This document shows positions 1 to 64,000 of a DNA stretch of 64,000 nt, piece after piece. The stretch spans positions 1,556-65,555 of the forward strand of contig CAKZKA010000267.1 in the NCBI GenBank assembly GCA_937120965.1, in the 5' to 3' direction. The position numbers were made by a program, and so were the translations under genes. Source of the stretch: an uncultured Chloroflexota bacterium. GTDB lineage: Bacteria; Chloroflexota; Chloroflexia; Chloroflexales; Chloroflexaceae. A model generated the notes under the pieces. The model saw nothing but the letters and a program-made list of their open reading frames with translations. It was not told the DNA's origin and did not search any database. How positions within the stretch are numbered: the first letter of the stretch is position 1; every line of letters starts with the position of its first letter.

Positions 1-527
1 GTGTGCGCCGCCCCCAGGTCAATCAGCGCCAGGCTGCCATCGGGGCGCTGCACCAGATTGGCTGGCTTCAGATCGCCCACCACCACCGGCGGCTCGCGAG
101 TGTGCAGGTAGGTCAGCACATCGCATAGATTGGCCGCCCAGAGCTGCACCTGGCGCCAGGGCCAGGGCCCCTGGCGCGCCAGGGCGCTGAGGGGCTGGCC
201 GGCAACCAGTTCACGCGCAAGCCAGACGCGCTGCGGCCCGCGCTCCAGGCCGTACAGGCGCGGCAGGGCCGCGTGGTCCAGCCGCCGCAGCAGGCCAGCC
301 TCGCGGCGCAACACCTCCTCGGCCTCGCGACGCGCGCTGGCCTCCAGATCCTGCCGGGCAATCTTCACCGCTACCGGTGCGCCACCGCGACGCAGATCGA
401 CCGCCTGAAAGACCACGGCCTGGCCGCCCTGACCGATCAGCGCCTCGAGCCGGAAGCGTTCCCCCAGCACCGTACCAGCGGTCGGTTCGTGCTGCTCCAG
501 GCGAATGGTTTGGTGAACGTGGGCCAT
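1..527 (-). CDS. Hanks-type Ser/Thr protein kinase, N-terminal part (gene runs off window start)
   Basis: Absent from the ORF track because it has no stop in the window. Reverse-strand translation from the ATG (complement of 525-527) reads MAHVHQTIRLEQHEPTAGTVLGERFRLEALIGQGGQAVVFQAVD...VAVKI...GDLKPANLV. These are the glycine-rich loop, the VAVK lysine and the DLKPxN catalytic loop. Confidence 0.7.
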   Translation of the reverse strand, partial: MAHVHQTIRLEQHEPTAGTVLGERFRLEALIGQGGQAVVFQAVDLRRGGAPVAVKIARQDLEASARREAEEVLRREAGLLRRLDHAALPRLYGLERGPQRVWLARELVAGQPLSALARQGPWPWRQVQLWAANLCDVLTYLHTREPPVVVGDLKPANLVQRPDGSLALIDLGAAH

Positions 528-552
528 CGCCGCTTTCCCTGCCCGTAGATAC

Positions 553-659
553 GTATTCACATTTGGGGTAAGGCGTCACCCCGCGTGCGCGGGCGTCCCG
601 CCCGCAATGGCCTGGATGCGGGCAAGATGCCCGCGCCCCCGGGAGAAGTGTGAACACGT
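553..659 (+). repeat. R1 element copy 1 (~105-bp imperfect palindrome with GTRTTCACA ends)
   Basis: GTATTCACATTTGGGGTAAGGCGTCACCCC...GCGGGCGTCCCGCCCGCAATGGCCTGGATGCGGGCAAGATGCCCGC...GAGAAGTGTGAACAC. It contains three short GC hairpins. Confidence 0.75.
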
Positions 660-979
660 ACGCGTGGGGAAACCCGGTTTCCCCATCAGACGCGGGCGCC
701 TTGCGCGAACGATTGTGCCACAGAGCGCCTCCCGGCGCAAGCGTCAGGGGGGTATGGGTTCCCCCTTCTCCTGGGAGCGCAGGCAGGTCGTCCTCAAACG
801 CTGACCGGGGCGGGAACCCTCGCGCCCGGGCTGACGCCGACCCTCCGGCGCTTGAGTGTACCTGGCGCCGATATAATAACGGCGTGTCCGGCACCTCTCA
901 CCCGTGCGAGCGCGCGGCAGAGTCGCCCGCGCCGCCCCTCTCGTGCTCTTCTGAGGATGAGAGGCAGAAGAGGAGACCC

Positions 980-1981
980 ATGCTTACACCTGGCGACGTC
1001 AAGCGCGCCTTACAACATTATGACCTCGGAACGGTCCGCTCAGTGCGTCCAGCATCGCATGGCGTGGTCAACGAAACCGCATTCGTGGAAACGAGCAGCG
1101 GGCGCTACGTGGTGCGTCGCAACCAGCGGGCCACGGGGTGGGGCAGGCTCGAACTGCGGCACCAGTTGCTGAACTGGCTGCGCCTTCGGGCCTTTCCCAG
1201 CCCGCGCCTGATCCCCGCGCGCAATGGCGACAACGCCGTTGAAGTAGACGGCCGCGTCTTCGAGGTCTTCACCTTTATTGACGGCGACGAGTTCAATATC
1301 GACCGCCCGGCGCACATCAGCGGCACGGGCAGCATCCTCGCCCGCTACCACCGCACTGTCGAAGACTTCCCCTACCTGCCGCCGCCCGAAGCGCCACGCT
1401 ATAATCCCGGTTCGCTCCTCGGCCTGATCGAACGCCTGATGCAGCGCGACCTGATGGGCGAACTCTCCGAACCCCTGAACTGGTACGACCGCCGCGCTGC
1501 CCATCTGCGCGCGGTGCTGCCCACCGAGGCCTACAGCGCGCTGCCACACGTGCTCATTCACGGCGATATGCACCGTGATAATGTCATCTTCCGCGGCGAC
1601 ACTGTGGCCGCCCTGATCGACTTCGACCAGGTGACGGTAGATGCTCGCATCGTTGACCTGGCCGACGCCCTGGTGGATTTTACCGTCGGCGCCACTCCGC
1701 CCGACTGGTTCCCCTGGGGCGTGTACGCCGGCCCGCTCGACCAGCAGCGCGCTGCGTTGCTGCTGGAAGGCTATCATACCATCGCGCCGCTAACCAGCGC
1801 TGAGTGCAAGGCCCTGCCCGTGCTCGTCGAAGTGATCTGGCTCCAGGGCAACCTGCGCCGGGTGCTCGGCACCGCCGACGCCGAACCCGACTACCACCTC
1901 GAAGTGCTTCAGCAAGGTCGCCGGCTGTCCCTGTGGCTCCAGGAGCATCCCGACGTCCTTGCGGTCGAGGGGCAAGCCTGA
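980..1981 (+). CDS. Phosphotransferase family protein (APH / homoserine kinase type II-like)
   Basis: In-frame ATG at 980 preceded by GAGGAG. LIHGDMHRDNVIF and LIDFDQ match the HxDxxxxN catalytic and DFD metal-binding motifs. The first 110 codons of track ORF 650..1981 lie in repeat DNA. Confidence 0.7.
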   Translation: MLTPGDVKRALQHYDLGTVRSVRPASHGVVNETAFVETSSGRYVVRRNQRATGWGRLELRHQLLNWLRLRAFPSPRLIPARNGDNAVEVDGRVFEVFTFIDGDEFNIDRPAHISGTGSILARYHRTVEDFPYLPPPEAPRYNPGSLLGLIERLMQRDLMGELSEPLNWYDRRAAHLRAVLPTEAYSALPHVLIHGDMHRDNVIFRGDTVAALIDFDQVTVDARIVDLADALVDFTVGATPPDWFPWGVYAGPLDQQRAALLLEGYHTIAPLTSAECKALPVLVEVIWLQGNLRRVLGTADAEPDYHLEVLQQGRRLSLWLQEHPDVLAVEGQA

Positions 1982-2227
1982 TGTGAACATAGCCCGCCCA
2001 CGGGAGGCTTTGGGAGGGCGCAGTCCTCCCAGGAAACAACCCGCGCGCGGGGAGGGTTTGGGAGGGCACAGCTCTCCCAGGAAACAACCCGCCCGCGGGA
2101 GGGTTTGGGAGGGCACAGCCCTCCCAGGAAACAACCCGCCCGCGGGGAGGGTTTGGGAGGGCGCAGCCCTCCCAGGAAACAACCCGCCCGCGGGGAGGGT
2201 TTGGGAGGGCGCAGCCCTCCCGGAAAC
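1979..2227 (+). repeat. Terminal motif TGATGTGAACAT followed by five tandem 47-48-bp G4/hairpin (H) units
   Basis: Units start at 2002, 2050, 2097, 2145 and 2193. Each reads GGGAGGGTTTGGGAGGGC-N4-CCCTCCCAGGAAACAACCCGCCCGCG. Confidence 0.9.
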
Positions 2228-2263
2228 GTCTTTTACCTCTCCCGTCAACGAGGAGCAGTACCT

Positions 2264-2776
2264 ATGTCAGAACGACACGAATATACCGACGAAGAATGGG
2301 CAACCCTCATTGGCGCGCCCATCGCTGTGATCGCCGCCGTGATCGGCGCCAGTCCCAGCGGGCCGATTGGCATTTCGCAGGAGGTGGCCGCGGCGGTGCG
2401 CGCCTTCGAGGACGCCGCCGAAACCCGTCGCTCTAACCCACTCATTGCCTCAATGCTGATTACCCTCCGCGATCGCTTCAACGCCTATATCGGCAAAAGC
2501 CCCGACGATCCTGCCGTAGCGCAGGTTGACATCTTTGCCCTGGGCCGCGACCCCGCTCGCGCCGTGGCCGGCATCGGCGAGGCCGGCGCCCTGCTGGCGC
2601 GCAAGGCCCCCCCCGACGTGGCCGCGGAGGTGCGCGAATGGCTGGTTGACCTCAGCAACCAGGTGGCCCACGCCGCCGTCGAGGGCGGGTTCATGGGCAT
2701 GGGCGGCGAACGAGTCAACGAACGCGAACGGAATATCCTCGCCGAGATCGCTACCGCCCTGGGCGCCGAAGCATAA
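2264..2776 (+). CDS. Hypothetical protein (170 aa)
   Basis: ATG at 2264 lies 8 nt after AGGAG. The upstream part of track ORF 2105..2776 is the tandem repeat array. The coding-like composition starts at MSERHEYTDEEW. No family recognised. Confidence 0.55.
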   Translation: MSERHEYTDEEWATLIGAPIAVIAAVIGASPSGPIGISQEVAAAVRAFEDAAETRRSNPLIASMLITLRDRFNAYIGKSPDDPAVAQVDIFALGRDPARAVAGIGEAGALLARKAPPDVAAEVREWLVDLSNQVAHAAVEGGFMGMGGERVNERERNILAEIATALGAEA

Positions 2777-2845
2777 TCGCTGTTTATGCGGCGAAGCTGC
2801 ATAAAGACGAGATGAAAACAGGTTTGTTATGTACACCCTCCCGGT

Positions 2846-2898
2846 GGGGAGGGCTTGCCACCCCCGCAGGCAGGGGGGTGGGGAAACCCGGTTTTCCC
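2846..2898. repeat. H-like hairpin plus an imperfect 19-bp palindrome
   Basis: CCCTCCCGGTGGGGAGGG, then GGGGAAACCCGGTTTTCCC at 2880-2898. Confidence 0.6.
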
Positions 2899-2926
2899 TG
2901 ATATTCATACCAGCCGCAAGGGTGTC

Positions 2927-2935
2927 TGGTACAAT
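2927..2935 (+). promoter_or_regulatory. Candidate extended -10 (TGgTACAAT) upstream of the M16C protease gene
   Basis: TG at 2927-2928 and TACAAT at 2930-2935. No convincing -35. Confidence 0.3.
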
Positions 2936-3075
2936 ACAAGGGTCATATCAAATCCGCCAGGTTCGTGTGCCTGAATGGGCAGGCTCTAAAGAGCCGCAGG
3001 CCCCTCCAGCGGGCAGCCCTGCGCACGCCCCACCAGGGTTTGATCCATTCCTGCACAGCGAAAGCGAGCACGTCC

Positions 3076-5991
3076 ATGACCCTGACCCACGGCTTCGAAT
3101 TGCTGCGCGACGAGTACATCGCCGAGTTGAACACCCGCGCCCGGCTGTACCGTCACGCGAAAACCGGCGCCCAGCTCCTCTCCCTTGAAAATGACGATGA
3201 GAATAAGAGCTTTGGCATCACCTTTCGCACCCCACCCGCCGACAGCACCGGCATCGCCCATATCCTCGAACACTGCGTGCTCTGCGGCTCGCGGAAGTAC
3301 CCGGTCAAAAAACCCTTCTTTGAACTGGTTAAAAGCTCGGTCAAAACCTTCCTCAATGCCATGACCTACCCGGACAAGACCGTCTACCCGGTCGCGTCCA
3401 CCAATACGACCGACTTCTACAATCTGGTTGATGTGTACCTCGACGCGGTATTCTTTCCCCGTCTGACGCCCGAGGTGTTGAAACAGGAGGGTTGGCGGTA
3501 CGAGTTGCCCCGGAAAGACGCGCCGCTGGTCTTTCAAGGGGTGGTGTACAACGAGATGAAGGGCGTCTATTCATCGCCCGATAGCCTGCTCTACCGGTAC
3601 AGCCAGCAAGCCCTCTTCCCCGACACCACCTACGGCGTCTCATCCGGCGGCGATCCGCAGTTCATTCCTGACCTTACCTACGAGCAATTCAAACGCTTCC
3701 ACGAGACTCTCTACCACCCCTCCAACGCGCGCATCTTCTTTTACGGCGATGATGACCCGCAGCGCCGCCTGCAGGTGGTTGAAGCCTACCTGAGCCAGTT
3801 CGAGCCACTGGAGAGCCCCTCGCAGATCGCCCTGCAGCCACGCTTCGCGGCCCCCCGGGTGGTCGAACAGACCTATGCCGCTCCGAGTGAAGAGAGCGGC
3901 AAGAAGGGCATGGTCACCGTAAGCTGGATGCTCGACGCGGAGAGCGATATGACCCGCGTGCTGGCCCTCGATGTGCTGAGTTACATCCTGGTCGGCACCG
4001 CCGCAGCCCCGCTCTACAAGGCGCTGATGGACTCGCGCCTGGGCGAGAGCCTTACCGGCAGCGGGTACAACGACGGTCTGCGTCAGCACACCTTCTCAGT
4101 GGGCCTGAAGGGGATTGACCCCGCCGATGCGCCAAAGGTCGAGGACCTGGTGCTCCACACGCTCGAGCGCCTGGCGAGTGAGGGTATTGACCCGGAGCAG
4201 GTAGCTGCGGCGCTGAACACGGTCGAGTTTGCGCTCCGCGAGAACAACACGGGCGCCTTTCCTCGCGGCCTGAGCCTGATGCTCCGCGCCCTGCACACCT
4301 GGCTCTACGACGGCGACCCTCTTGCGGCGCTGCGCTTCGAGGCGCCCCTGGAGGCGGTCAAAAGCGCCGTGGCCCGAGGCGAGCCGATCTTCGAGCGCCT
4401 GATCCGCGAAACGCTGCTCGACAATCCCCACCGCGTGCGAGTGGTGCTGCGCCCCGACCCCAGCCGGGCCGAGCGCGACGCCGCCGCGGAGCGCGCCCGT
4501 CTCGACGCCGCCCGCGCCGCGATGAGCGAGGCCGATCTCGAACGCCTGGTGGTTGAGACCGCCGAGCTGCGCCGGCTCCAGGAGGAGCCAGACCGCCCCG
4601 AGGACCTGGCCCGCATCCCCACCCTCACCATCGCCGACCTCGACCGCCACGGCAAGACCATTCCCACCAGTGAACTCAATGTGGGCGGCGCGCCGCTGCT
4701 CTTCCACGACCTCTTTACCAATGGCGTGGTGTACCTGGACCTGGCCTTCGACCTGCGAGCGCTGCCGCCCGAGTTGCTGCCCTTCGTGCCCCTCTTTGCC
4801 CGCGCCCTTACCGAAATGGGCACGACCAGGGAGGACTTCGTGCGCCTGGTGCAACGCATCGGCCGCGAGACAGGCGGCATTGGCGCCTCGGCCATCACCG
4901 CCACCCATGTGATCACCGGTGAGCCGGTGGGCCGCCTGCTGGTGCGCGGCAAGAGCACTCTGGCCCGGACTGGCGCCATGCTGGCGATCATCCGCGATAT
5001 CCTGCTCGAAGTGCGCCTGGACGAGCAGGAGCGCTTCCGCCAGATTGTTACTCGCGCCAGGGCCGGGCGCGAGTCATCGCTGGCGCCCAGCGGCAACGCC
5101 TACGCCCGCAAGCGCCTGGCGGCGCGCTTCGACGCTGCCGAGTGGGCCGACGAACAGATGAGCGGTATCAGCGGGCTGTTCTTCGTGCGCGAGCTGGAGC
5201 GCCGCATCGCCAGCGATTGGCCCGGCGTCCTGACCCAGCTCGAGGCGGTGCGCCGCCACCTGGTCAACCGCGCGGCCCTGGTCGCCAATGTGACGGTCGA
5301 TCGGCAGACCTTCAACACCATCGAGCCGGCCCTCGAGGACTTTATTGCCGAGCTGCCCGCCGCGCCCTACACGCCGGCCCCCTGGCGCGTGGCCGAGGCC
5401 GGACCACACGAGGGCCTGATTATCCCCGCTCAGGTCAACTACGTCGCCAAGGGCGCCAACCTGAAGGCCCTGGGCATCACCGTCGGCGGGGCGGCCAGCG
5501 CCATAACGCGCTTCCTCTATAACGCGTACCTGCTCGAAAAGATCCGCGTCCAGGGCGGCGCCTATGGCGCCGGCAGCAGTTATGACCGCAGCACCGGTAT
5601 CTTCGCCTGGACGTCGTACCGCGATCCCCACCTGCTGCGCACGCTGGACGTGTACGATGGCACAGCAGCCTTCCTGCGGAGCGTGGAACTGGATCGCCTG
5701 GCGGTCGAACGCAGCATCATCGGCACCATCGGCGACCTGGACGCCTACCAGTTGCCCGACGCGCGGGGCTACACCGCCATGGTGCGCCACCTGACCGGGG
5801 TCAGCGATGCCTACCGTCAGAGCATCCGCGAGCAGATCCTCGACGCGACCGCCGCCGACTTCCGCGCCTTCGCCGACGCGGCCGAGGCTGCCAGCGCCCA
5901 CGGCGCCATCGCCGTCCTGGGTTCGGCGGAGGCGATCGAGGCCGCCAACCGCGAGCGCCCGGGGTTGCTGCAACCGGTGCAGGTGTTGTAG
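3076..5991 (+). CDS. M16C-family zinc metalloprotease (PreP/presequence-protease-like insulinase)
   Basis: Product of 971 aa starting MTLTHGFELLRDEYIAELNT. Inverted zinc motif HILEH. Length and N-terminal similarity are typical of peptidase M16C. Confidence 0.8.
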   Translation: MTLTHGFELLRDEYIAELNTRARLYRHAKTGAQLLSLENDDENKSFGITFRTPPADSTGIAHILEHCVLCGSRKYPVKKPFFELVKSSVKTFLNAMTYPDKTVYPVASTNTTDFYNLVDVYLDAVFFPRLTPEVLKQEGWRYELPRKDAPLVFQGVVYNEMKGVYSSPDSLLYRYSQQALFPDTTYGVSSGGDPQFIPDLTYEQFKRFHETLYHPSNARIFFYGDDDPQRRLQVVEAYLSQFEPLESPSQIALQPRFAAPRVVEQTYAAPSEESGKKGMVTVSWMLDAESDMTRVLALDVLSYILVGTAAAPLYKALMDSRLGESLTGSGYNDGLRQHTFSVGLKGIDPADAPKVEDLVLHTLERLASEGIDPEQVAAALNTVEFALRENNTGAFPRGLSLMLRALHTWLYDGDPLAALRFEAPLEAVKSAVARGEPIFERLIRETLLDNPHRVRVVLRPDPSRAERDAAAERARLDAARAAMSEADLERLVVETAELRRLQEEPDRPEDLARIPTLTIADLDRHGKTIPTSELNVGGAPLLFHDLFTNGVVYLDLAFDLRALPPELLPFVPLFARALTEMGTTREDFVRLVQRIGRETGGIGASAITATHVITGEPVGRLLVRGKSTLARTGAMLAIIRDILLEVRLDEQERFRQIVTRARAGRESSLAPSGNAYARKRLAARFDAAEWADEQMSGISGLFFVRELERRIASDWPGVLTQLEAVRRHLVNRAALVANVTVDRQTFNTIEPALEDFIAELPAAPYTPAPWRVAEAGPHEGLIIPAQVNYVAKGANLKALGITVGGAASAITRFLYNAYLLEKIRVQGGAYGAGSSYDRSTGIFAWTSYRDPHLLRTLDVYDGTAAFLRSVELDRLAVERSIIGTIGDLDAYQLPDARGYTAMVRHLTGVSDAYRQSIREQILDATAADFRAFADAAEAASAHGAIAVLGSAEAIEAANRERPGLLQPVQVL

Positions 5992-6054
5992 GGGCGGAAC
6001 ATCCGTGGCCAGGGGCGCGAGGAACCTCGGGCGCCCCACTACACCCTTGGGGGT

Positions 6055-6300
6055 GGGGGAACCCGGTTCCCCCATGTCCCAACCGCTATTGGGAGCGGCT
6101 GGCGCCCCAGCCTGCAGGGGCGCGGTTCGACAAGCTCACCACAGGTGGGGAAACCCGGTTTCCCCGATGTTCACCTCAGCCGTCCATGCGGCTGCGCCGC
6201 ACAACGACAAAATGGGTTTTTCTTGGGAGGGCGTAGAGGCGCGGCGCTGCCGCGCCTCTACGCCCAAACCCTCCCGCGCGGCCTATTTTCACATCAGGAG
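6055..6300 (-). repeat. Composite repeat block
   Basis: Palindrome variant at 6055-6073. CCAACCGCT..AGCGGCTGG hairpin. GCGGTTCGACAAGCTCACCACAGGT. Perfect palindrome at 6148-6166. ATGTTCACCTCAG. TCCATGCGGCTGCGCCGCACAACG. A 17-bp-stem hairpin at 6229-6265. ATTTTCACATCAG. Confidence 0.85.
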
Positions 6301-6309
6301 TAGCGCGCC

Positions 6310-7326
6310 TTGGCCCGTCAACGCGACCATTCTCACCCAACCGACATATTCGGGCTGCCTGAAGGACTGCTCGCCGCGATTGTCGCCGCGCTGCTCCTCA
6401 TCATAGTCTTCGCGCTGCACGTTTTTGCCACCCCTATGCCGCCTCCCGAGCGCTGGGCCAGCCTGACTGCCTTCAGCTTCCTGGCCCTGGGGTTAACCCT
6501 GCCCGGCTGCGCCGCGCTGTACGACGGGCTGGGCCGCGTGGTGCGTCGCGACCGGCGTGCCCTGGCCGCGCTGCTGGCAGTGGCGCCAACCCTCTACGCA
6601 GCCTACGCGTTTGCGGTGCGCGAATTGAATGGCATGGGGTTGCTCTCGGCGATCCTCTTCACCGTCGTGCCGGCCCTGGCCTCTGGCCTGGCCCGCGACC
6701 GTCGTCAACCCACCCTTGCCGACGCTGTGGCTCTGGCCTACCTCGGCCTGGCCCTGGGCCTGCGCCTGGTTCCGCACCTCACCCTGCCGCAACAGGGCGG
6801 GCTGGTGGGCTTCTTCGGGTTGACCATGGCACCGCTGCTCCTGATCCTCTTCGCGGCGCGGGGCTGGCCTGGCCCGGGCTTCACCTGGCACCTCAGCGGG
6901 CGCGAATTGCGTGATGCTCTGGTCGCGGGCCTGCTGGCAGCCCTTGTGGCCCTCGGCGCCAGCGCCCTTATGAACGCGACCCGGCCTGCGGGTGCCCTGC
7001 CCTCGGCCGGTACATTCATTATGTCAATCATTACCAGCTACTTCTTCGTGGCCTTGCCCGCCGAGGTGCTGTTGCGCGGCGGCGTGCAGAACGGTCTGGC
7101 TCGGGCCCTGGCCGGGCGCGCCGGCCCCCGCGCGCCCTGGATAGCCCTCGCCGCGACGACGGCTCTTTCGGCGCTCGCCGGCATCGCGCCGGGCGGATGG
7201 CCGCTGGGACCGGTCGCCGGAGGCATCGCCGGCCTTGCCGCCGGCTGGAGCTACCTGCGCACCGGCAAGCTCACCGCCGCAGCCCTCGCCAGCGGGCTGG
7301 TGGTGCTGGGGACGAGTCTGCTGTGA
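6310..7326 (+). CDS. Polytopic membrane protein, weak CPBP (CAAX protease)-like C-terminal region
   Basis: Multiple hydrophobic helices. PAEVLLRGG resembles the EExxxR motif, but the His motifs are not evident. The start is uncertain (TTG at 6310 or ATG at 6436). The TGA stop lies inside the repeat motif TGTGAACA. Confidence 0.45.
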   Translation: MARQRDHSHPTDIFGLPEGLLAAIVAALLLIIVFALHVFATPMPPPERWASLTAFSFLALGLTLPGCAALYDGLGRVVRRDRRALAALLAVAPTLYAAYAFAVRELNGMGLLSAILFTVVPALASGLARDRRQPTLADAVALAYLGLALGLRLVPHLTLPQQGGLVGFFGLTMAPLLLILFAARGWPGPGFTWHLSGRELRDALVAGLLAALVALGASALMNATRPAGALPSAGTFIMSIITSYFFVALPAEVLLRGGVQNGLARALAGRAGPRAPWIALAATTALSALAGIAPGGWPLGPVAGGIAGLAAGWSYLRTGKLTAAALASGLVVLGTSLL

Positions 7327-7394
7327 ACAGGGGAAACCGGGCAATCCCACACCCCACCTCGAGACAATGGTCGGAGTCCACCTGTAATGAGTGA

Positions 7395-7496
7395 TACCAA
7401 TTTCACTTGAACTCTCCGCAAGCAGCGTTGCGTCAAAGCGCACCTGGACGCCTTGCGCGACAATCTGCAATCCAAAATCTACAATCTGAAATGGTA
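7395..7496 (-). mobile_element. 102-bp MITE, subfamily B, flanked by a TGA/TGA duplication
   Basis: Ends TACCAATT...AAATGGTA. TSD TGA at 7392-7394 and 7497-7499. It is the reverse complement of the 17184 copy. It sits 17 nt upstream of the MFS start codon. Confidence 0.8.
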
Positions 7497-7513
7497 TGAG
7501 AAGGAGAACCTGC

Positions 7514-8863
7514 ATGACCGCCCCGACCGCGGCCGCGCCACCGATTGATGATCGCCGCGAACTCTTTGGCTGGTATTTCTACGACTGGGCCAACTCGGCC
7601 TTTTCAACCACCGTTGTCACCGTCTTTCTCGGGCCGTTTCTCACCTCCATCACCGAGGCCGCCGCCGACGAGCGCGGTCTGGTCTACCCCCTCGGCATCC
7701 CCGTCGCTGCTGGCGCGTTCTTCCCCTACATGGTCTCGCTCTCGGTCCTGCTCCAGGTCTTCTTTCTGCCAATCCTGGGCGCCATCGCCGACTATTCTCA
7801 CGCCAAGAAGGGCATGCTCGCGACCTTCGCCTACATCGGGGCAGTTGCGACATTGTTGATGTACTTCCTGGACGGCAACCGCTACTTCCTCGGCGGGCTG
7901 CTGTTCCTTATCGCCAATCTCTCCTTCGGCGCGTCCATCGTTTTTTACAACGCCTTCCTGCCCGAAATCTCCAGCCCCGACCGGCGCGACGCGGTCTCGT
8001 CGCGCGGCTGGGCCATGGGCTACCTGGGCGGCGGCCTGCTCTTGCTTGCCAATCTGATCCTGTTCAGCAACCGTGAGGCCCTGGGCCTGCCGACCAACCT
8101 GGCCGTGCGTATCAGTCTGACCTCGGCAGGGCTGTGGTGGGCGATCTTTACCATCATTCCTCTGCTCACCCTGCGTCGCCGGGAGCCATTGAAGCGTCTT
8201 CCGCCGGGCGAGCATTACCTGACCGTCGGCTTCAAACAACTGGCGCACACCTTCAGCCAGATGCGCCACTACCCGCAGACACTGTTGTTCCTGGGGGCCT
8301 ACCTGCTCTACAATGACGGCATCCAGGCTGTCATCGCCCTGGCCTCACAGTTCGGAGCGCAGGAACTGGGTCTGGATCAGGGCATTCTCATCCAGGCGAT
8401 CTTGATGGTGCAGTTCGTGGCCTTCTTCGGAGCCCTGGCCTTTGGCTGGGTGGCACAGCGCATCGGCTCGAAGCGCGCCATTTTTCTGAGCCTGGTCATC
8501 TGGGGCGGGGCGGTGGTGTACGGCTACTTTATGCCGGCAGGCGTGCCCGCGCAATTCTTCCTGCTAGCCGGGGTGATCGCCGTGGTGCTGGGCGGCAGCC
8601 AGGCCATCAGCCGCTCGGTCTTCTCACTGATGATCCCGAAGGGCCAGGAAGCCGAGTACTTTGGCATCTACGAGGTAAGCGAGCGAGGGACGAGCTGGCT
8701 GGCGCCCTTTCTCTTCGGGCTGGCCTACCAGTTCACCAGCAGCTACCGCATCGCGATCATCTCGCTGATCATTTTCTTTGTGGCCGGATTCGCCCTGCTG
8801 CTCTTTGTGGATGTGCGGCGGGCCGCCGAGGCGGCGGGCAATGTGGCCCCGGCGAACGCATAG
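7514..8863 (+). CDS. MFS transporter, UMF1/Atg22-like family
   Basis: ATG at 7514 lies 7 nt after AAGGAGA. ELFGWYFYDWANSAFSTTVVTVFLGPFL is the characteristic N-terminus of this family. About 12 TM segments. Confidence 0.75.
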   Translation: MTAPTAAAPPIDDRRELFGWYFYDWANSAFSTTVVTVFLGPFLTSITEAAADERGLVYPLGIPVAAGAFFPYMVSLSVLLQVFFLPILGAIADYSHAKKGMLATFAYIGAVATLLMYFLDGNRYFLGGLLFLIANLSFGASIVFYNAFLPEISSPDRRDAVSSRGWAMGYLGGGLLLLANLILFSNREALGLPTNLAVRISLTSAGLWWAIFTIIPLLTLRRREPLKRLPPGEHYLTVGFKQLAHTFSQMRHYPQTLLFLGAYLLYNDGIQAVIALASQFGAQELGLDQGILIQAILMVQFVAFFGALAFGWVAQRIGSKRAIFLSLVIWGGAVVYGYFMPAGVPAQFFLLAGVIAVVLGGSQAISRSVFSLMIPKGQEAEYFGIYEVSERGTSWLAPFLFGLAYQFTSSYRIAIISLIIFFVAGFALLLFVDVRRAAEAAGNVAPANA

Positions 8864-8926
8864 GAGGGGTCAGGTGCGGTGAGGGTATGCGTGGCGCGGG
8901 GAACGCTGAAGCTTCCCCTTCTCCGT

Positions 8927-9187
8927 TCAGCGGCGCGGCGGGCGCCGCCGCTGCCCCCTGGCGCCACGCTCGACCATTGTCTGCCAGGCCGCATCAGGGT
9001 CAGGAGGACGGGCGAGGATCTGGTCGCTTACGCGGTGGGCCTGGGCATCGTTGAGTGAGGCCAGTTCCCGTTCGCGCTCCTCAACTTCAGGGTTCAACCG
9101 CGCATACTCTCGCCAGAGCCGCCAGAGCAGGGCAACCAGACCAACCAGCGCCAGCGCGGTCAGACCGAAGAGCAGGTAGAGCGTCAT
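8927..9187 (-). CDS. Small single-pass membrane protein (86 aa), translationally coupled to the response regulator
   Basis: Its ATG overlaps the regulator stop (ATGA at 9184-9187). N-terminal TM helix LLFGLTALALVGLVALLW followed by a charged tail. Confidence 0.45.
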   Translation of the reverse strand: MTLYLLFGLTALALVGLVALLWRLWREYARLNPEVEERERELASLNDAQAHRVSDQILARPPDPDAAWQTMVERGARGQRRRPPRR

Positions 9188-9813
9188 CGACGCCCCTCCT
9201 GGCGCTGCTTGAAGAAAATACCCGCAGCCTCGGTGCGGTTGCTCACGCCGAGTTTCTGATAAATATTCTGCAGGTGAAACTTGACCGTATTCTCGCTAAC
9301 GTTGAGGCGCTGGGCGATCTGCGTATTGGTCAGCCCCTGGGCCACCAGCGAGAGCACTTCGGCCTCGCGCTCGGAGAGATCGGCGGCGGGGCCGGGACGC
9401 TGCCGGTGCTGGCGCAACCAGCGGCGGGCCGCCTGGGGAAAGACCAGTTGCCCCTGATAGACCTGGCGGATGCAGGCCACCGTCTGCTGAGGCGGCTCGG
9501 TCTTGAGGGCGAAGCCATCAGCTTCGGCTTCGAGGGCCGACTGGATGGTATCGCCATCGTAGAACGCCGAGAGCACCAGCACCTTGGCCGGCAGTCCTTC
9601 GGCGCGAATACGCTGCAAACACTCAATGCCGCTGACCGTGGGCATCTGCAAATCGAGCACCACCACATCGGGTCGCAACGCGCGCACCGCGTCAAGCACC
9701 TGGTCACCATCGTTGGCGGTGCCAACCACCTCAATATCGCCCTCGGCCTCGATCAGCGAGCGCAGCCCCTCCAGCACCAGAGCGTGATCATCGGCAAGAA
9801 AAACTCTAATCAT
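9184..9813 (-). CDS. NarL/FixJ-family response regulator (REC + LuxR HTH)
   Basis: MIRVFLADDHALVLEGL...DVVVLDLQMP receiver domain. C-terminal LSEREAEVLSLVAQGLTNTQIAQRLNVSENTVKFHLQNIYQKLGV. The start at 9813 overlaps the kinase stop by 8 nt. Confidence 0.85.
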   Translation of the reverse strand: MIRVFLADDHALVLEGLRSLIEAEGDIEVVGTANDGDQVLDAVRALRPDVVVLDLQMPTVSGIECLQRIRAEGLPAKVLVLSAFYDGDTIQSALEAEADGFALKTEPPQQTVACIRQVYQGQLVFPQAARRWLRQHRQRPGPAADLSEREAEVLSLVAQGLTNTQIAQRLNVSENTVKFHLQNIYQKLGVSNRTEAAGIFFKQRQEGRR

Positions 9814-10498
9814 TTCTCGCGTATGGCACATCAACCCGCACCCGGGTGCCCAGACCAGGGGTGCTCTCGATGCTAAAGCTCCCGCCCAGCAGGTGCACTC
9901 GCTCGCGCATCCCCTCCAGTCCGAAGTGACCGGCCAGGGGTTGCTGCATCACGGCGGCAACATCGAACCCGCAGCCATCATCGCATACCTGCATCACGAT
10001 CCTGCGCCCATCACAGCTCAGGGTGACGCTATGGTGCCGGGCATGCCCGTGGCGCGCGGCGTTCGAGAGAGCCTCTTGCAAAATCCGGTACAGAGAGATT
10101 TTAACTGGTAGCGGCACTGTTGGCAACTCGCCAAGGATCTCCAGACTGACCGGGTTGCCGGTCAGTTCCTCGTGCTGGATCACCAGCCCTTCGAGGATGG
10201 AGACCAGGTCGCGGCGCTCGAACTCAGGGGGGCGAAATGCGCCCATAAAGTTGCGGATCTCGTTGAGCGCATTCTCCAGCAACCCGATACTGCGCCTGAT
10301 CCGCAGCAGTTCATCGTTGAGCGCCGACTGCTGCGCCAGCCGCCGTTGTACCACGTATAACTGGGATAATGCGGCGAAAATATTCTGAACCGGACCATCG
10401 TGAATGTCGAGGATGATCCGGCCCACTTCGCGCTCAGCGATCTCAAGGAACCGCCCGGAGGCCTCTGTGTTCCCGTTGTCCGGTTGAGTGCTTGTCAT
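9806..10498 (-). CDS. Cytoplasmic sensor histidine kinase (HisKA_3 + HATPase_c), no TM or sensor domain
   Basis: H-box DIHDGPVQNIF, N-box LQEALSNAARHG, G-boxes DDGCGF and GHFGLEGMRERV. Only 230 aa. Confidence 0.8.
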   Translation of the reverse strand: MTSTQPDNGNTEASGRFLEIAEREVGRIILDIHDGPVQNIFAALSQLYVVQRRLAQQSALNDELLRIRRSIGLLENALNEIRNFMGAFRPPEFERRDLVSILEGLVIQHEELTGNPVSLEILGELPTVPLPVKISLYRILQEALSNAARHGHARHHSVTLSCDGRRIVMQVCDDGCGFDVAAVMQQPLAGHFGLEGMRERVHLLGGSFSIESTPGLGTRVRVDVPYARND

Positions 10499-10611
10499 GG
10501 CTGCGCCGCCTTTCCAGACATGTGGGCATATTATACACCCCGCCGGAATGCGACAACACAGGTCCCTGCGGTCCCTCAGAGTAATGATTTCTTAACTGAC
10601 CTTCCACTTCC

Positions 10612-10700
10612 CGGTGCGAACATATGGGGACCCCGGGGTTCCCCACGGCCCCTCGCTGAGAGGAGGGTTTGGGAGGGCGCAGCCCTCCCAGGAGCATCTT
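10612..10700 (+). repeat. GAACAT motif, palindrome variant and one H unit
   Basis: GCGAACATATGGGGACCCCGGGGTTCCCC (palindrome at 10627-10645), then GGAGGGTTTGGGAGGGCGCAGCCCTCCCAGGA. Confidence 0.75.
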
Positions 10701-10816
10701 TCCCGCTTCGGAAGAAGAAGGGGGCTGGAGGGTGAGGGCGCACGGCTGCTACGGTCCTCCTGCCGCGCTCCGGAAAACTCTACCCTTGAGAGCATCCCCA
10801 CACCTCCAACCTCCCC

Positions 10817-12388
10817 TCAGCGCACCTCCACACCCAGGCGTCCGAGCAGCACCTTGTAGGGATCGGGATTATCGGGGTGCCACTCGAAACGCGCGCGCTC
10901 GAACCACTGCACGGTCAGCGCCCGCCCCTCGATGGTCTCGGTCTGCGCTTCGCTGAGAGGCAGGCCGAAGAGGGCGATGCTCTCCGCCAGGCTGTAACCG
11001 CGCCGCCCGTCAAACTCCAGACCTCGGGCGCGGTAGTAGCTCAGAAACGGCTCGCAGAGACTGAAACCGGTTTCGGCGAAGGAGAGGCAACCGGCAGGCG
11101 CGGCGCCGGCCCGGCCCGACTGGCGCCAATCGCGGCCCTGGCGCGCCAGCCCCTCGGCGCCGAGGCGCCCGAGCAGCACATCGTAGGGCCGCTGGTTCTG
11201 CGGGTGCAGCTCCAGGCGGTTACGCTCAAACTCCTGGGCCTGCACCTCGCGCCCCTCGATGCTCATGCTGCGCTGCGGGCCGATGGGCAGCCCGAAGACC
11301 GGCAGGCCCCCGTGCTCGCGCCAGTACTCCAGCATGCGCCCGCAGACCTGGTGGCCCGTTTCCGGGAAGGTCTGGCACTGCGCCGGAGCCGGTTGCGGCG
11401 GGGGCGCGGCCTGGCCCACCTCGCGGCGGAAGCGGTCGCTCAACTCGCGGGTCAGGCGCAGGTAGAGGTCGCCATACTGCTCACTCGGTTCGATGTGGCT
11501 GCCCTCGTAGAACTCGTTGAAGCTGGTCAGCACTACCGCCTGGGCATTGCGTTCGATGGCCGTCTGCCAGGTGCTCCGGTAGTACTCGCCGTTCTGGCGG
11601 TCGCGGGCGTGGCCGCCACGGATGCGCAGGTCGTCGTAGCCCGGCATCACCGTGGCCACAAAGGGCCGGTTCTGGCCGTTGGCGCGGTTCCACTGGTCGA
11701 GCCGGCTCGCATACGAGGCCATGGCCGCGCCGGGACGGCGCTCCCAACTGATGTCGAAGTAGTACAGCGCGTCGTAGACCTCCAGATAGCTGAAGGTGTC
11801 GGTGCCGCCAAACCAGAACTGCTCGCGCCCCGGATCGGCGCGGTTCCGCAACTCGCGCCATGCCCCAACCCCTCCCAGCGCGGGCGGGTTGAACCAGAAC
11901 ACCACCGGACGGCCCTGGTAGCGCAGGTAGTTCGGCTGGCCGAAAAAGTCGCGCTTCAGCACATCAATCGCCCGCGTCAGGCTCTCAACGCTCCGCAGGG
12001 CGCTCCATGCCGAATGGTCGGGGATGATCGCCACCTGGAGGTCGCGACCCCCTTCACGGGCCAGTTCGATTAAGCGGCGGCAGCGCTTGTTCAGTCGGTC
12101 CTCGTCGGGGCCATACCAGGTGCAGACCAGGGCATCAATGCCCGCGTCGTCGGCCTGCTGCACATGGCGGCGGATGGCCTCCTCGTCGCCGCCACTGTAA
12201 CGCGGTGACGGCAGATCGCTCATCCGGCTGTACGACCAGTCTGATTGCTCCCACCACGGGTAGTAGAAGGCCATGATCGGCCGCTCAGTGGCCGCCCGCG
12301 CCGGAGCGACCGGGGGGATCATCAGGCCAGCCAGGATCACCAGGATCAGAAGTGGCCCGAGTCGTCGCAGGTGACGGTAATAAAGCAT
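10817..12388 (-). CDS. Secreted glycoside hydrolase-like protein (GH99-like catalytic region) with two C-terminal ~75-aa repeat modules
   Basis: ATG at 12388 after AGGAGGAG. Signal-like MLYYRHLRRLGPLLILVILAGLMIPPVAPARA. AFYYPWW and VLTSFNEFYEGSHIEPS resemble GH99 motifs. The C-terminus has 2 x FxETG...FGLP...FERxRxEhHP..P..VLLGRLG. Confidence 0.55.
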   Translation of the reverse strand: MLYYRHLRRLGPLLILVILAGLMIPPVAPARAATERPIMAFYYPWWEQSDWSYSRMSDLPSPRYSGGDEEAIRRHVQQADDAGIDALVCTWYGPDEDRLNKRCRRLIELAREGGRDLQVAIIPDHSAWSALRSVESLTRAIDVLKRDFFGQPNYLRYQGRPVVFWFNPPALGGVGAWRELRNRADPGREQFWFGGTDTFSYLEVYDALYYFDISWERRPGAAMASYASRLDQWNRANGQNRPFVATVMPGYDDLRIRGGHARDRQNGEYYRSTWQTAIERNAQAVVLTSFNEFYEGSHIEPSEQYGDLYLRLTRELSDRFRREVGQAAPPPQPAPAQCQTFPETGHQVCGRMLEYWREHGGLPVFGLPIGPQRSMSIEGREVQAQEFERNRLELHPQNQRPYDVLLGRLGAEGLARQGRDWRQSGRAGAAPAGCLSFAETGFSLCEPFLSYYRARGLEFDGRRGYSLAESIALFGLPLSEAQTETIEGRALTVQWFERARFEWHPDNPDPYKVLLGRLGVEVR

Positions 12389-12503
12389 ACTGCTCCTCCT
12401 GGGGAACGCGCCGGATCTGGCGTGGTATTCGCCTGAGCGGCGCGGCCCGTAGGTCTCGGCAGGCATGTTTCAGCCTGATCGGTCGTGGAGGTGTAGCGCG
12501 CAG

Positions 12504-12610
12504 GTGTTCACTCCTGGGGTAAGGCGTCACCCCGGGTGCGCGGGCGTCCCGCCCGCAATGGCCTGGATGCGGGTAAGATGCCCGCGTACCCCGGAGAAGT
12601 GTGAACACGT
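12504..12610 (+). repeat. R1 element copy 2
   Basis: Nearly identical to copy 1 over about 100 nt, with the same GTGTTCAC...GTGTGAACAC ends. Confidence 0.75.
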
Positions 12611-12829
12611 GCGTGCAGCGCTGCGGTGCCCCCCGCCCCCCACTCCAGTGAACCCGTTCCCATCCCGGGCATTCTACTCTCTTCGGTCTCCGCAGGCAGT
12701 AGCCCTTCGGTCCTGTTCGCAGGGGGTAGCCAGCCTGCTGCCCCCTGCCCATCGAGGCGCCAGGCGCCCCCATCACCGGTTGGGGGATGCGGCTGCTGGA
12801 TTGGCGCGCCTCCCCGGAAGAGTCAAGCA

Positions 12830-13185
12830 CACCATTCGCATTCGTTTATTCGTTTCCCATTCGTTGGCGTATTTCGTTTCCCCTGAGGTGAAAATATGGG
12901 GAAATCGGGTTTCCCCACCCCCCTCCCTGCGGGGAGGCGCCCGGTTCCCTCCCCCAGCGGGGGAGGGCCAGGGAGGGGGCGGCCCTCCCGAAGACGCCCT
13001 ATGTTCATCGCGGCGTTGTGCGCCATGCGTATGACCGTCTAAGATGAAAACGGGTTTTTCTCAGGAGGGCGTAGAGGCGCGGCGCCGCCGCGCCTCTACG
13101 CCCAAACCCTCCCGCGCGCGGGCTATGTTCACGCTGGACGCCCATGCGCGGGGCGCACAACGCCAGCATGCAACCGTGGGAGGGC
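12830..13185 (+). repeat. Composite repeat block
   Basis: ACGAAT-rich module at 12830-12867. CTGAGGTGAAAAT. Palindrome at 12898-12916. About 110-bp module GGCGCCCGGTTCCCTCCCCCAGCGGGGGAGGGCCAGGGAGGGGGCGGCCCTCCC...CGGCGTTGTGCGCC. A 17-bp-stem hairpin at 13067-13103. ATGTTCAC. Confidence 0.85.
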
Positions 13186-13188
13186 TAA

Positions 13189-13290
13189 TACCAATTACCG
13201 TTGATGATACCGCATTGCTTGAAGCGGTTTTAGGCGTTATGCTGCCCAGCGTGGCAATCCACAATCCAAAATCCAAAATCTAAAATGGTA
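13189..13290 (-). mobile_element. 102-bp MITE, subfamily A, flanked by a TAA/TAA duplication
   Basis: Ends TACCAATT...AAAATGGTA. TSD TAA at 13186-13188 and 13291-13293. It is inserted in the loop of a GGGAGGGGG/GCCCTCCC repeat hairpin. Confidence 0.8.
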
Positions 13291-13293
13291 TAA

Positions 13294-13455
13294 CCCCCTC
13301 CCTGACCCTCCCCCGCTGGGGGAGGGAACCGGGCGCCTCCCCACCGGCAGGGGGTTGGGGCAACCCGGTTTCCCCGGTTCCCAACCGCTGGTGGGAGCGG
13401 CTGGCGCCCCACCGGCAGGGGGTTGGGGCAACCCGGTTTCCCCATATGTTCGCAT
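13294..13455 (-). repeat. Composite repeat block with two palindromes
   Basis: Remainder of the GGGGGAGGG module. Palindromes GGGGCAACCCGGTTTCCCC at 13357-13375 and 13425-13443, separated by the CCAACCGCTGGTGGGAGCGGCTGG hairpin. ATATGTTCGCATCAG. Confidence 0.85.
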
Positions 13456-13564
13456 CAGGGTGCGTTACCGCGGACCGCGCGCATACGCTACCGGCGCGCT
13501 GACCAGCGCCGATCTGCGGTATGATAGAATGAGCAATCGCCAGACAGACCAGCAGGAGACCCCC

Positions 13565-14200
13565 ATGCTTACCGACCGCGCCCGTGAGACGCTCTACGCC
13601 TGGGTCGCCGCCGATAGCCTGCGCAAACACTGCGAGGCCGTGTCGGCCTGCATGGTCCACTTCGCCCGGCAGGGCGGCGCGGACGCCGACCTGTGGGGCG
13701 CCGTGGGCCTGCTCCACGATATGGACTTTGAGCGCTACCCTGATATGCCTGAGGAAACCCCCGCGGTGCATGCGCTGTCACACGCCCTTGTCGCCGGCGA
13801 ACCGGTACCCGAAACGCTACCAGGGCACCCCTTCTATGGCGTGAAGTATCTGCGCGATAGCGGCTGGTCGCCTGAGGTGCTGCGGGCCATTCTCAGCCAC
13901 GCCGATTACAGCGGCATTGCCCCCGAGTCACCCCTGGAGCGCACCCTGTACGCCGTGGATGAACTGAGCGGCTTCGTGACCGCCGTGGCCCTGGTGCGCC
14001 CGGACAGGTCCATCCACAGCGTTGAGGTCGCCTCAGTGAAGAAGAAGATGAAGGACAAGGCGTTTGCGGCCAAAGTGAGCCGCGAGGGTATTCGTCACGG
14101 CGCGGAGGTCATCGGTATGCCACTCGATGACCTGATCGCCGAAGTCATCGCTGCGTTGCGCGCCGCGGCGCCGCGCCTGGGGTTGCAGGGCACGCCTTGA
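13565..14200 (+). CDS. HD-domain metal-dependent phosphohydrolase
   Basis: ATG at 13565 lies 8 nt after AGGAG. Contains LLHDMDFERYPD (HD motif). An alternative ATG is at 13529. The track ORF start at 13355 lies in repeats. Confidence 0.65.
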   Translation: MLTDRARETLYAWVAADSLRKHCEAVSACMVHFARQGGADADLWGAVGLLHDMDFERYPDMPEETPAVHALSHALVAGEPVPETLPGHPFYGVKYLRDSGWSPEVLRAILSHADYSGIAPESPLERTLYAVDELSGFVTAVALVRPDRSIHSVEVASVKKKMKDKAFAAKVSREGIRHGAEVIGMPLDDLIAEVIAALRAAAPRLGLQGTP

Positions 14201-14228
14201 GGCGGCCGGGCCATCCCCTGGTTCGACT

Positions 14229-15536
14229 ATGCTCCCCCACCACATCTGGCCCGACACGGCCACCATCAGCGCCGGGCGCCTCCAGATTGGCGGCTGTGAC
14301 GCGCAGGCTCTCGCTGCGGCCCACGGCACGCCCCTCTACGTGTTCGATGAAGCGACCCTGCGCAGGGCAATGCGCGCCTATCTGGCCGCCTTTCGACGCC
14401 AGGGGTTGCCCTTCGGCGTGCACTACGCCGCCAAGGCCCTGCTCACAACCGCCCTCGCCCAGCTTGTCGCCCAGGAGGGTCTGGGGCTGGACGTTGTCTC
14501 CGGCGCCGAGTTGCTAGTGGCGCGGCGCGCTGGCGTGCCAATGGCACAGATCCACTTCCACGGCAATGCCCGCAGCGACGCGGAACTGGAACGCGCCGTG
14601 GCATGGGGCGTCGGCGCCGTGGTGGTGGATACCCTCGATGAGCTGGAGCGGCTCGCCACGCTGACCGCCGGCCGCGCGCAGCCCCAGGGCCTCATGCTGC
14701 GCGTGGCGCCGGGTATCGAGGCGCGCACCCACCGCTATATCGCCACCGGTGACGCCGACTCAAAGTTCGGTTTGCCGCCCGAAGCTCTCGATGCCGCCGC
14801 GCAGCGAATCCGGGCAAGCGCTGGCCTGCGCTTCCTCGGTCTGCACGCCCATATCGGCTCGCAACTCTTCGACCTGGAGCGCCTCGGCGCCACCGTGGCC
14901 GTGCTGGTGCGCCTGGCGGCGCGCCTCCGCACCCGCCACGGCCTGACGACGGAGGAACTCAGTCCCGGCGGGGGCCTGGGTACGCCCTCTCTGGCCGAAG
15001 AAACCGCTCCTGACCTCGAAGCCTACGCCGCAACCCTGAGCGCCAGCCTGCGCCAGCACTGCGCCGCTCACGCCCTGCCACTGCCGCGTCTGACGGTCGA
15101 GCCAGGACGCTCAATTGTCGCCCGCGCCGGCGTAGCCCTCTACACCGTGATGGGGCGCAAACTGGCCGCCGATGGCTCAATACGGTACCTCTACGTGGAC
15201 GGCGGCATGGCCGACAACCTGCGCCCGGCGCTCTACCACGCTCGCTACACTGCCCTGCTGGCCAATCGCGCCAGCGCGCCCCCTGGCCCGCCCGTCGCCG
15301 TCGCCGGGCGCTACTGCGAGTCGGGCGATGTGCTGCTGCGCGATGTCCGCCTTCCGCCAGCCCATCCTGGAGACCTGCTGGCCGTTGCCACCGCCGGGGC
15401 CTACACGCTGAGCATGGCCAGCACCTACAACCTGGTACCCCGCCCGGCCGCCGTTCTGGTCGCCGCGGGGCGCGCCCGCCTCATCCAGCGCCGCGAGACT
15501 GAAGCCGACGTGCTCGCGCGCGATGTGCCGCTCTGA
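14229..15536 (+). CDS. lysA: Diaminopimelate decarboxylase
   Basis: HYAAKAL (PLP lysine), HAHIGSQ, EPGRSIVA and GRYCESGDVL are motifs of the group IV decarboxylase LysA. Confidence 0.85.
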   Translation: MLPHHIWPDTATISAGRLQIGGCDAQALAAAHGTPLYVFDEATLRRAMRAYLAAFRRQGLPFGVHYAAKALLTTALAQLVAQEGLGLDVVSGAELLVARRAGVPMAQIHFHGNARSDAELERAVAWGVGAVVVDTLDELERLATLTAGRAQPQGLMLRVAPGIEARTHRYIATGDADSKFGLPPEALDAAAQRIRASAGLRFLGLHAHIGSQLFDLERLGATVAVLVRLAARLRTRHGLTTEELSPGGGLGTPSLAEETAPDLEAYAATLSASLRQHCAAHALPLPRLTVEPGRSIVARAGVALYTVMGRKLAADGSIRYLYVDGGMADNLRPALYHARYTALLANRASAPPGPPVAVAGRYCESGDVLLRDVRLPPAHPGDLLAVATAGAYTLSMASTYNLVPRPAAVLVAAGRARLIQRRETEADVLARDVPL

Positions 15537-15589
15537 TGAAAACGGATCGCTTTATGCAGTTGTAGATTGCAGCGTATTGAGTTCAGGAG

Positions 15590-15665
15590 GGGGACGAACG
15601 CTCCAAACCCTCCCCTCAGGCAGGGGTATGGGGAAACCCGGTTTCCCCATAGGTTCACCTCAGGC
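15590..15665 (-). repeat. Partial H unit, perfect palindrome and terminal motif
   Basis: CCAAACCCTCCCC...GGGGAAACCCGGTTTCCCC (15630-15648), then ATAGGTTCACCTCAG. Confidence 0.8.
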
Positions 15666-15751
15666 CGTCGGAAAAGGAACTTCGTTCTATTCCGCGGTGA
15701 CGCGGCGCAACCGCGCAGAGGGGCCGGAGCCAATGCGGATGGCCCTGCGAC

Positions 15752-16987
15752 CTACAACAATAACGACACCGTATAGATCACCAACCCTGCCAGCCCTCCC
15801 ACCACGGTACCGTTGATGCGAATGAACTGTAAATCGCGCCCGATAGCCAGCTCGACCTTGCGCGTCACCTCGGCGGTCTCCCAGGAGCGGACGGTCTGGG
15901 TCACGAAATCGCCGGCCGCACGACCGTAGCGCCGCACCAGGTAGCGCATCAGTTCCTCCGTCCAGCCTTCGACCCGCGTGCGCCACTCCGGGTCGCGCTC
16001 GAGGACATCGCCGACGTGGCTGAGGCCCTGGGCAATCGAGAGGCGCAGCGACGAACCCGGCGTGGCGCTCTGGATCAGCAGGTTTGCCTTCACGTCCTGC
16101 CACAGGTTCCCTGCCACCTCACGCAGGCGCGGGTGCTTCAACAACTCCTGTTTGAACTCCTCACCCCGGGCGCGCACCTGCGGATCGTACTGAAGATTGA
16201 CGATCCACGAGTCCAGGGTCCTGGTGAACTGCTCGTAGAGCGGATGGTCGGGATCGTCACTCAGTTCGCTCAGGATCTTCCGGGCGCCATCGAGCAGCCG
16301 CTCGTAGATCTTCTGGTCCACGATACGTGGTACCCAGGGGGGCAATTCACCGGCAATGCGCTTGCGGATCATCTCCTGATTGGCCTCGATCCACTCCGTC
16401 AACACGCGCACCAGTTGCAGCAGCACGTCACGCTGGCGGTGCTCGGCAACCACGACGCCCAGGAGTTGCGCCACCAGCGCCGTGGCAGGCACGGCGCCCA
16501 GGCGCTCGCTGAGGGTGCGCTGGAGCAAGGTGCCGACCTCCTCATCGTTTGCGACCCGCAGCAAGCCGGCCAGACTCTCGGCGATCACATCAGCGGCCTG
16601 GGTGCTACGCCGCGGATCGCGCAACAACTGGGCAATGCGCCCGGCAACGTCCTGCTTGCGCAACCGATCGGCGATGCGGTCGGGATCAAGAAAATTGCGT
16701 TCGATAAAGCGCCCCAGGCTCTCGGCGATACGCTCGCGACGCCGGGGGATAATCGCCGTGTGGGGGATGGGTAGCCCGAGGGGATGGCGGAACAGCGCCG
16801 TTACGGCGAACCAGTCCGCCAGGGCGCCGATCATCGCCGCCTCGGAAAAGGCGTGCACAAACCCCACCCACGGCCCCAGATCGCGGTACAGGGTCGCGAT
16901 CACGAAGATGATGGTCACCAGCACCAGAAGGCCCGTCGCCAGGCGCTGCATGCGCCGCAGCTCTGCGGCGCGTTGAAGGTCGTCCAT
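15752..16987 (-). CDS. DUF445-family membrane protein
   Basis: AMIGALADWFAVTALFRHPLGLPIPHTAIIPRRRERI is the signature region of DUF445 (YjiN-like) proteins. It has N- and C-terminal TM helices. Confidence 0.7.
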   Translation of the reverse strand: MDDLQRAAELRRMQRLATGLLVLVTIIFVIATLYRDLGPWVGFVHAFSEAAMIGALADWFAVTALFRHPLGLPIPHTAIIPRRRERIAESLGRFIERNFLDPDRIADRLRKQDVAGRIAQLLRDPRRSTQAADVIAESLAGLLRVANDEEVGTLLQRTLSERLGAVPATALVAQLLGVVVAEHRQRDVLLQLVRVLTEWIEANQEMIRKRIAGELPPWVPRIVDQKIYERLLDGARKILSELSDDPDHPLYEQFTRTLDSWIVNLQYDPQVRARGEEFKQELLKHPRLREVAGNLWQDVKANLLIQSATPGSSLRLSIAQGLSHVGDVLERDPEWRTRVEGWTEELMRYLVRRYGRAAGDFVTQTVRSWETAEVTRKVELAIGRDLQFIRINGTVVGGLAGLVIYTVSLLL

Positions 16988-17099
16988 ATGTGGTACTCAT
17001 GCGGCTTCGCCGCACACTACGAGAAGGTACGCGGTTTTTTCCCGGGAGGACTGCGCCTGCCCAGAGCCCTCTGCCCGACAGCCTCCAGCGATTATACCG

Positions 17100-17165
17100 C
17101 TTCTCCACTCCTCACAGGCGGGGGAATGGAGAAACCCGGTTTCCCCATAGGTTCACTTCCGAGCC
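17100..17165 (-). repeat. Palindrome (1 mismatch) and terminal motif
   Basis: GGAGAAACCCGGTTTCCCC (17128-17146), then ATAGGTTCACTTCC. Confidence 0.7.
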
Positions 17166-17183
17166 GCGACGCTGGATGATTGA

Positions 17184-17285
17184 TACCATTTCAGATTGTA
17201 GATTTTGGATTGCAGATTGTCGCGCAAGGCGTCCAGGTACGCTTTGACGCAACGCTGCTTGCGGAGTGTTCAAGTGAAATTGGTA
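17184..17285 (+). mobile_element. 102-bp MITE, subfamily B, flanked by a TGA/TGA duplication
   Basis: Ends TACCATTT...AAATTGGTA. TSD TGA at 17181-17183 and 17286-17288. Confidence 0.8.
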
Positions 17286-17451
17286 TGACGCCTCTGCGTC
17301 TCCACAGCGTGCCTGACCGTATTGTCATCTACCGCGAGCCAGCGGCCCAACACGTTCCTGCGCTCAACATGGCTCAGCCCGGCGCACCGTGAGCGGGCCA
17401 GACAGGCGGAGTCCAGTGATGCCAGATTATCATATCGTTATCTGATACAAC

Positions 17452-17480
17452 TTCGCATGCGCAAAAGCTCTAGCTATAAT
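17452..17480 (+). promoter_or_regulatory. Sigma70-like promoter candidate (TTCGCA-17-TATAAT) for the FG-GAP gene
   Basis: -35 at 17452-17457, 17-nt spacer, perfect TATAAT at 17475-17480. It lies 65 nt upstream of the GTG start. Confidence 0.45.
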
Positions 17481-17544
17481 AGCCGCAGTTTTCCCGTGCA
17501 GCCTGGTTCCGTTGGTTTGCTCCGGTTCGCCAAGGAGGAACCCG

Positions 17545-18239
17545 GTGTTTATCGCCCTATCACGCGTGGCGCCGACACACCCCGGTTTCGGCCTGCGACG
17601 CCTGGCCCTGGTCATGCTCCTGACCCTGTCGTTGCTGCCCCTGCTGACCGTCGCCCTCTTCAGGCCAACGCCTGTCCTCCGCCCGCGACCCTCGGGGAAC
17701 GGCGCGCCGATGGCGCCTGCGTCTACAAGGCCAGCAACGCCCAGGCAGAGGATCTCTTCGGCACTTCCACCGCCGTCTCCGGCGATACCGTTGTCGTTGG
17801 CGCGCCCTACGAGGACGGTAGCGGCCCCATGCCGAACGAAAACGCCACCAACGCTGGCGCCGCCTACGTGTTCCTCAGCGACGACATCGCGCCCAGCGTG
17901 ACGGTCGAGCAGGCCGCGGGGCAACCCGACCCGGCCAGCGCCGGCCCCATCCTGTTCACCGCTACCTTCAGTGAGCCGATCAATCCCAGCACCTTCACCG
18001 CCACTGACGTGGCCCTTGGCGGCACGGCGGGCGGGACGCTCAGCGCCAGCCTCACCCCGGTAAACGCCACCACCTTCACCATCGCCGTCAGCGGCATGCG
18101 TAGCGCCGGAACGGTCACGGCCAGCATCCCCGCCGGGGCCGTCACCGACCCGCTGGGCAATCCCAACCTCGCCTCCACCAGCGCCGACAACAGCGTGACG
18201 TTTGAGTACCGGGTACTACTACCGCTGATCGTGAGGTAG
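17545..18239 (+). pseudogene. Secreted FG-GAP/Ig-like repeat protein interrupted by a 1-nt frameshift near 17660
   Basis: AAGGAGG is followed 5 nt later by GTG at 17545. This opens a classic signal peptide (MFIALSRVAPTHPGFGLRRLALVMLLTLSLLPLLTVALF) in the frame of ORF 17512..17901. The FG-GAP-like body (DLFGTSTAVSGDTVVVGAPYEDG...GAAYVF) is in the frame of ORF 17322..18239. Adding 1 nt at about 17660 would join them as ...TVALFQANACPPP. Confidence 0.6.
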
Positions 18240-18278
18240 ACAGCGTGGAGCCGCAGCCCGCCCGGCGCCGTCCACAGT

Positions 18279-18325
18279 GGGAGGGTCTGGGAGGGCTTCG
18301 CCCTCCCAGGAAAAAACCCATCAGC
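18279..18325 (+). repeat. Single H unit
   Basis: GGGAGGGTCTGGGAGGGCTTCGCCCTCCCAGGAAAAAACCC. Confidence 0.75.
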
Positions 18326-18356
18326 TACCACTGCTTCATGGTAAAATAACTACTGT

Positions 18357-19568
18357 ATGGCACCCATGTTCTCCATCCTCGCCCGCGACCCGGCCTCGCG
18401 GGCCCGCGCCGGTCTGCTGCGGACAGCGCACGGCGATGTTGCCACGCCGGTGTTCATGCCGGTGGGCACCCGGGGCAGCGTCAAGGCCCTCACCCCCGAT
18501 GAACTCCGCGCCCACGGCGCGCAGATCATCCTTGGCAACACCTACCATCTCTACCTGCAACCCGGCCACGAACTGATCGCCCGGCAGGGCGGCCTGCACC
18601 GCTTCACCGGTTGGAGCGGCCCTATTCTGACCGACAGCGGCGGTTTCCAGGTCTTCTCGCTCATCCACGGCGGGATCGCCGACGAAATCAAGGGCCGTCG
18701 TCCCCAGCAGCCCGGGCGCCTCAGCGACATGGTGAAGGTGACCGAAGACGCGGTAGTGTTCAAGAGCTACCTGGACGGCTCGCGCCACATCTTCACGCCG
18801 GAGCGCAGCATCGAGGTGCAGCACCACCTGGGCGCCGACATCATCCTCTGTTTCGATGAACTACCGCCCTACCACGCTGGCTACGACTACACGCGCGAGA
18901 GCATGCACCGCTCGCACCGCTGGGCGGCTCGCTGCCTCGAAGCCCACCGCGAGCGCGATCCTGAGACGCTGCCCACGCCCGACCAGCGCCTCTTCGGCAT
19001 CGTTCACGGGGGCGTCTTTCCCGACCTGCGCCGGGCCAGCGCCGAAACCATCGGCGGTATGGGCTTTGACGGGCTGTGCATCGGGGGGTCACTTGGCGCA
19101 AACAAAGCGCAGATGTACGACGTGGTCGAGATGACGGTGCCGCACCTGCCCGACGGGCTGGCGCGGCACCTGCTGGGGGTCGGTGATGTGGACGATCTGA
19201 TCGAGGGCGTGGCCCGCGGCATTGATATGTTCGACTGCGTAAGCCCGACCCGCCTGGGCCGCCACGGCACGGCCCTGGTGCGTGACCCGGAGCGGCGCTG
19301 GAAGCTAAACCTGCAAAATGCGTCACTCCGCGAAGACGACAGCCCCTTGCAGCCAGGCTGCGGCTGCACCGCCTGCCAGAGCTTCTCGCGGGCCTACCTC
19401 CACCACCTCTACCGGGCAAAAGAGCTGCTGGGCATCCGCCTGGTCAGCCTGCACAACGTGGCCTTCTTGCTCACCCTTATGGCCGACATCCGCGCCGCCA
19501 TTGTCGAGGGCCGCTTCGCGGCGCTGTACGAAGCCTGGCTGGGCAAACCCCTCCCTGACCTGCGCTGA
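18357..19568 (+). CDS. tgt: Queuine tRNA-ribosyltransferase (tRNA-guanine transglycosylase)
   Basis: ATPVFMPVGTRGSVKALTPDEL, ILGNTYHLYL, TDSGGFQVFSL and the CxCxxC zinc motif (CGCTAC). Confidence 0.9.
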   Translation: MAPMFSILARDPASRARAGLLRTAHGDVATPVFMPVGTRGSVKALTPDELRAHGAQIILGNTYHLYLQPGHELIARQGGLHRFTGWSGPILTDSGGFQVFSLIHGGIADEIKGRRPQQPGRLSDMVKVTEDAVVFKSYLDGSRHIFTPERSIEVQHHLGADIILCFDELPPYHAGYDYTRESMHRSHRWAARCLEAHRERDPETLPTPDQRLFGIVHGGVFPDLRRASAETIGGMGFDGLCIGGSLGANKAQMYDVVEMTVPHLPDGLARHLLGVGDVDDLIEGVARGIDMFDCVSPTRLGRHGTALVRDPERRWKLNLQNASLREDDSPLQPGCGCTACQSFSRAYLHHLYRAKELLGIRLVSLHNVAFLLTLMADIRAAIVEGRFAALYEAWLGKPLPDLR

Positions 19569-19613
19569 GGTCGCCCGAGAGGGAATGCCCGGCCCGCACC
19601 GCGCGGCGTCGCA

Positions 19614-21449
19614 TCAGTGGGCGGCCTGTTCCACCACATCACGCTCCTCGACGTAGCGGAAGATATCCGTCTCGCTAATGATCCCTACCGGCACGCCATC
19701 GCGCACCACCACGACGCGGCGAATGTTCTTTTCCAGCATCAGGGCGGCACACTCGGCAAGGGTCTTCTCCGGCGAAATGGTGATCAGCGGCCGTGTGGCA
19801 ATCTGATCGACCGTCATCCCGTTGACGCGCACATCGTCGCGGACGACCTTCTTGAGCACGTCGCGCATCGTCATGATACCCCAGCCCTTGCCGTCGCTCG
19901 GCTCGACCACCACCGAGGTGATACCCCGGGAGCGCATCAGGTGGGTAGTATCGCTGAGCGGCGCATTCCCCGCCACCGAGACCACATTGCGGGTCATCAG
20001 CGCGCCGACCGTGGCGCGCGGGAAGGTTTCGTGCTCGACCGGGCGTACCAGATCGGGGCTGACGATATCGTGGCCGATGCGGTGCTCATCGCCGATGACC
20101 CGATCCATATTGGCGATCATGGCATCGGCGAACTCGGAGGTGCGCACCTCGCGCGCGCCCTCCATGAGGCGGGCGAAGTCGTAGGTCACCACCTTCTGCT
20201 GGATGGTGCGTTCCAGGGCCGCGACGATCAGATCGGCGGCTTCGATCCAGCCCATGTAGCGCAGCATCATATCCCCCGAGAGAATCACCGAGCCGGGGTT
20301 GACCTTGTCGAGATTGGCATATTTGGGGGCGGTGCCGTGGGTGGCCTCGAAAATGGCGTGCCCGGTGACGTAGTTGATGTTGCCTCCAGGGGCAATGCCA
20401 ATGCCGCCGACCTGGGCCGCCAGGGCATCGGAGAGGTAATCGCCATTGAGGTTTGGCGTAGCGATAACGTCGAACTCATCGGGGCGCGTGAGCACCTGCT
20501 GGAGGGTAATGTCGGCGATGGCGTCCTTGATCAGGATGCGCCCGGCCTTGAGGGCCTCGGACTGCTCGGCATTGGCCGCAGCCTCGCCCTGCACCGCCCG
20601 GGTGCGCTCCCACTGCGACCAGGTATACACATAGTCGCCAAAGGCCCGTTCGGCGTACTCGTAGCCCCAATCGCGGAAGGCCCCTTCGCTGAACTTCTGA
20701 ATGTTGCCCTTGTGCACCAGGGTCACACTCTTGCGCTTGAACTGTATCGCGTACTGAATGGCAGCGCCGACCAGGCGCTCGGTGCCGATGCGGCTGATCG
20801 GCTTGATACCCACGCCAACTTCGACCTTGCCCTCGGGACTGGCGCCTAGCATTTGCAGGAAGGCATCGGTCTTTTCGGCGGTGCCAAAGCGGATCTTCTC
20901 GAAATCCTTCGGGAACGTGACCCGCAGGAACTCCAGAACCTTCTGCGCTTCGGGCGTACCGGCGCGATACTCGATCCCCGCGTAGAGATCCTCCGTATTC
21001 TCGCGGAAGATCACCATATCCACCTTCTCGGGGTGCTTGACCGGCGACGGCACGCCGCGGAAGTGACGCACCGGGCGCAGACAGACGTAGAGATCGAGGA
21101 GCTGGCGAAGCGCCACGTTGAGAGAGCGAATACCCCCACCGACGGGCGTCGTCAACGGCCCTTTGATACCCACCAGATACCGCTGGAACGCCTCGACCGT
21201 CTCGTCGGGAAGCCAGTTGCCGGTCTCACGGAAGGCCTTTTCGCCGGCCAGCACCTCGTGCCAGACGATCTTCCGTTTTCCGCCGTAGGCTTTCTCAACC
21301 GCCGCGTCGAAGACGCGCACGCTCGCGCGCCAGATATCCGGACCAGTGCCGTCGCCCTCCACGAAGGGGATGATCGGACGGTCAGGAACGACCAGCTTGC
21401 CGTCCTTGATTGAAATGATCTCGCCTTCAGGGGCCGTGCGCGTTGCCAT
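19614..21449 (-). CDS. icd: NADP-isocitrate dehydrogenase fused to a C-terminal CBS-pair domain (611 aa)
   Basis: ATG at 21449 after [41 protein letters not shown] and [10 protein letters not shown] are prokaryotic ICD motifs. The ICD part ends at ...FADAMIANM. It is followed by 163 aa containing two CBS motifs (19617-20105). Confidence 0.85.
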
Positions 21450-21947
21450 CCTCGTATCTTCCTCCCGGATAGTCTTGTGCCAGGCCGCCCCGCACGCCGT
21501 TCGGAGCGCCGGGCGATGCCCGTGCGACACGGAACGCTGCATTGCGAACACAGGGGGTGGCCGGGCATTATTATAGCTTAGAACTGCCGGTTGTGCAGCA
21601 ATGAGGCGTAAAACCCGCGAGGCCCGCGCCGTATCAGGGGTAACCACGCAGGGCCGGGAGCGAGGGCGGCCTGCCCTCGCTTCGGAGCGCAGGGTGAACA
21701 CAGGCGGCGGCGCCCTTGCGGCAGCTTCCTGTTCGTCTTGATCGTGGGTGGCGCCGCCGCGTGGGCAGATGATACAATATAATTCCAGCACAGTGAAAAG
21801 TCTTTGCACAGGTCACGCACGACATTTTGCCCCATAGACAGGTGTGACGGGGAGGGAATTGCCCCTCGAATGCTTGATCTTTGCTTCACGATGATCGCAC
21901 AGGGAAAGTAAACTCATTGCAAATTAATTGTCCATCCATCGTGCGGA

Positions 21948-21975
21948 TTGACACAAGTTTAAAGATGCGTATAAT
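21948..21975 (+). promoter_or_regulatory. Sigma70-like promoter candidate for the nuo operon (TTGACA-16-TATAAT)
   Basis: Consensus hexamers at 21948-21953 and 21970-21975, in the only AT-rich stretch upstream of nuoA. Confidence 0.5.
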
Positions 21976-22133
21976 TCCTTATAGCACCTGATCTGATCAC
22001 CTGCTCGCACCACCGTTTGCCGACGCCATCAGGTCGTCGCTTCCACCCGGAATTACGAGCAACCCGTGCGCCGCCGCACCGACGCGATGCACCGCCGCCG
22101 TAGCGTCACGGCGCCCGCCTGCTGGAGGGAGCC

Positions 22134-22490
22134 ATGCTCGGTTCGTTTGCGCCCATCCTGATCCTCTTCCTGATCGCCGTCTTTATCGCGGTGTTCGTGA
22201 TCACCGTCTCCTCGCTCCTGGGGCCCAGGCGCAGCAGCCCGCGCAAGCTGGCGCCCTACGAGTCGGGCATGGAGCCAATCGGCCCCGCCATCCGGCGCAT
22301 TCCGGTAAAGTTCTACGTCGTGGCGATGCTGTTTATCGTCTTCGACATTGAAGTAGTCTTCTTCTACCCCTACGCCCTGGTCTTCCGGCAACTTGCCGTG
22401 CCGGGCCTGATCGCCATCGGCGTCTTCTTCCTGGTGCTCGTCGTCGGGTTCGTCTATGAATGGAGGAAAGGGGCCCTGACATGGGAATAG
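22134..22490 (+). CDS. nuoA: NADH-quinone oxidoreductase subunit A
   Basis: 118 aa, three TM helices, [11 protein letters not shown] and [10 protein letters not shown] motifs. Confidence 0.9.
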
Positions 22491-23017
22491 AGGAAAAGGC
22501 CGGTGATCTGGGGGTGATCACGACCTCCCTTGAATATGTCGTCAACTGGGGCCGCACCAACGCGATGTGGCCGCTCCTCTTCGGCCTGGCCTGCTGCGCC
22601 ATCGAGATGATGGGCGCGCAGAGCGCCAACTATGACCTGTCGCGCTTCGGGATGGAGATCAACCGCGCATCGCCCCGCCAGGCCGACCTGATGATCGTCG
22701 CCGGGCGCGTCAGCCGCAAGATGGCCCCGGTTGTGCGCCGACTTTATGACCAGATGAGCGACCCGAAGTGGGTGATCGCGATGGGCGATTGTGCCGCCTG
22801 CGGGGGGATCTTTAATAACTATGCCATTGTGCAGGGGGTGGATGAGGTCGTGCCGGTGGATGTCTATGTTGCCGGCTGCCCGCCCCGCCCCGAGGCGTTG
22901 ATTCACGGTATCATGCTTCTGCACGAGAAGGTTAAGCGCGAGAAGATCAGCGGCAAAAAAGAGGACCCGATCCGCCTCAGTCAGCCGCTGATCCAGGTTG
23001 ATGTGGCCAGGAAGTAG
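22481..23017 (+). CDS. nuoB: NADH-quinone oxidoreductase subunit B
   Basis: [19 protein letters not shown] and GCPPRPE are the cluster N2 cysteine motifs. The ATG at 22481 overlaps the end of nuoA; an alternative ATG is at 22460. Confidence 0.9.
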
Positions 23018-23174
23018 CCCTTCCATCGCTCCCGGCTGGTCACGACAATCTCACGAGCCAGCGTCTGCGCCGACGTTTGCCGAGCCGCCCGCTGCTCATC
23101 CGCAAGCTGCCAGCGAACACCGAAGTGACGTTTCCGCGGCAGCGCGCCAGCGTCACAGGATACAGGTCTTGCGT

Positions 23175-23693
23175 ATGGATAACCAGACCCTGCTCAACCG
23201 CATCACCTCCCGCTTCCCCGATGCCATCGTCGAGTCGACGGAGTTTCGCGGCGACCTGAGCCTCAGCGTGCGCCCTGAACACTACCTGGCCCTGGCGCAG
23301 TTCCTGCGCGATGATCCGGCGCTGCGCTATACGTTCCTCGAAAACCTCTGCGGCGTGGATTACCTGGGGCGCACGCCGCGCTTTGAAGTCGTGGTCCACC
23401 TGGTGAGCATGCAGCACCTGCACCGCGTCTGTCTGAAAGTTGGCGCGCCCGAGGAGCATCCGCACGTTCCCTCGCTCACCCCCCTCTTTGCCACCGCCAA
23501 CTACCAGGAGCGCGAAGCCTACGACCTGCTCGGCATCGTTTTCGACGGGCATCCTTCGCTGACCCGCATCCTGATGCCCGATGATTGGCTCGGCCATCCG
23601 CAGCGCAAGGATCACCCCCTGGTCGAGGAAGAAATCGCCTTTACCTTCAATCAAGAGCAGATCTACGCCCATAAGCCGTTCGCCAAGCAATGA
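23175..23693 (+). CDS. nuoC: NADH-quinone oxidoreductase subunit C
   Basis: MDNQTLLNRITSRFPDAIV..., ANYQEREAYDLLGIVFDGHP motif. The upstream in-frame stretch is low-complexity and not taken as coding. Confidence 0.85.
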   Translation: MDNQTLLNRITSRFPDAIVESTEFRGDLSLSVRPEHYLALAQFLRDDPALRYTFLENLCGVDYLGRTPRFEVVVHLVSMQHLHRVCLKVGAPEEHPHVPSLTPLFATANYQEREAYDLLGIVFDGHPSLTRILMPDDWLGHPQRKDHPLVEEEIAFTFNQEQIYAHKPFAKQ

Positions 23694-23741
23694 TGCGTTG
23701 CGCCCCCGCCCGGGGCGGGGCGCGTGCGCCGAGATACGCCC

Positions 23742-24977
23742 ATGACGAATACCCTCCACGTGCCCACCCCGCAGGAGATTACCGAACCAGCCCTCGCCGG
23801 CAAGACCGAGACGATGGTGCTCAATATGGGGCCGCACCACCCCAGTACCCACGGGGTGCTGCGCCTGGTTGTGGAACTCGACGGCGAGGTGGTGGTGAAT
23901 GTCGCGCCCGATGTCGGCTACCTCCATACCGGCATCGAGAAGACGATGGAGAGCAAGACCTACCAGAAAGCGGTGGTGCTCACCGACCGCATGGATTACC
24001 TGGCGCCGCTCTCGAACAATCTCTGCTACGCCCTCGCCGTAGAAAAACTGCTGGGCGTCGAGATCCCCGAACGGGTGCAGGTGATCCGGGTGTTGCTGGT
24101 CGAGTTGCAGCGCATCGCCTCGCACCTGGTCTGGCTCGGCACCCATGCCCTCGACCTGGCGGCGATGAGTGTGTTCCTATACGCCTTCCGCGAACGTGAG
24201 CAGATCCTCGATATCTTCGAGCTGGTGTCTGGCGCGCGCATGATGACCAGTTATATCCGCGTGGGCGGGCTGGCCTACGATGTGCCGGCGGAGTTTTTGC
24301 CCACCGTTGATGCGTTGCTGCGGATCATGCCCGAGCGCATCGATGAGTACGAGTCCCTGCTCACCGGCAATCCCCTCTGGCTCGAGCGCACCGTCGGCGT
24401 CGGGGTGATTGACGCCGAATCAGCTATCGCCTACGGCCTCACCGGGGCCAACCTGCGCGCCACCGGCGTGCCCTACGATGTGCGGAAGGCTATGCCCTAC
24501 AGCGGCTACGAAACCTACGATTTCGAGATCCCGGTGGGGAAGAATGGCGACAATTACGACCGCTACCGGGTGCGGATGGCCGAGATGCGCCAGAGCGTGA
24601 AGATCGCCCGGCAGGCCTGGGAGCGCCTCAGCGCCCTTGGCCCCGGCCCCTACACTACCCTCGATCGCAAGGTCGCTCCCCCGCCCAAGAGCGAGATCAC
24701 CCACAGCATGGAGGCGCTGATCCACCACTTTAAGCTGTGGACCGAGGGCTTCAAGCCGCCCCGTGGCGATGCCTATGTCAGCATCGAGAGTCCCCGCGGT
24801 ATTCTGGGGTGCTACGTGGTCAGCGACGGTAGCCCTAAACCCTGGCGCGTCCACTTCCGCGCCCCTTCCTTTATCAACCTCCAGGCGCTCGCGCACATGG
24901 CCAGGGGGCGCCTCGTCGCCGACCTCGTTGCGCTGATTGCCAGTCTCGATCCGGTGTTGGGTGAAGTGGATCGGTGA
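23742..24977 (+). CDS. nuoD: NADH-quinone oxidoreductase subunit D
   Basis: MVLNMGPHHPSTHGVLRLVVELDGE, GYLHTGIEK and a C-terminal LGEVDR. Confidence 0.9.
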   Translation: MTNTLHVPTPQEITEPALAGKTETMVLNMGPHHPSTHGVLRLVVELDGEVVVNVAPDVGYLHTGIEKTMESKTYQKAVVLTDRMDYLAPLSNNLCYALAVEKLLGVEIPERVQVIRVLLVELQRIASHLVWLGTHALDLAAMSVFLYAFREREQILDIFELVSGARMMTSYIRVGGLAYDVPAEFLPTVDALLRIMPERIDEYESLLTGNPLWLERTVGVGVIDAESAIAYGLTGANLRATGVPYDVRKAMPYSGYETYDFEIPVGKNGDNYDRYRVRMAEMRQSVKIARQAWERLSALGPGPYTTLDRKVAPPPKSEITHSMEALIHHFKLWTEGFKPPRGDAYVSIESPRGILGCYVVSDGSPKPWRVHFRAPSFINLQALAHMARGRLVADLVALIASLDPVLGEVDR

Positions 24978-25046
24978 GGCCGCGATCCCCCGGGTCTTGT
25001 GAGCCTGTGGGGTCCGCGCCAGCGAACAGACTCCAGGTGAACTGTT

Positions 25047-25730
25047 ATGTTGCTTGAGACACACAGGGCCGAAATCGAGACCATTCTCTCACGCTACGAC
25101 TCGCGGCGCAGCGCGGTGCTGCCGCTGCTCTACCTGGCGCAAGACACCTACGGTTACCTGACGGAGGCGGCCATTCGCGAGGTTGCCGCCATCCTTGGCC
25201 TGCCGCCCACCGATGTCTTTGAAGTGGTTGGCTTCTACACTCTGTTCTACAACCGCCCCGTGGGCACGTGGGTGCTCCAGGTCTGCGACGATGTGCCCTG
25301 CTGTTACCTCGGCGCCGAGGAACTGATCAGTGCGCTCAAGCAGAGCCTGGGGATCGCCGAGGAGCAGACCACCAGTGACGGGATGTTCACCCTCCAGCGT
25401 GTCAAGTGCCTGGCCGCCTGTGACCGGGCGCCGGTGCTCCAGGCTAATCTCGATTATGTCTACGATGTGACGCCGGAGCGGGTCAACGCGCTGCTGACGA
25501 ACCTGCGCGCCCGCGCCGCCGAGGCCCGCCAGCGGGGCGTGAGCGGGCGCTTCGCCGAGGACTTCGAGTGGGGACCTGACGGCGCCCTGACCCTGATCGA
25601 CCGCGCCGCGCCCTACCGGCCCCGCCAGTTTCCCGCGGCAAGCCCGCCCGCCCCGCTAGAGCCGGAACCCGTGCCCGAAGCCGATGCTGGCCACGACCGG
25701 CCCACGGACCGCAAGGCGTCGCCGCTCTGA
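25047..25730 (+). CDS. nuoE: NADH-quinone oxidoreductase subunit E
   Basis: Thioredoxin-like 2Fe-2S subunit: VCDDVPCCYLGAEEL...KCLAACDRAP. It has a Pro/Ala-rich C-terminal tail. The stop TGA is embedded in the CTGAGGTGAAC repeat motif. Confidence 0.85.
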   Translation: MLLETHRAEIETILSRYDSRRSAVLPLLYLAQDTYGYLTEAAIREVAAILGLPPTDVFEVVGFYTLFYNRPVGTWVLQVCDDVPCCYLGAEELISALKQSLGIAEEQTTSDGMFTLQRVKCLAACDRAPVLQANLDYVYDVTPERVNALLTNLRARAAEARQRGVSGRFAEDFEWGPDGALTLIDRAAPYRPRQFPAASPPAPLEPEPVPEADAGHDRPTDRKASPL

Positions 25731-25815
25731 GGTGAACCTGTGGGGAAACCGGGTTTCCCCACGCCCCTCCCTGAGGGAAGGGTTTGGGAGGGCGCAGCCC
25801 TCCCCACAAACGACT
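25728..25815 (+). repeat. Terminal motif, perfect palindrome and H unit in the nuoE-nuoF spacer
   Basis: CTGAGGTGAACCTGT, GGGGAAACCGGGTTTCCCC (25742-25760), GGGAAGGGTTTGGGAGGGCGCAGCCCTCCCC. Confidence 0.85.
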
Positions 25816-25846
25816 GCCCATTACCCCTAGAAATGCGAGCAGTGCC

Positions 25847-27181
25847 ATGGGCCTGAGTGAGCATATTGTGATGCGGGAACTCGACGTTCCCGAGATCAAC
25901 GACTTCGAGGTGTACCGACGCCACGGCGGTTGGGAAGCCTATCGCATGGCGCTCAAGGAGAAGAACCCCGCCGATATTGTGGCCATGGTCAAAGAGTCGG
26001 GACTGCGGGGCCGCGGCGGCGCCGGGTTTCCCACCGGCATCAAGTGGGGTTTTCTGCCCAAAGGCGTCTATCCACGCTATTTGCTCTGTAATTGTGATGA
26101 ATCGGAGCCGGGCACGTTTAATAATCATCAGATTATTGACCGTAATCCTCATCAGTTAATTGAGGGAGTGGCGCTTTCGGCCTTTGCGATTGAGTGTCAC
26201 ACTGCCTACATCTATATGCGCGGGGAGTTCGCCGCGGCGGCAATCACGCTCGAACGGGCCATCGCTGAGGCCTATCGCGCCGGCTTCCTGGGCCGGAACA
26301 TCCTGGGCACGGGCTTTGACCTCGACATCTACGTGCATCGGGGCGCGGGGGCGTACATCTGCGGCGAGGAGACGGCGCTCATGGAGTCGCTGGAGGGAAA
26401 GATCGGCCAGCCGCGCCTCAAGCCGCCCTTTCCCGCCGTGGCCGGGCTGTATGGCAAGCCGACGATTATTAACAATGTCGAGACGCTGGCCAATGTGCCC
26501 CGCATTGTCGAGAAGGGCGTGGCCTGGTACCGCAGCCACGGCACCGAGAAGAGTCCCGGCACCAAGTGCTTTTCGCTCTCCGGCCACGTCAACCGCCCCG
26601 GCAACTACGAACTGCCCTTCGGCGTGCCGCTGCGGGAGTTGATCGAAAGCCCTGAGTATGGTGGCGGGATGCGCGGCGGGCGCCCGGTGAAGATCATCAT
26701 TCCCGGCGGGGCTTCCGCCCCCTGGCTGACCCACGAGCACCTCGATGTGCCCCTCGATTACGAGAGCGTCGCCGCCGCCGGCTCAATGCTCGGTTCCGGC
26801 GCGGTGATTGTGCTCGATGATACAGTGAAGGCGCCCCACGTTGCCTATAAAATGGACGAGTTCTTCAAGCACGAGTCCTGTGGTAAGTGTACTCCCTGCC
26901 GCGAGGGCACGCACTGGCTGGTCCGGGTGCTCCACCGTATCGCCGAAGAGGGTCACGCCACGCCGGAGGATATTCCCACGTTGCACGGTATTTACAATCA
27001 GATGGCCGGGAATTGCTTCTGCCTCCTGGGTGAGAGCGCCGTGATGCCGATCAAGAGCGCCCTGACGCTCTTCCCCGAGGAGTTCGAGGCGGTCGTCGCG
27101 GCCAGCCGCCGGCTGCCGCACGGCAATGGGCAGCGCGATGGCAAATCCGGGCCGGTGATCCCCCTGTCGGCCAGGCACTGA
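25847..27181 (+). CDS. nuoF: NADH-quinone oxidoreductase subunit F
   Basis: GLRGRGGAGFPTGIKW (FMN site), CNCDESEPGTF, HRGAGAYICGEETALMESLEG, ESCGKCTPCREG (N3 cluster). Confidence 0.9.
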   Translation: MGLSEHIVMRELDVPEINDFEVYRRHGGWEAYRMALKEKNPADIVAMVKESGLRGRGGAGFPTGIKWGFLPKGVYPRYLLCNCDESEPGTFNNHQIIDRNPHQLIEGVALSAFAIECHTAYIYMRGEFAAAAITLERAIAEAYRAGFLGRNILGTGFDLDIYVHRGAGAYICGEETALMESLEGKIGQPRLKPPFPAVAGLYGKPTIINNVETLANVPRIVEKGVAWYRSHGTEKSPGTKCFSLSGHVNRPGNYELPFGVPLRELIESPEYGGGMRGGRPVKIIIPGGASAPWLTHEHLDVPLDYESVAAAGSMLGSGAVIVLDDTVKAPHVAYKMDEFFKHESCGKCTPCREGTHWLVRVLHRIAEEGHATPEDIPTLHGIYNQMAGNCFCLLGESAVMPIKSALTLFPEEFEAVVAASRRLPHGNGQRDGKSGPVIPLSARH

Positions 27182-27290
27182 GGCTGGTCTGATGGGCGCA
27201 TGGGGAAACCGGTTTTCCCCATCCCCCTGCCTGCCGGGGAGGGTTTGCGATGGCGCAGCCCTCCCGGCAACCAACCTGTGTTCTGGCAGG
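27179..27290 (+). repeat. Palindrome (1 indel) and degenerate H unit in the nuoF-nuoG spacer
   Basis: GGGGAAACCGGTTTTCCCC (27202-27220), then GGGGAGGGTTTGCGATGGCGCAGCCCTCCCGGCAACCAACC. Confidence 0.75.
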
Positions 27291-27378
27291 GTGCGGCGCG
27301 GCCGTATGGGCGTCTGGCATGCGGATCGGGTCGGTGGTTACTCGTCACTGGATAGAGCGCTCTGGGAAGCGAGCAGAT

Positions 27379-30084
27379 ATGGCGGATGTAACGATTACAG
27401 TTGATGGGGTGACCCTCAAGGTCCCCGCCGGAACGAATGTGGTTGATGCGGCGCGTATGGCGCAGATCGCCATTCCGGTCTTTTGTTACCACCCGCGGAT
27501 GAAGCCGGTGGGGATGTGCCGGATGTGCCTGGTGCAGATCGGCACGCCGAAGCTCGACCCTGCCACCCGCCAGCCCCTCCTCGATGATGCCGGCAAACCG
27601 GTAATTGCGATGCTGCCGAAGTTGCAGACCGGCTGCACCACCCCGGTGAGTGAGGGCATGGTGATCAACACGCAGAGCCCCGAGGTCAAGTTCGCTCAGC
27701 GGGGCGTGCTGGAGTTTCTGCTGACCTCGCACCCGCTCGATTGCCCGGTCTGCGATAAGGGCGGCGAGTGCCCCTTGCAGAATCTGACCATGGCATGGGG
27801 GCCGGCTACCAGCCGTTTCGACTACACCGACAAGGTCCATTTCGAGAAGCCGGTACCGCTGGGTGACCTGATCCTGCTCGATCGCGAGCGCTGTATCCTC
27901 TGCTCGCGCTGCGTGCGCTTCCAGGATGAGCTGGCCGATGATCCGGTTCTTGGCTTTGACCACCGCGGGCGCAACTGGATGATCATCTCGCGGAGCGATC
28001 CGCCCTTCGATAGCAAGTTTTCCGGCAACACGACCGATATCTGCCCGGTTGGAGCGCTGACCAGCAGCGATTTCCGCTTCCGCGCCCGCGTCTGGGAACT
28101 GCGGCCCGTTCCGGCGGTGTGTACGTTTTGCCCGGTGGGCTGCAATATGACCCTGGATATGCGTCACGAGCGCCTGATGCGCGTGATGCCCCGCGAGAAC
28201 GCCGCGGTTAACGATATCTGGCTCTGCGACAAGGGTCGCTACGGCCATCGCTTCTTCGAGCACGAGAGTCGCCTGACGACGCCGCTGATCCGCCGGGGTG
28301 AGCACCTGGTCGAGGCGAGTTGGGAGGAGGCCCTGGGTCTGGTGGCCGAGCAGCTCGAGGCGGTGCGGCGCGCCCGCGGCGGCGCGGCCATCGCCGGGTT
28401 GGCTGCGCCGCGCCTGAGTAACGAAGATCTGTATCTGTTCCAGAAGCTCTTCCGCGAGCACCTGGAGAGCAACAACCTTGACCATCTGCCCGGCGCTCCC
28501 GGCGAACCGGCCCACGACGACCTGGGGGCGCTGCTGGGCGTGGGGCGCGACGCAAACCTGATGGATCTGGGCGCGGGCGATGTGGCGCTGGTTCTGGGCG
28601 CCGATCCCGAGGAGGAGGCGCCGCTCTACGTGCTGCGGCTGCGCAGCGCGGTGCAGCAGGGAGCGCACCTGATTGTGGCCAACCTGCGCCCCACTAAACT
28701 GGAGCGTTCGGCCACCCTCGCTGCCCGCTACCTCCCCGGCGGGGAGCTGGCGTTCCTCCACGGTCTGCTGCGCGAGTTGCTCGCCACGGGCGGCGGCCGG
28801 GTAACAGTCAAGAGCAACGGGTTCGATGAGCTGAAGCGCGTGCTCAACGACACCACCGCCGAGCAGATCGCCGAACGCTCGGGTGTGGCCGTCGAAACCA
28901 TTGGCGCCGCTGCCCGTGCCATCGGCGAGGCCAGACGCCTGGTGATCATCTACGGCGCCGAGGCGCGCAGCGCCGGGCCGGCGCTGGTCGAGGCCCTGGG
29001 CGCGCTGCTGGCGCTGAGCGGGAAGGCCGGGCAGAGCCACAGCGGCCTGATCGCCCTGCTGCCCGGCGGCAATAGCCGTGGCGCCCTCGATATGGGCGTG
29101 CGCCCCGACGCCCGCCCCGGCTACGCGCCCCTGGCCCGCCCCGGTCTCGGCGCTCGCGATCTCTGGCCGGCAATGCGCGATGGGCGAGTGCGCGCGGTGT
29201 GGATCGCCGGGCTGGACCCCGCCGCCAGCCTGCCGGCGGCGCGCGCGGCCCTGGCCGAAGCTGAGCTGGTGGTGGTGCAGGATCTCTTCCTCACCGCCAC
29301 TGCGCGCCTGGCCCACGTGGTGCTCCCTGCCGCCAGCGTGGCCGAACGCGAGGGCACCTACACCACCGCCGAGCGGCGGGTGCAACGCTCGCGGCAGGCC
29401 CGTGGCCCCGTGGGCCATAGCCGGCCCGACTGGCAGATCTTCGCCGAGGTGGGCCGCGCCCTGAGCGCCCGCGCCGGCGAAGCGCCAGCTCGTGGCACTG
29501 CCTCCAGCGACGCCTGGAACTACCTGAGCGCCGCCGAGGTGGCCGCCGAGATCGCCGAGCGCGTGCCCGGTTACGCCGGCGTGACCTACAGCGCCCTGGC
29601 CGCCACCGGCAAACCCGGCGCCTGGGGCCGCCAGGCCAACGAGGCGATTTTCTATGACGGCACCAATTACGAGAATACCGAAGGTGTCGGGATCAAGCTG
29701 CCCGCGCCAATCGAAACCGGCGCCGTCAGCGTCAATCTGGTGCCCCGTCCCATCCCGGCCCCTGCCGACGATCGCCCGCTCCTCCTCTTGAGCCAGCCTC
29801 TGGCCTACGGCGGCGACCCGCTCCTGCGCGGCTCGAAACTGGAGCAGCATATCCCGGCCCCTTACGTCGCGCTGAACGTGACCGACGCCGACCGGCGCAA
29901 TATCCACTTCGGCGACCTGGTGCGGCTCGACTCCGCCGCCGGCTCACTTACCCTGCCGGCCCGCGTGGTTGCCGACGTGCCGCCCGGCGTGGTCCTCGTT
30001 CCGTCCGATCTGCCGGGCGTGGAACTGGCCGCAGTCCAGACAGGCCCACGCACCCGTGTTCACCTGGTGAAGCTGGTGGTGTAG
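27379..30084 (+). CDS. nuoG: NADH-quinone oxidoreductase subunit G
   Basis: MADVTITVDGVTLKVPAGTNV, CYHPRMKPVGMCRMCLV, HPLDCPVCDKGGECPLQ, CILCSRCVRF, followed by a molybdopterin-oxidoreductase-like domain. Confidence 0.9.
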   Translation: MADVTITVDGVTLKVPAGTNVVDAARMAQIAIPVFCYHPRMKPVGMCRMCLVQIGTPKLDPATRQPLLDDAGKPVIAMLPKLQTGCTTPVSEGMVINTQSPEVKFAQRGVLEFLLTSHPLDCPVCDKGGECPLQNLTMAWGPATSRFDYTDKVHFEKPVPLGDLILLDRERCILCSRCVRFQDELADDPVLGFDHRGRNWMIISRSDPPFDSKFSGNTTDICPVGALTSSDFRFRARVWELRPVPAVCTFCPVGCNMTLDMRHERLMRVMPRENAAVNDIWLCDKGRYGHRFFEHESRLTTPLIRRGEHLVEASWEEALGLVAEQLEAVRRARGGAAIAGLAAPRLSNEDLYLFQKLFREHLESNNLDHLPGAPGEPAHDDLGALLGVGRDANLMDLGAGDVALVLGADPEEEAPLYVLRLRSAVQQGAHLIVANLRPTKLERSATLAARYLPGGELAFLHGLLRELLATGGGRVTVKSNGFDELKRVLNDTTAEQIAERSGVAVETIGAAARAIGEARRLVIIYGAEARSAGPALVEALGALLALSGKAGQSHSGLIALLPGGNSRGALDMGVRPDARPGYAPLARPGLGARDLWPAMRDGRVRAVWIAGLDPAASLPAARAALAEAELVVVQDLFLTATARLAHVVLPAASVAEREGTYTTAERRVQRSRQARGPVGHSRPDWQIFAEVGRALSARAGEAPARGTASSDAWNYLSAAEVAAEIAERVPGYAGVTYSALAATGKPGAWGRQANEAIFYDGTNYENTEGVGIKLPAPIETGAVSVNLVPRPIPAPADDRPLLLLSQPLAYGGDPLLRGSKLEQHIPAPYVALNVTDADRRNIHFGDLVRLDSAAGSLTLPARVVADVPPGVVLVPSDLPGVELAAVQTGPRTRVHLVKLVV

Positions 30085-30145
30085 GGGCGCGGAACGCGCA
30101 GCAACGGGCTTGTGGCCCGCGGTTCCCGCCCCCTCAGAGGTGCGC

Positions 30146-31444
30146 ATGAACTGGCTCAACATCCTCATTCTGGTCGTACAGGCCTTCATCATCACCCTGG
30201 CCGTGACGACCGCCTTTGCCTACCTGACGCTCTTCGAGCGGCGCCTGCTTGCCCGCTTTCAGAACCGCGTCGGGCCGAACCGGGCCGGGCCGGGGGGCTT
30301 CTTGCAGCCGGTCGCTGACGCGGTCAAGCTCTTCTTCAAAGAAGATATCGTTCCCGCAGCCGCGGATAAGCCGGTCTACCTGCTGGCGCCAGCGCTCGCC
30401 GTGATCCCCGCGATTATCATCTGGGCGGTGATCCCCTTCGGGTGCCTCAATGTGAACTGGGACTACCGCGCCTGCTTCGCCGACCCGCGAACCAGCGAGG
30501 TGCGTAACATACTCCAGATCGCCGAGATCAACGTCGGCGTGCTCTACCTGTTCGCAGTGACCGGCATCGGTGTCTATGGCATTACCCTGGCCGGGTGGGC
30601 CAGCAACAACAAGTACTCGATGCTCGGCGGCATCCGCTCGTCGGCCCAGTTGATCAGCTACGAACTGGCGCTCAGTTGCGCCGTGCTGGGCGTGGTGATG
30701 ACCTACAGCACCCTGAGCACCGCCGAGATCGTCTACCTGCAAGGGGGGCTGTGGGGCATCGTGCCCCAATTCCTCGGCTTCGTGCTGTTTATGGTCGCCT
30801 CGACCGCCGAGGTGGTGCGCGCACCCTTCGACCTGGTCGAAGCCGAACAGGAACTGGTGGGCGGCTACAACACCGAGTATGGCTCGATGAAGTTCGCCCT
30901 CTTCTTTATGACCGAGTATATCAAGCTGATCGCCATCAGCGCCATTGCCGTAACCTTCTTCTTCGGCGGCTGGCGCTTCCCCGGTCTCCAGACCCTGGGG
31001 CAGGGCATAGAGGCGCTGGCCGGCCCGGTCGTGGCAAGCCTGGTCGTCGGGCTGGTCTCGCTGGGCGCGTTTTTGCTCAAGCTGGTGGCCTTTCTGTTCG
31101 TCTCGGTCTGGATCCGCGCCTCGTGGCCGCGCCTGCGCTACGACCGGCTGATGACCCTGGGCTGGAAGTGGCTGCTGCCCCTGGGGCTGCTCAATCTGGT
31201 CTATACAGCAGTGACCTTCGTCATCGTTCCCGATCAGCGCCTGGCCTCGTTCATCCTGCTGGCCCTGAGCCTGATCACCCTCGCCGTCGCGATTGGGTTC
31301 AGCTCGGTTCCGCGGCCAGTGGACAACGTGACCTATGTGAAGGATCTGCGCCAGGGCAGCGTGGCGCCGCCTCCCCCAGCCGAAGCCGGCGAGAGCCAGG
31401 CGGCGTCAACCAGCCCGCGTCAGCCGGCCAGTTCGCGGGGCTGA
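30146..31444 (+). CDS. nuoH: NADH-quinone oxidoreductase subunit H
   Basis: [41 protein letters not shown]. Multi-pass membrane protein with a hydrophilic C-terminal tail. Confidence 0.9.
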
Positions 31445-31492
31445 GGCAAGGTTCAATGTTTTCCCGACAGGTGACTGCGAGAGGAGCACCAA

Positions 31493-31990
31493 ATGCTCGG
31501 AGAGCTATTCAAAGGTCTTGGCACCACCCTGCGTTACATCTTCAAGCCGCCGGTGACGGTGCAGTACCCGGAGGTCAAGCGGCCGGTGCGCGAACGCTTC
31601 CGCGGGCGCCACGAACTCAAGCGCTTTGCCGATGGCACGGAGCGCTGCATCGGCTGCTCGCTGTGCGCCGCGGCCTGCCCGGCTGACGCCATCCTGGTCG
31701 TGCCCGCCGAAAACGACCCGGACAACCCTGTCTCCCACGGCGAACGCTACGCCGCTGTCTATGAGATCAACATGCTGCGCTGCATCTTCTGCGGCTACTG
31801 TGAGGACGCCTGCCCCACCAATGCGATTGTGCTGGAGCACCAGTACGAACTGTCATTCTATGACCGGCGCGCGTCCATTTACACCAAGGAGATGTTGCTG
31901 GTGCCCCCCGACAGGGGCCACGGTGATCCGCCGCCCATCTTGCGCGAACTGCAACGTCGGCCCAGCCCGCCCGCGCAGATCGATCTGTAA
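31493..31990 (+). CDS. nuoI: NADH-quinone oxidoreductase subunit I
   Basis: Two 4Fe-4S ferredoxin motifs, [12 protein letters not shown] and [12 protein letters not shown]. Confidence 0.9.
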
Positions 31991-32131
31991 GTAGCAAGCA
32001 CTCCACAGCGCCACAGCTCGACCCCTCTACCCGAGCGGCTTCTGTGGCGCTGAACGCCAGATTGTCACGCGGGTTCGAACCTTCCCCGGGGGAAGCATTG
32101 AGAGCCATTGAGGAGAGAGACGAGGAAGCGC

Positions 32132-32668
<537 letters not shown>

Positions 32669-32870
32669 GCGCGCCGGCCGCACCTTTCGGCACGTTAACG
32701 GTTCGGGCAAGCGCAAACAGGTCCGGGGTTCATCTTGTGGCCCGCGCACCCGGGTTGCCCCCGAAGGGCTGCGCGCCGCAGGGTTCTCCGAGAAGAGCTG
32801 GCTGGCGCCCTGCGCCCCTCCCGACCACAGCGTTCACTGCACCGGAAGGACCACAACGGAGACCATACTC

Positions 32871-33173
32871 ATGGTGCCTACCAGTTACTACATCATGCTC
32901 AGCGCGGCGCTGTTCGCCATCGGGGTGCTTGGCGTGCTGATCCGGCGCAACGCGCTCGTCGTCTTTATGTCGGTCGAGTTGATGCTCAACGCGGCCAATC
33001 TGGTCCTGGTGGCCTTTGCCCGCGAACGGCTGAGCATTGACGGGCAGGTGCTGGTGTTTTTCGTGATCACCGTGGCTGCCGCCGAGGTTGCCGTGGGGTT
33101 GGCGCTGCTGGTGGCGATCTTCCGCACCAAGCATACCGCCGATGTTGACGAGGTCAGTACGCTCAGGGGCTGA
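32871..33173 (+). CDS. nuoK: NADH-quinone oxidoreductase subunit K
   Basis: 100 aa, three TM helices, [11 protein letters not shown] and [13 protein letters not shown] motifs. Confidence 0.9.
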
Positions 33174-33193
33174 GCGCGGAAGATCCGAGGTAC

Positions 33194-35127
<1,934 letters not shown>

Positions 35128-35131
<4 letters not shown>

Positions 35132-35625
35132 GGTGAACATAGCCCGCCCGCGGGAGGGTTTGGGAGGGCAAAGCCCTCCCAGGAAACAACCCGCCAGCGG
35201 GGAGGGTTTGGGAGGGCGAAGCCCTTCAACGGGTTTCACCTGCTCCGGGATAGGCTTCCTGGGACGCAGAGGGGAGATGGGCCAACGAATGGGAAACGAA
35301 TAAACGAATGCGAGCGGCGTGTCTGACTCTGAGGTGAACATAGCCCACCCACGGGAGGGTTTGGGAGGGCGAATTCCTCCCAGGAACCAACCCGCCAGCG
35401 GGGAAGGTTTGGGAGGGCGAATTCCTCCCAGGAACCAACCCGCCAGCGGGGAAGGTTTGGGAGGGCGAAGCCCTCCCAAGAACAATACTATGTTCATTCT
35501 GGCGTTGTGCGGCACAGCCGCATGGACGGATGATGTGAACATACGGGGAAACCGGGTTTCCCCACCTGCGGTGAGCCTGTCGAACCGCACCCCTGCCAGT
35601 GGGGAGGGTTTGCGAGGGCGCAGTC
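35128..35625 (+). repeat. About 500 bp of repeats filling the nuoL-nuoM spacer
   Basis: Two CTGAGGTGAACATAGCCC heads (35128, 35329). Five H units, two with a GAATTC loop. ACGAAT-rich module at 35282-35313. GGCGTTGTGCGGCACAGCCGCATGG module. Perfect palindrome at 35545-35563. CTGCGGTGAGCCTGTCGAACCGC module. One degenerate H unit. Confidence 0.9.
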
Positions 35626-35686
35626 CGGCCCGTAAACCCCTCTCGTCACGACTGACCGACGGCGTGCCGTTACAAGAGGTTGCTCT

Positions 35687-37240
35687 ATGGAGACCCTGCC
35701 CATCCTCTCTCTGATCCTGTGGCTGCCCACGCTGGGCGCCCTCGGTCTATTGCTGGCGCCGCGCGACAACGCCGAACTGGCGCGCCGGATGGCCCTGATC
35801 GTCGCCCTGCTAACCTTCGTGGTCTCGCTGGCATTACCTTTCGGCTACCGCGCCACGCCCGGCGACGCCTCCACCATGCGCTTCGTTGAGAACCTGCCCT
35901 GGTTGCCGATGTTCGGCGCCAGTTACAGCCTGGGGGTTGACGGCGTAAGCCTGTGGCTGGTACTGTTAACCACCTTTCTGCTGCCGATCGTGATTCTGTC
36001 AACCTGGGACTCGGTGCATACCCAGGTGCGGAACTTCCAGATCCTCATGCTGCTGCTCGCCACAGCGATGATCGGCGTATTCATCAGCCTGGATCTCCTG
36101 CTGTTCTACATCTTCTGGGAGTTCACGCTGATCCCCATGACCCTGCTGATTGGCATCTGGGGTGGAAGCAACCGCATCTACGCCGCGCGCAAGTTCTTTC
36201 TCTACACCTTCTCCGGCTCAGTGTTGATGCTGGTAGCGATCATCGGGCTGTACGTGCTGCACCGCGACGCCCTTGCCATCGGCCAGCCCGGTTACACCGG
36301 CACATTCAACTTCACCACCATCCTGGCAAACCTGCGCGGCGGCGCCTTGCAACTGGATGCCACCATCGAGCGGTTGCTCTTCGGGGCCTTCTTCCTGGCC
36401 TTCGCGATCAAGGTGCCCCTCTGGCCCTTCCACACCTGGCTCCCCGACGCCCACGTTGAAGCGCCGACAGCCGGCTCGGTCATCCTGGCGGGCGTGCTGC
36501 TGAAACTGGGCAGCTACGGCCTGATCCGCTTCAACCTGACGCTCTTCCCCGAGGCCTCGCGCTGGGCAGCGCCCGCCATCGCCATTCTGGCGGTGATCGG
36601 TATCATCTACGGCGCGATAGTCGCCTTCGCCCAGAGCGATATGAAGAAACTGGTGGCCTACTCCTCCGTCAGCCACATGGGGTTCATCGTGCTGGGGATC
36701 TTCGCCCTCAACCACGAAGGCGTCAGCGGGGCCATCTTGCAGAGCATCAACCACGGCCTCTCGACCGGCGCGCTATTTCTGATCGTCGGCGTGCTCTACG
36801 AACGGCGACACACCCGCGAGATGGCCGAGTACGGCGGCATCTGGAAAGTTATGCCGGTCTACGGCGGCATTACCCTGCTCGTGACCCTCTCCTCAGCGGG
36901 ACTGCCGGGCCTCAACGGTTTCATCGGCGAGTATACGATCATGCAAGGCGCCTTCCTGGCGCCCGAATTGAGCTGGCCCTTCCTGGGCTTCGCCGTGCTG
37001 GGCGTGGTGCTGGCCGCGGTCTACCTGCTGCGGATGTACCAGACCGTGTTTATGGGCGACCTGCGCAACCCTGAGAACCAGGACCTGAACGACCTGAACC
37101 CGCGCGAACTGACGACCCTGGCAGCCCTGTGCCTGCCGATCATCGCGCTGGGGCTATACCCGGCTTTTGCCTTCGAGCCAATGCAGGCCAGCGTCGGTGA
37201 GGTGCTCACCGGGATCGCGACCGCGGTGGCCGGTCGGTAG
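35687..37240 (+). CDS. nuoM: NADH-quinone oxidoreductase subunit M
   Basis: Antiporter-like subunit with FYIFWEFTLIPM and AIKVPLWPFHTWLPDAHVEAPTAGSVILAG. Confidence 0.9.
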   Translation: METLPILSLILWLPTLGALGLLLAPRDNAELARRMALIVALLTFVVSLALPFGYRATPGDASTMRFVENLPWLPMFGASYSLGVDGVSLWLVLLTTFLLPIVILSTWDSVHTQVRNFQILMLLLATAMIGVFISLDLLLFYIFWEFTLIPMTLLIGIWGGSNRIYAARKFFLYTFSGSVLMLVAIIGLYVLHRDALAIGQPGYTGTFNFTTILANLRGGALQLDATIERLLFGAFFLAFAIKVPLWPFHTWLPDAHVEAPTAGSVILAGVLLKLGSYGLIRFNLTLFPEASRWAAPAIAILAVIGIIYGAIVAFAQSDMKKLVAYSSVSHMGFIVLGIFALNHEGVSGAILQSINHGLSTGALFLIVGVLYERRHTREMAEYGGIWKVMPVYGGITLLVTLSSAGLPGLNGFIGEYTIMQGAFLAPELSWPFLGFAVLGVVLAAVYLLRMYQTVFMGDLRNPENQDLNDLNPRELTTLAALCLPIIALGLYPAFAFEPMQASVGEVLTGIATAVAGR

Positions 37241-37261
37241 GCACATCACCAGTGGCGAGGT

Positions 37262-37356
37262 CGTTCCCGGAAGGGCTGCGCCCTCCCACACCCTCTCCTC
37301 GGGGAGGGGTGCGGTTCGACAGGCTCACCGCAGGTGGGGAAACCCGGTTTTCCCAT
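37262..37356 (-). repeat. H-like hairpin, GCGGTTCGACAGGCTCACCGCAGGT module and palindrome in the nuoM-nuoN spacer
   Basis: GGAAGGGCTGCGCCCTCCC...GTGCGGTTCGACAGGCTCACCGCAGGTGGGGAAACCCGGTTTTCCC (palindrome at 37336-37354). Confidence 0.8.
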
Positions 37357-37371
37357 CTTTTCAGATCAGAA

Positions 37372-37482
37372 TACCATTGCGACCATCTACGATTTTAGAT
37401 TTTGGATTGTGGATTGCCACGCTGGGCAGCGCAACGCCTGAAACCGCTTCAAGCAATGCGGTATCATCAACGGTAATTGATA
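37372..37482 (+). mobile_element. Degenerate MITE copy, subfamily A (111 bp), between nuoM and nuoN
   Basis: TACCATTGCG...GATTTTAGATTTTGGATTGTGGATTGCCACGCTGGGCAGC...GGTAATTGATA. The ends are mutated and no TSD is recognisable. It ends 20 nt before the nuoN ATG. Confidence 0.65.
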
Positions 37483-37502
37483 TCACACAGGGAACTGAGC
37501 GT

Positions 37503-38966
37503 ATGGAGAGTCTACAGATCCCCCCGGTTGACCTGCGCCTGCTGACGCCCCTGTTGATCGTCGTTGGCTGGGCCGGGGCCTTGCTGCTGATTGATGTCTT
37601 CTTCGTTCCCGACGGGCGCAAGAAGATCACCGGCTACCTGGCAATTGCCGGCCTGGCCGTTGCGGGGCTGGCCGGCATCCCGCTGTGGAACCTGAGCGGC
37701 AGCACCTTCTCGGGCATGCTGGTGCTCGACCGCTACAGCCTGGCGCTGACCTGGATCTTCCTCATCGCCGGGGCGTTGAGCATCGCCGTAGCCCTGGACT
37801 ACCTGCCGCGGCACGCCATCGAGCAGGGGGAATACTACCCGCTGATCATGTTCGCCGTAGGGGGCATGATCCTGATGGCCCAGAGCGCCGACCTGATCAC
37901 CCTCTTTCTGGGCATCGAATTGCTATCAATCACCCTGTACATCCTGACCGGCTTCGCCTACCCGCGGGTAGCCTCGGAAGAGGCGGGGATGAAGTACCTG
38001 GTGCTGGGGGCCTTTGCCGCAGGGTTCTTTGTGTACGGCATCGCGCTGATCTTTGGCGCTACCGGCGCCACCAGCCTGGCCGGAATCGCCGCGTACCTGG
38101 GCCGGCAACCCTTCGCGCCGCAGGAAGAAACCCTCTTCCTGGCCGGCGCAAGCCTGGTGTTGATCGGCTTCAGCTTCAAAATCGCCCTGGTGCCCTTCCA
38201 CATGTGGACACCCGATGTCTACGAAGGCTCGCCGACGCCGGTGGCAGCGTTCATGAGCGTCGGCACCAAAGGCGCCGCCCTGGCGGCGCTCCTGCGGGTC
38301 ACACTGGCTCTGGAAGAGGCGCAGACCTTCTGGCTGCCGATCCTGGCAGTGCTGGCGGCGGCGACGATGATCCTCGGCAACCTGGGGGCGCTGGGGCAGA
38401 GCAACCTGAAACGCATGCTGGCCTACTCCAGCATCGGTCACGCCGGCTACATCCTGCTGGGGATCATGGTCGCGGCGGAGCGGGGGGCGGAGGCGTTCCT
38501 GTTCTACATCCTGGCGTACACCCTCACCAATCTGGGCGCCTTCGGTGTGCTGATCGCCCTGGAGCAGCGGGGCGAGGCGGCCTGGAGCATTGACGACTTC
38601 GCGGGACTGTACCAGCGCCGGCCCCTGCTGGCGGTGGCGATGGCCCTGTTTATGTTCTCCCTGGCCGGTGTGCCGCCCACCGCCGGCTTTATGGGCAAGT
38701 TCTTCATCTTCACCGCGGCCTACGCCGGAGGTCTGGGCTGGCTCGTGCTCATCGGCGTGCTGACCAGCGCCATCGCCGCCTACTACTACCTGCGCGTGGT
38801 GGTGAAAATGTTCATGCAAGAGCCGGTGCGCGAGGTGCGCCCGGAACTCACCCGCGGACTGAACACCGAGATCCTCATCGCCGGAGTCGCTACCCTGATC
38901 CTGGGCCTGTTGCCCACCCCGATTGTGCTGCTCGTGGAGCGCTCGCTGGTGGCGCTGGGGGGCTAG
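37503..38966 (+). CDS. nuoN: NADH-quinone oxidoreductase subunit N
   Basis: ATG at 37503 (MESLQIPPVDLRLL). FKIALVPFHMWTPDVYEGSPTPVAAF. The track ORF start at 37167 lies in nuoM and repeats. Confidence 0.9.
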   Translation: MESLQIPPVDLRLLTPLLIVVGWAGALLLIDVFFVPDGRKKITGYLAIAGLAVAGLAGIPLWNLSGSTFSGMLVLDRYSLALTWIFLIAGALSIAVALDYLPRHAIEQGEYYPLIMFAVGGMILMAQSADLITLFLGIELLSITLYILTGFAYPRVASEEAGMKYLVLGAFAAGFFVYGIALIFGATGATSLAGIAAYLGRQPFAPQEETLFLAGASLVLIGFSFKIALVPFHMWTPDVYEGSPTPVAAFMSVGTKGAALAALLRVTLALEEAQTFWLPILAVLAAATMILGNLGALGQSNLKRMLAYSSIGHAGYILLGIMVAAERGAEAFLFYILAYTLTNLGAFGVLIALEQRGEAAWSIDDFAGLYQRRPLLAVAMALFMFSLAGVPPTAGFMGKFFIFTAAYAGGLGWLVLIGVLTSAIAAYYYLRVVVKMFMQEPVREVRPELTRGLNTEILIAGVATLILGLLPTPIVLLVERSLVALGG

Positions 38967-39119
38967 GGGCGTGGAGGTGTGGAGGTGCTGGAGGTTGTCG
39001 CTTCTTTACCGAAAGTTTACAGCCGGCTTAATATTTTTTGATGCAACTACCCTACAATTGACTCACTCAGCAGATGGGCAGGGATTTTGCGTCAGATTCC
39101 AGGCGTGCGCGCGTGGTGG

Positions 39120-39148
39120 TTGCAAGGCGCCGCCGGACGTGGTATTGT
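39120..39148 (+). promoter_or_regulatory. Sigma70-like promoter candidate (TTGCAA-17-TATTGT) upstream of the prpE-like/acs pair
   Basis: Hexamers at 39120-39125 and 39143-39148, 70 nt upstream of the ATG at 39218. Confidence 0.35.
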
Positions 39149-39217
39149 GTCGCCACCGCAGGGTGAGCTGTTATTTCATCGTATCCGCACCAGATCCTCA
39201 GAGAGGAGGCTTCCACT

Positions 39218-41116
39218 ATGGGCTATGCGGAGATGCACCGTCGTTCGATCGAGGACCCGCAGGGCTTCTGGGGCGAGCTTGCCGAAGAACTCCACTGGTA
39301 CAAGAAGTGGGACAGCGTGCTCGACGACAGCAAGGCGCCGTTCTACCGCTGGTTTGTGGGCGGGGAGACGAACCTGTGCTACAACGCGGTTGACCGGCAC
39401 GCCCTGGGCGCGCGTCGCGGCCAGGCAGCGCTGATCTGGGAGAGCCCCGAGGTTGGTCAGTCGCGCACCCTCACGTATTTCGAGTTGTACCGGGAGGTGA
39501 ACAGGCTTGCCGCAGCGTTCCAGCGGCTCGGCGTACAAAAGGGCGACCGGGTGATCATCTACATGCCGATGGTGCCCGAAGCGGTCTTTGCCATGCTGGC
39601 CTGTGTGCGTCTCGGCGCGGTGCACTCCGTCGTGTTCGGCGGGTTTTCCATCGCCTCGCTGGCCTCGCGCATTGACGACGCTGAGCCGGTGCTGATCGTC
39701 ACCGCCGACGCCGGGATGCGCAAGGGGCTGCCGGTGCACCTGAAAGAGATTGTGGACCGGGCGCTGGAAGCCGCCGAGAAGCCGAGCGTGCGCCACGTGC
39801 TGGTGCTGAACCGCGGTCTGGTCAACATCGAGCTGCAAGAAGGTCGCGATCTGGACTGGGCCGAGCAGATCAAGGAGTCGGGTTCGACCTATGTCGAGCC
39901 GGTGCGGGTGGCCTCTACCGATCCGTCGTACATTCTCTACACCTCCGGCACTACCGGCAAACCCAAGGGCGTTGTGCGCGACACCGGCGGCTACATGGTG
40001 GCCCTCCACGCCTCGATGAGCCAGATTTACAACTGCGGCGACGGTGACGTGTACTGGTCCACTTCCGACATCGGCTGGGTCGTGGGGCACAGCTACATTG
40101 TCTACGGCCCGCTGCTCAAAGGGGTGCCGACGGTCGTCTACGAGGGACGCCCCGACCACCCTGATCCGGGGGTCTGGTGGCGGGTGATCGAGAAGTACGG
40201 CGTGACCCATGTCTTTACGGCGCCGACGGCGCTGCGGGCGCTGCGGAAGTTCCCCGAGCACTGGATGCAGAGCGCCGATATTAGCTCGCTGAAGATCCTC
40301 TTTGCCGCTGGCGAGCCGCTTGACGCGCCCACCTATGAGTGGGCCAGGTCGGCGCTGAACGTGCCGGTGATTGACCACTACTGGCAGACCGAGAGTGGCT
40401 GGAGCATGCTCACCAACCCGGTCGGTGTAGAGTTGTTGCCGGTCAAGGCCGGCTCGCCGACCATGCCGGCCTTCGGCCACAAGCTCGAAGTGGTGGATGC
40501 CGATGGCAACGCCCTGCCGCGCGGCGAGAAGGGCTTTCTGGTGGATCACGGCCCGTTGCCTCCCGGGATGCTGATGACGCTCTGGAACGACGACGAGCGC
40601 TACATTCAGAGCTACTGGAGCCATTTTAAGGGCAAACTGCTCTACATGACCGGCGACTACGCCATTCAGGACGCCGATGGCTACTTCTGGATGCTGGGTC
40701 GCGCCGACGAGGTGCTCAATGTCTCCGGCCACCGCCTCGGCACCCGCGAGATCGAGGAGGTGATCTCCGGCCACCCGGCAGTGGCCGAAGCCGCGGTGAT
40801 CGGCGTGCGCCACGAACTCAAGGGCGAAGGCGTGCTGGTCGTCGCCGTGCTCAAGCAGCATATCGCCCCTGCCGATCAGGACAGCGTCGCGCGCAGCATC
40901 ACCACGCTGGTGCGTGATAGCATCGGCCCCATCGCTACCCCCGACGCGATCCACTTCGTGAGCATGCTGCCCAAGACCCGCTCGGGCAAAATTATGCGCC
41001 GGGTTATCCGCGCCGTCTACCAGGGTGACAATATCGGCGATCTGAGCACCATCGAGGACGACGCCACCGTGGATATGGTGCGCGAGGCCATTGATGTGCT
41101 CAAGGGCGATCTGTAG
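39218..41116 (+). CDS. prpE: Propionate-CoA ligase-like acyl-CoA synthetase
   Basis: 632 aa with an N-terminus of PrpE type: RSIEDPQGFWGELAEELHWYKKWDSVLDDSKAPFYRWFVGGETNLCYNAVDRH. AMP-binding motif YTSGTTGKPKGV. C-terminal PKTRSGKIMRR. Confidence 0.7.
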   Translation: MGYAEMHRRSIEDPQGFWGELAEELHWYKKWDSVLDDSKAPFYRWFVGGETNLCYNAVDRHALGARRGQAALIWESPEVGQSRTLTYFELYREVNRLAAAFQRLGVQKGDRVIIYMPMVPEAVFAMLACVRLGAVHSVVFGGFSIASLASRIDDAEPVLIVTADAGMRKGLPVHLKEIVDRALEAAEKPSVRHVLVLNRGLVNIELQEGRDLDWAEQIKESGSTYVEPVRVASTDPSYILYTSGTTGKPKGVVRDTGGYMVALHASMSQIYNCGDGDVYWSTSDIGWVVGHSYIVYGPLLKGVPTVVYEGRPDHPDPGVWWRVIEKYGVTHVFTAPTALRALRKFPEHWMQSADISSLKILFAAGEPLDAPTYEWARSALNVPVIDHYWQTESGWSMLTNPVGVELLPVKAGSPTMPAFGHKLEVVDADGNALPRGEKGFLVDHGPLPPGMLMTLWNDDERYIQSYWSHFKGKLLYMTGDYAIQDADGYFWMLGRADEVLNVSGHRLGTREIEEVISGHPAVAEAAVIGVRHELKGEGVLVVAVLKQHIAPADQDSVARSITTLVRDSIGPIATPDAIHFVSMLPKTRSGKIMRRVIRAVYQGDNIGDLSTIEDDATVDMVREAIDVLKGDL

Positions 41117-41142
41117 TGTCAGTGGAACAAGGAGGTTATCCA

Positions 41143-43077
41143 ATGGCCGAGATCCGCGACGTTGCGCTGCCCAACACCTCGGACGTGTATCGGCCCAGCG
41201 ACGCTATCGTCGAGAACTCGAATGTGATGGCGTATGCGCGCTCCAGGGGCTTCAGCAGCTACGAGGAACTCTACCAGTGGACGCTCGATAACAATGAGCA
41301 GTTCTGGGCAGACATGGCCTCTGAGCTGGAGTGGTTCCAGCCCTGGGAGAAGGTGCTCGACGATAGTAACAAGCCCTTCTTCAAGTGGTTCGTTGGCGGG
41401 AAGACCAACATCGTTCACAACGCCATCGATCGCCATGCGTCGTCCTGGCGCAAAAACAAGCTGGCCATGGTCTGGGAAGGCGAAGACGGCACCCAGCGCA
41501 CATTCTCCTACCACGCGCTGAACCGCGAGGTCAGCAAGATGGCGAATGTGCTCAAGAGCGTCGGCGTGAAGAAGGGCGACATCGTCACGATCTATTTGCC
41601 GCGCATTCCCGAACTGCCGATGATGATGCTGGCATGCGCCAAGATCGGCGCGGCGCACTCGGTGGTCTACGGTGGCTTCTCCGAGGCGGCTCTGGCCGAC
41701 CGCCTGGCCGATGCACACAGTAAGGTGCTGGTCACTGCCGATGGCGGCTTTATGCGCGGCAAGATCGTCGAACTGAAGAAGATCGCCGATGAGGCCATGG
41801 CGCGCACCCCGTCGGTGCAGACCTGCCTGGTGATCAAGCGTACCGGTCATAACGTGGGCATGGAACTGGGCCGCGACCTCTGGCTCCACGAGTTGATGAG
41901 CCTGCCCATCGCTGCCACCGATTGCCCAACCGAGGTGATGGACGCTGAGGATCCGCTGTTCATCCTGTACACTTCGGGAACCACCGGCAAGCCCAAGGGG
42001 GTGGTACACACCCATGGCGGTTACATGGTGGGCATCTACGCCACCTTGAAGATGGTCTTCGACATTAAGGAAGATGACCGCTACTGGTGCGCGGCTGATC
42101 CGGGCTGGATCACCGGGCACAGCTACATTGTGTACAGCCCGCTGATCATCGGCGCCACGTCGTTTATGTACGAGGGCGCGCCGAACTACCCCTTCCCCGA
42201 CCGCTGGTGGTCGCTGGTGTCGAAGCACTCGATCAGCATCCTCTACACCGCCCCCACCGCGATCCGCGGCCTGATGCGCTTTGGCGAGGCCTGGCCCTCG
42301 CGCCACGACCTGAGCAGCCTGCGCCTGCTCGGCTCGGTGGGCGAGCCGATCAACCCCGAGGCCTGGAAGTGGTTCTACAGCGTCATCGGCAAAGAGCGCT
42401 GCCCGATTATGGATACCTGGTGGCAGACGGAGACCGGCCACTTCATGATCACGCCCACCCCGGTGGTGCCGCTCAAGCCCGGCAGCGCCACCAGGCCCTT
42501 CCTTGGCATCGAGGCCGACGTGGTGCGCGAGGACGGCACGCCCTGTGGCCCGAATGAGGACGGCCTGCTGGTGATCAAGCGCCCCTGGCCGGGAATGATG
42601 CGGACCATCCTCAACGACCCGCAACGCTACGTGGATACCTACTGGACGCGCCTGCCCGGCATGTACGCCGCTGGCGACAGCGCGCGGAAGGACGAGGATG
42701 GCTACATCTGGGTGATCGGGCGCCTGGACGATGTGATCAAGGTGTCAGGCTACCGCCTGGGGACAGCCGAGGTGGAGAGCGCCCTGGTGAGCCATCCGGC
42801 GGTGGCCGAGGCAGCGGCGATTGGCCTGCCCCACGAGGTCAAGGGCAACTCCATCCACGCCTTCGTGATCCTGCGGGCCGGCTTCGAGGGCAGCCCGAAG
42901 CTCGAAGAGGAACTCCGCGCCCACGTGGGCCACGAGCTTGGCCCCATCGCCCGGCCTGATGCCATCACCTTTGTCAGTGTCCTGCCCAAGACCCGCTCGG
43001 GCAAGATCATGCGCCGCGTGCTCAAGGCGCGCGCCCAGGGCCTGCCCGAGGGTGATATCTCCACGCTGGAAGAGTAA
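41143..43077 (+). CDS. acs: Acetyl-CoA synthetase
   Basis: ATG at 41143 after AAGGAGG. FWADMASELEWFQPWEKVLDDSNKPFFKWFVGGKTNIVHNAIDRH, YTSGTTGKPKGVVHTHGGY, PKTRSGKIMRRVLK. Confidence 0.85.
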   Translation: MAEIRDVALPNTSDVYRPSDAIVENSNVMAYARSRGFSSYEELYQWTLDNNEQFWADMASELEWFQPWEKVLDDSNKPFFKWFVGGKTNIVHNAIDRHASSWRKNKLAMVWEGEDGTQRTFSYHALNREVSKMANVLKSVGVKKGDIVTIYLPRIPELPMMMLACAKIGAAHSVVYGGFSEAALADRLADAHSKVLVTADGGFMRGKIVELKKIADEAMARTPSVQTCLVIKRTGHNVGMELGRDLWLHELMSLPIAATDCPTEVMDAEDPLFILYTSGTTGKPKGVVHTHGGYMVGIYATLKMVFDIKEDDRYWCAADPGWITGHSYIVYSPLIIGATSFMYEGAPNYPFPDRWWSLVSKHSISILYTAPTAIRGLMRFGEAWPSRHDLSSLRLLGSVGEPINPEAWKWFYSVIGKERCPIMDTWWQTETGHFMITPTPVVPLKPGSATRPFLGIEADVVREDGTPCGPNEDGLLVIKRPWPGMMRTILNDPQRYVDTYWTRLPGMYAAGDSARKDEDGYIWVIGRLDDVIKVSGYRLGTAEVESALVSHPAVAEAAAIGLPHEVKGNSIHAFVILRAGFEGSPKLEEELRAHVGHELGPIARPDAITFVSVLPKTRSGKIMRRVLKARAQGLPEGDISTLEE

Positions 43078-43118
43078 TGCCGCTGGCCCTCCGCCGGGAG
43101 GGTGAGGAAAGCCGCTTG

Positions 43119-43170
43119 CTCCCCGTTGGGACGAAGGTATCCTTCGCCCAACGGGGAGCGCCGGTTTTTT
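43119..43170 (+). terminator. Rho-independent terminator after acs
   Basis: 12-bp stem CTCCCCGTTGGG / CCCAACGGGGAG (43119-43130 and 43147-43158) with an inner CGAAGG-TAT-CCTTCG hairpin, followed by T6 at 43165-43170. Confidence 0.65.
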
Positions 43171-43337
43171 ATACCAATTCTGCTTGATGGCATCGCACCG
43201 GCTCAGCTCCACAACGGCCTGTGTGGCGATGGAGCGCAGCGGAGATGCGCCGAACAATGCGGTGTCGCCAGCTCTATCTGGTCTGGATGGCGCCGCGGGC
43301 GCACCGGTCTCCGACTCACCCGCGGCGCCGCCTGCGT

Positions 43338-44939
43338 TCACCCCAGACTGACCAGGCACGTCGCCAGTTTGCGCCGATAGGCCGCACCGGAGAGCTTCTC
43401 CCAACGGGCGGGCAGATCGGCGCCCAGGTGGGCGGCCTGCTGCTCGCGCTGCGCCAGGTAGGCTGTCACGGCGGGGCCGGTCTGCGGATCATCGGCGTGG
43501 GGCGCGAGTATGTGCCGGGCCACGCTGATGTCGTTGAGCACCCCCAGGTGATCCTGAAAAGCCATCAGCGGCTTGATGACCTCGTCGGCGTGAGAGCCGA
43601 GGGTCTCGGCGAAGAACTCGAGCACGTAGCGCAGACGCTTGCCGTCAATGCGCATGGCGTGGAGTTCTTCGGCATCGGCGGGCAGGCCGCTGCGATCGTG
43701 GGCGCGCAGGATCTCGTAGTGGCGCCAGATCGTGCTGCCGGCAAGATCGCGCACCCGGGGATGGTTGTCCCAGCCATCGTGTTCGTTCATCAAGGTGGCG
43801 AAATCGCGCAGAAAGGCGGCGTAGGCATCGCTTTCCAGGAAGGCGATCAACGCCGTGAAGGCCGTGCTGCGCTCCTCGCGGAGCCGCTCGATCAGCGCCG
43901 CGACCGCCGGCTGCACCCCGGCTGGCAGCGTGGGCGCCCGCTCCTCCAGGTCGGCCAGCAGCACATCACGGTCGCGGACCGGCCCGGCGACGCCGGCCAG
44001 CCGTCCCAGACCCTTGCTGGAGGCGCGCAGGCCGCCCGGTGTGAAGACGGGGGTCAACAGACGTAAGGTGGCGCGCAGACGGCGCGTGGCGACGCGCAGA
44101 TCGTGGACCGACTCGATTGGCGCATCGGCGCGCACCTCACGCTCGGCCAGGCGCAGGCGACGCAGATGGCGGCGCAGCAGTACCCGGCCCAGTTCAGCCA
44201 GAGGCGCCTCGGGGGCAGCATACCAGGGCTTGAGGAGGGCTACTTCCTCCGCTTCATCCGCGGCCGGCTCCTCAGGCGTGCCGGGCGCTGGCGGAGCCAC
44301 TGCGCCGCCACCCTCCGCTTCATCGGCGGCCGCCGCGTCGGGCGCGCCGGACGGCGGCGGGGCAAGCGTTTCCGTTCCCTCCACCCTGGCGTAAAGCGGC
44401 TCGCCGAAGACCTTCTGCCACAGATCGGCTTTGGCAATTGCGCGCGCCCCATCCTCGGCGGCACAGGGACCGCTGAGGGTCAGCATCAGGCCATCGTCGG
44501 CGGGCGTTACCGCCAGCAAGCGGGTCGTTTGCGACTGGCTGTAATCCAGGCCATCGGCCACGCGCAGGATGGCGGAGAGGCGCAGGGCATCGCGCTGCCC
44601 GCGTCTGCCCAGAGCCAGGTAGGCCGGCTCGAGCTGGGGCCGCACCTTCTTGCGGTGGAAGGCGACCATACAGGCGACGATGGCGCGCTCGCGGGGCGAG
44701 AGTTGTTCGATCCCCTCGTTCAACACAATGTCGCGCCCGACCAGGTGATGCTCGGGTGGGTCGGTTGTCATGCCGACATTGTGGAGCAGGGCGCCGATTT
44801 CAAGCAGGCGACGCTGGGCGGGAAGCAGCTCGTAGCGTTCGACGACGGCGTCGAACAGCTCCAGCGCCAGATCGGCCACCTGGCGTGCGTGAGCCACATC
44901 AACGCGATAGGTGTCGAGAAGTTCGTTCACATCTGGCAT
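43338..44939 (-). CDS. HD (Ppx/GppA C-terminal-like) plus CHAD domain protein
   Basis: ATG at 44939 after AGGAGGA. N-terminus has LEIGALLHNVGM...HHLVGRDIV (HD). An Ala/Pro/Glu-rich linker follows. The C-terminal half has VHDLRVATRRLRATLRL and MRIDGKRLRYVLEFF, typical of CHAD. Confidence 0.7.
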   Translation of the reverse strand: MPDVNELLDTYRVDVAHARQVADLALELFDAVVERYELLPAQRRLLEIGALLHNVGMTTDPPEHHLVGRDIVLNEGIEQLSPRERAIVACMVAFHRKKVRPQLEPAYLALGRRGQRDALRLSAILRVADGLDYSQSQTTRLLAVTPADDGLMLTLSGPCAAEDGARAIAKADLWQKVFGEPLYARVEGTETLAPPPSGAPDAAAADEAEGGGAVAPPAPGTPEEPAADEAEEVALLKPWYAAPEAPLAELGRVLLRRHLRRLRLAEREVRADAPIESVHDLRVATRRLRATLRLLTPVFTPGGLRASSKGLGRLAGVAGPVRDRDVLLADLEERAPTLPAGVQPAVAALIERLREERSTAFTALIAFLESDAYAAFLRDFATLMNEHDGWDNHPRVRDLAGSTIWRHYEILRAHDRSGLPADAEELHAMRIDGKRLRYVLEFFAETLGSHADEVIKPLMAFQDHLGVLNDISVARHILAPHADDPQTGPAVTAYLAQREQQAAHLGADLPARWEKLSGAAYRRKLATCLVSLG

Positions 44940-44964
44940 AGAGCTTCCTCCTGAGTTCAGTATG

Positions 44965-45461
44965 CCGAGGTAAAAATAGGGGAAACCGGGTTTCCCCAGG
45001 CCCCTGCCTGGAGGGGCGCCAGCCGCTCCCACCAGCGGTTGGGAAATGGGGAAACCGGGTTTCCCCACCTGTGGTGAGCTTGCCGAACCACGCCCCTCCC
45101 TGCGGGGAGGCGCCCGGTTCCCTCCCCCAGCGGGGGAGGGCCAGGGAGGGGGCGACCCTCCCAGAGATACCCCTGGTTTCATCGCGGCGTTGTGCGCTCC
45201 GCGCATGGGCGTCTAAGTGAAAATAGGTGGGGAAACCGGGTTTCCCCAGGCCCCTGCCCGGGGGCGGATTTGCACGCTTCTCGCCACGGGGGCAGGGGCA
45301 ACCCCCTCGCCCCACGCCCCTCCTGGCAGGAAGGGTCCGAGCGGGTGTAGCGTGCTCAGGCCCTCCCGTTCAAGAACGCACGGGATGCCGAGGTGCGGAG
45401 ATGAAGGCCATGGTGGGATGCGCAACAGGGGCGTGGTACAGCCGGGATTCCCGTATGTTCA
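44965..45461 (+). repeat. Composite repeat block between the CHAD and CYTH genes
   Basis: Perfect palindromes at 44979-44997, 45048-45066 and 45229-45247. AGCCGCTCCCACCAGCGGTTGG hairpin. GGTGAGCTTGCCGAACC module. About 110-bp GGGGGAGGG module. Degenerate palindrome plus TATGTTCAG at the CYTH stop. Confidence 0.85.
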
Positions 45462-46061
45462 GAGCGTGAGGGCGCGTTCCAGCTTGCTGCGCGGCTCAGG
45501 CGTCAGCGCGACGAGTGCGGCCAGTTCACCAGCCAGGGCGCTGAGATCGGCAGTTGTGCCGGCCTCACACAGTTCAATCTCCACCTCGGTGAAAGGTCGC
45601 TCGCGCGCATTGGCCCGCATCACGCCGCGATCGAGACAGAGCTCGGCAACCGGGGCGCCCTCCCGCGTGATGTGCAGCACGCGCCGCTCGGTGCGGATCG
45701 CCACGCGGGGGAGCAGAGGCGCGCCAGCGGTAAGGGCGAGCGCCAGGTCCCGCGCGACGCCGGGGGGCCAGGTTTCCGGATCCGGATTGGCGCCGGGGAA
45801 CTCGAACTCGGCCCGGCGATGCACCCCGTCATCGCTGACGTCGGCAGGCCCCTTGAGGGTGATCAACGAGCGTTCGCCGGTGCGCCGCACCCGCAGGCCA
45901 TGGCGCGCCGCCGCGAGCCGTCCATCGGCGGTGTCGTAGTAGACGTTTTCTTGCATTTCCGGGACCGGCTCCGGCGTGACCACGTAAGGGCCCAACTGCT
46001 TGAGCGAGGCGAGGGTCTCCAGGTCAGCGCTGCTTACAACGTATTTTGCTTCAATCTCCAT
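45459..46061 (-). CDS. CYTH-domain protein (triphosphate tunnel metalloenzyme)
   Basis: MEIEAKYVV is the ExExK signature. 200 aa. LRVRRTGERSLITLKGP. Confidence 0.75.
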   Translation of the reverse strand: MEIEAKYVVSSADLETLASLKQLGPYVVTPEPVPEMQENVYYDTADGRLAAARHGLRVRRTGERSLITLKGPADVSDDGVHRRAEFEFPGANPDPETWPPGVARDLALALTAGAPLLPRVAIRTERRVLHITREGAPVAELCLDRGVMRANARERPFTEVEIELCEAGTTADLSALAGELAALVALTPEPRSKLERALTL

Positions 46062-46065
46062 TGCT

Positions 46066-46692
46066 TTGTTCGCGGAAACCGGGGTTTCCCGTACTACTCC
46101 CTGCCCGGCGGGAGGGTTGCGAGCGTTCTGTCCTCTTCCAGCCCTCTGCTGGGGGAATGCGCCTGACTCCCTCTCCAGGCGGGGGAGGGTCCGGGAAGGC
46201 GAAGCCCTCCCAGGAGAATCGCTCTTCAGTCATCCATGCGGCTGCGCCGCACAACGACAAGATGAACATGGATTTTTCCTGGGAGGGCGCAGCCCTCCCA
46301 AACCCTCCCCGCTGGCGGGTTGGTTCCTGGGAGGGCTGCGCCCTCTCAAGCCCTCCCGCGGGCAGGCTATTTTCACCTCAGGCACCATTCGCGGGGCGCA
46401 CAACGCCGCGATGACCATAGGGCGTCTTCGGAAGGGCCGCCCCCTCCCTGGCCCTCCCCCGCTGGGGGAGGGAACCGGGCGCCTCCCCGCAGGGAGGGGA
46501 TTGGGGAAACCTGGGTTCCCCGTATGTTCACCTCAGGCGGTCATGCGCATGGCGCACAACGCCGCGATGACCATGGGGCGTCTTTGGGAGGGCCGCCCCC
46601 TCCCTGGCCCTCCCCCGCTAGGGGAGGGAACCGGCCTCCTCCCCGCAGGCAGGGGAATGGGGAAACCCGGTTTCCCCGTATTTTCACCTCAG
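46066..46692 (-). repeat. Composite repeat block including two tandem ~156-bp units
   Basis: Degenerate palindrome at 46072-46090 and two reverse-oriented H units at 46270-46360. Tandem units at 46381-46535 and 46536-46692 each consist of the GGGGGAGGG module, a palindrome (46503-46521 and 46659-46677) and (T)ATGTTCACCTCAG. Confidence 0.85.
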
Positions 46693-46944
46693 TCCTGTCA
46701 TACGGGGCGCGGCCGTAAGAATATCTATCAGGATACCATATTTTCCTGAATCAGGATCGAAACAGCGTTTCCGCGACAGAGCCGTTGCAACGTCGCCGGG
46801 GCAAGCCTCGAACCGGAAACCGCGCGTGGAGGCGGCTACACCGCCTCAAACCCTGGCGTCGGAGGCAGATCTGCAACCGCCCCGGGTTCCGGGAGGGCCG
46901 TGCCCTCCCGGACCAGCTTTTGAAGAACGCGCCGGACGCATGCC

Positions 46945-48663
46945 TCAGCGAGCAGGCGAAGCAGCCCCGGCGAAGGCGCGAAACTGCCCGATCACCCCGT
47001 CCGGATCAGACGCCGCGCGAGTAGTCGCGGTGACGCTGAAGTAGACATCCACCCGCGCGCCACTGGCTTTGCCACGGAAGTGAACTCCGTAGACACCGGG
47101 CAGTGAGTCGGGCTGGATCTGGAGGTCGAGGGGCGGGCTGTAGCCAATGCGCCCCTGGGCATCGGCAACGGGGTTATCGGGGAACAGCACGTAGGTCCCC
47201 GACGGGTCGGTGATCCAGAACTCAAGAGGCTCGCCAGGACGCAGACCTTCGCCGCGGATCTGCACGACACCGCCTGGTCGGGCCTCGGCTGGCGTGGCGC
47301 TGCCGCGATTATTGCCGGGCAGCGGCGTCCCCGGTCCCGCCACAAAATCGCGGGTCAGGCTGAAGGCCGCGGCCACGGTCACGCCACTGTTCCGGCCGCG
47401 GGCCACCGCCGAGTAGATGCCCTCAGGCAGCCCGCTGGTGGCCACGCTAACCTGGGCCGTGGTCCCATCACGGCGCACCCGGGCGGGATCGATGGGCGCG
47501 GAGCGACCGGTCGGCCCGGTGATCCAGGCGCTCACCTCTTCGCCGGACTGGAAGCCGCGAGCCAGGAGGACAAAGGTTGCGCCGGGGGGCGCGGCGACCG
47601 GAATGATGAACCCATCGCCCTGCCGGCCGAGCAAGTCGTGTGCAACGCGGCCCAGTCGGCCGGGATCGCCCGGGGGCGTGACGCGGGTAACGCGGAAGTA
47701 GCCAACCGCCTCGCGCCCGCTACTGACGCCGCGGGCATTGAACGACCAGAGACCTTCGAGCGCATTCTGGGGGGCGGTAAAATTGATATTCTCGCCTTCG
47801 ATTGTACCCCGGTTGTCGGCAGTGGCCTGGAAGCCAGTGCCAAAGGTCGCCTGGTCGGGTGCAGTGACCCAGATCCCCACGCGCTCGCCGGCGAGGAAGC
47901 CGCTGGCGACGAACAGGAAGGTCGTGCCGGGCGGCCCGATCTCCGGGGTTACCCGGGCATTAATGCTGGGCGGGAGCGGCGGGAGCGGGGTCGGCATGGG
48001 CGCCGGAGGTGTGGCAGTGGTACCCGGGGGCGGCGCGGGTGCCTGGCGCTCCGGGGGCGCCAACCGGCGCCCCAGGGTACTGATCAATACCCGGCGTCCC
48101 GGAGGAAACTCAGGCCAGTACTCGAAGCGCGCCTTTTCGAAGTACTGCACGGTGTGCCAGCGACCGCTTTCGAGCTGCTCCTGGATCTCATTGCTGATGG
48201 GGAAGCCGAAAATACGCTCGGCGCCGCGGGTCTCCCAGATCTCCTTGAAGCCGTACTGGATGATGGTCTGAGTCTGAGGAATGTAGCGGCGGTCAGCGGT
48301 ATTCTGGATAGGGGGCGATTTGGGGAAGATCCGCCCCTGCGTGATTTCCAGACCCAGGTTCCCCAGTTCCACCACGGGGGTGCTACCGCCCTGGGCCAGT
48401 TCAAAACGCGCCCGCTCGAACCACTGCGTGATACGACCATTGGGACCGGTAAACTCCTCGGTGATGGGAAAGCCGAAGATCTCAACCCCGCCATTGGCTT
48501 CCCAGAAAACGCGAAAGGCCCCGCGCAGGGTATGCTGGGTCTCGGGGAAGTAGCGCACATCGGATTGGGCCCGGAGCGCGGGTAGGCTCCCCAGCAGCAG
48601 GGCGAGCGCCAGCACCATCCCCGCCAGGAGCGTAGCCAAACGGCGTAGCGGTTGTGCAGCCAT
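46945..48663 (-). CDS. Secreted repeat protein (2 N-terminal FERARFE-type modules, Pro-rich linker, 3 Ig-like ~95-aa repeats)
   Basis: Signal-like MAAQPLRRLATLLAGMVLALALLLGSLPALRAQ. Modules are FPETQHTLRGAF..FGFPITEE..WFERARFEL and IPQTQ..FGFPISNE..YFEKARFEYWP. Three internal repeats have the pattern G..F....GF..GE.V..W.T.P. Confidence 0.6.
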   Translation of the reverse strand: MAAQPLRRLATLLAGMVLALALLLGSLPALRAQSDVRYFPETQHTLRGAFRVFWEANGGVEIFGFPITEEFTGPNGRITQWFERARFELAQGGSTPVVELGNLGLEITQGRIFPKSPPIQNTADRRYIPQTQTIIQYGFKEIWETRGAERIFGFPISNEIQEQLESGRWHTVQYFEKARFEYWPEFPPGRRVLISTLGRRLAPPERQAPAPPPGTTATPPAPMPTPLPPLPPSINARVTPEIGPPGTTFLFVASGFLAGERVGIWVTAPDQATFGTGFQATADNRGTIEGENINFTAPQNALEGLWSFNARGVSSGREAVGYFRVTRVTPPGDPGRLGRVAHDLLGRQGDGFIIPVAAPPGATFVLLARGFQSGEEVSAWITGPTGRSAPIDPARVRRDGTTAQVSVATSGLPEGIYSAVARGRNSGVTVAAAFSLTRDFVAGPGTPLPGNNRGSATPAEARPGGVVQIRGEGLRPGEPLEFWITDPSGTYVLFPDNPVADAQGRIGYSPPLDLQIQPDSLPGVYGVHFRGKASGARVDVYFSVTATTRAASDPDGVIGQFRAFAGAASPAR

Positions 48664-48874
48664 GCGGTCCTCCTTCTATCAGGCGCGGTTCCAGAGACGG
48701 GGGTCAACCGTGGCGGGGGTAGCCCGCAGGCGCGCCCGGGTATCCGCAAGGTGATCCCGTGAAGACCAGCGAGGTGAACCACAGTGTCGCGTGTCACTTT
48801 ACGGGTGATCCGCGATCATGGGCTTTATCATAGTCTTTTTTCATGCGATCTGTCAAGCGTGTATGTAGAGGTGG

Positions 48875-49089
48875 GTGTTCACATTTGGGGTAATACCATT
48901 TTGGATTTTAGATTTTGGATTGTGGATTGCCACGCTGGGCAGCACAACGCCTGAAATCGCTTCAGGCAATGCGGCATCATCAACGGTAATTGGTATAAGG
49001 CGTCAACCCGGGTGCGCGGGCGTCCCGCCTGCAATGGCCTGGAATGCGGGCAAGATGCCCGCGCTCCCAGGAGAAGTGTGAATACGTAC
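48875..49089 (+). repeat. R1 element copy 3, interrupted by a MITE
   Basis: Left part is 48875-48893 and right part 48996-49089. They are collinear with copies 1 and 2 once the 102-bp insertion is removed. Confidence 0.8.
48894..48995 (+). mobile_element. 102-bp MITE, subfamily A, flanked by TAA/TAA, nested inside the R1 element
   Basis: TSD TAA at 48891-48893 and 48996-48998. Removing the element plus one TAA restores GGGGTAAGGCGTCA, the sequence seen in uninterrupted R1 copies at 566-579 and 12517-12530. Confidence 0.85.
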
Positions 49090-49099
49090 ATGTGGAGCC

Positions 49100-49265
49100 C
49101 TCAAGGGCTGACAGGATGCGCACGGGTTTTTTTCCCTGAGAGGGCTGCGCCCGCCCAGACTCCTCCCTCGGAGAGGGGTATGGAGAAATCCGGGTTCCCC
49201 ATACTCTGACATGATAGAGACAGTTTTTTGGGGGAGGGCTTGGCCCTGCCAAACCCTCCCGCGCG
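49100..49265. repeat. Degenerate palindrome and H-like hairpin upstream of comEC
   Basis: GGAGAAATCCGGGTTCCCC (49182-49200), then GGGGGAGGGCTTGGCCCTGCCAAACCCTCCC. Confidence 0.6.
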
Positions 49266-49330
49266 GGGTGCCGTATCCCGGGGCATGTCCAGGCGGTGTA
49301 TGGGACGAGAGGCAGGCTCCGGAGGGAGAG

Positions 49331-50824
49331 ATGCTTATTCGTCTGGCAATCGCCTGGATGCTGGGGATCGTCATTGCCGAGCAGGCCCGCCCCCCAACGG
49401 GCTGGCTGTGGGCTGCGGCGGGGGTGGGGCTGGTCATGGCGCTGGCCGTCCGGGGTCAGCAGCGAGGCACACTACGCCTGGCGGCCCTCGCGCTGCTGTG
49501 CGCGGCTCTGGGCGGGCTACGCTACATGGGCACGCTGCCGGCCCTGGGGCCGCAGAGCGTGAGCAGCCTGAGCGGGCGGGGCGAGGTCGTGCTCACGGGC
49601 AGCGTGGCCGGCGAGCCACGCCGCAGTGAGGAGCAGCAGCGCGTGGTGCTCCAGGTCGAGACGGCCACGGTAGAGGGAGCGACCGCGGCCTACGAGGGGC
49701 TGGTGCTGGTGGTATTACCGCCCTACCCTGCCTATGCCTACGGCGATCGGCTCGAGGTTCGGGGCGCGTTGCGCCGTCCGCGGGGCGCAGAGCGGCCCGG
49801 CGAGTTCGATTACCGGGCCTACCTGGCCCATCGCGGCATCTTTGTGATGATGACCAAACCCGAAGAGGCGCGCCGGCTGACGGGCCAGGACGGTCTGGCG
49901 CCCTTGCGGGCCGTGCTTGCCTTTCGCGCTCATTGCCAGGCGGTGCTGCTGCGCACCTTGCCCGAACCCCAGGCCGCCCTGGCAATCGGGGTCGTTCTTG
50001 GCATTCAGTCAAGCATCCCCGACGAAGTGTACCGAACCTTTTCGATCACCGGTACGAGCCATATCCTGGTAGTATCGGGATGGAACTTCACGATTGTGGC
50101 GGGGATGCTGGGAGCGCTGGCGGCACGCCTGCGCCTGGGGCGAGGGGCAACCCTGGCGCTGGCGCTGGCGGTGATGTGGGTCTATGCCGTGTTTACCGGC
50201 GCCTCGGCGGCGGTGCTACGGGCGGCAGCCATGGCCAGCCTGGCCGCCGTGGCCCGCGCCACCGACCGCAGCAGCGAGCCGTGGCATCTGCTCCTCGGCG
50301 CGTGCTGGCTGATCACTCTGGCAGACCCACACACGCTCTGGGACCCGGGGTTCCAGCTCTCGGCGCTGGCAACGGCCAGCCTCTTCGCCTACGCCACGCC
50401 GGTGGCGGCGTGGTTTAACCGGCGGCCCTTCAACTGGCCGATGATGGCTCCGGTCACAGAGGCACTGGTGGCAACATTCGCTGCCCAGGCGCTCACCCTG
50501 CCGCTGATCTTATACGCCTTTGGCAACCTCTCGCTGGTGGCGCCACTGGCGAATATCGTGATCGTGCCGGTGGTGCCATTCGCTATGGCTCTGGGCGCAC
50601 TGGCGCTGGTAGGCGGCCTGATCTGGCTCCCGTTGGGGCAGTGGCTGGCCCTGGGGGCATGGCTGCCCTTCACCTGGATCGCCGAGGGGGCGCGCCTTCT
50701 GGCCATGCCACGCTGGGCCAGCGCGCAGGTGCCACCATTCCCGCTGTGGCTGCTCCTGGGTTGCTATGCCGCCATCGGGCTGCACTGGTGGAGCAGGCTA
50801 CGCACCGCGGGAGAGAGCGCCTGA
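49331..50824 (+). CDS. comEC: ComEC/Rec2-family DNA internalisation channel protein (no beta-lactamase domain)
   Basis: ATG at 49331 after GGAGGGAG. Polytopic membrane protein. FSITGTSHILVVSGWNFTIV resembles the competence-domain motif. The stop TGA is embedded in CTGAGGTGAACAT. Confidence 0.7.
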   Translation: MLIRLAIAWMLGIVIAEQARPPTGWLWAAAGVGLVMALAVRGQQRGTLRLAALALLCAALGGLRYMGTLPALGPQSVSSLSGRGEVVLTGSVAGEPRRSEEQQRVVLQVETATVEGATAAYEGLVLVVLPPYPAYAYGDRLEVRGALRRPRGAERPGEFDYRAYLAHRGIFVMMTKPEEARRLTGQDGLAPLRAVLAFRAHCQAVLLRTLPEPQAALAIGVVLGIQSSIPDEVYRTFSITGTSHILVVSGWNFTIVAGMLGALAARLRLGRGATLALALAVMWVYAVFTGASAAVLRAAAMASLAAVARATDRSSEPWHLLLGACWLITLADPHTLWDPGFQLSALATASLFAYATPVAAWFNRRPFNWPMMAPVTEALVATFAAQALTLPLILYAFGNLSLVAPLANIVIVPVVPFAMALGALALVGGLIWLPLGQWLALGAWLPFTWIAEGARLLAMPRWASAQVPPFPLWLLLGCYAAIGLHWWSRLRTAGESA

Positions 50825-51165
50825 GGTGAACATACGGGGAAACCAGGTTTCCCCATCCCCCTCCCCGAGGGGAGGGTTTGGGAGGGCTTCGCCCTCCCGA
50901 GAATAATTATTTTCATTCCGGCGTTGTGCGGCGCAGCCGCATGTGAGGTGAACATACGGGGAAACCGGGTTTCCCCATCCCCCTCCCTGCGGGGAGGGTT
51001 TGGGAGGGCTTCGCCCTCCCGAGAATAATTATTTTCATTCCGGCGTTGTGCGGCGCAGCCGCATGGATGACTGAGGTGAACATAGGGGGAAACCGGGTTT
51101 CCCCATACCCCCGCCCACGGGAACGTGAACATATGGGGCAACCGGGTTTCCCCTCGCCCCCTCCC
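50821..51165 (+). repeat. Tandem composite units (periods 122 and 128 bp) downstream of comEC
   Basis: GGTGAACAT heads at 50825, 50947, 51075 and 51125. Palindromes at 50836-50854, 50958-50976, 51086-51104 and 51135-51153. The first two units are near-identical through GGGAGGGCTTCGCCCTCCCGAGAATAATTATTTTCATTCCGGCGTTGTGCGGCGCAGCCGCATG. Confidence 0.9.
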
Positions 51166-51230
51166 TGTGGGACGACAGGCCCCCGGAAGCACACTGCGTG
51201 GCGCGGGTATGCTATACTTGGCGCGCTGTG

Positions 51231-51776
51231 ATGACGAACGCGATCGATCTTACGCCATTGATCCAGGCCATTCACGCGGCGCCCCAACGCCTGGTGTATG
51301 TTTTCGCCGGAGCAGGGAGCCTGGCGCTGCACTGGCTTCACGCCGTCGCCGGCTCGTCGCGCACGCTGCTCGAGGCCCGCGATTGCTACGCGCCCCGCAG
51401 CCTGGCGGTCGTCCTTGGTGCGCCCCCGGCCCGTGCTGTCAGCGTCGAGACGGCCAGCGCAATGGCCGATTGGGCCTGGAAGTATGCCGCCAGCCTGGCC
51501 GAAGGCCCCTGGCCGCTGCTCGGGGTGGGTTGCACCGCGGCGATCGTCACCGACCGGGCGCGCCGGGGCGCCGATCGGGCGGTGGTCGCCGTGCGCTCGG
51601 CCAGCGCTACGCGGATCTATGAGCTGCTCCTCGCCAGGGAGCGCCGCGACCGGGCCGGCGAAGAGGCGCTGATCAGTCGCCTGGTCGTCCTGGCGATCGC
51701 CGAAGCATGCGGTCTGGGAGCAGTGCATCTGGACCTGGAGCCGGGTGAGGCGCTGCATCTGGCGGGGATGGGCTGA
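51231..51776 (+). CDS. Hypothetical protein, distant CinA/PncC-like pattern
   Basis: AGSSRTLL...AVSVETASAMA...GVGCTAAIVTDRARRG loosely follows the CinA C-terminal domain pattern. The start is uncertain (ATG 51231 or GTG 51198). The stop TGA is embedded in CTGAGGTGAACA. Confidence 0.4.
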   Translation: MTNAIDLTPLIQAIHAAPQRLVYVFAGAGSLALHWLHAVAGSSRTLLEARDCYAPRSLAVVLGAPPARAVSVETASAMADWAWKYAASLAEGPWPLLGVGCTAAIVTDRARRGADRAVVAVRSASATRIYELLLARERRDRAGEEALISRLVVLAIAEACGLGAVHLDLEPGEALHLAGMG

Positions 51777-51860
51777 GGTGAACAGAGGGGAAACCGGGTT
51801 TTCCCACCCGCGGTGAGCCTGTCGAACCGCGCCCTCCCGATGGGGCGGGTTCGGGAGGCC
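51773..51860 (+). repeat. Terminal motif, palindrome and GGTGAGCCTGTCGAACCGC module
   Basis: CTGAGGTGAACAGA, GGGGAAACCGGGTTTTCCC (51787-51805), ACCCGCGGTGAGCCTGTCGAACCGCGCCCTCCC. Confidence 0.8.
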
Positions 51861-52089
51861 GCAGTCATCCCCGGAAAGATCCGGTTCATTCCAGTGATAC
51901 GTGACGAAGGCGCATTGACGCCTGGCAGTGGAGCACCTGCAACCTGTGCCTGAACGCGATACCGAACCGACAAAAAGCCCGGATACCCCTATAGGGTCTG
52001 CCCTGCAACCTGCGCCTGAACGCGATACCGAACCGGAGGGTGTCCCCATCCCTCCTGCGGAGCGTGACCCGTTCCCGATTGACGAGGTC

Positions 52090-52719
52090 ATGGCTACCCT
52101 CCGCGCGACTATGCCGGCGTTTCAACGGCCGCTGATCGACCAGATGGGGGTGGAAGGGACCACCCCGTTCCGGGTGCTCATCGCGACCATTCTCAGTCTG
52201 CGCACGAAGGACACGCTTACCGCCGTGGTCGCTCCGCGCCTCTTTGCCGCTGCGGATACGCCGGAGGCGATGCTTGCGCTCGGTGAGGAGCGCATTGCCG
52301 AACTGATCTACCCGGTCGGTTTTTACCGGAACAAGGCGCGGAGCATTGTGCAGATCTGTCGTGTGCTGATCGAACGCTACGGCGGCGCGGTGCCGGCTGA
52401 CCTCGACGCGCTGCTGGAGCTGCCTGGCGTGGGGCGCAAAACGGCCAACCTCGTGCGTACCGCCGGCTTTGGCCTGCCCGGTATCTGCGTTGACATCCAC
52501 GTGCACCGGATCTGCAACCGCTGGGGCTATGTGCAGACGAAGAACCCCGACGAGACGGAGCAGGCGCTGCGGGCGATACTTCCGCCTCAGTACTGGATCG
52601 AGATCAACGGTCTGCTGGTGACCCTGGGGCAGAATATCTGCCTGCCGGTGTCGCCGCGCTGTTCAGTGTGCCCGGTGGCAGCGACCTGCGCCCGTGTCGG
52701 CGTGACGCGGAGCCGGTAA
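52090..52719 (+). CDS. nth: Endonuclease III (HhH-GPD, 4Fe-4S)
   Basis: LELPGVGRKTANLV helix-hairpin-helix and the CLPVSPRCSVCPVAATC cluster motif. Alternative GTG start at 51928 would add a 54-aa repeat-containing extension. Confidence 0.8.
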   Translation: MATLRATMPAFQRPLIDQMGVEGTTPFRVLIATILSLRTKDTLTAVVAPRLFAAADTPEAMLALGEERIAELIYPVGFYRNKARSIVQICRVLIERYGGAVPADLDALLELPGVGRKTANLVRTAGFGLPGICVDIHVHRICNRWGYVQTKNPDETEQALRAILPPQYWIEINGLLVTLGQNICLPVSPRCSVCPVAATCARVGVTRSR

Positions 52720-52794
52720 GGGCCTGGAGGGTATCGGTTGCACCACGAAGGCACGAAGATCGTGCGGATGGGCGGCGCGGACGTTTCCCTGTAA

Positions 52795-52896
52795 TACCAT
52801 TTTAGATTTTAGATTTTGGATTGTGGATTGCCACGCTGGGCAGCACAACGCTTAAAACCGCTTCAAGCAATGCGGCATTATCAACGGTAATTGGTG
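52795..52896 (+). mobile_element. 102-bp MITE, subfamily A, flanked by TAA/TAA
   Basis: TSD TAA at 52792-52794 and 52897-52899. The last TIR base is mutated (AATTGGTG). It lies between the convergent nth and GPH transporter genes. Confidence 0.8.
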
Positions 52897-52928
52897 TAAG
52901 TCAATGCTGCTTTTTCGCCTCCAGGTTG

Positions 52929-54335
52929 TCATTCCCGATGCTGGACGGTGGCAGAGCCGCTCCGGCGGGCCGCGAGCAGGGCAAGAGTCGCTTCGTGCTT
53001 CTCGCGGGTAATCGGGTAGAACCAGGTGAGGATCATCCCGCAGATCAGAATGAGGGTGGGCACCGGGCCGAGCATGAGGCGGATAGCCAGCCGGGCCGAG
53101 TCGGGCTGCAGGTCGGCGGGAAGGTTCTCGTTGAAGCCAGCGACTTGTAACCCCAGCCCTACCAGGAACAGGCCCAGGGCCAATCCCAGTTTCTGCAGCA
53201 GCACCATGAAGCCGTAGAACATCCCCTCGCGGCGCTGACCAGTCTCCAGCTCGTCCAGTTCAATCACATCGGGCATCATGCTCCAGGGCGCCAGGTAGGC
53301 GGTGGCAACCCCGGCGCCGGCGATCACCGCCAGGATGATTGCCAGGGTGATCTGTTCAGGTTGCAGAAAGAAGAGAAACGCCTGCACGCCAATCCAGATC
53401 ACGCTACCGACCAGGTACACCGCCTTCTTGCCGATGCGCCGGCTCACCGCGCTCCAGACGAACAGAAACACCAGCGCCGATCCCTGCACCGCCAGGAGAA
53501 AGGTGGTGATCAAATCCGGCCGGCGCAGCCAGAAGGTGATGTAGAAGGTCAGCACTGCCGAAGTGACCTGCACGGCCAGCCAGGAGAACATGTAGATCCC
53601 AACCACGAACAGGTAGGGCCGGTTGTTGAAGACATAGCGAATCTGCTCGCCGAGGGAGAGATCTCTGGCCTCGGGGTCGGGTTCGTAGCGCTCGCGGGTA
53701 CCCAGAAAGCACCACAGGAACGGCAGGGCGATCAGCGTGCCCACCACCGCGCCGGCCACCAGGTATCCGGTTTGAGGATCATCGGGGTACCGTCCGACAA
53801 TCGTCTGGTGCAGAATGCCACCCAGGAGACTGCCACCGATACTGAAGGCGAAGCGGTAGGAGTTCAGGGCGGTACGCTCATCGTAGTCGCGGGTAAGTTC
53901 GGGAGTCAGAGCAGTGTAGGGGACATTAACAATGGTGAAGGCGGTGTCGAAGAGCAGGGCAATGATCAGGTAGTAGACGAACTTGCCGGTGACGTCAAAG
54001 GGCGGAACGATCCACTGGAGGAAGAAGAGCAACCCGAATGGCGCCGCGCCGAAGAGCAGCCAGGGGCGTCGGCGTCCCCAGCGGGTGCTGGTGCGGTCGG
54101 TCAGCCAGCCGATGATCGGGTCGTTGAGCGCGTCCCAGATCTTGACCACCAGGAGGATGGTACCGGCCAACCCCGGAGGCAGGCCAGCCACGGTGGTGAG
54201 GAAGAAGAGCTGGAAGAACCCGGCGACGATGGTGGCGATGGCAGGCCCCAGGTCGCCGGAGCCAAAGGCGAGTCTGGTGCTCAGGGGCAGGCGTTCGTGG
54301 ACAATCAGATCGGTAGGGACGGCGGGCCCGGTCAT
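52929..54335 (-). CDS. GPH-family (MelB-like) sugar:cation symporter
   Basis: ATG at 54335 after AAGGAG. LAFGSGDLGPAI, KIWDALNDPIIGWLTDRTSTRWGRRRPW is the GPH signature. 12 TM helices. Confidence 0.8.
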   Translation of the reverse strand: MTGPAVPTDLIVHERLPLSTRLAFGSGDLGPAIATIVAGFFQLFFLTTVAGLPPGLAGTILLVVKIWDALNDPIIGWLTDRTSTRWGRRRPWLLFGAAPFGLLFFLQWIVPPFDVTGKFVYYLIIALLFDTAFTIVNVPYTALTPELTRDYDERTALNSYRFAFSIGGSLLGGILHQTIVGRYPDDPQTGYLVAGAVVGTLIALPFLWCFLGTRERYEPDPEARDLSLGEQIRYVFNNRPYLFVVGIYMFSWLAVQVTSAVLTFYITFWLRRPDLITTFLLAVQGSALVFLFVWSAVSRRIGKKAVYLVGSVIWIGVQAFLFFLQPEQITLAIILAVIAGAGVATAYLAPWSMMPDVIELDELETGQRREGMFYGFMVLLQKLGLALGLFLVGLGLQVAGFNENLPADLQPDSARLAIRLMLGPVPTLILICGMILTWFYPITREKHEATLALLAARRSGSATVQHRE

Positions 54336-54399
54336 GCTGGCTCCTTGTTGCAACCTTGCGCAGCCAGGTGGTCTGTCACGATGGTCGTGATCGATACAG

Positions 54400-54450
54400 C
54401 GAGAGGGGGTGCGGGAGGGCTTTGTCCTCCCGGCAAAAACCCGTTCATCA
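54400..54450. repeat. H-like hairpin in the leader of the GPH transporter gene
   Basis: GGGAGGGCTTTGTCCTCCCGGCAAAAACCCGTTCATCAC. Confidence 0.55.
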
Positions 54451-54553
54451 CAACCAGGTTGACGAGCCACGAGGCCCAAACGTCGGCATAGCGTGGGCTT
54501 GTTCATCCAGGCGACTCGGACGAATGGAGAGCCAGACGAGTATAACAGGTATC

Positions 54554-55558
54554 TGTACTGCTACAATATGTTAGCGCACCTCTGGTGGGTGTATTGACTG
54601 AATGTTGTGTGCAGGTGATCAATGCATTATCACCCAAAAGCGGCGTTGACCCAGGTGCAACGCGCGCGAATCCAACAATTGTATCGTGAAGGAATGAGCC
54701 AATCCGCCCTGGCGCGTCAGTTTGGCGTGCATCGCCGCACCATCCAGCGTTGGGTTGGCCGGACGGATACCACGGATCGCTCTGGTGGACCGCGCACCCA
54801 TGGGCGGCGCGTGGTGACGGAGACGTATCGCCAGGCCGTGATTGCCGAACGGCAGGCGCATCCGCAGGATGGTCCCAAACGGATTGCGCACGAACTCCGG
54901 GCGCGCTTCCCCACGGCCAATACGGCAACCGTGTGGCGCATCCTGAAGGACGCCGGCTTGACGCAGCGCCCGCCCAAAAAAACGGCAGCGGCGTCCGATC
55001 CCGGTCGGACGCCATCGGGTGCAACTGGACATCCGGGAATTGCCAGCGATTCGCGGGGGTCATGGGCGGGAATACCAGATCAGCCTGATTCATCTGCGCA
55101 CCCGGATGAAGTACTCGGAAATCCATCCACGCGCCACCAGTCACCGGATTGCCGGAGTGCTGCAGCGGGCGATCGGCCGATTGCCCCCGTTTCATCTGGT
55201 GGTGACGGATAATGCGATGGTCTTTACCATGGCGCATACCCCGCATCCGGAGCGGCGTACGGCGTTCGAACGCACCATCACGGCCCTGGGCGTGCGGCAT
55301 TGGCGGATCAAACCGCGATCGCCGTGGCAAAACGGGATCATTGAACGGAGCAATCGGACGGATAATGCGGAATGTTTCCATCAGCAGGAGTTCTCCTGTT
55401 CCGAACATCGTCGGTATGTGCATCGGTTATGGGAGATGTACTACAACGATCACCGGCCACATCAAGGGCTTGATGGCGCCACACCGTTGGCGATCTTCCG
55501 TCGGTACTATCCGATCCATGCCGCTGCCATGGGTGCGCTAACATAGTGAAGCAGTACA
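54554..55558 (+). mobile_element. IS481-family insertion sequence (1005 bp) with 26-bp IRs and a 6-bp target-site duplication
   Basis: IRL TGTACTGCTACAATATGTTAGCGCAC (54554-54579) matches the reverse complement of IRR (55533-55558) at 24 of 26 positions. Perfect direct repeat GGTATC at 54548-54553 and 55559-55564. It encodes an HTH plus rve DDE transposase. Confidence 0.8.
54622..55546 (+). CDS. IS481-family DDE transposase, split over two frames at an A7 run (54976-54982)
   Basis: Frame 1 gives the HTH part (GMSQSALARQFGVHRRTIQRW). Frame 2 is open from 54962 and reads PKKRQRRPIPVGRHRVQLDIRELP...VVTDNAMVF...WQNGIIERSNRT (D, D, E). The frames join if one A is removed from CCCAAAAAAACGG. Confidence 0.75.
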
Positions 55559-55604
55559 GGTATCCTTTAAGCCCGCCAGCAGAGATGACCAGGGGGGCCG
55601 GACG

Positions 55605-55811
55605 GCATCGCCACGGGGCGGTGGGGCGCGCCGGGGTGGCGCGGGGGCGACCGCGGCATTGCCGCGGGGCGGCGGGGCGCGGGGGCAACGGCGGGGCGTG
55701 CAGCATTGCCGCGGGGCGGCGGGGCGCGGGGGCGACGGCGGGGGTCAGGCCGAAGCATTCGCGTGGGCGGCCAGGGTGGCCCCGATGGGGGTGGGCGCGA
55801 ATGCTTCGGCC
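55605..55811 (+). repeat. G-rich tandem repeat (periods 51 and 47 bp) followed by a 16-bp-stem hairpin
   Basis: GCATTGCCGCGGGGCGGCGGGGCGCGGGGGC units start at 55605, 55656 and 55703. GGCCGAAGCATTCGCG (55748-55763) pairs with CGCGAATGCTTCGGCC (55796-55811). Confidence 0.8.
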
Positions 55812-55966
55812 CTACGGCGGGCGCCGACCGGACCCGCGGTTCACGCGGCATGCCGCGGGGCGGCGGGGTGGCACGGGACCGCCCCGGCATCCCAACGCCC
55901 CACCGGGTCGTCACTCACCGGCGACCCGGCGGGGCGTGCCGGTAGAGGCGCCCCGGTGGGGCGTCT

Positions 55967-58018
55967 CTACCGGTGCGGCGCGGCGGCACTGGGGGCAACA
56001 ACAAGGCGCAGTTGCGATGGATTGCGCACATAGATCACCGGGTCGCCCTGGTACCATTCAATCGTCCCGGTGACCTGCACGCGCTGCCCTGGCGCGTAGA
56101 GTTGCTCGGGGGAGCGCGCAAAGTTCGGCCAGTCCTGTTTGAGGATGCGCACCAGGAAGTGGCCCCGGTGCGGCGAGTGGTAGGCAAGGTAGACGGCTTT
56201 CCCGTTGTTGAAGACCTCGCGCAGGACGCCCTCGACGGTCACGGTGCGACCAGCGTAGGCGCGGGCCAGGGTATAGTCAACCACGTCTCGCGACGTGAGG
56301 GCCTCCGAGGCGGTCATGTCCCGACCTGCTGCACCGGGGATGCTGACACCCCGGGGCTGACCGGGTTCGAGCGCAACCACGGCCCCATCGGTGCTCACGA
56401 AGTAAAGCGTATTGTTGCTGATCACCCAACCGGCATACTCGCTCCAGTAGCGGTCATAGACTGCGCCCTGGCGCCAGTAGATGTAGAATCCAGCGGGCCA
56501 CAGGCGAGTATTGTAGAGGCTGGCGCCACAGTAGTGACCGGTGCTGAAGCCCGTTCCGCAGGTATCGGTATCCTGCGACGTGGCGATGTGCGGCAGGTTG
56601 GTGACTGGAATGGGGTTGGTACTTGTCCCACGGGCCGGCGAGCGGTCGCCGATGGTGTGGGCCATCCCGGCTTCCCAGTGGGCAGCGAAAATCTGGTCGC
56701 CAGCCAGCGCAAGGTAGGGCTGCTCATCGGTGGGAAAGAACGTGCCCTCCATGAAACGCACATCGCCGGCTCGGTAGCCCGGCACAGTGGTATCGTTGAG
56801 CATCAGCTCGCCCAGGTGCGAGTCCCACCGTCCATCGCAAGGTTGAGCCTTGCACGGCGAGCCGCGCATGACGACATAGGCCACTTCGGAGCCGTCGCTC
56901 AAACGCCTGATGACAGGCTGCGGACCCATCGGCATATAGTCGCCATCACCGAAGCCACCGTGGCCGACATTGGGCACAAAGGCCGTTGCGCCATTGTCAA
57001 GCCGCAGTGCCAGCAGGGCCTGCTCACGGGGATTGTTCTGCAGGTTGCGTCGCATCTCGGCATTGGTTGAGGGCCAGGGGTTCCAGGTCCAGAGGGTTTG
57101 CCAGTCGAGCTGGAGCTTGATCAACACCAGCCCGTTCTGCTCGGAGATCACCGGCCAGCCGTTGCTGACCGCTGCGAAATCGTTCTGTCCAGAAGCCGTT
57201 GGGTCGCCGGGGGTGTGCGGAGCGGTCCTGGTGCGCCACACCCGGCCACCATCAGCGCCGCGAATGCCATGGACGAAGAGGTCGCGTGAGGCGACCACCA
57301 CCAGGTTGCGCGCGGCGGAATAGGCGGGCGGCGTATCAACGGGGGACCCGGCGTCGTAGCGCCAGATCTGCTGCATCGTGGCCTTGTTCACGGCATAGAC
57401 CGAGGCGCCCATGGAGAAGAATACCCGATCGCTGCTGATGGCCGGCGGCAGGGGCAGGTTACTGTCGCCAGCGGCGGCGAAATTACCCAGGGTCCGTCCA
57501 TCGGCAGCATCGAGCTTGTAGAGCGTTCCATTGCTGGATACAACAAACAGCGCCCTGGTGTCGGCATCATAGGCAGGAGTGGAATTGATGCTTCCGCCGG
57601 GATTGCGGTTCCAGACCGGAGCGCCGCTGGCGTTGTCGAGGGCGTAGACCCCGCGGCTGCCTGCGGCGATATAGACGCGACCGCCGCCGGTCACTGGCTG
57701 GCTGTTCCGCGGCAAACCAAATTTGCCGGTAGAGATGCCACCGTTGGCATCGGGGCCGTTCCAGGCCCACTTCCAGCGCCAGGGGGCAGGAACCGCGTCC
57801 GGGTAAAAACTCGTACGCTGGGCATTGAAGGCGTGCTGCGACCATTCGGTGGAAGGGTTGGACGGAGGAAGGCCAGGTAAGGCGAGAAAGGGTAGCAGGA
57901 TCGGAACGTTTGGCCGCTGCCCAAAGCTTGTTATCTGAAAGGGTTGGAGAAGTGCAAAGCCTACCAGCAGGGCGATCACGGTGGCGGTTATCAGAGCGGG
58001 CCTTGAAGGTCGTCGCAT
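55967..58018 (-). CDS. Secreted PQQ-like beta-propeller repeat protein with a C-terminal OB-fold-like domain
   Basis: N-terminal TM/signal RPALITATVIALLVGFALL. Repeated GGRVYIAAGSRGVYALDNASGAPVW, SSNGTLYKLDAADGRTL and VYAVNKATMQQIWRY blades. Confidence 0.65.
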   Translation of the reverse strand: MRRPSRPALITATVIALLVGFALLQPFQITSFGQRPNVPILLPFLALPGLPPSNPSTEWSQHAFNAQRTSFYPDAVPAPWRWKWAWNGPDANGGISTGKFGLPRNSQPVTGGGRVYIAAGSRGVYALDNASGAPVWNRNPGGSINSTPAYDADTRALFVVSSNGTLYKLDAADGRTLGNFAAAGDSNLPLPPAISSDRVFFSMGASVYAVNKATMQQIWRYDAGSPVDTPPAYSAARNLVVVASRDLFVHGIRGADGGRVWRTRTAPHTPGDPTASGQNDFAAVSNGWPVISEQNGLVLIKLQLDWQTLWTWNPWPSTNAEMRRNLQNNPREQALLALRLDNGATAFVPNVGHGGFGDGDYMPMGPQPVIRRLSDGSEVAYVVMRGSPCKAQPCDGRWDSHLGELMLNDTTVPGYRAGDVRFMEGTFFPTDEQPYLALAGDQIFAAHWEAGMAHTIGDRSPARGTSTNPIPVTNLPHIATSQDTDTCGTGFSTGHYCGASLYNTRLWPAGFYIYWRQGAVYDRYWSEYAGWVISNNTLYFVSTDGAVVALEPGQPRGVSIPGAAGRDMTASEALTSRDVVDYTLARAYAGRTVTVEGVLREVFNNGKAVYLAYHSPHRGHFLVRILKQDWPNFARSPEQLYAPGQRVQVTGTIEWYQGDPVIYVRNPSQLRLVVAPSAAAPHR

Positions 58019-58295
58019 AAGCTCCTCCGCGGCGTGGTTGGTTGGAATGCCATTTCGGTGTGCAGCGTGCTGCCATAGCCTTGCCGTGGGCTCTGGCTGT
58101 AGCGCATAGACGGGGCTCGTTCAATGCCAGTTGGTGTAACCGGTTAGCAGCACACGGTAAAAAACGCGCTGCCACCACGAAGGCAGCACGCAGGCGACCG
58201 TTGCCGCGGCCTTGTTCTACCCTGAGCGCCCCCGGGGCCACAAGGGTTTCTAGATTACAATAAGATTACAATTTGCAATAGACAGCTTTGCAGCT

Positions 58296-58600
58296 CCTGA
58301 GGTGAAAATAGCCCGCGCGCGGGAGGGTTCGGGGTGCCGGGGGGGGCGGGGTTGGCCCCCGCCCCAAATAGCCCGCGTGCGGGAGGGTTCGGGAGGGCGA
58401 GGCCCTCCCAGGAAACAACCCGCCAGCGGGGAGGGTTTGGGAGAGCTTCGCCCTCCCAAGAATAGGTATTTTCATTCCGGCGTTGTGCGGCGCAGCCGCA
58501 TGGATGACTGAGGTGAACATACGGGGAAACCGGGTTTCCTCAACCCCCTCCCTGAGGGGAGGGTTTGGGAGGGCTTCGCCCTCCCAAAAACAAACCTGTT
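58296..58600 (+). repeat. Composite repeat block between the PQQ-like gene and eutC
   Basis: CTGAGGTGAAAATAGCCC head. Three H-type units. GGCGTTGTGCGGCGCAGCCGCATGGATGA. CTGAGGTGAACATAC. Palindrome at 58523-58540. One more H unit. Confidence 0.85.
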
Positions 58601-58609
58601 TTCATCTCG

Positions 58610-59395
58610 TTAATCGAGCAGGGCAGCCGCGCCATCACGCTCGGCTCGCTCATCCTTCAGCGCGACGCCGCTCAGTTTGAGCCGTCGCGCTTCGCTCATC
58701 AGATAGATCAGGGTCTGGGCGGCGGCATCGTAACTCTGACCGCGGGCATGGATGTTGGAAATGCAGTTGCGTTCGGCATCGGTGCGCCCGGGGCGCGGAT
58801 CGTAGGTGAGATACACTCCCAGGCTATCGGCGACGCTCAGACCCGGGCGTTCACCGATCAGGATAGCAGCCTGCCGGGCGCGAAGCAGGCTCCCGATCTC
58901 GTCGGCGATGGCCACACGGCCCTGATGCACCACGACAATCGGCGCCAGGCGCCAGCCCAGGCCCTGCAGGGCTCCGGCTACACGGGTGGCAAGGGGCACG
59001 GCGTGGCGGTGCACTGCGAGGGCCGAGAGACCGTCGGCGATGACCAGGACGGCGTCGTAGGCGTCCCCGTCGGCGGGGGCGTGGGGAGGAAGGGCCGCCC
59101 GCGACGCCTCGCTCAGACGCCGGCCCAGGTCGGGGCGCTTCAGATAGGTTGACCGGTCAGGGGCGGCGCTGTGAACGATCAGCACGGGCAGATCGGTAGC
59201 GGCTGCGGCGGCGGCCACGCCTGCGGCGTCAAAGGGCAGATGTACGGCGTCACGGGCGCGGGCGTGGTCGTACTGAAAGGCCAGTTGGGCAGCGGTGGGC
59301 AGGCTATCGCCGGCCCGCCCCAGGGCGATGCGGGCGTTGGTGTAGCGGCGCAACCCCTGCCACAGGTCGGCAGAGGGTAGTGTTTCGTCAGACAC
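58610..59395 (-). CDS. eutC: Ethanolamine ammonia-lyase light subunit
   Basis: GTG at 59395 lies 6 nt after GAGGAGG. TNARIALGRAGDSLPT, LKRPDLGRRL, IGERPGLSVADSLGVYLTY, ERNCISNI. Confidence 0.85.
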   Translation of the reverse strand: MSDETLPSADLWQGLRRYTNARIALGRAGDSLPTAAQLAFQYDHARARDAVHLPFDAAGVAAAAAATDLPVLIVHSAAPDRSTYLKRPDLGRRLSEASRAALPPHAPADGDAYDAVLVIADGLSALAVHRHAVPLATRVAGALQGLGWRLAPIVVVHQGRVAIADEIGSLLRARQAAILIGERPGLSVADSLGVYLTYDPRPGRTDAERNCISNIHARGQSYDAAAQTLIYLMSEARRLKLSGVALKDERAERDGAAALLD

Positions 59396-59439
59396 AGGGA
59401 ACCTCCTCGGCGAGAGGCGCCATTCGTGGAACGTACAAC

Positions 59440-59645
59440 ACCTCCCCACAGGCAGGGGCGTGAGGAAACCCGGTTTCCCCCTATGTTCACCTCAGTCATC
59501 CATGCGGCTGCGCCGCACAATGCCAGAATGAAAATATTTGTTCTTGGGAGGGCTTCGCCCTCCCAAACCCTCCCCGCTGGCGGGTTGTTTCCTGGGAGGG
59601 CGAAGCCCTCCCAAACCCTCCCGTACACGGCCTATTTTCACATCA
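59440..59645 (-). repeat. Composite repeat exactly filling the eutB-eutC spacer
   Basis: Palindrome at 59462-59480. TATGTTCACCTCAG. TCATCCATGCGGCTGCGCCGCACAATGCC. Two reverse H units. CTATTTTCACATCAG, whose TCA is the complement of the eutB stop. Confidence 0.9.
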
Positions 59646-61040
59646 GACACGCGCGCTGGCGAGCCGAGCCACTTCCCGGAGCAGGCGAGGCTGCTCACGC
59701 GGAGCCAGGCGTCCATCAGGCTCGATGATACCCATCGCGATAAGCCAGGCTTCAAACTCCGGGGCGGGTCGCAGGCCCAGGGTGGTTTGCACGAAGCGCA
59801 CATCGTGGTACGAGGTGCTCTGGTAGTTGAGCATCACATCATCGGCGCCGGGCACGCCCATAATGTACGCGCAGCCGGCCACTCCCAACAGTACCAGGAG
59901 GTTGTCCATATCGTTCTGGTCGGCTTCGGCGTGGTTCGTGTAGCAGGCATCGCAACCCATCGGCACACCCATCAGGCGACCGCAGAAGAGATCTTCGAGC
60001 GCGGCGCGGATGATCTGCTTGCCATCGTAGAGGTATTCAGGGCCAATGAAACCAACCACGGTGTTGACCAGCAGCGGCTCAAAGTGGCGAGCCACCGCGT
60101 AGGCGCGGGCCTCACAGGTTTGCTGGTCAACACCATGATGAGCATTGGCCGAAAGGGCGCTGCCCTGACCGGTTTCAAAATACATCACGTTATCGCCGAT
60201 GGTGCCGCGCCCCAGGGCCAGCGCGGCGGCGCGCGCCTCGCGCAACAGGGCCAGATCGATCCCGAATGAGCGGTTGGCAGCTTCGGTGCCGGCAATTGAC
60301 TGGAAGACCAGGTCCACCGGGGCATGGCGTTCGATAGCCGTAATCTGGGTGGTGACGTGGGCCAGTAATGAGGACTGGACAGGGATGGCGTAGCGCTGGC
60401 GCAGGTCATCAATCAGCTCAAGCAGGGCTATCACGGCCTGCGGGCTATCGGTAGCGGGATTGATGCCGATCACCGCATCGCCGCAGCCGTGGAGCAGGCC
60501 GTCGAGGATCGAAGCGGCGATGCCGCGGGGATCGTCAGTGGGATGGTTGGGCTGGATGCGCGACGAGAAGCGCCCGGGCAGCCCGATCGTCGTGCGAAAG
60601 CGCGTCACCACACGGCACTTGCGGCTGATAGCCACCAGATCCTGGTTGCGCATGATCTTCGACACCGCAGCGGCCATCTCGGGCGTGATGCCGGGGGCCA
60701 GGGCGGCCAGAGCTGTATCGTCGGTCGCATAGGACAGCAGCCATTCGCGGAAAGCGCCCACGGTGAGGCTGCTGACGGGGGCAAAGGCAGCGCGATCGTG
60801 GGTGTCAAGGATCAAGCGCGTCACTTCGTCGTCCTCGTAGGGGATCAGCGGTTCCTCGAGGAAGGTGGTCAGCGGCACATCGGCCAGGCACAGTTGGGCA
60901 GCAACCCGTTCTTCGGCGCTCTCGGCAGCCAGACCGGCGAGCTGGTCGCCTGAGCGTTCAGGAGTGGCCTTTGCCATGAGCGTCTTGAGATCGTCGAACT
61001 GGTAGGTGCGTCCGCCGAGAGTTCGGGTGTAGGGCGCCAT
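59643..61040 (-). CDS. eutB: Ethanolamine ammonia-lyase heavy subunit
   Basis: MAPYTRTLGGRTYQFDDLKTLMAKATPERSGDQLAG is the typical EutB N-terminus. 465 aa. The stop TGA is embedded in the repeat motif CTGATGTGAAAAT. Confidence 0.9.
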   Translation of the reverse strand: MAPYTRTLGGRTYQFDDLKTLMAKATPERSGDQLAGLAAESAEERVAAQLCLADVPLTTFLEEPLIPYEDDEVTRLILDTHDRAAFAPVSSLTVGAFREWLLSYATDDTALAALAPGITPEMAAAVSKIMRNQDLVAISRKCRVVTRFRTTIGLPGRFSSRIQPNHPTDDPRGIAASILDGLLHGCGDAVIGINPATDSPQAVIALLELIDDLRQRYAIPVQSSLLAHVTTQITAIERHAPVDLVFQSIAGTEAANRSFGIDLALLREARAAALALGRGTIGDNVMYFETGQGSALSANAHHGVDQQTCEARAYAVARHFEPLLVNTVVGFIGPEYLYDGKQIIRAALEDLFCGRLMGVPMGCDACYTNHAEADQNDMDNLLVLLGVAGCAYIMGVPGADDVMLNYQSTSYHDVRFVQTTLGLRPAPEFEAWLIAMGIIEPDGRLAPREQPRLLREVARLASARV

Positions 61041-61069
61041 AACTCCTCCTGGGACGGTGATGCAGTGAG

Positions 61070-61345
61070 TCTGGGGAAACCCGGTTTCCCCATATGTTCA
61101 CGTCAAGATCGGATGCGGCTGCACCGCGCAATGAAAGGATGAAAACTGATTTATTTTTGGAAGAGCTAAGCCTTCCCAACTCCTCCCCTCAGACAGGGGC
61201 GTGGTTCGGCAAGCTCACCACAGGTGGGGAAACCCGGTTTCCCTATGTCCCAACCGCCGTTGAGGGCGCCTGGCACCTCCACAGGCAGGGGTGCGGTTCG
61301 ACAGGCTCACCGCAGGTGGGGAAACCCCATTTCCCCGTATTTTCA
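61070..61345 (-). repeat. Composite repeat in the eat-eutB spacer
   Basis: Palindromes at 61073-61091 (perfect), 61226-61244 and 61318-61336. Two GGTTCG(G/A)CA(A/G)GCTCACC(A/G)CAGGT modules. ATGTTCACGTCAAG and ATTTTCACCTCAG. Confidence 0.85.
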
Positions 61346-61466
61346 CCTCAGGAAACAACCCATCGTGGCGAAGGTGGGGAAGCGGGAGCAAGACGCAGCT
61401 ACTGGCTGCCGGAGGGGTAACCAGATTTCCCCTCTGGCAGCCAGCTTCGTGGCGAGCGGCAAACCG

Positions 61467-62963
61467 TCAAACGTGCTTCAGTTCGCGCTCGGCCTCGGCG
61501 ATCAGCGCCGCTTCCTCCTCGGGCGCCTGGGCCACAAGACGCTTGCGGCTGTAGAAGAAGTAGTAAGCCACCATCACCGCCATAAAGATCGCCGTCCCGA
61601 TCACGCCGGGCCGGTTAGCCTCGATCGCCATCGTGGCGAAGAGGGAAAGCACGGCCAGAACCGTGCCGACCACCGCCCCTGGCACCCCGAGGGGGCTCTT
61701 GTAGGGGCGGTGCAGGTTAGGACGGGTGATCGCCAGCTTGATGTACGAGAGCATGACCAGCGCGTAGGAGATCACCGCGCCGAAGACGCTCATCGTTAAC
61801 AGGGCCGCGCCGACACTGCTGCCGCTGCCGAGGAGATCGATCAGCAAAGCCAGCACCAGACCAACCACACCGCCGAGGACCAGCGCCCGGGCCGGGGTAT
61901 GGCGCGCGCCGGTAACGGAAATCCAGCGCGGGATATAGCCGGCGCGGGAGAGGGAGAAGAGCACTCGCCCGTAGGCATAGATGATGGTATGGAAGCTCGC
62001 CACCAGACCCGTGAGCGCCACCAGGGTCAACACGATCGTCGTGGCGCCGGCGCCAAAGATGGCGCGGAAGCCGATCTCCAGCGGCGCCGCCGATTCGCCG
62101 ACCTCGGCCGCGCCGCCACCCACGCCGGAGTTGAGCACCAGGGTCAGCAGCGAGAGCGCCAGCAGGGTGAGCAGGCCCCAGATCAGCGCTTTGGGAATGT
62201 CGCGCACCACATCGTGGCTCTCCTCCGCGGCCAGCGGGAGTTGCTCAATCGCCAGGTAGAACCAGATGGCGAAGGGGAGGGCCGCGAACACACCGTACCA
62301 GCCAAAGGGGAGGAAGGCGCTGTTCCCCGGTGCAGGCTCGATGTTGAACACCAGATCCCAGCTAAACGCTCCTGACGCAACCGCGCCGATGTAGAACACC
62401 ACCAGCGTGCCGATCGCCAGGAGGGTGACGATCAGGCCGACGCGCAGCGTGAGGGCCGTGCCGAGCACGTTGATGCCGACGAAGACGGCATAGAACACCA
62501 CCCACCAGACGTAGAGCGGCACGAAGGAGAAAATGGTCTGCATATAGGCCGCGATGGAGGTGACAATCACGGCAGGAGTGACAACGTACTCGATGATGTC
62601 AGCTACACCATTTACGAACCCAAGTGTCGGCCCAAAGGCATTGCGGGTGAACGAGTAGAAACCGCCGGCGTGGGGCAGGGCCGCGGAGAGTTCAGCGATC
62701 GAGTAGACCATGCACAGGTACATCACCGCCACGACGAAGGTGGCGAGCAACAGACCACCAAAGCCACCCGCCGATAGCCCATAGTTCCAGCCGAAGAAAT
62801 CGCCGGAGATCACCGCGCCGACGCCCAGGGCCCATAGCAGCACCCAGCCAGCGCTCTTGCGCAGGCGGCGCTGCGCCAGATACTCTGCGCCCACCTGCTC
62901 GTAGGTTACTCCTCCGACATCGACCTGTGCCTTTCCACCGAGCGCCTGCGGATTCTCAGCCAT
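61467..62963 (-). CDS. eat: Ethanolamine permease (APC superfamily)
   Basis: WALGVGAVISGDFFGWNYGLSAGGFGG and SIAELSAALPHAGGFYSF are Eat-type motifs. 12 TM helices. It lies upstream of eutBC on the same strand. Confidence 0.8.
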   Translation of the reverse strand: MAENPQALGGKAQVDVGGVTYEQVGAEYLAQRRLRKSAGWVLLWALGVGAVISGDFFGWNYGLSAGGFGGLLLATFVVAVMYLCMVYSIAELSAALPHAGGFYSFTRNAFGPTLGFVNGVADIIEYVVTPAVIVTSIAAYMQTIFSFVPLYVWWVVFYAVFVGINVLGTALTLRVGLIVTLLAIGTLVVFYIGAVASGAFSWDLVFNIEPAPGNSAFLPFGWYGVFAALPFAIWFYLAIEQLPLAAEESHDVVRDIPKALIWGLLTLLALSLLTLVLNSGVGGGAAEVGESAAPLEIGFRAIFGAGATTIVLTLVALTGLVASFHTIIYAYGRVLFSLSRAGYIPRWISVTGARHTPARALVLGGVVGLVLALLIDLLGSGSSVGAALLTMSVFGAVISYALVMLSYIKLAITRPNLHRPYKSPLGVPGAVVGTVLAVLSLFATMAIEANRPGVIGTAIFMAVMVAYYFFYSRKRLVAQAPEEEAALIAEAERELKHV

Positions 62964-63219
62964 AACCGGACTCCTCCTACCATGCCATGCTCAGACCAGA
63001 ACAAACGCGCATACCTGGACCAACGCACGGCTCCGACGCGCGATACACTGATCGGCGTCTGACCGCACACCAGCCACAGGCTGGAGGCGGCACTGTAAAG
63101 CTGCCGCGCGCATAAACGGCAGCGCATCCAGGCAGCATGCGACCGGGGCAAGGCTATGCCCACCCGCTGCATTGAAGGAGTCGCGGTCGCTCGTCACACA
63201 TGCTGGGGAAAGTACTTTA

Positions 63220-63248
63220 ACTGTACCGGATCGGGAACAGCTTGTCAA
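63220..63248 (-). promoter_or_regulatory. Sigma70-like promoter candidate (TTGACA-17-TACAGT) for eat-eutBC
   Basis: On the minus strand, TTGACA is the complement of 63243-63248 and TACAGT the complement of 63220-63225. This predicts a leader of about 250 nt. Confidence 0.4.
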
Positions 63249-63347
63249 GCAACGTGGGAGTGCGGGCAGCGTGCCCTCGAACGCTGACCGGGGCGGGACG
63301 ACCGCGCTCCCGGGCTTGCGTGGTTACCCCAACGCCGAACGCATAGC

Positions 63348-64000
63348 TCATCCGCGCTTGCGCCGCACGAGGATGCGGTAGCAGAAGAGGAAAAGCACGC
63401 TGCCGCCGCTGGCCCAGTAAAGTCCCTGGATCCAGGGATTTGCGCTGTCGGTGCCGCTGAAGATGCCGTGAAGCAGCGCCAGGGCGAACAGCGCGAAGCT
63501 CAGGAAGTGAATCAGCCGCCACGCGCTGCGCCCCATCCACGCCTTGACGTAGAAGCTCAGACCGACCAGGGCCAGCAGGTACAACCCGATCTGGCCGAGG
63601 CCGACCCAGAGGGGTTGGTGGTCAGCATAGGCAAAGGGAACCAGAATCTGACGCAGGTCGGCCTGGATGTAACGATCACCCAGCAGAATGAGGGCGTGGA
63701 ACAGCGCAAAGGCCAGCCCCAGCAGACTGGTATGCTGGTGGAGATCGAAGGCAACCGGTCCCCCTGGCCAGAGACGGGCCAGCCGGCTGGTCATCATCAG
63801 TCCAGCGAGCATGGAGAGCCAGAGCAAGACGTAGGCGACCATGGCGCTGCTGCGGGCCAGGTACCAGTAGGCATGCGGCGCATCGCCCAGCAGGGAAGCG
63901 CTCAGGGCCGGCAGCCAGGCAGGCAAGAGAAAGACTGCGCCGAGGGCGCCGGCAACCGTGGCGGCGAGGAGGCTGAGCAAGGCGGGCAGAGAGATGGCCG
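63348..64000 (-). CDS. Ferric-reductase-like transmembrane (MsrQ/YedZ-like di-heme) protein, probably continuing beyond the window end
   Basis: Six TM helices with conserved His pairs (FDLHQHTSLLG..FALFHALILL; LIHFLSFALFALALLHGIF). The reading frame stays open and hydrophobic to position 64000. Confidence 0.55.
   Translation of the reverse strand, partial: AISLPALLSLLAATVAGALGAVFLLPAWLPALSASLLGDAPHAYWYLARSSAMVAYVLLWLSMLAGLMMTSRLARLWPGGPVAFDLHQHTSLLGLAFALFHALILLGDRYIQADLRQILVPFAYADHQPLWVGLGQIGLYLLALVGLSFYVKAWMGRSAWRLIHFLSFALFALALLHGIFSGTDSANPWIQGLYWASGGSVLFLFCYRILVRRKRG

Follow-up and report, generated by a model that had tools for sequence, protein, structure and literature searches.

The closest described systems are the REP/BIME repeats of Escherichia coli, in which REPs stabilise upstream mRNA and BIMEs bind IHF and gyrase; the NIME arrays of Neisseria, in which 20-bp palindromic dRS3 repeats flank variable RS units and dRS3 is an integration site for filamentous phage; and MIRUs, tandem 40-100-bp units in operon spacers that overlap the stop codon of the upstream gene. 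Liang, Rudd and Deutscher reportedly found in 2015 that REPs less than about 15 nt from a stop codon trigger tmRNA-dependent down-regulation. Here we compare with these systems a palindrome, H1, in a 64,000-nt stretch of DNA (the window) from an uncultured Chloroflexaceae genus. Taking the explanation as a whole, we think that H1 is probably the internal hairpin found most often in a lineage-specific family of highly structured, small, non-autonomous units in this genus. The family, which is confined to a narrow Chloroflexaceae clade, is REP/BIME-like or MITE-like: a genome repeat of a type already known, here in a form specific to its lineage.

H1 is a 19-base palindrome, GGGGAAACC-S-GGTTTCCCC, perfect as 9+1+9. 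An exact search of the window returned 12 perfect copies, starting at 666, 6147, 15630, 25742, 35545, 44979, 45048, 45229, 46659, 50958, 51086, and 61073; a reading from sequence only had given 11 of these starts correctly and the remaining one as 6148, off by one. The exact search gave no match in 100 dinucleotide-preserving shuffles. With up to three mismatches the count rises to 32 (0.04 expected), in agreement with the earlier claim of at least 30. The imperfect copies had also been placed correctly, except that 10627 should read 10626 and 61424 should read 61414; the site listed at 7330 exists but carries four mismatches rather than one to three. The claim that H1 is only intergenic stands: all 33 copies are outside coding sequence on a Pfam-supported gene map. 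Six (666, 13357, 13425, 37336, 44979, and 45048) fall within maximal ORFs, in each case in a 5' extension that precedes whatever part of the gene has Pfam support or aligns with an ortholog. Non-coding DNA makes up 18% of the window (11.6 kb), and H1 occurs in 21 of its 40 spacers. Module cores account for a minimum of 2.6 kb of this non-coding DNA, compared with 82 nt of coding DNA.

The palindrome had further been proposed to belong to a larger oriented unit, with a centre base that co-varies with the flank, and we confirmed both points. A central G has GTGAACATA on its left flank (8 of 8 copies) and a central C has TATGTTCAC on its right (8 of 8), giving 16 concordant informative copies and none discordant. 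This linkage implies that the H1 copies descend from oriented masters. Units begin on the left with CT(G/A)AN followed by GTGAACATAY (the J box), carry one to six hairpin modules drawn from H1, H2, H3, H4, H6, H7, and H8, and, when complete, end on the right with TATGTTCAT-N9-GTGCGGCGSAGCCGCATGGACGG (the H5 box) and then CTGAN. These ends are sharply defined; a complete unit measures 95-340 bp, and J-to-H5 lengths in the clade are 94-344 nt. At least eight modules recur, H1 included. H2 is CCCTCCC-N4-GGGAGGG and H3 is GGGAGGGC-N3-GCCCTCCC; counted as perfect hairpins, H3 is the commoner (16, against 13 for H1). Units without any H1 have the same ends as H1 units. Across the clade, the pentamer preceding the 163 J boxes is CTAAC in 39, CTGAG in 18, CTGAT in 10, and CTGAC in 8, and CT(G/A)AN follows 40 of 73 H5 boxes, even where no J comes next. 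Units lie only in non-coding DNA and in either orientation, operon-internal spacers included, and are stacked head to tail, also inside the nuo and eut operons. Outside the hairpin cores, dispersed copies are just 60-90% alike, which we count against our explanation. The sequence had not been recognised at first reading; no Rfam family matched it, and we found no literature match for H1.

In the first part of the window, a solitary perfect H1 with centre C (666..684, minus strand) lies upstream of an APH-family kinase gene, just after another repeat (553-662) that ends in the J-like GTGAACACGTA. CTGAT and a J box start at the APH stop (TGA, 1979-1981) and continue as a 48-bp tandem array of (H6-H3) hairpin pairs lacking H1 (1978..2269, plus strand). 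Upstream of an M16 peptidase gene is a unit of J-, H2, H2, and H1 (2828..2898, minus strand; H1 at 2880 with one mismatch). The spacer that separates the M16 peptidase gene from the CAAX protease gene holds, antisense to both, the array H1(6055)-H7-H4-H1(6147)-J-CTCAG-H5, a 17-bp-stem hairpin, and J(6284)-ATCAG (6055..6297, minus strand). Two minus-strand genes, HisK and GH99, are separated by a unit of J(GCGAACATA), the H1 variant GGGGACCCCGGGGTTCCCC with a compensatory change, H2, and H3 (10611..10690, plus strand). A divergent-promoter spacer (12756..13458, no strand assigned) holds two opposed arrays, the first J+ H1(12898) H2 H8 H3 TATGTTCAT-H5-like, the second H8- H1(13357) H7 H1(13425) J-. 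The convergent spacer of the OrnDC and DUF445 genes contains H2-H1(15630, perfect)-J-CTCAG (15608..15663, minus strand), and an H1 with one mismatch plus J- (17128..17161, minus strand) adjoins a copy of a separate 110-nt repeat (17180-17289).

The nuo operon carries units in several spacers. In nuoE/nuoF (25727..25806, plus strand) the order is CTGAG-J(GTGAACCTG)-H1(25742)-H2-H3, and the nuoE stop codon (25728-25730) is the TGA of the opening CTGAG. The nuoF/nuoG spacer has H1-H2 and an H3-like module (27202..27266, plus strand), its H1 differing at one position and perfect in the conspecific contig L086. Three stacked units beginning after the nuoL stop (CGC TGA G) fill the nuoL-nuoM spacer (35128..35625, plus strand): J(35133)-(H6 H3)x2; J(35334)-(H6 H3)x3-TATGTTCAT-H5; and J(35535)-H1(35545)-H4-H2 with an H3-like module. 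This spacer is 555 nt in the window versus 46 nt in the relative L149. In nuoM/nuoN, antisense to the operon, is H3-H2-H4-H1(37336), a degenerate J, and CTGAT (37268..37370, minus strand).

Further along, between the CHAD/Ppx and CYTH genes and antisense to both, H1(44979)-H7-H1(45048), an H4-like module, H2-H8-H3, and then J(45217)-H1(45229) occupy 44979..45300 (plus strand). An 883-nt spacer is nearly full of units (46072..46910, minus strand), in the order H1-like(46072), H3, H5-, (H3 H6), J-(46368), H8 H2 H1(46503) J-, H3 H8 H2 H1(46659) J-, and H3(46890). Upstream of the ComEC gene is H3-H1(49182, three mismatches)-H3 (49137..49251, minus strand), and from its stop codon (CC TGA G) run four stacked units (50821..51175, plus strand): two complete 122-nt units, J-H1-H2-H3-TATTTTCAT-H5-CTGAG, which match one another at 98% identity, and then J-H1(51086) and J-H1(51135). 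At the stop codon of the ORF 51198-51776 stands CTGAG-J(GTGAACAGA)-H1(51787)-H4 with an H2-like module (51773..51850, plus strand). Downstream of eutC and antisense to it is CTGAG-J(58302)-(H6 H3)x2-H5-CTGAG-J(58513)-H1(58523)-H2-H3 (58297..58590, plus strand). The eutB/eutC spacer holds two units in the sense of the operon (59440..59646, minus strand), reading from the eutB stop (C TGA T) J-(H6 H3)x2-H5-CTGAG-J-H1(59462)-H2. Between an amino-acid permease gene and eutB (61073..61432, minus strand) are J(61338)-H1(61318)-H4, an H7-like module, H1(61226)-H4..H3, then H5-J(61093)-H1(61073), the last of these 33 nt ahead of the eutB start; the same array includes, at 61414, a weak H1-like copy.

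Comparison with relatives bears on how the units came to these sites. The conspecific L086 has identical unit content at 98% identity over 19.3 kb, and the absence of any gain or loss of a unit across these 19 kb, which gives no sign of recent activity, counts against our explanation. The sister species L088 (88-90% identity) has the same modules in different spacers: the TGT-IDH spacer is 62 nt and empty in the window versus 678 nt and filled in L088, the nuoH-I spacer is 48 versus 508 nt, and nuoE-F and nuoL-M are filled in the window only. At about 80-84% identity (L149, L142, L089, and L090), spacers are compact, with zero H1 or H3 matches. A family that is stable within a species, differently placed in the sister species, and absent at greater distance indicates gain and loss and thus that the elements are or were mobile. 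Two further results weigh against our explanation: no clean filled/empty pair with exact insertion boundaries was found, and the sole polymorphism seen among 99%-identical strains was an internal deletion of 89 nt, neither end of which lies at CT(G/A)AN.

The stops of APH, nuoE, nuoL, ComEC, and eutB are each the TGA of CTGAK; across the clade, 15 long ORFs end at the TGA of the pentamer and 18 at a TGA inside J. The empty nuoL ortholog of L149 already reads CGC TGA G. We count this coincidence in favour of our explanation, but part of it is trivial, because a compact operon forces any insert next to a stop codon: at nuoJ-K unrelated inserts also land beside the stop codon. We propose that units would be copied to new sites, now or formerly, by an enzyme encoded elsewhere in the genome, with the CT(G/A)AN pentanucleotide as target; since this contains TGA or TAA, the target would often be the upstream gene's stop codon. 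A possible enzyme is a single-strand transposase of the HUH/Y1 kind (RAYT or IS200-like), which the hairpins would fit; another is a DDE transposase making a 5-bp duplication. That Y1 transposases with REP clusters exist in the sister genus, Chloroflexus, speaks for the proposal, whereas the failure to find a mobilising gene in the clade DNA searched (about 0.5 Mb) speaks against it. Further insertions at the flanking CTGAN, together with slippage, would then lengthen the arrays, and deletion would erode them. Stems would be kept because the single-stranded hairpin matters, as DNA in mobilisation or as RNA in transcripts, and hairpins inserted in mRNAs may serve secondarily as 3'-end barriers or attenuators, as in E. 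coli REPs.

Folding of H1 agrees with the predicted 8-bp stem and 3-nt loop with no U-tract (-10.9 kcal/mol as RNA, -6.7 as DNA). For a whole unit the folding energy is -71 kcal/mol (z = -5.6), and the pairing of J with TATTTTCAT closes a three-hairpin junction. Subfamilies of H1 change A5-T15 to G-C (16 copies) or C-G (5) and A7-T13 to C-G (11), while H3 keeps its stems constant and has loop triplets of 31 kinds. Complementary change on both sides of the stem speaks for constraint on the hairpin and against a protein half-site.

The H1 19-mer also forms 3'-end hairpins in Gaiellales/Thermoleophilia MAGs, as TCACG-GGGGAAACCSGGTTTCCCC-CGTGA(G)CCCCCTCG, for which we found no published description. 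These lie 5-50 nt after groEL-like genes, tRNAs, and tmRNA, before a canonical terminator. The core is identical and a C-rich CCCCCTC tract follows a few bases downstream, but there is one copy per locus without arrays, the stem is 13 bp, and the J, H3, and H5 modules are missing.

It is rather unlikely, in our judgement, that the hairpins serve mainly as functional elements of RNA (stabilisers of 3' ends, terminators or attenuators that lack a U-tract, or stop-proximal ribosome-stalling elements), selected site by site, with repetition reflecting the recruitment of one useful module. In favour, the hairpins are stable as RNA, many copies are operon-internal or directly after stop codons, H1 starts 11 nt after the stop codon where J provides it, and the Thermoleophilia 19-mer is also near gene 3' ends, mostly in one orientation to the gene; G.U exceeds A.C in the mRNA sense (27 versus 16), an excess that is not significant. 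Orientation to flanking genes is nevertheless unbiased (43 sense versus 35 antisense copies; 26 versus 21 spacers), 42 copies are in divergent promoter spacers, and a U-tract is lacking. Nor is there conservation of the SD-like GAGGTGA found in the J box of the window, since the sister lineage has CTAACGTGA. Orthologous spacers of the sister species have no units or different ones, which argues against a conserved site-specific function.

Decidedly improbable is a classical REP/REPIN population in which H1 is the REP and a RAYT maintains it. As this would predict, the repeats are GC-rich hairpins outside genes and in high copy, RAYT genes with REP clusters are reported in Chloroflexales MAGs (PMC7486959), and the Chloroflexus sp. 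contig L090, from the sister genus, carries a PF01797 gene: Chloroflexus has a classical RAYT with its own flanking REP clusters, and the outer stem of the H5 hairpin, TGCGGC-GCA-GCCGCA, also occurs in the REPs that flank those RAYTs. Against this, neither the GTAG nor the CGTC tag that defines REPs (PMC3733652) adjoins H1, H1 doublets are direct rather than inverted, and H1-less units share the same ends. As first noted, the window has no RAYT; neither a PF01797 ORF nor a multi-copy ORF was found in the window and about 430 kb of carrier loci, no RAYT or other transposase turned up in about 0.5 Mb of DNA from the clade, and the flanks of RAYT relatives from elsewhere lack H1, H3, and an H1-adjacent J box. 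Most improbable is the earlier suggestion that a dimeric DNA-binding protein (nucleoid-associated, gyrase-type, or a global regulator) uses H1 as its operator or site: a perfect palindrome, intergenic without exception and in half of spacers, would suit it, as would the binding of IHF and gyrase by E. coli BIMEs, but the centre-flank linkage, the embedding of H1 in larger copied units beside unrelated palindromes, the complementary changes of both arms that keep pairing and not base identity, the 42-92-nt spacing of array copies, and positions not conserved between sister species all disfavour it.

We therefore return to the family of non-autonomous units and its likeness to known systems. The suggested resemblance to REP/BIME holds for short GC-rich hairpins in high copy, extragenic also inside operons, joined by conserved linker motifs into mosaic clusters, with complementary-stem-change subfamilies and species-specific sequence. 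It fails in that the GTAG or CGTC tetranucleotide is absent, no RAYT was found nearby, successive hairpins run head to tail rather than alternating or inverted, and each unit combines several unrelated hairpin families between fixed J and H5 ends. Like MITEs and IS200/IS605-derived PATEs, the units are non-autonomous and 100-300 bp long, with conserved ends, a variable interior, strong secondary structure, a specific short flank, CT(G/A)AN, on both sides, and presence/absence between related genomes; unlike them, the 9-bp inverted repeat (GTGAACATA / TATGTTCAT) lies at the very end on the left but is subterminal on the right, the hairpins of the two sides have unrelated sequences, and no autonomous partner is known. 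NIME arrays are unrelated in sequence and phylum, and, in contrast to dRS3, H1 was in none of the viral contigs searched; the likeness is in a palindrome of about 20 bp, in hundreds of copies, bracketing variable 50-150-bp modules in intergenic arrays. MIRUs differ in that most unit lengths here (61-73 and 122 nt) are not multiples of three, no start codon is conserved, and both orientations occur, but they share tandem spacer units and stop-codon overlap, and the 48-bp (H6-H3) arrays resemble variable-number tandem repeats.

We confirmed that H1, the 19-base palindrome that is the commonest internal hairpin of the repeat units, is genuine, strongly over-represented, and strictly intergenic. 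Its sequence (GGGGAAACCSGGTTTCCCC) occurs 12 times exactly in the window and never in 100 dinucleotide-preserving shuffles, and at up to three mismatches there are 32 copies in the 64-kb window against 0.04 expected, which bears out the heavy repetition reported by the sequence-only reading. The start positions given there were right apart from three (6148 becomes 6147, 10627 becomes 10626, and 61424 becomes 61414), and a copy credited with one to three changes does lie at 7330 but carries four mismatches. The claim that H1 is found only between genes also held: all copies were non-coding on a gene map built from long ORFs with high third-position G+C plus Pfam, and the six copies within maximal ORFs all lay upstream of the supported portion of the gene, in its 5′ extension. 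Of the 40 spacers, 21 contain H1; in all, 18% of the window is non-coding. Its flanks are asymmetric (..ACATAY or ..GGGGNRT on one side, AYNCCCC on the other), and the co-variation of centre base and flank that had been noticed was seen in 16 of 16 informative copies. As RNA, H1 folds into the proposed 8-bp stem with a 3-nt loop and no U-tract (–10.9 kcal/mol), and no T-run follows it in either orientation.

The window has a G+C content of about 65%. It begins with an APH-family kinase, an M16 peptidase, a CAAX protease, and an MFS transporter, followed by a two-component pair (HisK and response regulator) and a GH99-like enzyme, and then by HD, Orn/DAP decarboxylase, DUF445, FG-GAP, TGT, and IDH-CBS proteins. 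A complete nuoA-N operon (22134–38966) precedes two acetyl-CoA synthetases, CHAD/Ppx, CYTH, ComEC, and HhH-GPD proteins, another MFS transporter, and a PQQ-propeller protein, and the gene order closes with a permease-eutB-eutC operon on the minus strand. There are no transposase genes in the gene map and no tRNA genes in the window. The sign of the GC skew in 4-kb bins tracks the coding strand, which is C-rich (negative over 1–24 kb, with plus-strand genes; positive over 44–64 kb, with minus-strand genes); we rejected it as a replication-strand or origin signal because the sign change merely follows the coding strand.

H1 belongs, as one module, to a mosaic repeat family specific to this lineage. 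Repeat finding and a hairpin census of the window showed it to be one of several recurrent palindromes: H3 (GGGAGGGC-NNN-GCCCTCCC) has 16 perfect copies versus 13 for H1, all of both non-coding, and perfect hairpins whose stems are 8 bp or longer number 40 in the non-coding 18% of the window versus 15 in the coding 82%. Non-coding DNA totals 11.6 kb, of which strictly matched module cores take up at least 2.6 kb, compared with 82 nt of coding DNA. When spacers were tokenised into the J box (the left end of a unit), the H5 box (the right end), and the other hairpin modules, a recurrent grammar emerged: J(GTGAACATA)-H1-H2-H3, which H5 may close; J-(H6-H3)n, giving 48-bp tandem arrays at 1983–2269, 35133–35480, and 58302–58460; J-H1-H4-H2, with or without a final H3; and H1-H7-H1. 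A CRISPR array was rejected, as what separates H1 copies is not unique sequence but further repeated modules (H2, H3, H7).

Alignment of all J-H1 units placed a sharp left boundary at the junction of CTGAK and GTGAACATA, upstream of which, in units with no preceding H5 box, lies unique sequence. Across 427 kb of carrier loci (the repeat-bearing contigs of the Chloroflexaceae clade), the pentamer ahead of 163 J boxes was CTAAC in 39 cases, CTGAG in 18, CTGAT in 10, and CTGAC in 8, and the H5 box (TATGTTCAT-N9-GTGCGGCGSAGCCGCATGGACGG) was followed by CT(G/A)AN in 40 of 73, even with no J after it. The J-to-H5 distance in these loci is 94–344 nt. Because CT(G/A)AN pentamers precede J and follow H5, the complete unit is CT(G/A)AN, then J, hairpin cargo, TATGTTCAT, and H5, then CT(G/A)AN. 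Thus, H1 is part of a larger oriented unit, as the sequence-only reading proposed, with a J box, an H5 box, and a repeated grammar of other hairpins. Units are stacked head to tail, one pentamer separating each pair of neighbours and the H5 box joining successive units. Neighbouring H1 copies have the same centre base and orientation and are spaced 42–92 nt apart; some units have no H1. One hairpin (H1, if present) lies 10 nt from the left unit end and another (H5) 7 nt from the right end, and the two differ in sequence. The unit also contains a 9-bp inverted repeat, GTGAACATA/TATGTTCAT, whose right copy lies inward of the H5 end by about 40 nt. The two strands of a complete 122-nt unit fold at –71 and –68 kcal/mol (z about –5 versus shuffles), and in the predicted fold J pairs with TATTTTCAT, closing an H1/H2/H3 junction.

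Other repeats lie beside the H1 arrays. A separate, more A+T-rich, MITE-like repeat of about 110 nt with inverted ends (ATACCATT...AATTGGTAT) is found at 17180–17289, 37377–37486, 48890–48999, and 52791–52900; three of its four copies adjoin an H1 copy and lie just upstream of a gene start. A further conserved repeat (GGGGTAAGGCGTCACCCCGCGTGCGCGGGCGTCCCGCCCGCAATGGCCTGGATGCGGGCAAGATGCCC...) occurs at 553–662, 12504–12613, and 48990–49043 and in a related MAG contig (L083:2613–2728), with 91–96% identity between copies and 93% to that contig, and it ends in a J-like GTGAACACGTA ahead of the H1 copy at 666. Inside repeat arrays, at 6229–6265 and 13067–13103, lie two perfect hairpins whose stems are 17 bp long (stem core GGCGCGGC...).

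The clade loci (427 kb) contain 315 copies of H1, 144 of them perfect, and these include subfamilies with complementary changes in the two arms (A5-T15 to G-C in 16 copies and to C-G in five; A7-T13 to C-G in 11). H3 retains its stem with 31 different loop triplets. Because the H1 arms change complementarily and the H3 stem is kept despite varied loops, the pattern of substitution favours single-strand base pairing over recognition of duplex half-sites. G·T pairs slightly outnumber A·C (71 versus about 52 relative to the element, 27 versus 16 relative to the mRNA), neither excess being significant. Relative to the sense of flanking genes, H1 is unbiased (43 sense and 35 antisense copies; 26 and 21 spacers), so there is no evidence for a one-sense RNA as the selected entity. 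Divergent spacers hold 42 copies and convergent spacers 32. An intrinsic (rho-independent) terminator was rejected on the missing T-run, the unbiased orientation, and the copies in divergent spacers.

We scanned one genome per species for the 19-mer. Among the matches listed, contigs from MAGs of the Chloroflexaceae/Chloroflexales (H28_384, H89_884, H113_106, RM_bin5_OCT21, SKW209, and L1_Bin) each have many copies, accompanied by the same J, H3, and H5 modules. The conspecific locus L086 (98% identity over 19.3 kb) has identical repeats with no indel in them, and one H1 differs from the window by a point mutation. A sister species (L088, L087, L143, and L100; 88–90% nucleotide identity) carries the same module families in other spacers. 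The public contig closest to the species of the window is FWPV01003452.1, and DAOTYR01, DAOUDA01, and JBDNDG01 are sister MAGs. The TGT-IDH spacer is empty in the window (62 nt) and filled in L088 (678 nt), the nuoB-C and nuoH-I spacers measure 143 and 48 nt in the window versus 366 and 508 nt in L088, and the nuoE-F and nuoL-M spacers are filled in the window only. In loci with about 80–84% identity to the window (L149, L142, L089, and L090; NuoF at most 91% identical), spacers are compact and neither H1 nor H3 has any match, and eight nuo-region spacers sum to about 2.2 kb in the window versus about 0.6 kb in L149. Because the nuo series is graded in this way, the same in L086, shifted in the sister species, and absent at about 80–84% identity, the family is confined to a genus-level clade and, since divergence from the sister species, has been gained and lost at single sites.

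Strains that are 99% identical gave no sign of recent transposition. The only difference found among them is an 89-nt internal deletion (L088:5331–5418, compared with L143, L087, and L100), in which half an H3 and an entire H5 box are lost and whose ends do not lie at CT(G/A)AN; this deletion is decay. CT(G/A)AN stands at both unit ends, and the orthologous spacers compared included no clean empty/filled pair with unambiguous boundaries and no empty site showing a CT(G/A)AN duplication. In the nuoF-nuoG spacer of a sister species (L088:11323–11884), another tandem repeat of about 68 nt (GACCATAAGCCCTCGGCTAGGCAAGGCGAAGCCCGCCTGCGCGGGCGAGAGCGGAGTAGTTGGTCAAC) occupies the place of the window's H1 unit. 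When L086:1–2050 was compared with window positions 17726–18240, similarity was gone left of 17726 and one extra repeat of about 300 bp was present inside the FG-GAP gene of L086; this is a rearrangement or assembly breakpoint, together with copy-number variation of a coding tandem repeat.

RAYTs (REP-associated tyrosine transposases; PF01797, Y1) were sought among all ORFs of the window and 175 loci with E. coli rayT (phmmer), the Chloroflexus RAYT from L090, and a 120-sequence profile. In agreement with the sequence-only reading, the profile found none in the window, nor did it find any in about 430 kb of carrier loci; RAYT-like ORFs were present only in non-carrier loci (L090, L010, and five fetched relatives). 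The Chloroflexus sp. contig L090 (1190–4120) encodes, a few kb from the nuo operon, a RAYT (1844–2395, minus strand, PF01797) that shares 97% identity with an annotated REP-associated tyrosine transposase and has clusters of its own REP (GTATGGCG-TGCGGCAGC-CAT-GCTGCCGCA) on both sides. This is a classical REP/RAYT system in a sister genus, on a contig with neither H1 nor H3. The five relatives of this RAYT (P0003, P0004, P0092, P0110, and P0091), three of which were picked by amino-acid composition, have their own TGCGG...CCGCA REPs or none, and no H1, H3, or H1-adjacent J box lies around them. The outer stem of the H5 hairpin (TGCGGC-GCA-GCCGCA) is the same as that of the REPs of the L090 RAYT and its relatives, a likeness that may offer a lead. 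Multi-copy ORFs in the window and carrier loci were orthologs only, with no insertion sequence, and J...H5 intervals longer than 400 nt were rejected as autonomous elements because they enclose ordinary genes (a polysaccharide-synthesis gene).

With moderate confidence, we propose as the most likely mechanism that structured units would be mobilised in trans into CT(G/A)AN sites, that local amplification and then decay would follow insertion, and that the hairpins would affect transcripts secondarily. A different account, which we regard as unlikely, starts from the gene ends: the units would be an undescribed hairpin-rich mobile element whose CT(G/A)AN site is in effect a stop codon, so that it homes to gene ends and at times supplies the host stop, with H1 common to the 3′-end hairpins of Thermoleophilia. 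The TGA of CTGAK is the actual stop of APH, nuoE, nuoL, ComEC, the ORF at 51198–51776, and eutB, and among long ORFs of the clade 15 end at that stop and 18 at the TGA within J. With ATAG or ATAA after it, J holds stops in all three frames. The nuoL gene ends in CGC TGA G in both the window (filled) and L149 (empty), and in CGT TAA or CGT TAG in the sister species, a pattern that fits insertion into a pre-existing CTGAG. The stop-codon association is partly trivial, since compact operons offer only a 2–4-nt neutral gap after the stop and unrelated inserts land there too: at nuoJ-K, three lineages have three unrelated inserts in the same 2–4-nt gap (window 32669–32870; L088:17693–17836; L002:3755–3781). 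In L088 this spacer holds a long hairpin of (GTGGAG)n/(CTCTACAT)n, and in L002 it is compact (26 nt). The GAGGTGA of the window's J box was rejected as a Shine-Dalgarno sequence or ribosome-binding site because it is not conserved, the sister lineage having CTAACGTGA.

As to Thermoleophilia, the non-Chloroflexi matches to the 19-mer, among the matches listed, were in Gaiellales/Thermoleophilia MAGs of the Actinomycetota (L003, L010, L014, L018, L022, L025, L027, L034, L035, L037, L039, L042, L052, L054, L057, L061, L062, L068, L069, L071, and L078). Because a common flanking context (..CTTCACG-H1-CGTG(A/G)GCCCCCTCG) extends the stem to 13 bp (TCACG-H1-CGTGA, –22.8 kcal/mol), these matches are not due to chance. 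Each locus has one copy of the hairpin; of 23 copies, about 17 lie 5–50 nt after the end of a gene (groEL-like genes ending in GGMM* among them), a tRNA (Trp, Arg, Ser), or a tmRNA, and a canonical terminator hairpin comes after several of the copies. Convergence between the two groups is possible, as only 4^9 nine-bp stems exist; transfer or a common host factor is also possible. If the gene-end account were true, H1 in both phyla would point to spread of an element between phyla or to a conserved host factor (a nuclease or a termination/processing factor) that recognises the exact hairpin. A small-ORF, MIRU-like reading was rejected, as the units do not conserve a start codon and their lengths are not divisible by three.

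Because the repeats make up more than one-fifth of the non-coding DNA of the window, have roughly quadrupled the spacer length of the complex I (nuo) operon, and have separated eutB from eutC, which are normally coupled, they are a main force shaping intergenic DNA in this lineage of Chloroflexaceae. MAG assemblies break at them as well: in many carrier contigs, copies of the repeats lie about 100–300 nt or less from the contig ends. Outside the Proteobacteria, the family is a tractable case for the origin of REP-like hairpin families, the enzyme that moves them, and any effect of hairpins 11 nt after a stop on translation or mRNA decay, and the J box, H1, H3, and H5 signatures could mark the lineage in hot-spring and wastewater metagenomes.

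Rfam gave no match at gathering score over the whole window (the best sub-threshold match in a repeat array was PhotoRC-I, 25.5 versus 45 bits), so the repeat, which the sequence-only reading had not recognised, matches no Rfam family; plasmid, phage, and viral collections and the literature searched also gave no match. The likeness to REP/BIME systems that had been suggested stands for copy number, extragenic site, and mosaic structure and falls for tag and inverted doublets. H1 is like REPs and REPINs in size and extragenic copy number (32 copies in 64 kb; 315 in 427 kb of clade loci). REP superfamilies are defined by a GTAG or CGTC tag in Di Nocera et al. (PMC3733652), where Thermomicrobium roseum (GTAG-23) is apparently the sole Chloroflexi case; this tag, placed at the hairpin foot in that paper, is absent from the H1 flanks. 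REPIN doublets are inverted whereas H1 doublets are direct, and a RAYT flanked by its REPs, a REP feature, has no H1 counterpart in the window and about 430 kb of carrier loci. Like a BIME, the family is a mosaic of palindromes and conserved extra-palindromic motifs (J-H1-H2-H3-(H5), J-(H6 H3)n, and so on), although BIME palindromes, which bind IHF or gyrase, alternate in orientation and the units here run head to tail. DDE-type MITEs have terminal inverted repeats and a target-site duplication; the 9-bp repeat may correspond to the former, but its right copy is not terminal. Presence/absence at orthologous sites is clear between sister species, and no autonomous partner with the same ends was found in the window and carrier loci. 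IS200/IS605-derived PATEs have subterminal hairpins at both ends that one TnpA recognises, and they insert without duplication 3′ of a fixed 4–5-nt target. H1 (if present) and H5 may correspond to these hairpins, but they are unlike in sequence and some units have no H1, and CT(G/A)AN 5′ of the left unit end may correspond to the target; no TnpA was found in the window and about 430 kb of carrier loci. Because rayT, IS5, and TnpA are listed as the main mobilome genes in Chloroflexales MAGs (PMC7486959), HUH and DDE candidates are both plausible in Chloroflexales. We conclude that the family works like a REP/BIME or MITE system but lacks the defining tag and inverted doublets of REPs and REPINs, with no flanked RAYT found in the window and about 430 kb of carrier loci.

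Follow-up and report, generated by a model that had tools for sequence, protein, structure and literature searches.

Genes and repeats in the window

The DNA analyzed here (the window, 64,000 nt in total) belongs to a hot-spring Chloroflexaceae bacterium. Dozens of GC-rich hairpin modules are spread across its intergenic DNA, and intergenic spacers are filled with repeats from stop to stop. It was suggested in an earlier note that about ten genes obtain their stop codons from the conserved terminus of these repeats. All eleven stop codons concerned were found at the coordinates given there, and approximately eight of the eleven genes indeed end in a repeat terminus (six clear and two partial cases), whereas three end in native sequence. 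The eight genes and adjoining arrays are as follows:

1978-1990, plus strand: terminus CTGATGTGAACAT; the APH-like gene (650-1981) stops at its first TGA (1979-1981)
1993-2227: 48-nt tandem hairpin array behind the APH-like stop
7318-7345, plus strand: variant terminus CTGCTGTGAACAG; its second TGA (7324-7326, register 2) is the stop of the CPBP/Rce1-like gene; degenerate H1 hairpin
25727-25739, plus strand: terminus CTGAGGTGAACCT with the nuoE stop (TGA 25728-25730); orthologue C-terminus ...ASPL conserved
35128-35140, plus strand: terminus CTGAGGTGAACAT with the nuoL stop (TGA 35129-35131); ...LLFTR conserved
35132-35640: repeat array of ~500 nt begun by the nuoL terminus
45450-45462, minus strand: shortened terminus CTGAACATACGGG with the CYTH stop (TGA 45459-45461); degenerate H1 hairpin
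50821-50833, plus strand: terminus CTGAGGTGAACAT with the comEC stop (TGA 50822-50824)
50822-51116: 122-nt tandem array whose first unit is the comEC terminus, with (C)TGA between units
51773-51785, plus strand: terminus CTGAGGTGAACAG with the stop (TGA 51774-51776) of the CinA-like gene (51198-51776)
59396-59642: array between eutB and eutC
59634-59646, minus strand: terminus CTGATGTGAAAAT with the eutB stop (TGA 59643-59645)

In the six clear cases, the stop codon is the first TGA of the full terminus and is followed by the hairpin modules of the repeat; for example, the nuoE-nuoF spacer is filled by hairpins H1, H2 and H3. The partial cases are CYTH, which ends in CTC TGA ACATACGGGAATCCC, that is, with CTGA fused straight to ACATA, and the CPBP-like gene, whose end CTG CTG TGA ACAGGGGAAACC has one mismatch to CTGATGTGAACAG. 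The window contains 23 copies of CTGAGGTGAACAT (at most two mismatches), compared with 0.79 expected from shuffles. If these 23 copies fell anywhere in intergenic DNA, ~0.05 coincidences of stop and terminus would be expected rather than the six observed (P ~ 1e-11).

The remaining three stop codons do not come from repeats. That of nuoF lies in native CACTGAGGCTGGT (27178-27201, plus strand), where CAC TGA GGC(T/C)GGT is common to the relative L007. A degenerate terminus, CTGATGGGCGCAT, is present only from 27189, and the repeat begins 8 nt past the stop, where the window has CTGA and L007 has CTAA. The HD-CHAD gene ends in GGG TGA ACGCAGG with no repeat modules behind it in the window; in the relative L009, a repeat is present at that place. 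For the secreted protein gene, the end (CGC TGA GGCATGCGTCC) consists of unique sequence that L054 and L076 also conserve.

Several other repeat arrays, and a single IS, were found in the window:

6167-6297, minus strand: two termini, one internal (6167-6179, behind a G-module hairpin) and one at the outer edge (6285-6297)
12883-13458: composite repeat cluster bounded by inverted termini (12883 plus, 13446 minus)
46229-46695, minus strand: repeat array of ~460 nt including 156-nt tandem units; absent from strain contig L054 (97-98% identical)
54554-55555: the only IS in the window (HTH + rve), with 27-bp inverted repeats TGTACTGCT... and a GGTATC duplication
58297-58609, plus strand: array with termini at 58297 and 58508, antisense to eutC

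The outer-edge copy at 6285-6297 adjoins the CPBP-like gene at its ribosome-binding site and start (CATCAG followed directly by GAGTAGCGCGCCTTG). The far end of the array at 58297-58609 (...CCTGTTTTCATCTCG) adjoins the TAA stop of eutC (58610-58612), and the cluster at 12883-13458 occupies a divergent intergenic region and involves no stop codon.

Anatomy of the repeat units

The repeat units are mosaics of at least five hairpin types, and form tandem arrays of 48, 122 and 156 nt. One end of the unit consists of a tag, CTGA, and then [G/T]GTGAACATA, with a hairpin 11 nt past the tag; the full terminus is CTGA[G/T]GTGAACAT. We counted 326 copies of the terminus in 1.1 Mb of related metagenome DNA. 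The motif has a sharp boundary at the C of CTGA: position -5 from GTGAAC is C in 88% of these copies and position -6 is random. CTGAG or CTGAT precedes GTGAAC in 103 of 132 sampled copies regardless of the flank, and the variant tags CTAA and CTAG co-occur with C (CTAAC subtype, P = 1e-17). Because the 11-nt linker (GGTGAACATA + N) holds a second, frame-shifted TGA, two registers are used, and the first hairpin begins 11 nt (register 1) or 6 nt (register 2) past the stop codon. The earlier statement that the motif has TGA in two of its three frames is correct.

At the other end of complete units and arrays, a 'G module' hairpin (...GCAGCCGCATGGAYGR) is followed by 7 nt and again by CTGA. Among the 160 G-module copies in which a CT-initial tetranucleotide was found past the module, it was CTGA in 111; 25 of these 111 have no consensus terminus next, many adjoining unique DNA and a few having a degenerate terminus. 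It should be noted that most repeat clusters have a right end other than the G module plus CTGA. The terminus pairs imperfectly with the TATTTTCATTCYGG arm, and a clean inverted terminus ends only two of the outer copies scanned, most clusters ending otherwise. The palindrome formed by G module and terminus folds better on the motif strand than on its complement (-21.2 versus -13.2 kcal/mol) in 42 of 42 copies, and purine-rich linkers follow hairpins H1, H2 and H3 on the sense strand. Because the arrays mix tandem periods of 47 and 48 nt and vary in module order and content, no consistent reading frame runs through the units. The family is a mosaic of GC-rich hairpin modules that packs intergenic DNA, comparable to REP/BIME or MITE elements.

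Position of the terminus relative to gene stops

To place the cases in the window in a wider frame, 609 gene stops were surveyed in the 1.1 Mb of related metagenome DNA, with gene calls outside the window coming from a crude GC3-based caller. An enrichment of the motif at stops, on which the earlier claim depended, was clearly seen: the distance from motif to nearest stop gave a sharp spike exactly at the stop. A register 1 terminus was present at 26 of 139 C-TGA stops and at none of the 470 others (P = 3e-18), and a register 2 terminus at 16 of 102 G-TGA stops and at none of the 234 other TGA stops (P = 2e-9). No terminus coincided with any of the 368 stops in this survey that were other than C-TGA or G-TGA, including those of the 273 genes ending in TAA or TAG. 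On the basis of these numbers, about one-fifth of C-TGA genes use the TGA of the terminus as their stop codon without shortening of the protein.

With regard to outer-edge copies, 103 had a co-directional upstream gene. Twenty-eight of these stood exactly at register 1 and 17 overlapped the gene otherwise, whereas 5, 6, 9 and 1 were located 0-9, 10-29, 30-59 and 60-99 nt from it. Approximately 78% of outer-edge copies were away from stops, and 80 of 203 faced a divergent gene; the former value indicates that the target is a short sequence and not the gene end. Thus, the proposal in the earlier note that the elements target the 3' ends of genes holds only in a sequence-specific sense, the element setting its own (C)TGA or (G)TGA over a TGA stop with a matching preceding base. 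Counter-selection of insertions elsewhere, also proposed there, surely acts, but could not by itself yield a spike at the exact junction that depends on the type of stop.

Copies 1-100 nt downstream of a stop were found at ~5% for every stop type (11/241 for (C/G)TGA versus 18/368 for other stops, P = 1). When all classes within 100 nt were combined, occupancy was fourfold higher in (C/G)TGA genes (22%) than in other genes (5%). The equal near rate therefore shows that the exact-junction class is additional and was not trimmed from nearby copies.

Comparison of orthologues

In the orthologues of six genes (nuoE, nuoL, CinA-like, CYTH, HD-CHAD and E2 acyltransferase), the position of the stop codon is unchanged whether or not the repeat is present, and therefore C-termini are not generally lost. 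Considering also that eutB is not truncated relative to solved homologues, the replacement of native C-termini, which had been offered as a further explanation, is not supported as a rule. A single lineage of the E2 acyltransferase showed the one residue replacement identified, Ala to Met (CTGGCG to CTGATG). The E2 junction (G TGA ACAT and a hairpin) recurs in lineages whose protein identity is as low as 83%, and over the range of 83-98% it is retained although the modules behind it differ. Different modules were also found behind one junction where the flanks are 98-99% identical.

At nuoL, the repeat-free relatives L021 and L026 have ...FTR CGC TGA G, and L007 has CTAAC GTGAACAG, which gives a TAA stop; sister lineages carry either CTGAG (TGA) or the CTAAC subtype (TAA). 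An identical TGA context in relatives lacking the repeats had been thought to speak for a shared stop context and against insertion. Such a context was found for nuoL in L021 and L026, and we read it as a probable pre-existing target rather than as a refutation of insertion. The CinA-like gene of L076 (77% identical tail) has the same stop codon (GAT TGA), followed by a decayed copy, and CYTH in L010 and L008 has the same final codon (CTG TGA GGATGGGAAAACC and CTG TGA GTATGGGG, respectively).

Two arrays could be compared with empty sites. The array at 46229-46695 has CTGA at both flanks, and the empty site in L054 is one GTGA. The nuoF-nuoG array in L007 is flanked by CTAA...CTGA, and the right junction is CTGA in L010 and L031, where the array is absent. 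Only these two filled/empty comparisons (n = 2) bear on a duplication of the core, and the cleanest empty site is GTGA rather than CTGA. Among the closest relatives in which the terminus is not intact, the stop is never preceded by C: nuoE has GTGA, the CinA-like gene has TTGA, and nuoL has TAG or TAA preceded by T or G. Either these sites are decayed copies or the element brings its own C-TGA; the sequences suggest decay.

Possible origin of the overlap

We lean, though not strongly, towards a model in which integration of a mosaic REP/MITE-like element at an NTGA core restores that core, and gene conversion later re-imposes the consensus. Units would integrate at the short core, mostly CTGA and sometimes GTGA, the second core of the terminus, after which NTGA would stand at both sides; the junctions described above agree with both steps in part. 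A C-TGA or G-TGA stop on the sense strand would itself be such a core, and the left junction would regenerate the stop and keep the exact C-terminus, making the insertion nearly neutral, while integration within a gene would be purged by selection. Terminus and stop codon would share letters because the stop is a harmless NTGA core that integration regenerates. Two loci show that an occupied junction is long-lived, with the modules behind it swapped by recombination between copies, and that conversion can overwrite the last one or two codons and the stop with the repeat consensus. A single-strand (HUH/RAYT-like) or a site-specific recombinase would be compatible with the tag-and-hairpin layout and with folding that is strand-specific. 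No transposase or recombinase was found beside the repeats, and tblastn searches of the 1.1 Mb with IS608, ISDra2 and E. coli RAYT (approximate query sequences) gave no match with E < 0.6.

It is rather unlikely that the element instead carries its own C-TGA and overwrites native stops of any type by recombination or gene conversion, selection then keeping the events that preserve the frame. Such overwriting would account for nuoL, with TGA (CTGAG) in the window, TAA (CTAAC) in L007 and TAG or TAA elsewhere, for the change of CTGGCG to CTGATG in one E2 lineage, and for the lack of C before the stop in the nearest relatives without an intact terminus (nuoE G, CinA T, nuoL T/G, array 46692 G). 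However, these 'repeat-free' comparators resemble decayed copies, so that their bases are not ancestral; CTGAG is already present at nuoL in the repeat-free outgroups L021 and L026; and overwriting offers no mechanism by which a first copy would come to stand exactly at a stop without upstream homology. Overwriting fits as a secondary process on occupied sites and was built as such into the core-integration model.

Insertion near a stop and subsequent trimming, in which a microhomology-mediated deletion between the native (C/G)TGA and that of the motif fuses terminus and stop, is improbable. It could explain why only C-TGA and G-TGA stops are used and why the stop position is conserved; the CYTH end, CTGA followed directly by ACATA, looks as if 5 nt had been deleted between the two TGA repeats in the terminus, and the spacers filled from stop to stop would also agree. 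Nevertheless, trimming should shift copies from the near to the exact class without raising the total, which is inconsistent with the 22% versus 5% total occupancy within 100 nt and with a near class that is not depleted in (C/G)TGA genes.

Selection for function, with hairpins retained next to stops for mRNA stabilization or for tuning of termination or expression and the overlap being the functional optimum, is likewise improbable. Folding is specific to the sense strand, the first hairpin lies 11 or 6 nt past the stop, the E2 junction is kept at 83-98% protein identity behind which the modules vary, and PMC12306157 cites work reporting effects of REPs located close to stops. Yet function leaves unexplained why the preceding base must match and why 0 of 273 TAA/TAG genes are occupied. 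In addition, ~78% of outer-edge copies are off stops and 80 of 203 face a divergent gene, and terminator-like sites are not enriched (12 versus 10.9 expected).

Finally, a shared native stop context or chance, with CTGAGG merely favored in a GC-rich genome, is very improbable and, for the eight real cases, was refuted by the copy excess, stop-context and register tests: although three of the eleven listed cases are native and several repeat-less genes of the window end in C TGA GG (10817c, 18357, 30110, 46945c and nuoF), the real cases match on through GTGAACATA into the hairpin modules, the window holds 23 copies versus 0.79 expected, and GG or TG is equally common after unoccupied C-TGA (27.5%) and G-TGA (27.6%) among the 609 stops, showing no general CTGAGG context.

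Comparison with known systems

IS200/IS605 elements insert next to a specific tetra- or pentanucleotide and have subterminal hairpins with strand-specific folding and no terminal inverted repeats. The layout of the repeats described here would be compatible with theirs and with that of their palindrome-associated derivatives, including a cleavage-site-like tetranucleotide at the far end (CTGA/11 nt/hairpin at one end, hairpin/7 nt/CTGA at the other). The identical tetranucleotide at both sides would also fit a 4-bp duplication or the core of a site-specific recombination, and no Y1 transposase gene was found in the 1.1 Mb. Mycobacterial MIRUs lie between genes and contain small ORFs that overlap the neighboring stop and start codons. 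Like MIRUs, the present units lie between operon genes with their ends overlapping the upstream stop codon, but mixed 47/48-nt periods and variable modules break the frame, and no overlap with a downstream start codon, as in MIRUs, was seen. The units do not resemble intrinsic (Rho-independent) terminators either, with 12 terminator-like sites versus 10.9 expected in 44000-62000, and Rfam 15 gave no match at or above the gathering score in the window.

Coxiella QMITE1/2 (PMC5896051) and Correia, ERIC and RPE (PMC2229807) are small, non-autonomous and mostly intergenic repeats. Like these, our repeats overlap gene ends without a large change in protein size and show filled and empty sites among relatives. 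The overlaps reported for those elements reach 1-50 bp into the ends of functional genes, differ in length and change the C-terminal residues (PMC5896051, PMC2229807), whereas here the register is fixed at 3-4 nt and the C-terminus is preserved. As to a MITE-type target duplication, two arrays are flanked by CT(G/A)A...CTGA with one (C/G)TGA at the empty site (n = 2), which a core carried by the element fits equally. No parent IS with matching ends was found in the window, the inverted repeats of its sole IS being unrelated.

The closest analogy is with REPs and BIMEs. According to the account of its ref. 17 in PMC12306157, ribosomes stall and translation is reduced where an E. coli REP lies no more than 15 nt from a stop codon. 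Here too, a stable hairpin starts so close to the upstream gene's termination codon that it falls within a ribosome footprint; the E. coli REPs, whose effect was shown experimentally, stand near the stop without a fixed register. GTAG- and CGTC-tagged REPs and BIMEs (Di Nocera, De Gregorio and Rocco 2013, BMC Genomics 14:522, PMC3733652) are GC-rich hairpins outside genes, present in many copies and carrying a conserved tetranucleotide tag at one end. The repeats described here are likewise short GC-rich imperfect palindromes in high copy and mostly extragenic, occur as single, paired or mosaic clusters, and show G-T pairing suggestive of a single-strand function. In contrast, their tag is CTGA (TGA, rarely TAA) and lies 11 nt from the foot of the hairpin, whereas the GTAG/CGTC tag of REPs abuts the stem; the units are also longer and mosaic, use two registers and reside in a Chloroflexaceae host. 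The layout is thus analogous to that of REPs, yet outside the described GTAG/CGTC super-families. REPs whose GTAG tag supplies TAG stops have already been published (PMC3733652), and the present family adds a CTGA tag that supplies TGA stops in Chloroflexaceae.

Repeat modules of the window

The window has a G+C content of 65%, and its intergenic DNA is densely filled with repeated GC-rich hairpin modules, the order of which is variable:
hairpin module H1: GGGGAAACCGGGTTTCCCC
hairpin module H2: CCCCTCCCTGAGGGGAGGG
hairpin module H3: TTTGGGAGGGCGCAGCCCTCCCAGG
G module, a hairpin module near the far end of the units: TATTTTCATTCYGGCGTTGTGCGGCGCAGCCGCATGGAYGR
48-nt tandem unit, a further intergenic repeat module

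The conserved end of these repeats (the terminus) starts with CTGA and holds two TGA triplets; its full form was found only in the closest clade, which comprises the window and two related metagenome contigs (L007 and L009; L-numbers denote such contigs). The nuoE protein of the window recurs unchanged in MAG GCA_034432215.1 and on hot-spring metagenome contigs that are 99.7-99.97% identical to the window, and the nuoL relatives in the genome collection were all found in Chloroflexaceae or Chloroflexales MAGs, with protein identities from 98% to 55%. A literature search of limited coverage found no description of these Chloroflexaceae repeats. GC skew (1-64000) changes from negative (up to about 24 kb) to positive (about 32 kb onwards), possibly because of gene orientation or of a replication landmark.

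Several other elements lie among the modules:
54554-55555: insertion sequence (IS), about 1 kb; its two overlapping ORFs cover HTH domains (54622-55212) and rve/rve_3 (55019-55546)
17180-17289, 37377-37486, 48890-48999, 52791-52900 (also 7440-7495 and 13190-13290): second repeat family, about 110 nt
561-649, 12505-12615, 48995-49085: third repeat

The IS, the only one in the window, shows 27-bp inverted repeats (TGTACTGCTACAATATGTTAGCGCACC) as well as a GGTATC duplication, is absent from L054 and L076 (otherwise 96-98% identical), and is unrelated to the hairpin repeats; a long minus-strand ORF over it (54503-55423) is spurious. Beside it, upstream of a PQQ-propeller gene, is a very GC-rich degenerate tandem region (55560-55960, GCATTGCCGCGGGGCGGCGGGGCGCGGGGGC...). 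The second family is unrelated and AT-richer (ATACCATTTTAGATTTTAGATTTTGGATTGTGGATTGCCACGCTGGGCAGCACAACGC...GGTAATTGGTAT), its copies being 87-94% identical and often adjoining hairpin clusters. The third repeat (GGGGTAAGGCGTCACCCCG.GTGCGCGGGCGTCCCGCCCGCAATGGCCTGGATGCGGGCAAGATGCCCGCG...GGAGAAGTGTGAACAC) is located upstream of genes, and its closing GTGTGAACAC motif resembles the terminus core. Another strain carries a 1.7-kb insertion (L064, 776-2505; window position 17726) within the gene of an FG-GAP/Big_5 protein (17322-18239), and a Pfam search of the ORFs in this insertion gave no match.

Overlap of the terminus with stop codons

The earlier note had claimed that the terminus supplies the stop codon of about ten window genes. 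It had placed the stops of all eleven listed genes correctly, and Pfam bears out the identities of these genes; eight of the cases are real, with very strong enrichment, and three are native sequence. The motif CTGAGGTGAACAT (at most two mismatches) occurs 23 times in the window against 0.79 expected. About nine of these copies are array-internal, placed after the G module, and six of the approximately 13 copies at the outer edge of an array coincide with a stop, where about 0.05 would be expected. In six genes (APH-like, nuoE, nuoL, comEC, CinA-like and eutB), the stop is the first TGA of the full terminus and repeat modules follow. At the CYTH stop, CTGA is joined straight to ACATAC, and the CPBP-like gene (CTGCTGTGAACAG) uses the second TGA. 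The rejected cases are nuoF, where CACTGAGGC(T/C)GGT is common to L007 and the repeat begins 8 nt past the stop, the HD-CHAD gene, whose stop in the window has no repeat modules after it, and the secreted protein gene, where CTGAGGCATGCG belongs to unique DNA conserved in L054 and L076.

A 247-nt repeat array (59396-59642) lies between eutB and eutC, and a look-up of the eutB protein gave one identical context. Another type of repeat arm (complement of TATTTTCAT..., read ...GATGAAAAC...) also abuts stops (58610-58630 and 15533-15550), namely at eutC (GAT TAA CGAGATGAAAACAGG) and at the Orn/DAP decarboxylase gene 14229-15536 (CTC TGA TGAAAACGG), and thus the stop association may extend beyond the motif studied here.

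A wider metagenome sample (120 loci, 1.08 Mb in total) was scanned with the pattern GTGAACATANGGGGAAACC, in which the six initial letters of the motif were omitted. The pentanucleotide that precedes GTGAAC was CTGAG in 70 and CTGAT in 33 of 132 unique copies, regardless of flank. Since conservation starts sharply at the C of CTGA (88%) and the preceding base is random (326 copies), CTGA is the true end of the repeat. In a set of 609 distinct gene stops, called with a simple GC3-based caller, the terminus was present in register 1 (stop on its first TGA) at 26-28 of 139 C-TGA stops and essentially none elsewhere (P = 3e-18), and in register 2 (stop on its second TGA) at 16 of 102 G-TGA stops (P = 2e-9). 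The distribution of distances from motif to stop, which the earlier note had proposed as a check, has a spike at zero: of the 103 outer-edge copies that have a co-directional gene upstream, 45 overlap the stop of this gene and only 21 lie 0-99 nt beyond. Unoccupied C-TGA stops are followed by GG or TG no more often than G-TGA stops (27.5% vs 27.6%), and therefore the overlap is not a general stop context. An odds ratio of 4.6 for occupancy of stop versus non-stop intergenic CTGA across all loci was unreliable, because genes missed by the gene caller inflate the 'intergenic' class; we did not rely on it.

Protein ends and orthologous stops

Replacement of native C-termini, another suggestion of the earlier note, was rejected as a rule, as the orthologues of nuoL, nuoE, CinA-like, CYTH and HD-CHAD keep their ends. 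The nuoL protein ends in ...LLFTR in the window and L007 and in ...LIFTR in L021 and L026, whose sampled loci are free of these repeats and in which CGC TGA GCGG follows. Whether or not repeats come after the stop, nuoE ends in ...ASPL (window, L007, L010, L013 and L014) or ...ASPW (L016). Relatives of CinA-like, CYTH and HD-CHAD terminate at the same codon, and comparison with the solved Escherichia coli and Listeria enzymes shows no truncation of eutB. For register 2, the test gene was an E2 acyltransferase ending in ...LRALM, with a Pfam domain that reaches its last residues; all 120 listed homologues end at the same position or within one residue. Its DNA (GCG TGA ACAT plus the hairpin) is kept in lineages of 83-92% protein identity, and in one lineage CTG GCG TGA has become CTG ATG TGA, which changes Ala to Met and gives a perfect terminus. 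Thus, the E2 junction is old, and the repeat consensus is able to overwrite the last codon.

A serious, if unlikely, alternative is that the element brings its own stop. The nuoL stop differs between sister lineages (CTGAG, with TGA, vs CTAAC, with TAA), as this alternative would have it, and in the nearest relatives without an intact terminus the base before the stop is not C; CTAA or CTAG followed by C is a genuine subtype (15/20 vs 3/246, P = 1e-17). However, these 'empty' sites resemble decayed copies:
L010 nuoE: GTGAGGCGCAACC
L076 CinA: TGACGATAAAGACGACCAGGTTTCTTCAT
L009 nuoL: TAAGGAACAGGAC
The stop swaps are therefore read as homogenisation of old occupied junctions, not as first colonisation of sites. 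An element that lands nearby and is then fused to the stop by microhomology trimming cannot be the main cause, although trimming may be the source of CYTH-type shortened termini, because it only redistributes copies, whereas total occupancy is 22% for (C/G)TGA genes and 5% for others, and copies 1-100 nt downstream are equal across stop types (11/241 vs 18/368, P = 1).

Formation of the junction

The proposal that the elements target gene ends can be refined: they would target or regenerate an NTGA core. An array of about 460 nt (46229-46695) is absent from L054 (97-98% identical); on the motif strand, the sequence of the filled allele is ...GACAGGA CTGA GGTGAAAATA ... GGATGA CTGA AGAGCG... 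and that of the empty one ...GACAGGA GTGA AGAGAG.... Similarly, the array in the nuoF-nuoG spacer of L007 extends from GGT CTAA CGTGAACATAG to ...GGACGG CTGA TAGAGCGC, and L010 and L031, without this array, have GTA CTGA CGCC at that position. CTGA follows the G module in 111 of 160 copies (those with a CT-initial tetranucleotide found after the module); 25 of the 111 have no consensus terminus after it, and many of these abut unique DNA. CTGA also separates tandem units. Taken together, these observations are consistent with integration at an NTGA core, which is then present on either side. Such an outcome could come from a 4-bp duplication, from site-specific recombination, or from insertion beside the target if the far end of the element has a cleavage site to match. 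Where a gene ends in C-TGA on the sense strand, the left core would itself be the stop and the protein would thus be unaltered, and the second core within the terminus (G-TGA) would yield register 2.

The strain contigs L001-L006 (99.7-99.97% identical) differ only in copy number of the 48-nt unit and showed no insertion polymorphism. A MITE-like structure with a ...TCAG right end was clean in only two elements, and cluster right ends, as defined by k-mers, held CTGA in only 10 of 164. A 141-nt segment with a terminus (15651-15663, minus strand) and hairpins (15552-15692) is absent from L064 (97-98% identical); CTGA is lacking at its junctions (GGATCGCT|GGTGACGCG), which makes this a difference of another kind, possibly a deletion. 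In the nuoF-nuoG spacer (27316-27354), a 35-nt segment CATGCGGATCGGGTCGGTGGTTACTCGTCA lies between CTGG...CTGG after the G module and is absent in L007; it may be another small core-flanked insertion.

Turnover, strandedness and possible mobilization

Different modules were found behind the same junction in contigs whose flanks are 98-99% identical (for example, L143 vs L107, L137 vs L109, and the window vs L007 at nuoE). In 42 of 42 copies, the palindrome formed by the G module and the terminus is more stable on the motif strand, by 8 kcal/mol, an indication that it is used as single-stranded RNA or DNA. Terminator-like sites showed no enrichment and Rfam gave no match. A Pfam search of the window ORFs detected no transposase near the repeats, and tblastn of 1.1 Mb with approximate IS608, ISDra2 and RAYT query sequences found nothing.

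The terminus contains a Shine-Dalgarno-like GAGGTGA, with ATG 5 nt later in a subset (GAGGTGAACATATGGGG):
12883-12900, 51125-51140, 61094-61109 (minus strand) and others: GAGGTGA-ATG copies, no consistent ORF after them
Small ORFs or a coupling cassette in the repeat, as suggested by this arrangement, were rejected for lack of a consistent frame. Termini that face a divergent gene often end directly at its ribosome-binding site (6285-6312 and many sampled loci), and the junction CTCAG|GAG makes AGGAG 8-15 nt before the start codon; the start of the CPBP-like gene (CATCAG|GAGTAGCGCGCCTTG) is an example. On the strand opposite to the terminus, the H1 hairpin followed by TATTTTCA (44979-44997, 45228-45248, 46659-46685 and 61318-61344) resembles an intrinsic terminator for transcription from the other side.

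A joint reading, which we consider quite improbable, is that a novel Chloroflexota single-strand or site-specific recombination system mobilises the repeats, with a stop-containing tetranucleotide as core (CTGA, also GTGA and CTAA), and since this core contains the stop codon, stops would be built-in safe harbours. The element would then capture the stop, the triplet would evolve in concert with the family (with TGA and TAA subtypes replacing each other at a single gene end), and in a fifth of the C-TGA genes the adjacent hairpin would modulate termination or mRNA stability.

Significance and relation to known systems

These repeats provide a new phylum-level setting in which small repeats saturate a compact genome and leave its proteins undamaged: an element with a stop codon in its end can lie immediately against genes. 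Annotators and gene callers should expect repeat sequence within the final codon or codons, and repeat homogenisation can rewrite the last residue (Ala to Met in E2) and the stop (TGA to TAA in nuoL). The fast-changing arrays could help to type strains of these Chloroflexaceae from hot springs. Should the hairpins act on termination or mRNA decay, a shared post-transcriptional influence would extend to about 20% of C-TGA genes, among them complex I subunit genes and the eutBC operon.

The family works like a tagged REP/BIME or MITE, but it lacks, or showed no clear sign of, the defining features of these classes (GTAG/CGTC tag, RAYT gene, clean inverted ends and parent IS). The difference in folding between strands is a G-T/G-U asymmetry of the kind described in REPs as well. 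According to work cited in PMC12306157, REPs have been reported to stall ribosomes when they lie within 15 nt of a stop, and Coxiella MITEs overlap the last bases of genes (PMC5896051). As the general principle has already been published for GTAG REPs, the present results add breadth and detail to it and not a new concept.

Follow-up and report, generated by a model that had tools for sequence, protein, structure and literature searches.

The window analysed here, a stretch of 64,000 nucleotides from an uncultured member of the Chloroflexaceae, carries ordinary chromosomal genes (an APH kinase, an M16 peptidase, the nuo operon, two acetyl-CoA synthetases, comEC and eutBC), with structured repeats between them. 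Near its start, a frame that is open for 469 codons and whose product matches Pfam APH terminates at the TGA of a short box, directly followed by a tandem array at 1993-2227 with a period of 48, 5.0 copies and 93% matches (Tandem Repeats Finder), in agreement with an earlier note that described a tandem repeat of about 48 bp. The G-rich cores of the array start 48, 47, 48 and 48 bp apart. Each unit reads GGGAGGG-TTT-GGGAGGG-C-N3-G-CCCTCCC, followed by the linker AGGAAACAACCCGCCCGCG, which the terminal unit lacks. The array and its borders consist of the following features:

1979..1991, plus strand: start box TGATGTGAACATA, the TGA of which serves as stop codon for the APH-family kinase gene upstream; the box contains the left inverted repeat TGAACATA.
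1992..2001, plus strand: linker GCCCGCCCAC, a degenerate C-heptamer able to pair with the first G-heptamer.
2002..2221, plus strand: five tandem units, starting at 2002, 2050, 2097, 2145 and 2193.
2012-2030, 2060-2078, 2107-2125, 2155-2173 and 2203-2221, plus strand: the hairpins of the array.
2228..2240, plus strand: GTCTTTTACCTCT, possibly a degenerate right inverted repeat (compare TATTTTCACCTCA), matched to the box by eye.

The first 17 nucleotides of the unit fit the G-quadruplex (G4) consensus G3-N1-G3-N3-G3-N1-G3, as the earlier note proposed, and the last two G-tracts double as the 5' arm of a perfect hairpin. That hairpin had been described with a 7-bp stem and a loop of 4-5 nt; it exists, but with an 8-bp stem and a 3-nt loop (GGGAGGG-C-N3-G-CCCTCCC), and the spelling GGGAGGGC-N4-GCCCTCCC given for it has no match within the window. 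Unit 1 (2002) carries GGGAGGC, so that the G4 motif is perfect in only four of the five focal units, and a C>T change in the C-arm of units 1 and 2 replaces one G:C pair by a G:T mismatch. The perfect G4 motifs listed for the window are placed correctly to within 1-3 nt, except that the copies at 25776 and 58381 are each one base off the 17-mer.

The 48-bp unit forms the core of a mosaic element, whose modules follow one another in a recurrent order across the repeat-bearing spacers. The element opens with a start box, CTGA(G/T)GTGAA(C/A)ATA, present in 23 copies in the window, 20 of them with C before TGA. This is followed either by GCCCGCCCRC or by one or two GGGGAAACCSGGTTTCCCC palindromes and CCCTCCC-N4; GGGGAAACCSGGTTTCCCC is an optional, loop-less, perfect palindrome. 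Next come the core GGGAGGG-N3-GGGAGGG-C-N3-G-CCCTCCC (a triple heptamer) and, in arrays, the linker AGGAAACAACCCGCC with further cores. The right repeat TAT(G/T)TTCAT (TATGTTCAT) is an inverted copy of the TGAACATA of the start box and precedes a tail hairpin, GGCGTTGTGCGGCGCAGCCGCATG, often with the next start box directly after it. Among 26 candidate elements (72-326 bp) extracted from several organisms, most are bounded by the inverted repeats TGAACATA ... TATGTTCA; the longest span two elements or coding sequence, and the smallest complete element measures 72 bp (L017:5341). The grammar recurs, with species-specific linkers, in related species and in four more metagenome contigs. Within the window, the other elements are:

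6225..6275, minus strand: variant unit with a GTAG-tagged REP-type stem in its hairpin, C-GTAGAGGCGCGGC-N3-GCCGCGCCTCTAC-G.
13063-13113: second GTAG variant unit.
25728..25804, plus strand: single element in the nuoE-nuoF gap, with the TGA of its start box as the nuoE stop, a GGGGAAACCGGGTTTCCCC palindrome and CCCTCCC-TGAG-GGAAGGG-TTT-GGGAGGG-CGCAG-CCCTCCC.
35129..35630, plus strand: repeat cluster that fills the nuoL-nuoM gap, with start boxes at 35129, 35330 and 35531, 2 + 3 tandem units and one palindrome; it also contains the right repeat TATGTTCAT, the tail hairpin GGCGTTGTGCGGCACAGCCGCATG and, at 35602, a decayed unit.
46281..46380, minus strand: two-unit element, with its start box (46368-46380) at the end, sense to the minus-strand genes on both sides.
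50822..51065, plus strand: two 122-bp copies of a long element type, the first TGA being the comEC stop codon; the order is start box, palindrome, CCCTCCC-N4-GGGAGGG-TTT-GGGAGGG-CTTCG-CCCTCCC, TATTTTCAT and tail hairpin.
58298..58605, plus strand: composite cluster that runs antisense to the minus-strand genes on either side and consists of a start box, 2-3 units and a tail, then another start box, a palindrome and a unit.
59546..59645, minus strand: two-unit element in the eutB-eutC gap, with the TGA of its start box (59643-59645) as the eutB stop codon.

The five units previously assigned to 35150-35480 are correct in number, but they stand as two and three, kept apart by ~105 bp of other sequence and by a second start box.

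The repeat is abundant and almost entirely extragenic. There are 13 exact copies of GGGAGGGTTTGGGAGGG, and 27 copies if up to two mismatches are allowed, against a shuffle expectation of 0.01 (none of 100 shuffles reached 27), and all 27 cores in the 64 kb are intergenic. The heptamer GGGAGGG is found 59 times and its complement 53 times (112 in total), nearly always between genes. Canonical G4 motifs, defined as four G3+ tracts with N1-7 loops, number 34 in the window vs 10.1 +/- 3.2 in first-order Markov simulations; the 48-bp unit supplies 20 of the 34 (59%), and these 20 are all intergenic. The G4Hunter check suggested earlier gave 2.12 for the 17-mer, but just 0.31 for the whole 48-mer.

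To survey variation among copies, the hairpin alone was taken as the anchor, both in the window and in seven non-redundant loci. A third heptamer was present on one side in ~66 of ~84 hairpins. The gap between the two G-heptamers was always 3 nt, with variable sequence (TTT, TCT, CCA, CCT, TTG, TTC). Four intact G-tracts were found in 45 of the ~66 oriented copies, and in the remaining 21 (about a third) a tract was broken. Substitutions were spread about equally over heptamers 1, 2 and 3, and therefore give no sign of G4-specific selection; likewise, C>T in the C-arm was about as common as G>A in the G-arm, and thus no RNA-strand-specific constraint was seen. The loop triplets form complementary pairs in one orientation (GCA/TGC, TTC/GAA, GTA/TAC), as expected if loops are inverted in extruded hairpins.

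As single-stranded DNA, both strands of the 48-mer are predicted to fold into two adjacent hairpins (z = -2.8 and -3.3), in which the linker CCCGCCC pairs with the first G-heptamer and CCCTCCC with the second. In every full unit an upstream CCCTCCC or CCCGCCC faces the first two G-tracts, resulting in the second hairpin, and four hairpins are predicted for the 122-bp element (z = -4.4 to -4.5). In this twin-hairpin fold, the G4 motif is therefore formed jointly by the 3' arm of the first hairpin and the 5' arm of the second. Competition between the structures was modelled using ViennaRNA with a G4 term, the energy model of which is generic and RNA-built. At 37 C, an isolated 29-mer favoured the G4 (-22.8 vs -17.0 kcal/mol for the hairpin), and for the 48-mer P(G4) was 0.94 in one phasing and 0.05 in the other, whereas for two units or for the core of the long element it was 0.001 or less. 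At 55 C, P(G4) was at most ~0.01 (for the isolated 29-mer), and at 70 C it was ~0 for all constructs. The folding models thus predict that in native context the twin hairpins are favoured over the G4. When the element is folded as RNA, G-U pairs allow the start box and the right end to pair, on the sense strand only. The overlap between G4 consensus and hairpin on which the earlier note was built therefore holds, but the importance that it attached to the G4 does not, as the G-tracts are predicted to be paired in context. Neither is a G4/hairpin overlap in a dispersed repeat as unusual as had been thought, as a comparable 'G-quadruplex-hairpin-duplex switch' has been shown by CD for dispersed intergenic motifs of E. 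coli (Kaplan et al. 2016, PMC5100583).

The elements lie close to gene ends. The TGA ends a real gene of 215-660 codons at 6 of the 23 start boxes (APH, nuoE, nuoL, comEC, an unnamed gene ending at 51776, and eutB), and elements are found directly 3' of genes, 0-35 nt past stop codons. Compared with species without the element, the C-termini of NuoE (...SPL), NuoL (...FTR) and the CYTH protein are unchanged, and therefore the element was inserted exactly at or after the native stop; the APH protein is 12 residues shorter than in a lineage with an empty site. Clusters in non-redundant co-directional spacers are sense in 20 cases and antisense in 7 (binomial p = 0.019), with orientation and placement counted on gene calls from a simple codon-bias caller outside the tool-annotated loci. 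Some clusters are located in divergent spacers and, given these and the antisense minority (7:20), placement is not strictly tied to gene ends. The sign of the GC skew tracks the gene strand in the window, and no replication origin could be placed from it for an analysis of replication-strand bias.

Elements also fill the nuoE-F, nuoF-G, nuoL-M and nuoM-N gaps and separate eutB from eutC. The nuo gaps measure 100-560 bp in the window and 145-564 bp in a 92%-identical relative, vs 7-210 bp (mostly <90) in three of the four sampled repeat-free relatives; the fourth, with the Chloroflexus-like locus L040, has two long unrelated nuo gaps of 585 and 362 bp. As elements sit inside the nuo and eutBC operons, strong termination by them is unlikely.

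The named NuoM homologues belong to the Chloroflexales and Chloroflexaceae. An identical NuoM, on DNA that is 100% identical, is present in the MAG GCA_036733005.1 and in a JGI metagenome, and in the nearest other species NuoM is 92% and the DNA ~90% identical (L002-L007, L026-L035); more distant relatives were sampled as L008-L011 and L036-L040. The spacer between APH and ORF170, which in the window measures 283 bp and holds five sense units, is 12 bp long and repeat-free in one relative. In a 90% relative it is 384 bp long and carries different modules in antisense orientation, and one strain is without a 62-bp unit. Between strains with identical NuoM, the CYTH/Ppx spacer is 200, 410, 500 or 594 bp long, reflecting whole units gained or lost; these strains carry one, two or three copies of a 94-bp unit (3.3 copies by TRF in the largest array, L003). 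Another metagenome holds a 49-bp array of 7.8 copies. The nuoL-nuoM gap measures 556, 207, 118 or 46 bp in four lineages. New sites have thus been colonised between species, and units have been gained and lost in tandem between strains. The comparison of unit number between strains that the earlier note proposed gave a divided answer: a 99.93%-identical strain has the focal array unchanged, whereas sister arrays differ in unit number among strains of a related species.

At greater distance, L008 (NuoM 84% identical to that of the window) has a single H-like unit in the nuoE-nuoF gap, and the family was not found in ~21 kb each of Chloroploca, an OHK40-like MAG and a Chloroflexus-like MAG. Scans of sequence collections used GGGAGGGC-N4-GCCCTCCC, a pattern one base too long, and are uninformative on the distribution of the main form; they returned one genome match, no viral match and 11 metagenome stretches. 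The genome match, in Neogemmobacter, is a look-alike with a 6-nt gap; the family was nevertheless present at six of the metagenome loci, which entered the comparison. We found no description of this repeat family in Chloroflexi in the literature.

Several simpler identities of the array were considered and rejected. Open reading frames cross it, yet one unit is 47 bp long; the downstream gene starts at ATG 2264, which is conserved in all relatives, and codon bias predicts no coding sequence in the array. It is not a CRISPR array, since the entire 48-bp period is 93% conserved, only the 3-nt loop varies and there are no unique spacers. An intrinsic terminator would require a U-tract, whereas the hairpins are followed by AGGAAACAA, and elements are found inside nuo and eutBC; the sole terminator-like site of the focal array, a weak match, is the last hairpin with GTCTTTTACCTCT. 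An uptake sequence was rejected from the anatomy. Rfam 15 gave nothing at gathering thresholds over the whole window, and the sub-threshold hairpin matches (best 25.5 bits vs a threshold of 45) are at chance level.

No transposase or RAYT gene was found in the 520 kb of the window and loci, where a weak test, tblastn with approximate IS200 TnpA and YafM queries, gave nothing below E = 0.8. A search for an insertion sequence bounded by the inverted repeats of the family turned up only ordinary genes (CYTH, eutC) flanked by elements, and the only insertion sequence in the window (HTH + rve, 54622-55546) is without such ends. No consistent target-site duplication was seen in flanks compared by eye, where the TGA before the box could belong to target or element.

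Short structured repeats of several kinds invite comparison. The family resembles the REP/BIME elements of Enterobacteria and Pseudomonas, which are associated with RAYT/TnpA-REP, in its short, GC-rich, perfect hairpins (here an 8-bp stem and a 3-nt loop; REP palindromes have stems of 7-20 bp and loops of 2-5 nt), in its many extragenic copies 3' of genes and in operons, with a species-specific sequence, and in its mosaic palindromic clusters with conserved linkers (here start box, palindrome, core, linker and tail). As here, REP termini can provide flanking ORFs with their stop codons (PMC3733652). In canonical REPs the foot of the hairpin is preceded, at 0-2 nt on its 5' side, by a conserved GT[AG]G tetranucleotide (PMC6006769), whereas in this family the tag is absent from the foot of the main hairpin, which is flanked by GGGAGGGTTT on one strand and TTTCCT on the other; GTAG is present only at the nested hairpins at 6233 and 13071, that is, in the window a canonical GTAG hairpin exists only as a separate insert within two units. 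Further differences are the direct tandem, twin-hairpin units in place of inverted REPIN doublets, the third heptamer in 10-bp phase, the 8-bp inverted repeat that bounds the elements and, within the 520 kb searched with approximate queries, the lack of a RAYT gene. As the GT[AG]G tag is absent and the units are not inverted doublets, the family is not a canonical REP.

The bacterial MITEs (Correia/NEMIS, RUP, ERIC) are similar in being 70-300 bp long, non-coding and strongly structured, with terminal repeats (here TGAACATA / TATGTTCA), in showing presence/absence polymorphism at orthologous sites, and in entering operons and altering the 3' ends of genes. In contrast to these, we saw no target-site duplication or parent insertion sequence with the same ends, and the modular interior is tandemly amplified. 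The HPG1/HPG2 motifs of E. coli (PMC5100583) are also dispersed between tandem or convergent genes, with a C-rich tract beside the G4 that allows a hairpin to compete, but they differ in sequence and organism; here the motif is part of an obviously mobile, tandem-amplified element, and the G4 is modelled only.

With IS200/IS605 transposons, their palindrome-only derivatives and the class 3 Y1 group (PMC6006769), the family shares subterminal hairpins, CTGA at the left boundary and an orientation bias; those transposons do not duplicate their target, and here no consistent duplication was seen by eye. Head-to-tail arrays would follow if the right end also ended in CTGA. Unlike in those systems, the CTGA lies 10 nt from the nearest hairpin and not at its foot, the inverted repeats are terminal, and a Y1 gene was not found (520 kb, approximate queries). 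Class 3 Y1 HUH genes are surrounded by hairpins with CnGA at the foot (PMC6006769), and we treat the likeness of the left-boundary CTGA to these as only a lead.

Taken together, we consider it probable that the 48-bp unit is the palindromic core of a new mosaic repeat family, lineage-restricted, non-coding, non-autonomous and of REP/BIME/MITE-like type, in an uncultured member of the Chloroflexaceae. This reading is based on the modular anatomy, the extragenic sites next to stop codons, the orientation bias, the invasion of operons, the rapid turnover and the tandem variation.

The alternatives place function elsewhere. If each unit were a functional switch, toggling between a three-tetrad parallel G4 and a hairpin in single-stranded DNA or mRNA and so tuning transcription, translation, replication or recombination, one would value the perfect 17-mer with its 1-3-1 loops (G4Hunter 2.12), the tripling of the G4 count of the window by H-derived motifs, the preference of the isolated 29-mer for the G4 at 37 C with P(G4) = 0.94 in one phasing of the 48-mer, the G-rich strand being the sense strand in 20 of 27 co-directional clusters, and the similar E. 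coli switch seen by CD (PMC5100583). These points have to be set against a native context in which all four G-tracts are predicted to pair in two hairpins, leaving P(G4) at 0.001 or less in two units or the long element, and against values of at most ~0.01 at 55 C and ~0 at 70 C for all constructs, although a generic, RNA-built model is not decisive here. Moreover, 21 of ~66 oriented copies have a broken tract, with the heptamers about equally affected, and the spacer between the heptamers is fixed at 3 nt but free in sequence, a fixed length that a G4 does not need. We therefore regard such a switch as very unlikely. The G4 motif is most likely incidental, a by-product of the twin-hairpin design that arises because two G-rich arms of one stem sequence stand 3 nt apart.

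A cis-acting RNA selected by the host, in which the stem-loops are kept as 3'-end or intercistronic mRNA stabilisers, as attenuators or, as shown for REPs of E. coli, as structures that stall ribosomes beside stop codons, with mobility secondary, appears unlikely to us. It would account for the sense bias, the position 0-35 nt after stop codons, the occupation of several nuo operon gaps, the H-like unit in the equivalent nuoE-nuoF gap of L008 and the pairing of start box and right end through G-U on the sense strand only; for REPs, effects on mRNA stability, transcription termination and translation have been reported (PMC6006769). Yet orthologous spacers of close relatives hold other modules, the opposite orientation or nothing, and at no particular site is the element needed; C>T in the C-arm and G>A in the G-arm are about equally frequent, without strand-specific constraint, and no Rfam family matched. 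The GGGAGGG heptamers in 10-bp phase, once inverted, might instead be a site for a recombinase of the element or a nucleoid protein, with the structures irrelevant. In line with this, the heptamer occurs 112 times and almost always between genes, direct heptamers are always 3 nt apart (a 10-bp repeat) with a variable spacer sequence, the three heptamers are equally conserved, and GGGGAAACCSGGTTTCCCC is a loop-less perfect palindrome, as are dimeric binding sites. A protein-binding array of this kind is nonetheless highly improbable in our view: no candidate protein was identified, and the inverted loops and fully complementary arms speak for extruded hairpins. The results do not separate it from the mobile-repeat reading, with which it is compatible if the protein is a transposase.

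Under the mobile-repeat reading, a trans-acting enzyme would insert copies next to CTGA and in this way spread them. Insertion right behind a TGA stop would be tolerated, leaving the gene intact, and arrays could then grow and shrink via slippage or unequal recombination among units. By analogy with REPs, the hairpins would most likely work as stem-loops at the 3' ends of transcripts or between cistrons, influencing mRNA decay and uncoupling adjacent genes, and not as strong terminators. Selfish spread alone does not account for the strict 3-nt spacing between the G-heptamers (10-bp phase). A more speculative proposal, which we regard as unlikely, is that an HUH/Y1-like or other new single-strand recombinase inserts the element precisely 3' of CTGA, hence preferentially in sense orientation right behind TGA stops, and reads the triple-heptamer core as a twin hairpin, a G4 or a purine triplex. 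If true, the family would be part of a REP-like system that targets stop codons and has both a new tag and a new core architecture; to our knowledge, no such system has been characterised in the phylum of the host.

If the family is indeed a mobile repeat of this type, the G4 motifs at these sites would be passengers of a repeat family and not regulatory signals, which calls for caution in genome-wide G4 surveys of GC-rich bacteria, as a single repeat gives 59% of the motifs in the window. With four nuo gaps and the eutB-eutC gap occupied, the family would show to what extent small structured repeats can invade essential operons, and its fast turnover among near-identical strains would explain breaks of MAG contigs in such spacers. 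The contact with the stop codon would offer a handle on the mechanism of REP-like insertion outside the Proteobacteria.

The intergenic repeats comprise more than the ~48-bp H unit, their core module. A perfect palindrome occurs at more than 30 sites in the window and forms a separate module that outnumbers even the H unit. It is mostly found 1-2 nt 3' of the start box (the left end of the elements), with solitary copies as well:

666-684, 6147-6165, 25742-25760, 44979-44997 and 50958-50976, among others: palindrome GGGGAAACC(G/C)GGTTTCCCC

Within the hairpin of two H units lies a further structure:

6225-6275 and 13063-13113: GTAG-tagged REP-type hairpin, C-GTAGAGGCGCGGC-N3-GCCGCGCCTCTAC-G

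From this nested position, a second, canonical REP-like family seems to have been inserted into the H-unit hairpin, or to have replaced its tip. A look-alike of the H-unit core with a hairpin one base longer, the 6-nt-gap form, is present in unrelated organisms as single copies that are not accompanied by the other modules and may be either chance hairpins or distant relatives:

Neogemmobacter tilapiae NZ_BMYJ01000006.1:5629-5658 (L001), and the comparison loci L013, L014, L015, L018 and L022: GGGAGGG-N3-GGGAGGGC-N4-GCCCTCCC

Other dispersed repeats share the window, including a ~110-bp structured repeat with three copies here and one in a genus-level relative (L008), for which no Rfam match was found, and a family to which short heptanucleotide runs (AATCCAA / ATTTTGG, ~4.4 copies in tandem) belong:

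553-667, 12504-12618 and 48990-49095, and L008:18905-19044: structured repeat GGGGTAAGGCGTCACCCC...GGGCGTCCCGCCC...GCGGGCAAGATGCCCGC...GGGAGAAGTGTGAAC
17180-17289, 37377-37486, 48890-48999 and 52791-52900: further dispersed repeat family
13256-13286, 48898-48928 and 52799-52829: 7-bp microsatellites

An insertion sequence is also present, whose two overlapping ORFs are probably joined by a frameshift, and is adjoined by a G-rich run:

54622-55546: insertion sequence, encoding an HTH and then an rve/rve_3 integrase core
55614-55731: G-rich run of ~8-bp period, holding three more G4 motifs

Contig ends of the source organism and its relatives tend to fall within repeat-filled spacers, as at L024 (NCBI DAINBJ010000165.1, terminating 320 bp upstream of nuoM), at L035 in the nearest other species and at L010 in a more distant relative; thus, the repeat family is a likely reason why the assemblies of these MAGs break.

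The genes eutB and eutC are normally adjacent. In the window (58610-61040) they are parted by a ~190-bp repeat cluster, and the TGA of the start box is the stop codon of eutB. In start boxes such as that at 35129-35141, the 7-nt stretch GAGGTGA is perfectly complementary to the canonical 16S rRNA 3' tail; the window itself holds no 16S gene. Together with the GGAGG contained within the heptamer GGGAGGG, this complementarity suggests that, in sense transcripts, the elements would put strong Shine-Dalgarno-like sequences at and just after stop codons.

Follow-up and report, generated by a model that had tools for sequence, protein, structure and literature searches.

A mobile 102-bp element with TNA target-site duplications: an apparently undescribed MITE family of Chloroflexales

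[quoted passage not shown] The element has several properties by which a MITE is recognised, as it is small and non-coding, carries terminal inverted repeats (TIRs), lies between target-site duplications (TSDs), and is present in dispersed copies that have moved; the MITE reading of the original prediction is supported by all of these, by the TNA form of the TSD, and by empty sites, nesting, and strain polymorphism. Taken as a whole, the element is very probably a non-autonomous cut-and-paste MITE with a modal length of 102 bp, resident in Chloroflexales and integrating at TNA, with a transposase supplied in trans that is most likely of the IS5/PIF type.

A profile search of the window returned six strong copies only, all of them intergenic according to gene calls, plus two weak remnants (Table 1). 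The coordinates and strands predicted for the six copies were borne out, as were the length of exactly 102 bp for five of them (A1, A2, A3, B1, and B2) and the perfect 3-bp flanks of the same five, which read TAA on the + strand in the three A copies and TGA in the two B copies. The predicted termini, TACCAWTT...AAWTGGTA, hold for the other copies but not for the right terminus of A3 (AATTGGTG) or for either end of A4, which begins TACCATTG and terminates in ...AATTGATA. A4 has one Proton_antipo_M (nuoM/N-type) gene of an NADH dehydrogenase operon on each side, and its sequence is unchanged in a JGI contig (L115). The B2 insertion is also present in a related metagenome contig (L198), A3 is common to the window, L164, and L214, and A2 sits within a copy of a different ~125-bp repeat, making a composite insertion. 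The remnant at 58048..58136, for which the profile match itself spans 58052-58135, is tentatively assigned and is probably a very old copy of the element. The possibility that the TSD is the stop codon of an adjoining gene was rejected, since gene ends lie at distances of tens to hundreds of bp, as where a gene stops at 52719 and the neighbouring TSD begins at 52792.

Table 1. Copies and remnants of the element, and an empty site, in the window
Feature	Position	Strand	Length	TSD	Remarks
Copy B1	7395..7496	-	102 bp	TGA at 7392-7394 and 7497-7499 (+ strand)	TIRs TACCATTT/AAATTGGTA
Copy A1	13189..13290	-	102 bp	TAA at 13186-13188 and 13291-13293 (+ strand)	
Copy B2	17184..17285	+	102 bp	TGA at 17181-17183 and 17286-17288	
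Copy A4	37372..37482	+	111 bp	None (flanks GAA/TCA)	Degenerate, old; rearranged left end
Copy A2	48894..48995	+	102 bp	TAA at 48891-48893 and 48996-48998	
Copy A3	52795..52896	+	102 bp	TAA at 52792-52794 and 52897-52899	Final base G, not A
Right-end-only remnant	43172..43229	-			...GCGATGCCATCAAGCAGAATTGGTA+TAA; heptad arm absent; profile E=0.2, weak
Candidate very old copy	58048..58136	+			TGCCATTTCGG...TTCAATGCCAGTTGGTG+TAA; heptads eroded; profile E=0.09, weak
Paralogous empty site for A2	556..608	+			Uninterrupted host repeat; single TAA at 569-571

The element is bounded by short imperfect TIRs, TACCATTT...AAWTGGTA, whose outermost 5 nt at the two ends can pair with each other in 14-15 of the 15 sequences chosen to represent subfamilies. 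The ends of the proposed 8-bp TIR are present, but the repeat is not perfect, with TACCATTT and TACCAATT agreeing at 7 of 8 positions. The left arm (~nt 1-36) follows a 7-nt register (TACCATT, TWRGATT, TTGGATT, KYRGATT, G..), and the right ~65 nt vary by subfamily, with GC..CGCA.GGC, ATGCGG, and TCAA as the only conserved islands. Subfamilies A and B were expected to share the TIR and the heptad end and to diverge elsewhere, and their identity is indeed 86% in nt 1-36 and 100% in the final 8 nt, but only 41% in between, at nt 37-94. The G+C content of the element is 46-48%, compared to 65% for the genome. Allowing up to 3 mismatches, the heptad core GATTTTGGATTGTGGATTGCC has 7 matches in the window, where 100 shuffles predict 0.00, and the terminal heptad of the TIR itself reads as a diverged unit of the left-arm array. 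Element length ranges from 95 to 109 bp, with a mode of 102 bp at 49 of 68 sites, so that the predicted length is modal but not invariant, the 95- and 109-bp variants being one heptad off. A single locus that measures 102 bp in one contig (L218) and 109 bp in another (L180) documents heptad slippage, and the array also behaves as a minisatellite in which 7-nt units are gained or lost by slippage (95/102/109 bp). Putative binding sites spaced at 7 nt would be atypical of what transposases recognise, a point against the main reading.

Scans of public genomes and metagenomes, followed by profile searches, produced 88 near-full-length matches that reduce to 68 unique insertion sites in ~18 sequence subfamilies. 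These came from Chloroploca, Oscillochloris, Roseiflexus, and related MAGs, and the resident hosts are filamentous phototrophic Chloroflexota of the order Chloroflexales. Carriers include Oscillochloris sp. ZM17-4 (JAIEWN01), Ca. Chloroploca asiatica B7-9 (LYXE01), Chloroploca sp. Khr17 (RYFF01), Chloroflexota L.E.CH.39_1 (JACAEO01), and the MAG represented by JGI 3300010288 / ENA OGCL01. An identical T-N-A triplet is present on both sides at 58 of the 68 sites (TAA 21, TTA 17, TGA 11, and TCA 9), where the chance expectation for identical 3-bp flanks is 1/64 per site, so the duplication described for the window extends to the wider copy set. The triplet is T-N-A in 58/58 perfect duplications, with TWA at 38 sites and TSA at 20, and any target preference beyond T-N-A is slight. 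The remaining 10 sites, mostly degenerate or truncated copies, lack a perfect duplication.

Mobility was demonstrated directly by empty sites, identical dispersed copies, nesting, and strain polymorphism. The window itself contains a paralogous empty site for A2 (Table 1), whose TAA matches the spot where A2 and a second TAA occupy 48891-48998 (empty, ggggTAAggcg; filled, ggggTAA[TACC...GGTA]TAAggcg). Similarly, L144:88-164 is an empty paralogue of L144:269, with 77 nt of flank that is 100% identical and a single TGA. Since the empty sites hold a single TNA and no additional TA, the duplication is 3 bp long and the TA is part of the element. Four distinct loci carry the exact A2 sequence and three carry the L.E.CH-type sequence, and in L203 and L121 one copy is nested within another, inserted at a TTA in the latter's left end. 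The presence/absence polymorphism anticipated between strains was observed in L214, which is 88-98% identical to the window over 46.9-54.5 kb, lacks the whole A2-bearing composite, and retains A3; the copies are thus not all fixed at orthologous positions.

These features suggest a pathway in which a transposase supplied in trans would recognise the element ends, and probably the heptad array too, would excise or copy the element, and would integrate it at T-N-A through what are presumably 3-nt staggered cuts, with repair of the cuts yielding the TNA duplication that is itself observed. Given that TNA specificity and a 3-bp TSD are as in the IS5 subgroups IS1031, ISL2, and IS427 and in PIF/Harbinger and Nuwa, which are eukaryotic relatives of these, the mobiliser is most likely a DDE transposase of the IS5/PIF-Harbinger superfamily, although we infer this link to an IS5 (IS1031-like)/PIF-Harbinger enzyme from the TSD alone.

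The window was predicted to contain no transposase, and this was upheld by a Pfam scan of its 30 ORFs, which found no transposase domain (22 matched other families and 8 were matchless), and by the called genes of an overlapping JGI contig, among which there was no transposase; none was found in any fetched locus either. Searches of the window, of the 1.7 Mb of loci, and of collections of viruses and plasmids revealed no autonomous element bearing TACCAWTT ends, and, apart from two MITEs, no end pairs spaced 115-6000 bp were found. A phmmer search with an approximate E. coli InsH query found no InsH-like ORF among the 6070 ORFs of the 1.7 Mb of loci, a scan of viral contigs for the element gave 0 matches, and BLAST of plasmids returned just Nostocales heptad arrays and unrelated Agrobacterium segments and no element. 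A generic screen for TIR, TSD, and ORF over all loci was too noisy for use. Several candidates for a longer element were rejected. A 1272-bp "element" in L129 has its right end in a histidine-kinase gene and is a chance match, housekeeping genes come directly after the left ends in L137, L166, L234, L169, L117, and L210, and the "ORF" in L197 is actually another MITE, of a different kind, sitting inside the element. The left end in L036 is a remnant adjoining msrQ-like and msrP-like genes, as judged by ORF sequences, and the additional 1.7-kb segment in L198 is repeat-rich coding sequence rather than an IS.

With no partner found, it is possible, if unlikely, that the MITE is moved by an enzyme outside the IS5/PIF-Harbinger group, for example one of the IS630/Tc1-mariner type (TA) or of the IS3/IS30 type (3-bp, non-specific). 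The element ends begin with TA, as if a TA duplication had been mis-assigned, but the empty sites show a lone TNA with no leftover TA, which is not the TA duplication expected of IS630/Tc1-mariner. IS3 and IS30 family members generate 2-4 bp duplications, which would accommodate the observed length, but a sequence-specific T-N-A in every perfect case is unexpected for these types and the element ends differ from TG...CA.

The left arm also has counterparts outside the Chloroflexota. GATTTTG/GATTGCG/GATTGTG arrays identical to it are present in Nostocales plasmids and in contigs from Acidobacteriota, Planctomycetota, Verrucomicrobiota, and Desulfobacterota; comparable known systems are the STRR-type heptamer tandem repeats of cyanobacteria and the heptamer hairpin arrays of other phyla. 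Most of these arrays differ from the element in having neither TACCA...TGGTA ends nor a TNA duplication, and many are arranged as inverted pairs; a bounded 92-bp element was found only in a few cyanobacterial contigs (L157, L191). We consider it rather doubtful that TACCATTT+(GATTNNN)n is the recognition end of an uncatalogued transposon lineage common to Chloroflexales and mat-sharing cyanobacteria, in which the transposase would read the heptad array and not a conventional long TIR, and of which some GATTGCG/GATTTTG arrays elsewhere would be footprints or relatives. If the lineage were truly common to both phyla, cross-phylum horizontal transfer would be implied, and the 92-bp cyanobacterial cousins make exchange across phyla a testable question.

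That a 102-bp length is kept over ~18 subfamilies with interiors just ~40% identical might also be expected of a conserved structured ncRNA or regulatory module of ~102 nt (an sRNA, an attenuator, or a protein-binding array) held by selection, a reading that we regard as improbable. The interior holds an imperfect palindrome, CGCA..../....TGCG, that is paired in 78% of cells, but RNAalifold gave -4 to -5 kcal/mol on two alignments with a covariation term of ~0, and covariation in a hand-drawn three-helix model was no better than in shuffles, 137 of 500 of which reached the observed score. With no Rfam family at the gathering threshold or at E<=10, neither the covariation nor the Rfam match that would mark a structured ncRNA family was found. 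A sigma-70-like motif (GYGRCA-17-TAMAAT) on the heptad complement points outward from the left end in both subfamilies, and 9 of the 12 copies in tandem gene contexts face the downstream gene, but this 9:3 bias falls short of significance, so an outward promoter or orientation effect was rejected; the copies are also spread evenly over intergenic contexts, 12 being convergent, 10 divergent, and 12 tandem. Selection on an RNA or module also leaves the TNA duplications and the empty sites unexplained.

Spread of REP/BIME-like palindromes by a RAYT (IS200/IS605-type Y1), or site-specific recombination at a short core, is barely credible even in a genome saturated with other G+C-rich intergenic hairpin repeats, as REPs are 20-40 bp G+C-rich hairpins without TIR-plus-TSD architecture whereas this element has a 102-bp body, TIRs, a TSD, and 46-48% G+C, no RAYT gene flanked by 102-bp units was seen, and the insertion sites have only TNA in common, which excludes a long att core.

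The analysis thus provides the Chloroflexota with a recently active and well-supported MITE family where none was found described in the open literature. A search for work on MITEs in Roseiflexus, Chloroflexus, and relatives, or on heptad strings, found nothing relevant, and a 2024 review of prokaryotic MITEs mentions Chloroflexota 0 times (PMC10969869). The clean TNA duplication is a handle for tracing the responsible transposase, and the insertion polymorphisms can serve to mark strains in metagenomes of hot springs and mats. The 102-bp units, together with the other dense repeats here, are a source of broken assemblies and falsely extended ORFs, and the heptad arm is a naturally occurring minisatellite joined to the end of a transposon. 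This is nevertheless an ordinary kind of element, and the general concept of MITE function is unchanged by it.

Among known systems, Tourist-like/PIF-Harbinger (PHIS) elements and the IS5 subgroups IS1031, ISL2, and IS427 likewise have short TIRs, a 3-bp TSD, and a fixed T..A frame, with TNA-type 3-bp duplications in IS1031 and ISL2. IS5-family ends typically begin GG or GA, and the terminus TACCATTT (TACC...) appears unlike them, which would count against the IS5 link. The 102-bp element also differs from both PIF-Harbinger and IS5 in its asymmetry, the 7-nt tandem array occupying just one arm. PIF/Harbinger elements duplicate TWA, and NuwaII targets C-TNA-G (PMC4482050); the 102-bp element has no extended target like that of NuwaII.

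The Correia (Neisseria), RUP (S. pneumoniae), Nezha (Nostocales), and Chunjie (Geobacter) elements are likewise ~100-200 bp, non-coding, intergenic, and multi-copy, but share no sequence similarity with the 102-bp element. They form very stable hairpins, whereas the 102-bp element has only its 8-bp TIR and no strong fold. The Correia TSD is TA. Chunjie has 9-bp direct repeats (PMC3184786), compared to the 3-bp TNA here. In classical bacterial MITEs, too, TIRs are accompanied by direct repeats, and filled and empty sites reveal recent movement (PMC3184786; PMC10969869). A MITE with an embedded minisatellite is known from Porphyromonas gingivalis (PMC4596501) and is reported to hold, likewise, a tandem array whose copy number varies between copies; the 102-bp element appears to differ in its 7-nt unit and in an array that abuts and includes the terminal repeat.

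The six intervals and the description given in the original prediction were borne out on reading the sequence, with five of the copies exactly 102 bp long and bounded by identical flanking triplets. These five (A1, A2, A3, B1, and B2) start with TACCATTT, and the AAWTGGTA terminus claimed for all copies is present in A1, A2, B1, and B2 but not at the 3′ end of A3. Subfamilies A and B are 86% identical over nt 1-36, 41% over nt 37-94, and 100% over the last 8 nt. The core of the left arm, a phased array of 7-nt GATTNNN units (heptads), occurs seven times in the window (65% G+C), compared to zero expected from shuffles. A profile of 47 distinct elements found no strong copy in the window beyond the six, all of which are intergenic, and picked up two weak remnants. 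Gene positions ruled out that the flanking TAA and TGA are stop codons of neighbouring genes.

Copies of the TIR element in the window and weak remnants from the 47-element profile (flanks read on the + strand)
Copy	Position	Strand	Length	Flanks and ends
A1	13189-13290	-	102 bp	TAA on both flanks
A2	48894-48995	+	102 bp	TAA on both flanks
A3	52795-52896	+	102 bp	TAA on both flanks; ends ...GGTG
A4 (degenerate)	37372-37482	+	111 bp	no duplication
B1	7395-7496	-	102 bp	TGA on both flanks
B2	17184-17285	+	102 bp	TGA on both flanks
Remnant (weak)	43172-43229	-		
Remnant (weak)	about 58048-58136	+		

A scan for the heptad core, using one genome per species, returned at least 114 loci. Among the matches listed, the majority were heptamer arrays of many different phyla with no relation to the element, and at least 10 were full element homologues, every one from filamentous phototrophic Chloroflexota (Ca. 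Chloroploca asiatica, Chloroploca sp. Khr17, Oscillochloris sp. ZM17-4, a Roseiflexus MAG, and MAG L.E.CH.39_1). A search of metagenomes for TACCAT together with three GATT units in phase added 119 loci, and a profile search over all loci gave, among the matches listed, 88 near-full-length hits that collapsed to 68 unique insertion sites when the same locus in different assemblies was merged. Elements at these sites were mostly 102 bp (49), 101 bp (9), or 95 bp (6) long, the 95-bp form having one heptad fewer. Identical trinucleotides flanked 58 of the 68, where the chance of a match is 1/64 per site, and all 58 read T-N-A (TAA 21, TTA 17, TGA 11, TCA 9), with little target preference outside this triplet. 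Some copies (e.g., in fetched loci L205:6800-6901 and L222:784-885) lie inside long ORFs close to their 3′ ends; since element plus duplication comes to 105 bp, or 35 codons, such copies could be read through in frame or could alter the C-termini.

Copy A2 sits within a copy of another repeat, whose uninterrupted paralogue at window 556-608 reads ttcacatttggggTAAggcgtca, while the filled site reads ttcacatttggggTAA[102 bp]TAAggcgtca. Likewise, two adjacent tandem units in contig L144, 100% identical over 77 nt of flank, carry a single TGA and TGA-element-TGA, respectively. With these empty sites the duplication is pinned at 3 bp, and a TA duplication whose TA was wrongly assigned is ruled out. 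The sequence of A2 occurs unchanged at four different loci (counting the window and its orthologue L164 once) and the L.E.CH-type sequence at three, and in both L203 and L121 an element has inserted into a second one, at the TTA of the latter's left end. Related-strain contig L214, 88-98% identical to window 46.9-54.5 kb, shares A3 and lacks the entire composite of host repeat and A2; both A3 and the composite are present in L164. At one locus, the element is 102 bp in one assembly (L218:1950) and 109 bp in another (L180:2931), a difference of one GATTGTG unit, indicating that the heptad arm also slips like a minisatellite. Both the duplication and the mobility of the element were thus observed, and the original interpretation as a MITE was essentially right, given the TNA duplications, the empty and filled sites, the nesting, and the strain polymorphism: this is a real, recently active MITE family.

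The repeat hosting A2 (~125 bp, GTGTATGTAGAGG...TTCACATTTGGGGTAAGGCGTCA...GTGAATACGTACAT; window 48859-49120 and 530-620, also L175, L206, L199, L147, and L202) is probably another mobile element, as it is missing from the orthologous site in L214. A different ~120-bp element with 11-bp TIRs (ATGGTCTTTGA...TCAAAGACCAT; L197:4536-4659, also L140 and L186) is nested, at L197, in an L116-type copy of the 102-bp element.

A regulatory role was also considered. In both subfamilies the complement of the heptads contains a sigma-70-like motif directed outward from the left end, and 9 of 12 copies in tandem gene contexts are oriented downstream. This bias is not significant, and convergent intergenic regions hold copies just as often, leaving such a role unproven. 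A structured-RNA reading was rejected: a three-helix model drawn by eye was 78% paired, but its covariation was equalled in 137 of 500 shuffles; RNAalifold gave only terminal pairing and weak local hairpins (-4 to -5 kcal/mol, covariation term near 0), and there was no Rfam match to the element at any threshold tried.

The anatomy of the MITE and its empty and filled sites show a non-autonomous transposon of cut-and-paste type that integrates at TNA, probably through cuts staggered by 3 nt. The enzyme moving it would be one that leaves a 3-bp T..A-framed duplication, as do the IS1031, ISL2, and IS427 subgroups of the IS5 family. The same signature marks PIF/Harbinger elements, which duplicate TWA, and NuwaII, whose target is C|TNA|G (PMC4482050). 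No transposase was found among the 30 window ORFs by Pfam scan or among called genes of an overlapping JGI contig carrying the NADH dehydrogenase operon, and phmmer with an approximate E. coli InsH query found no match in ORFs of the fetched loci. Apart from MITE pairs, no element ends were paired at IS-like spacing in the window plus 1.7 Mb of loci, and viral and plasmid collections yielded nothing useful as a partner. Every left end followed by non-MITE sequence was rejected as a candidate autonomous element, being a truncated copy, a repeat-interrupted copy, or a heptad array adjoining housekeeping genes.

Three contigs (L157, L191, and L227) have 38-44% G+C and are enriched in the HIP1 octamer, marking them as cyanobacterial. 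They carry possible cross-phylum relatives of 92-101 bp (L157:4590-4681, L191 (rc) 2960-3051, and L227 (rc) 1208-1308) that start with TACCATTTT plus GATTTTR heptads, end in AAATGGTA or AATTGGTA, and are flanked by TAA, TCA, or TGA. The two 92-bp elements, in L157 and L191, have the same left end, TIR, and TNA flanks, which suggests that the family or its parent also resides in cyanobacteria. Heptamers repeated in tandem, (GATTGCG, GATTTTG, GATTGTG, GATTGGG)n, were seen across L001-L114 and in many of L116-L234 (e.g., L009, L025, L171, and L125), on contigs with the taxonomic labels Acidobacteriota, Planctomycetota, Verrucomicrobiota, Desulfobacterota, Bacteroidota, Nitrospirota, and cyanobacteria; these arrays are often paired and inverted, and such pairs would give long hairpins.

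The intergenic space of the window is saturated with other repeat families (e.g., 1945-2269, 12883-13048, 35095-35525, 46386-46692, 50822-51173, and 58324-58505), with a count of 46 direct families and 227 inverted pairs. Among these are GGGGAAACCGGGTTTCCCC hairpins, GGGAGGGTTTGGGAGGGC...GCCCTCCC units, tandem arrays of about 48 nt, and composite units of 120-200 nt in both orientations. Inverted repeats of 202 nt made of such families (58366-58567 and 59436-59637, 89% complementary) flank eutC (58610-59449), parting it from eutB (59643-61040). At window 17726, within an FG-GAP-repeat gene (17322-18239), a related strain has ~1.7 kb of additional coding sequence that is highly repetitive (L198:776-2505); this is not an IS but the result of repeat expansion or of a collapsed assembly.

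As a class of element MITEs are well known, but this family is apparently undescribed: literature searches found no MITE report for Roseiflexus, Chloroflexus, Oscillochloris, or Chloroploca, and Chloroflexota are absent from a 2024 review of prokaryotic MITEs (PMC10969869). The element shows all the structural and behavioural features of prokaryotic MITEs, an identified partner excepted.

Correia elements duplicate TA, whereas this element duplicates TNA. Chunjie has longer TIRs of 21 bp and 9-bp DRs (PMC3184786), in contrast to the very short TIRs and 3-bp TNA found here, and Nezha measures 130-170 bp and resides in Nostocales (PMC3184786), while our element is mostly 102 bp. All three fold into very stable hairpins, in place of which this family has its very short TIRs, and it is further set apart from them by its asymmetric heptad arm.
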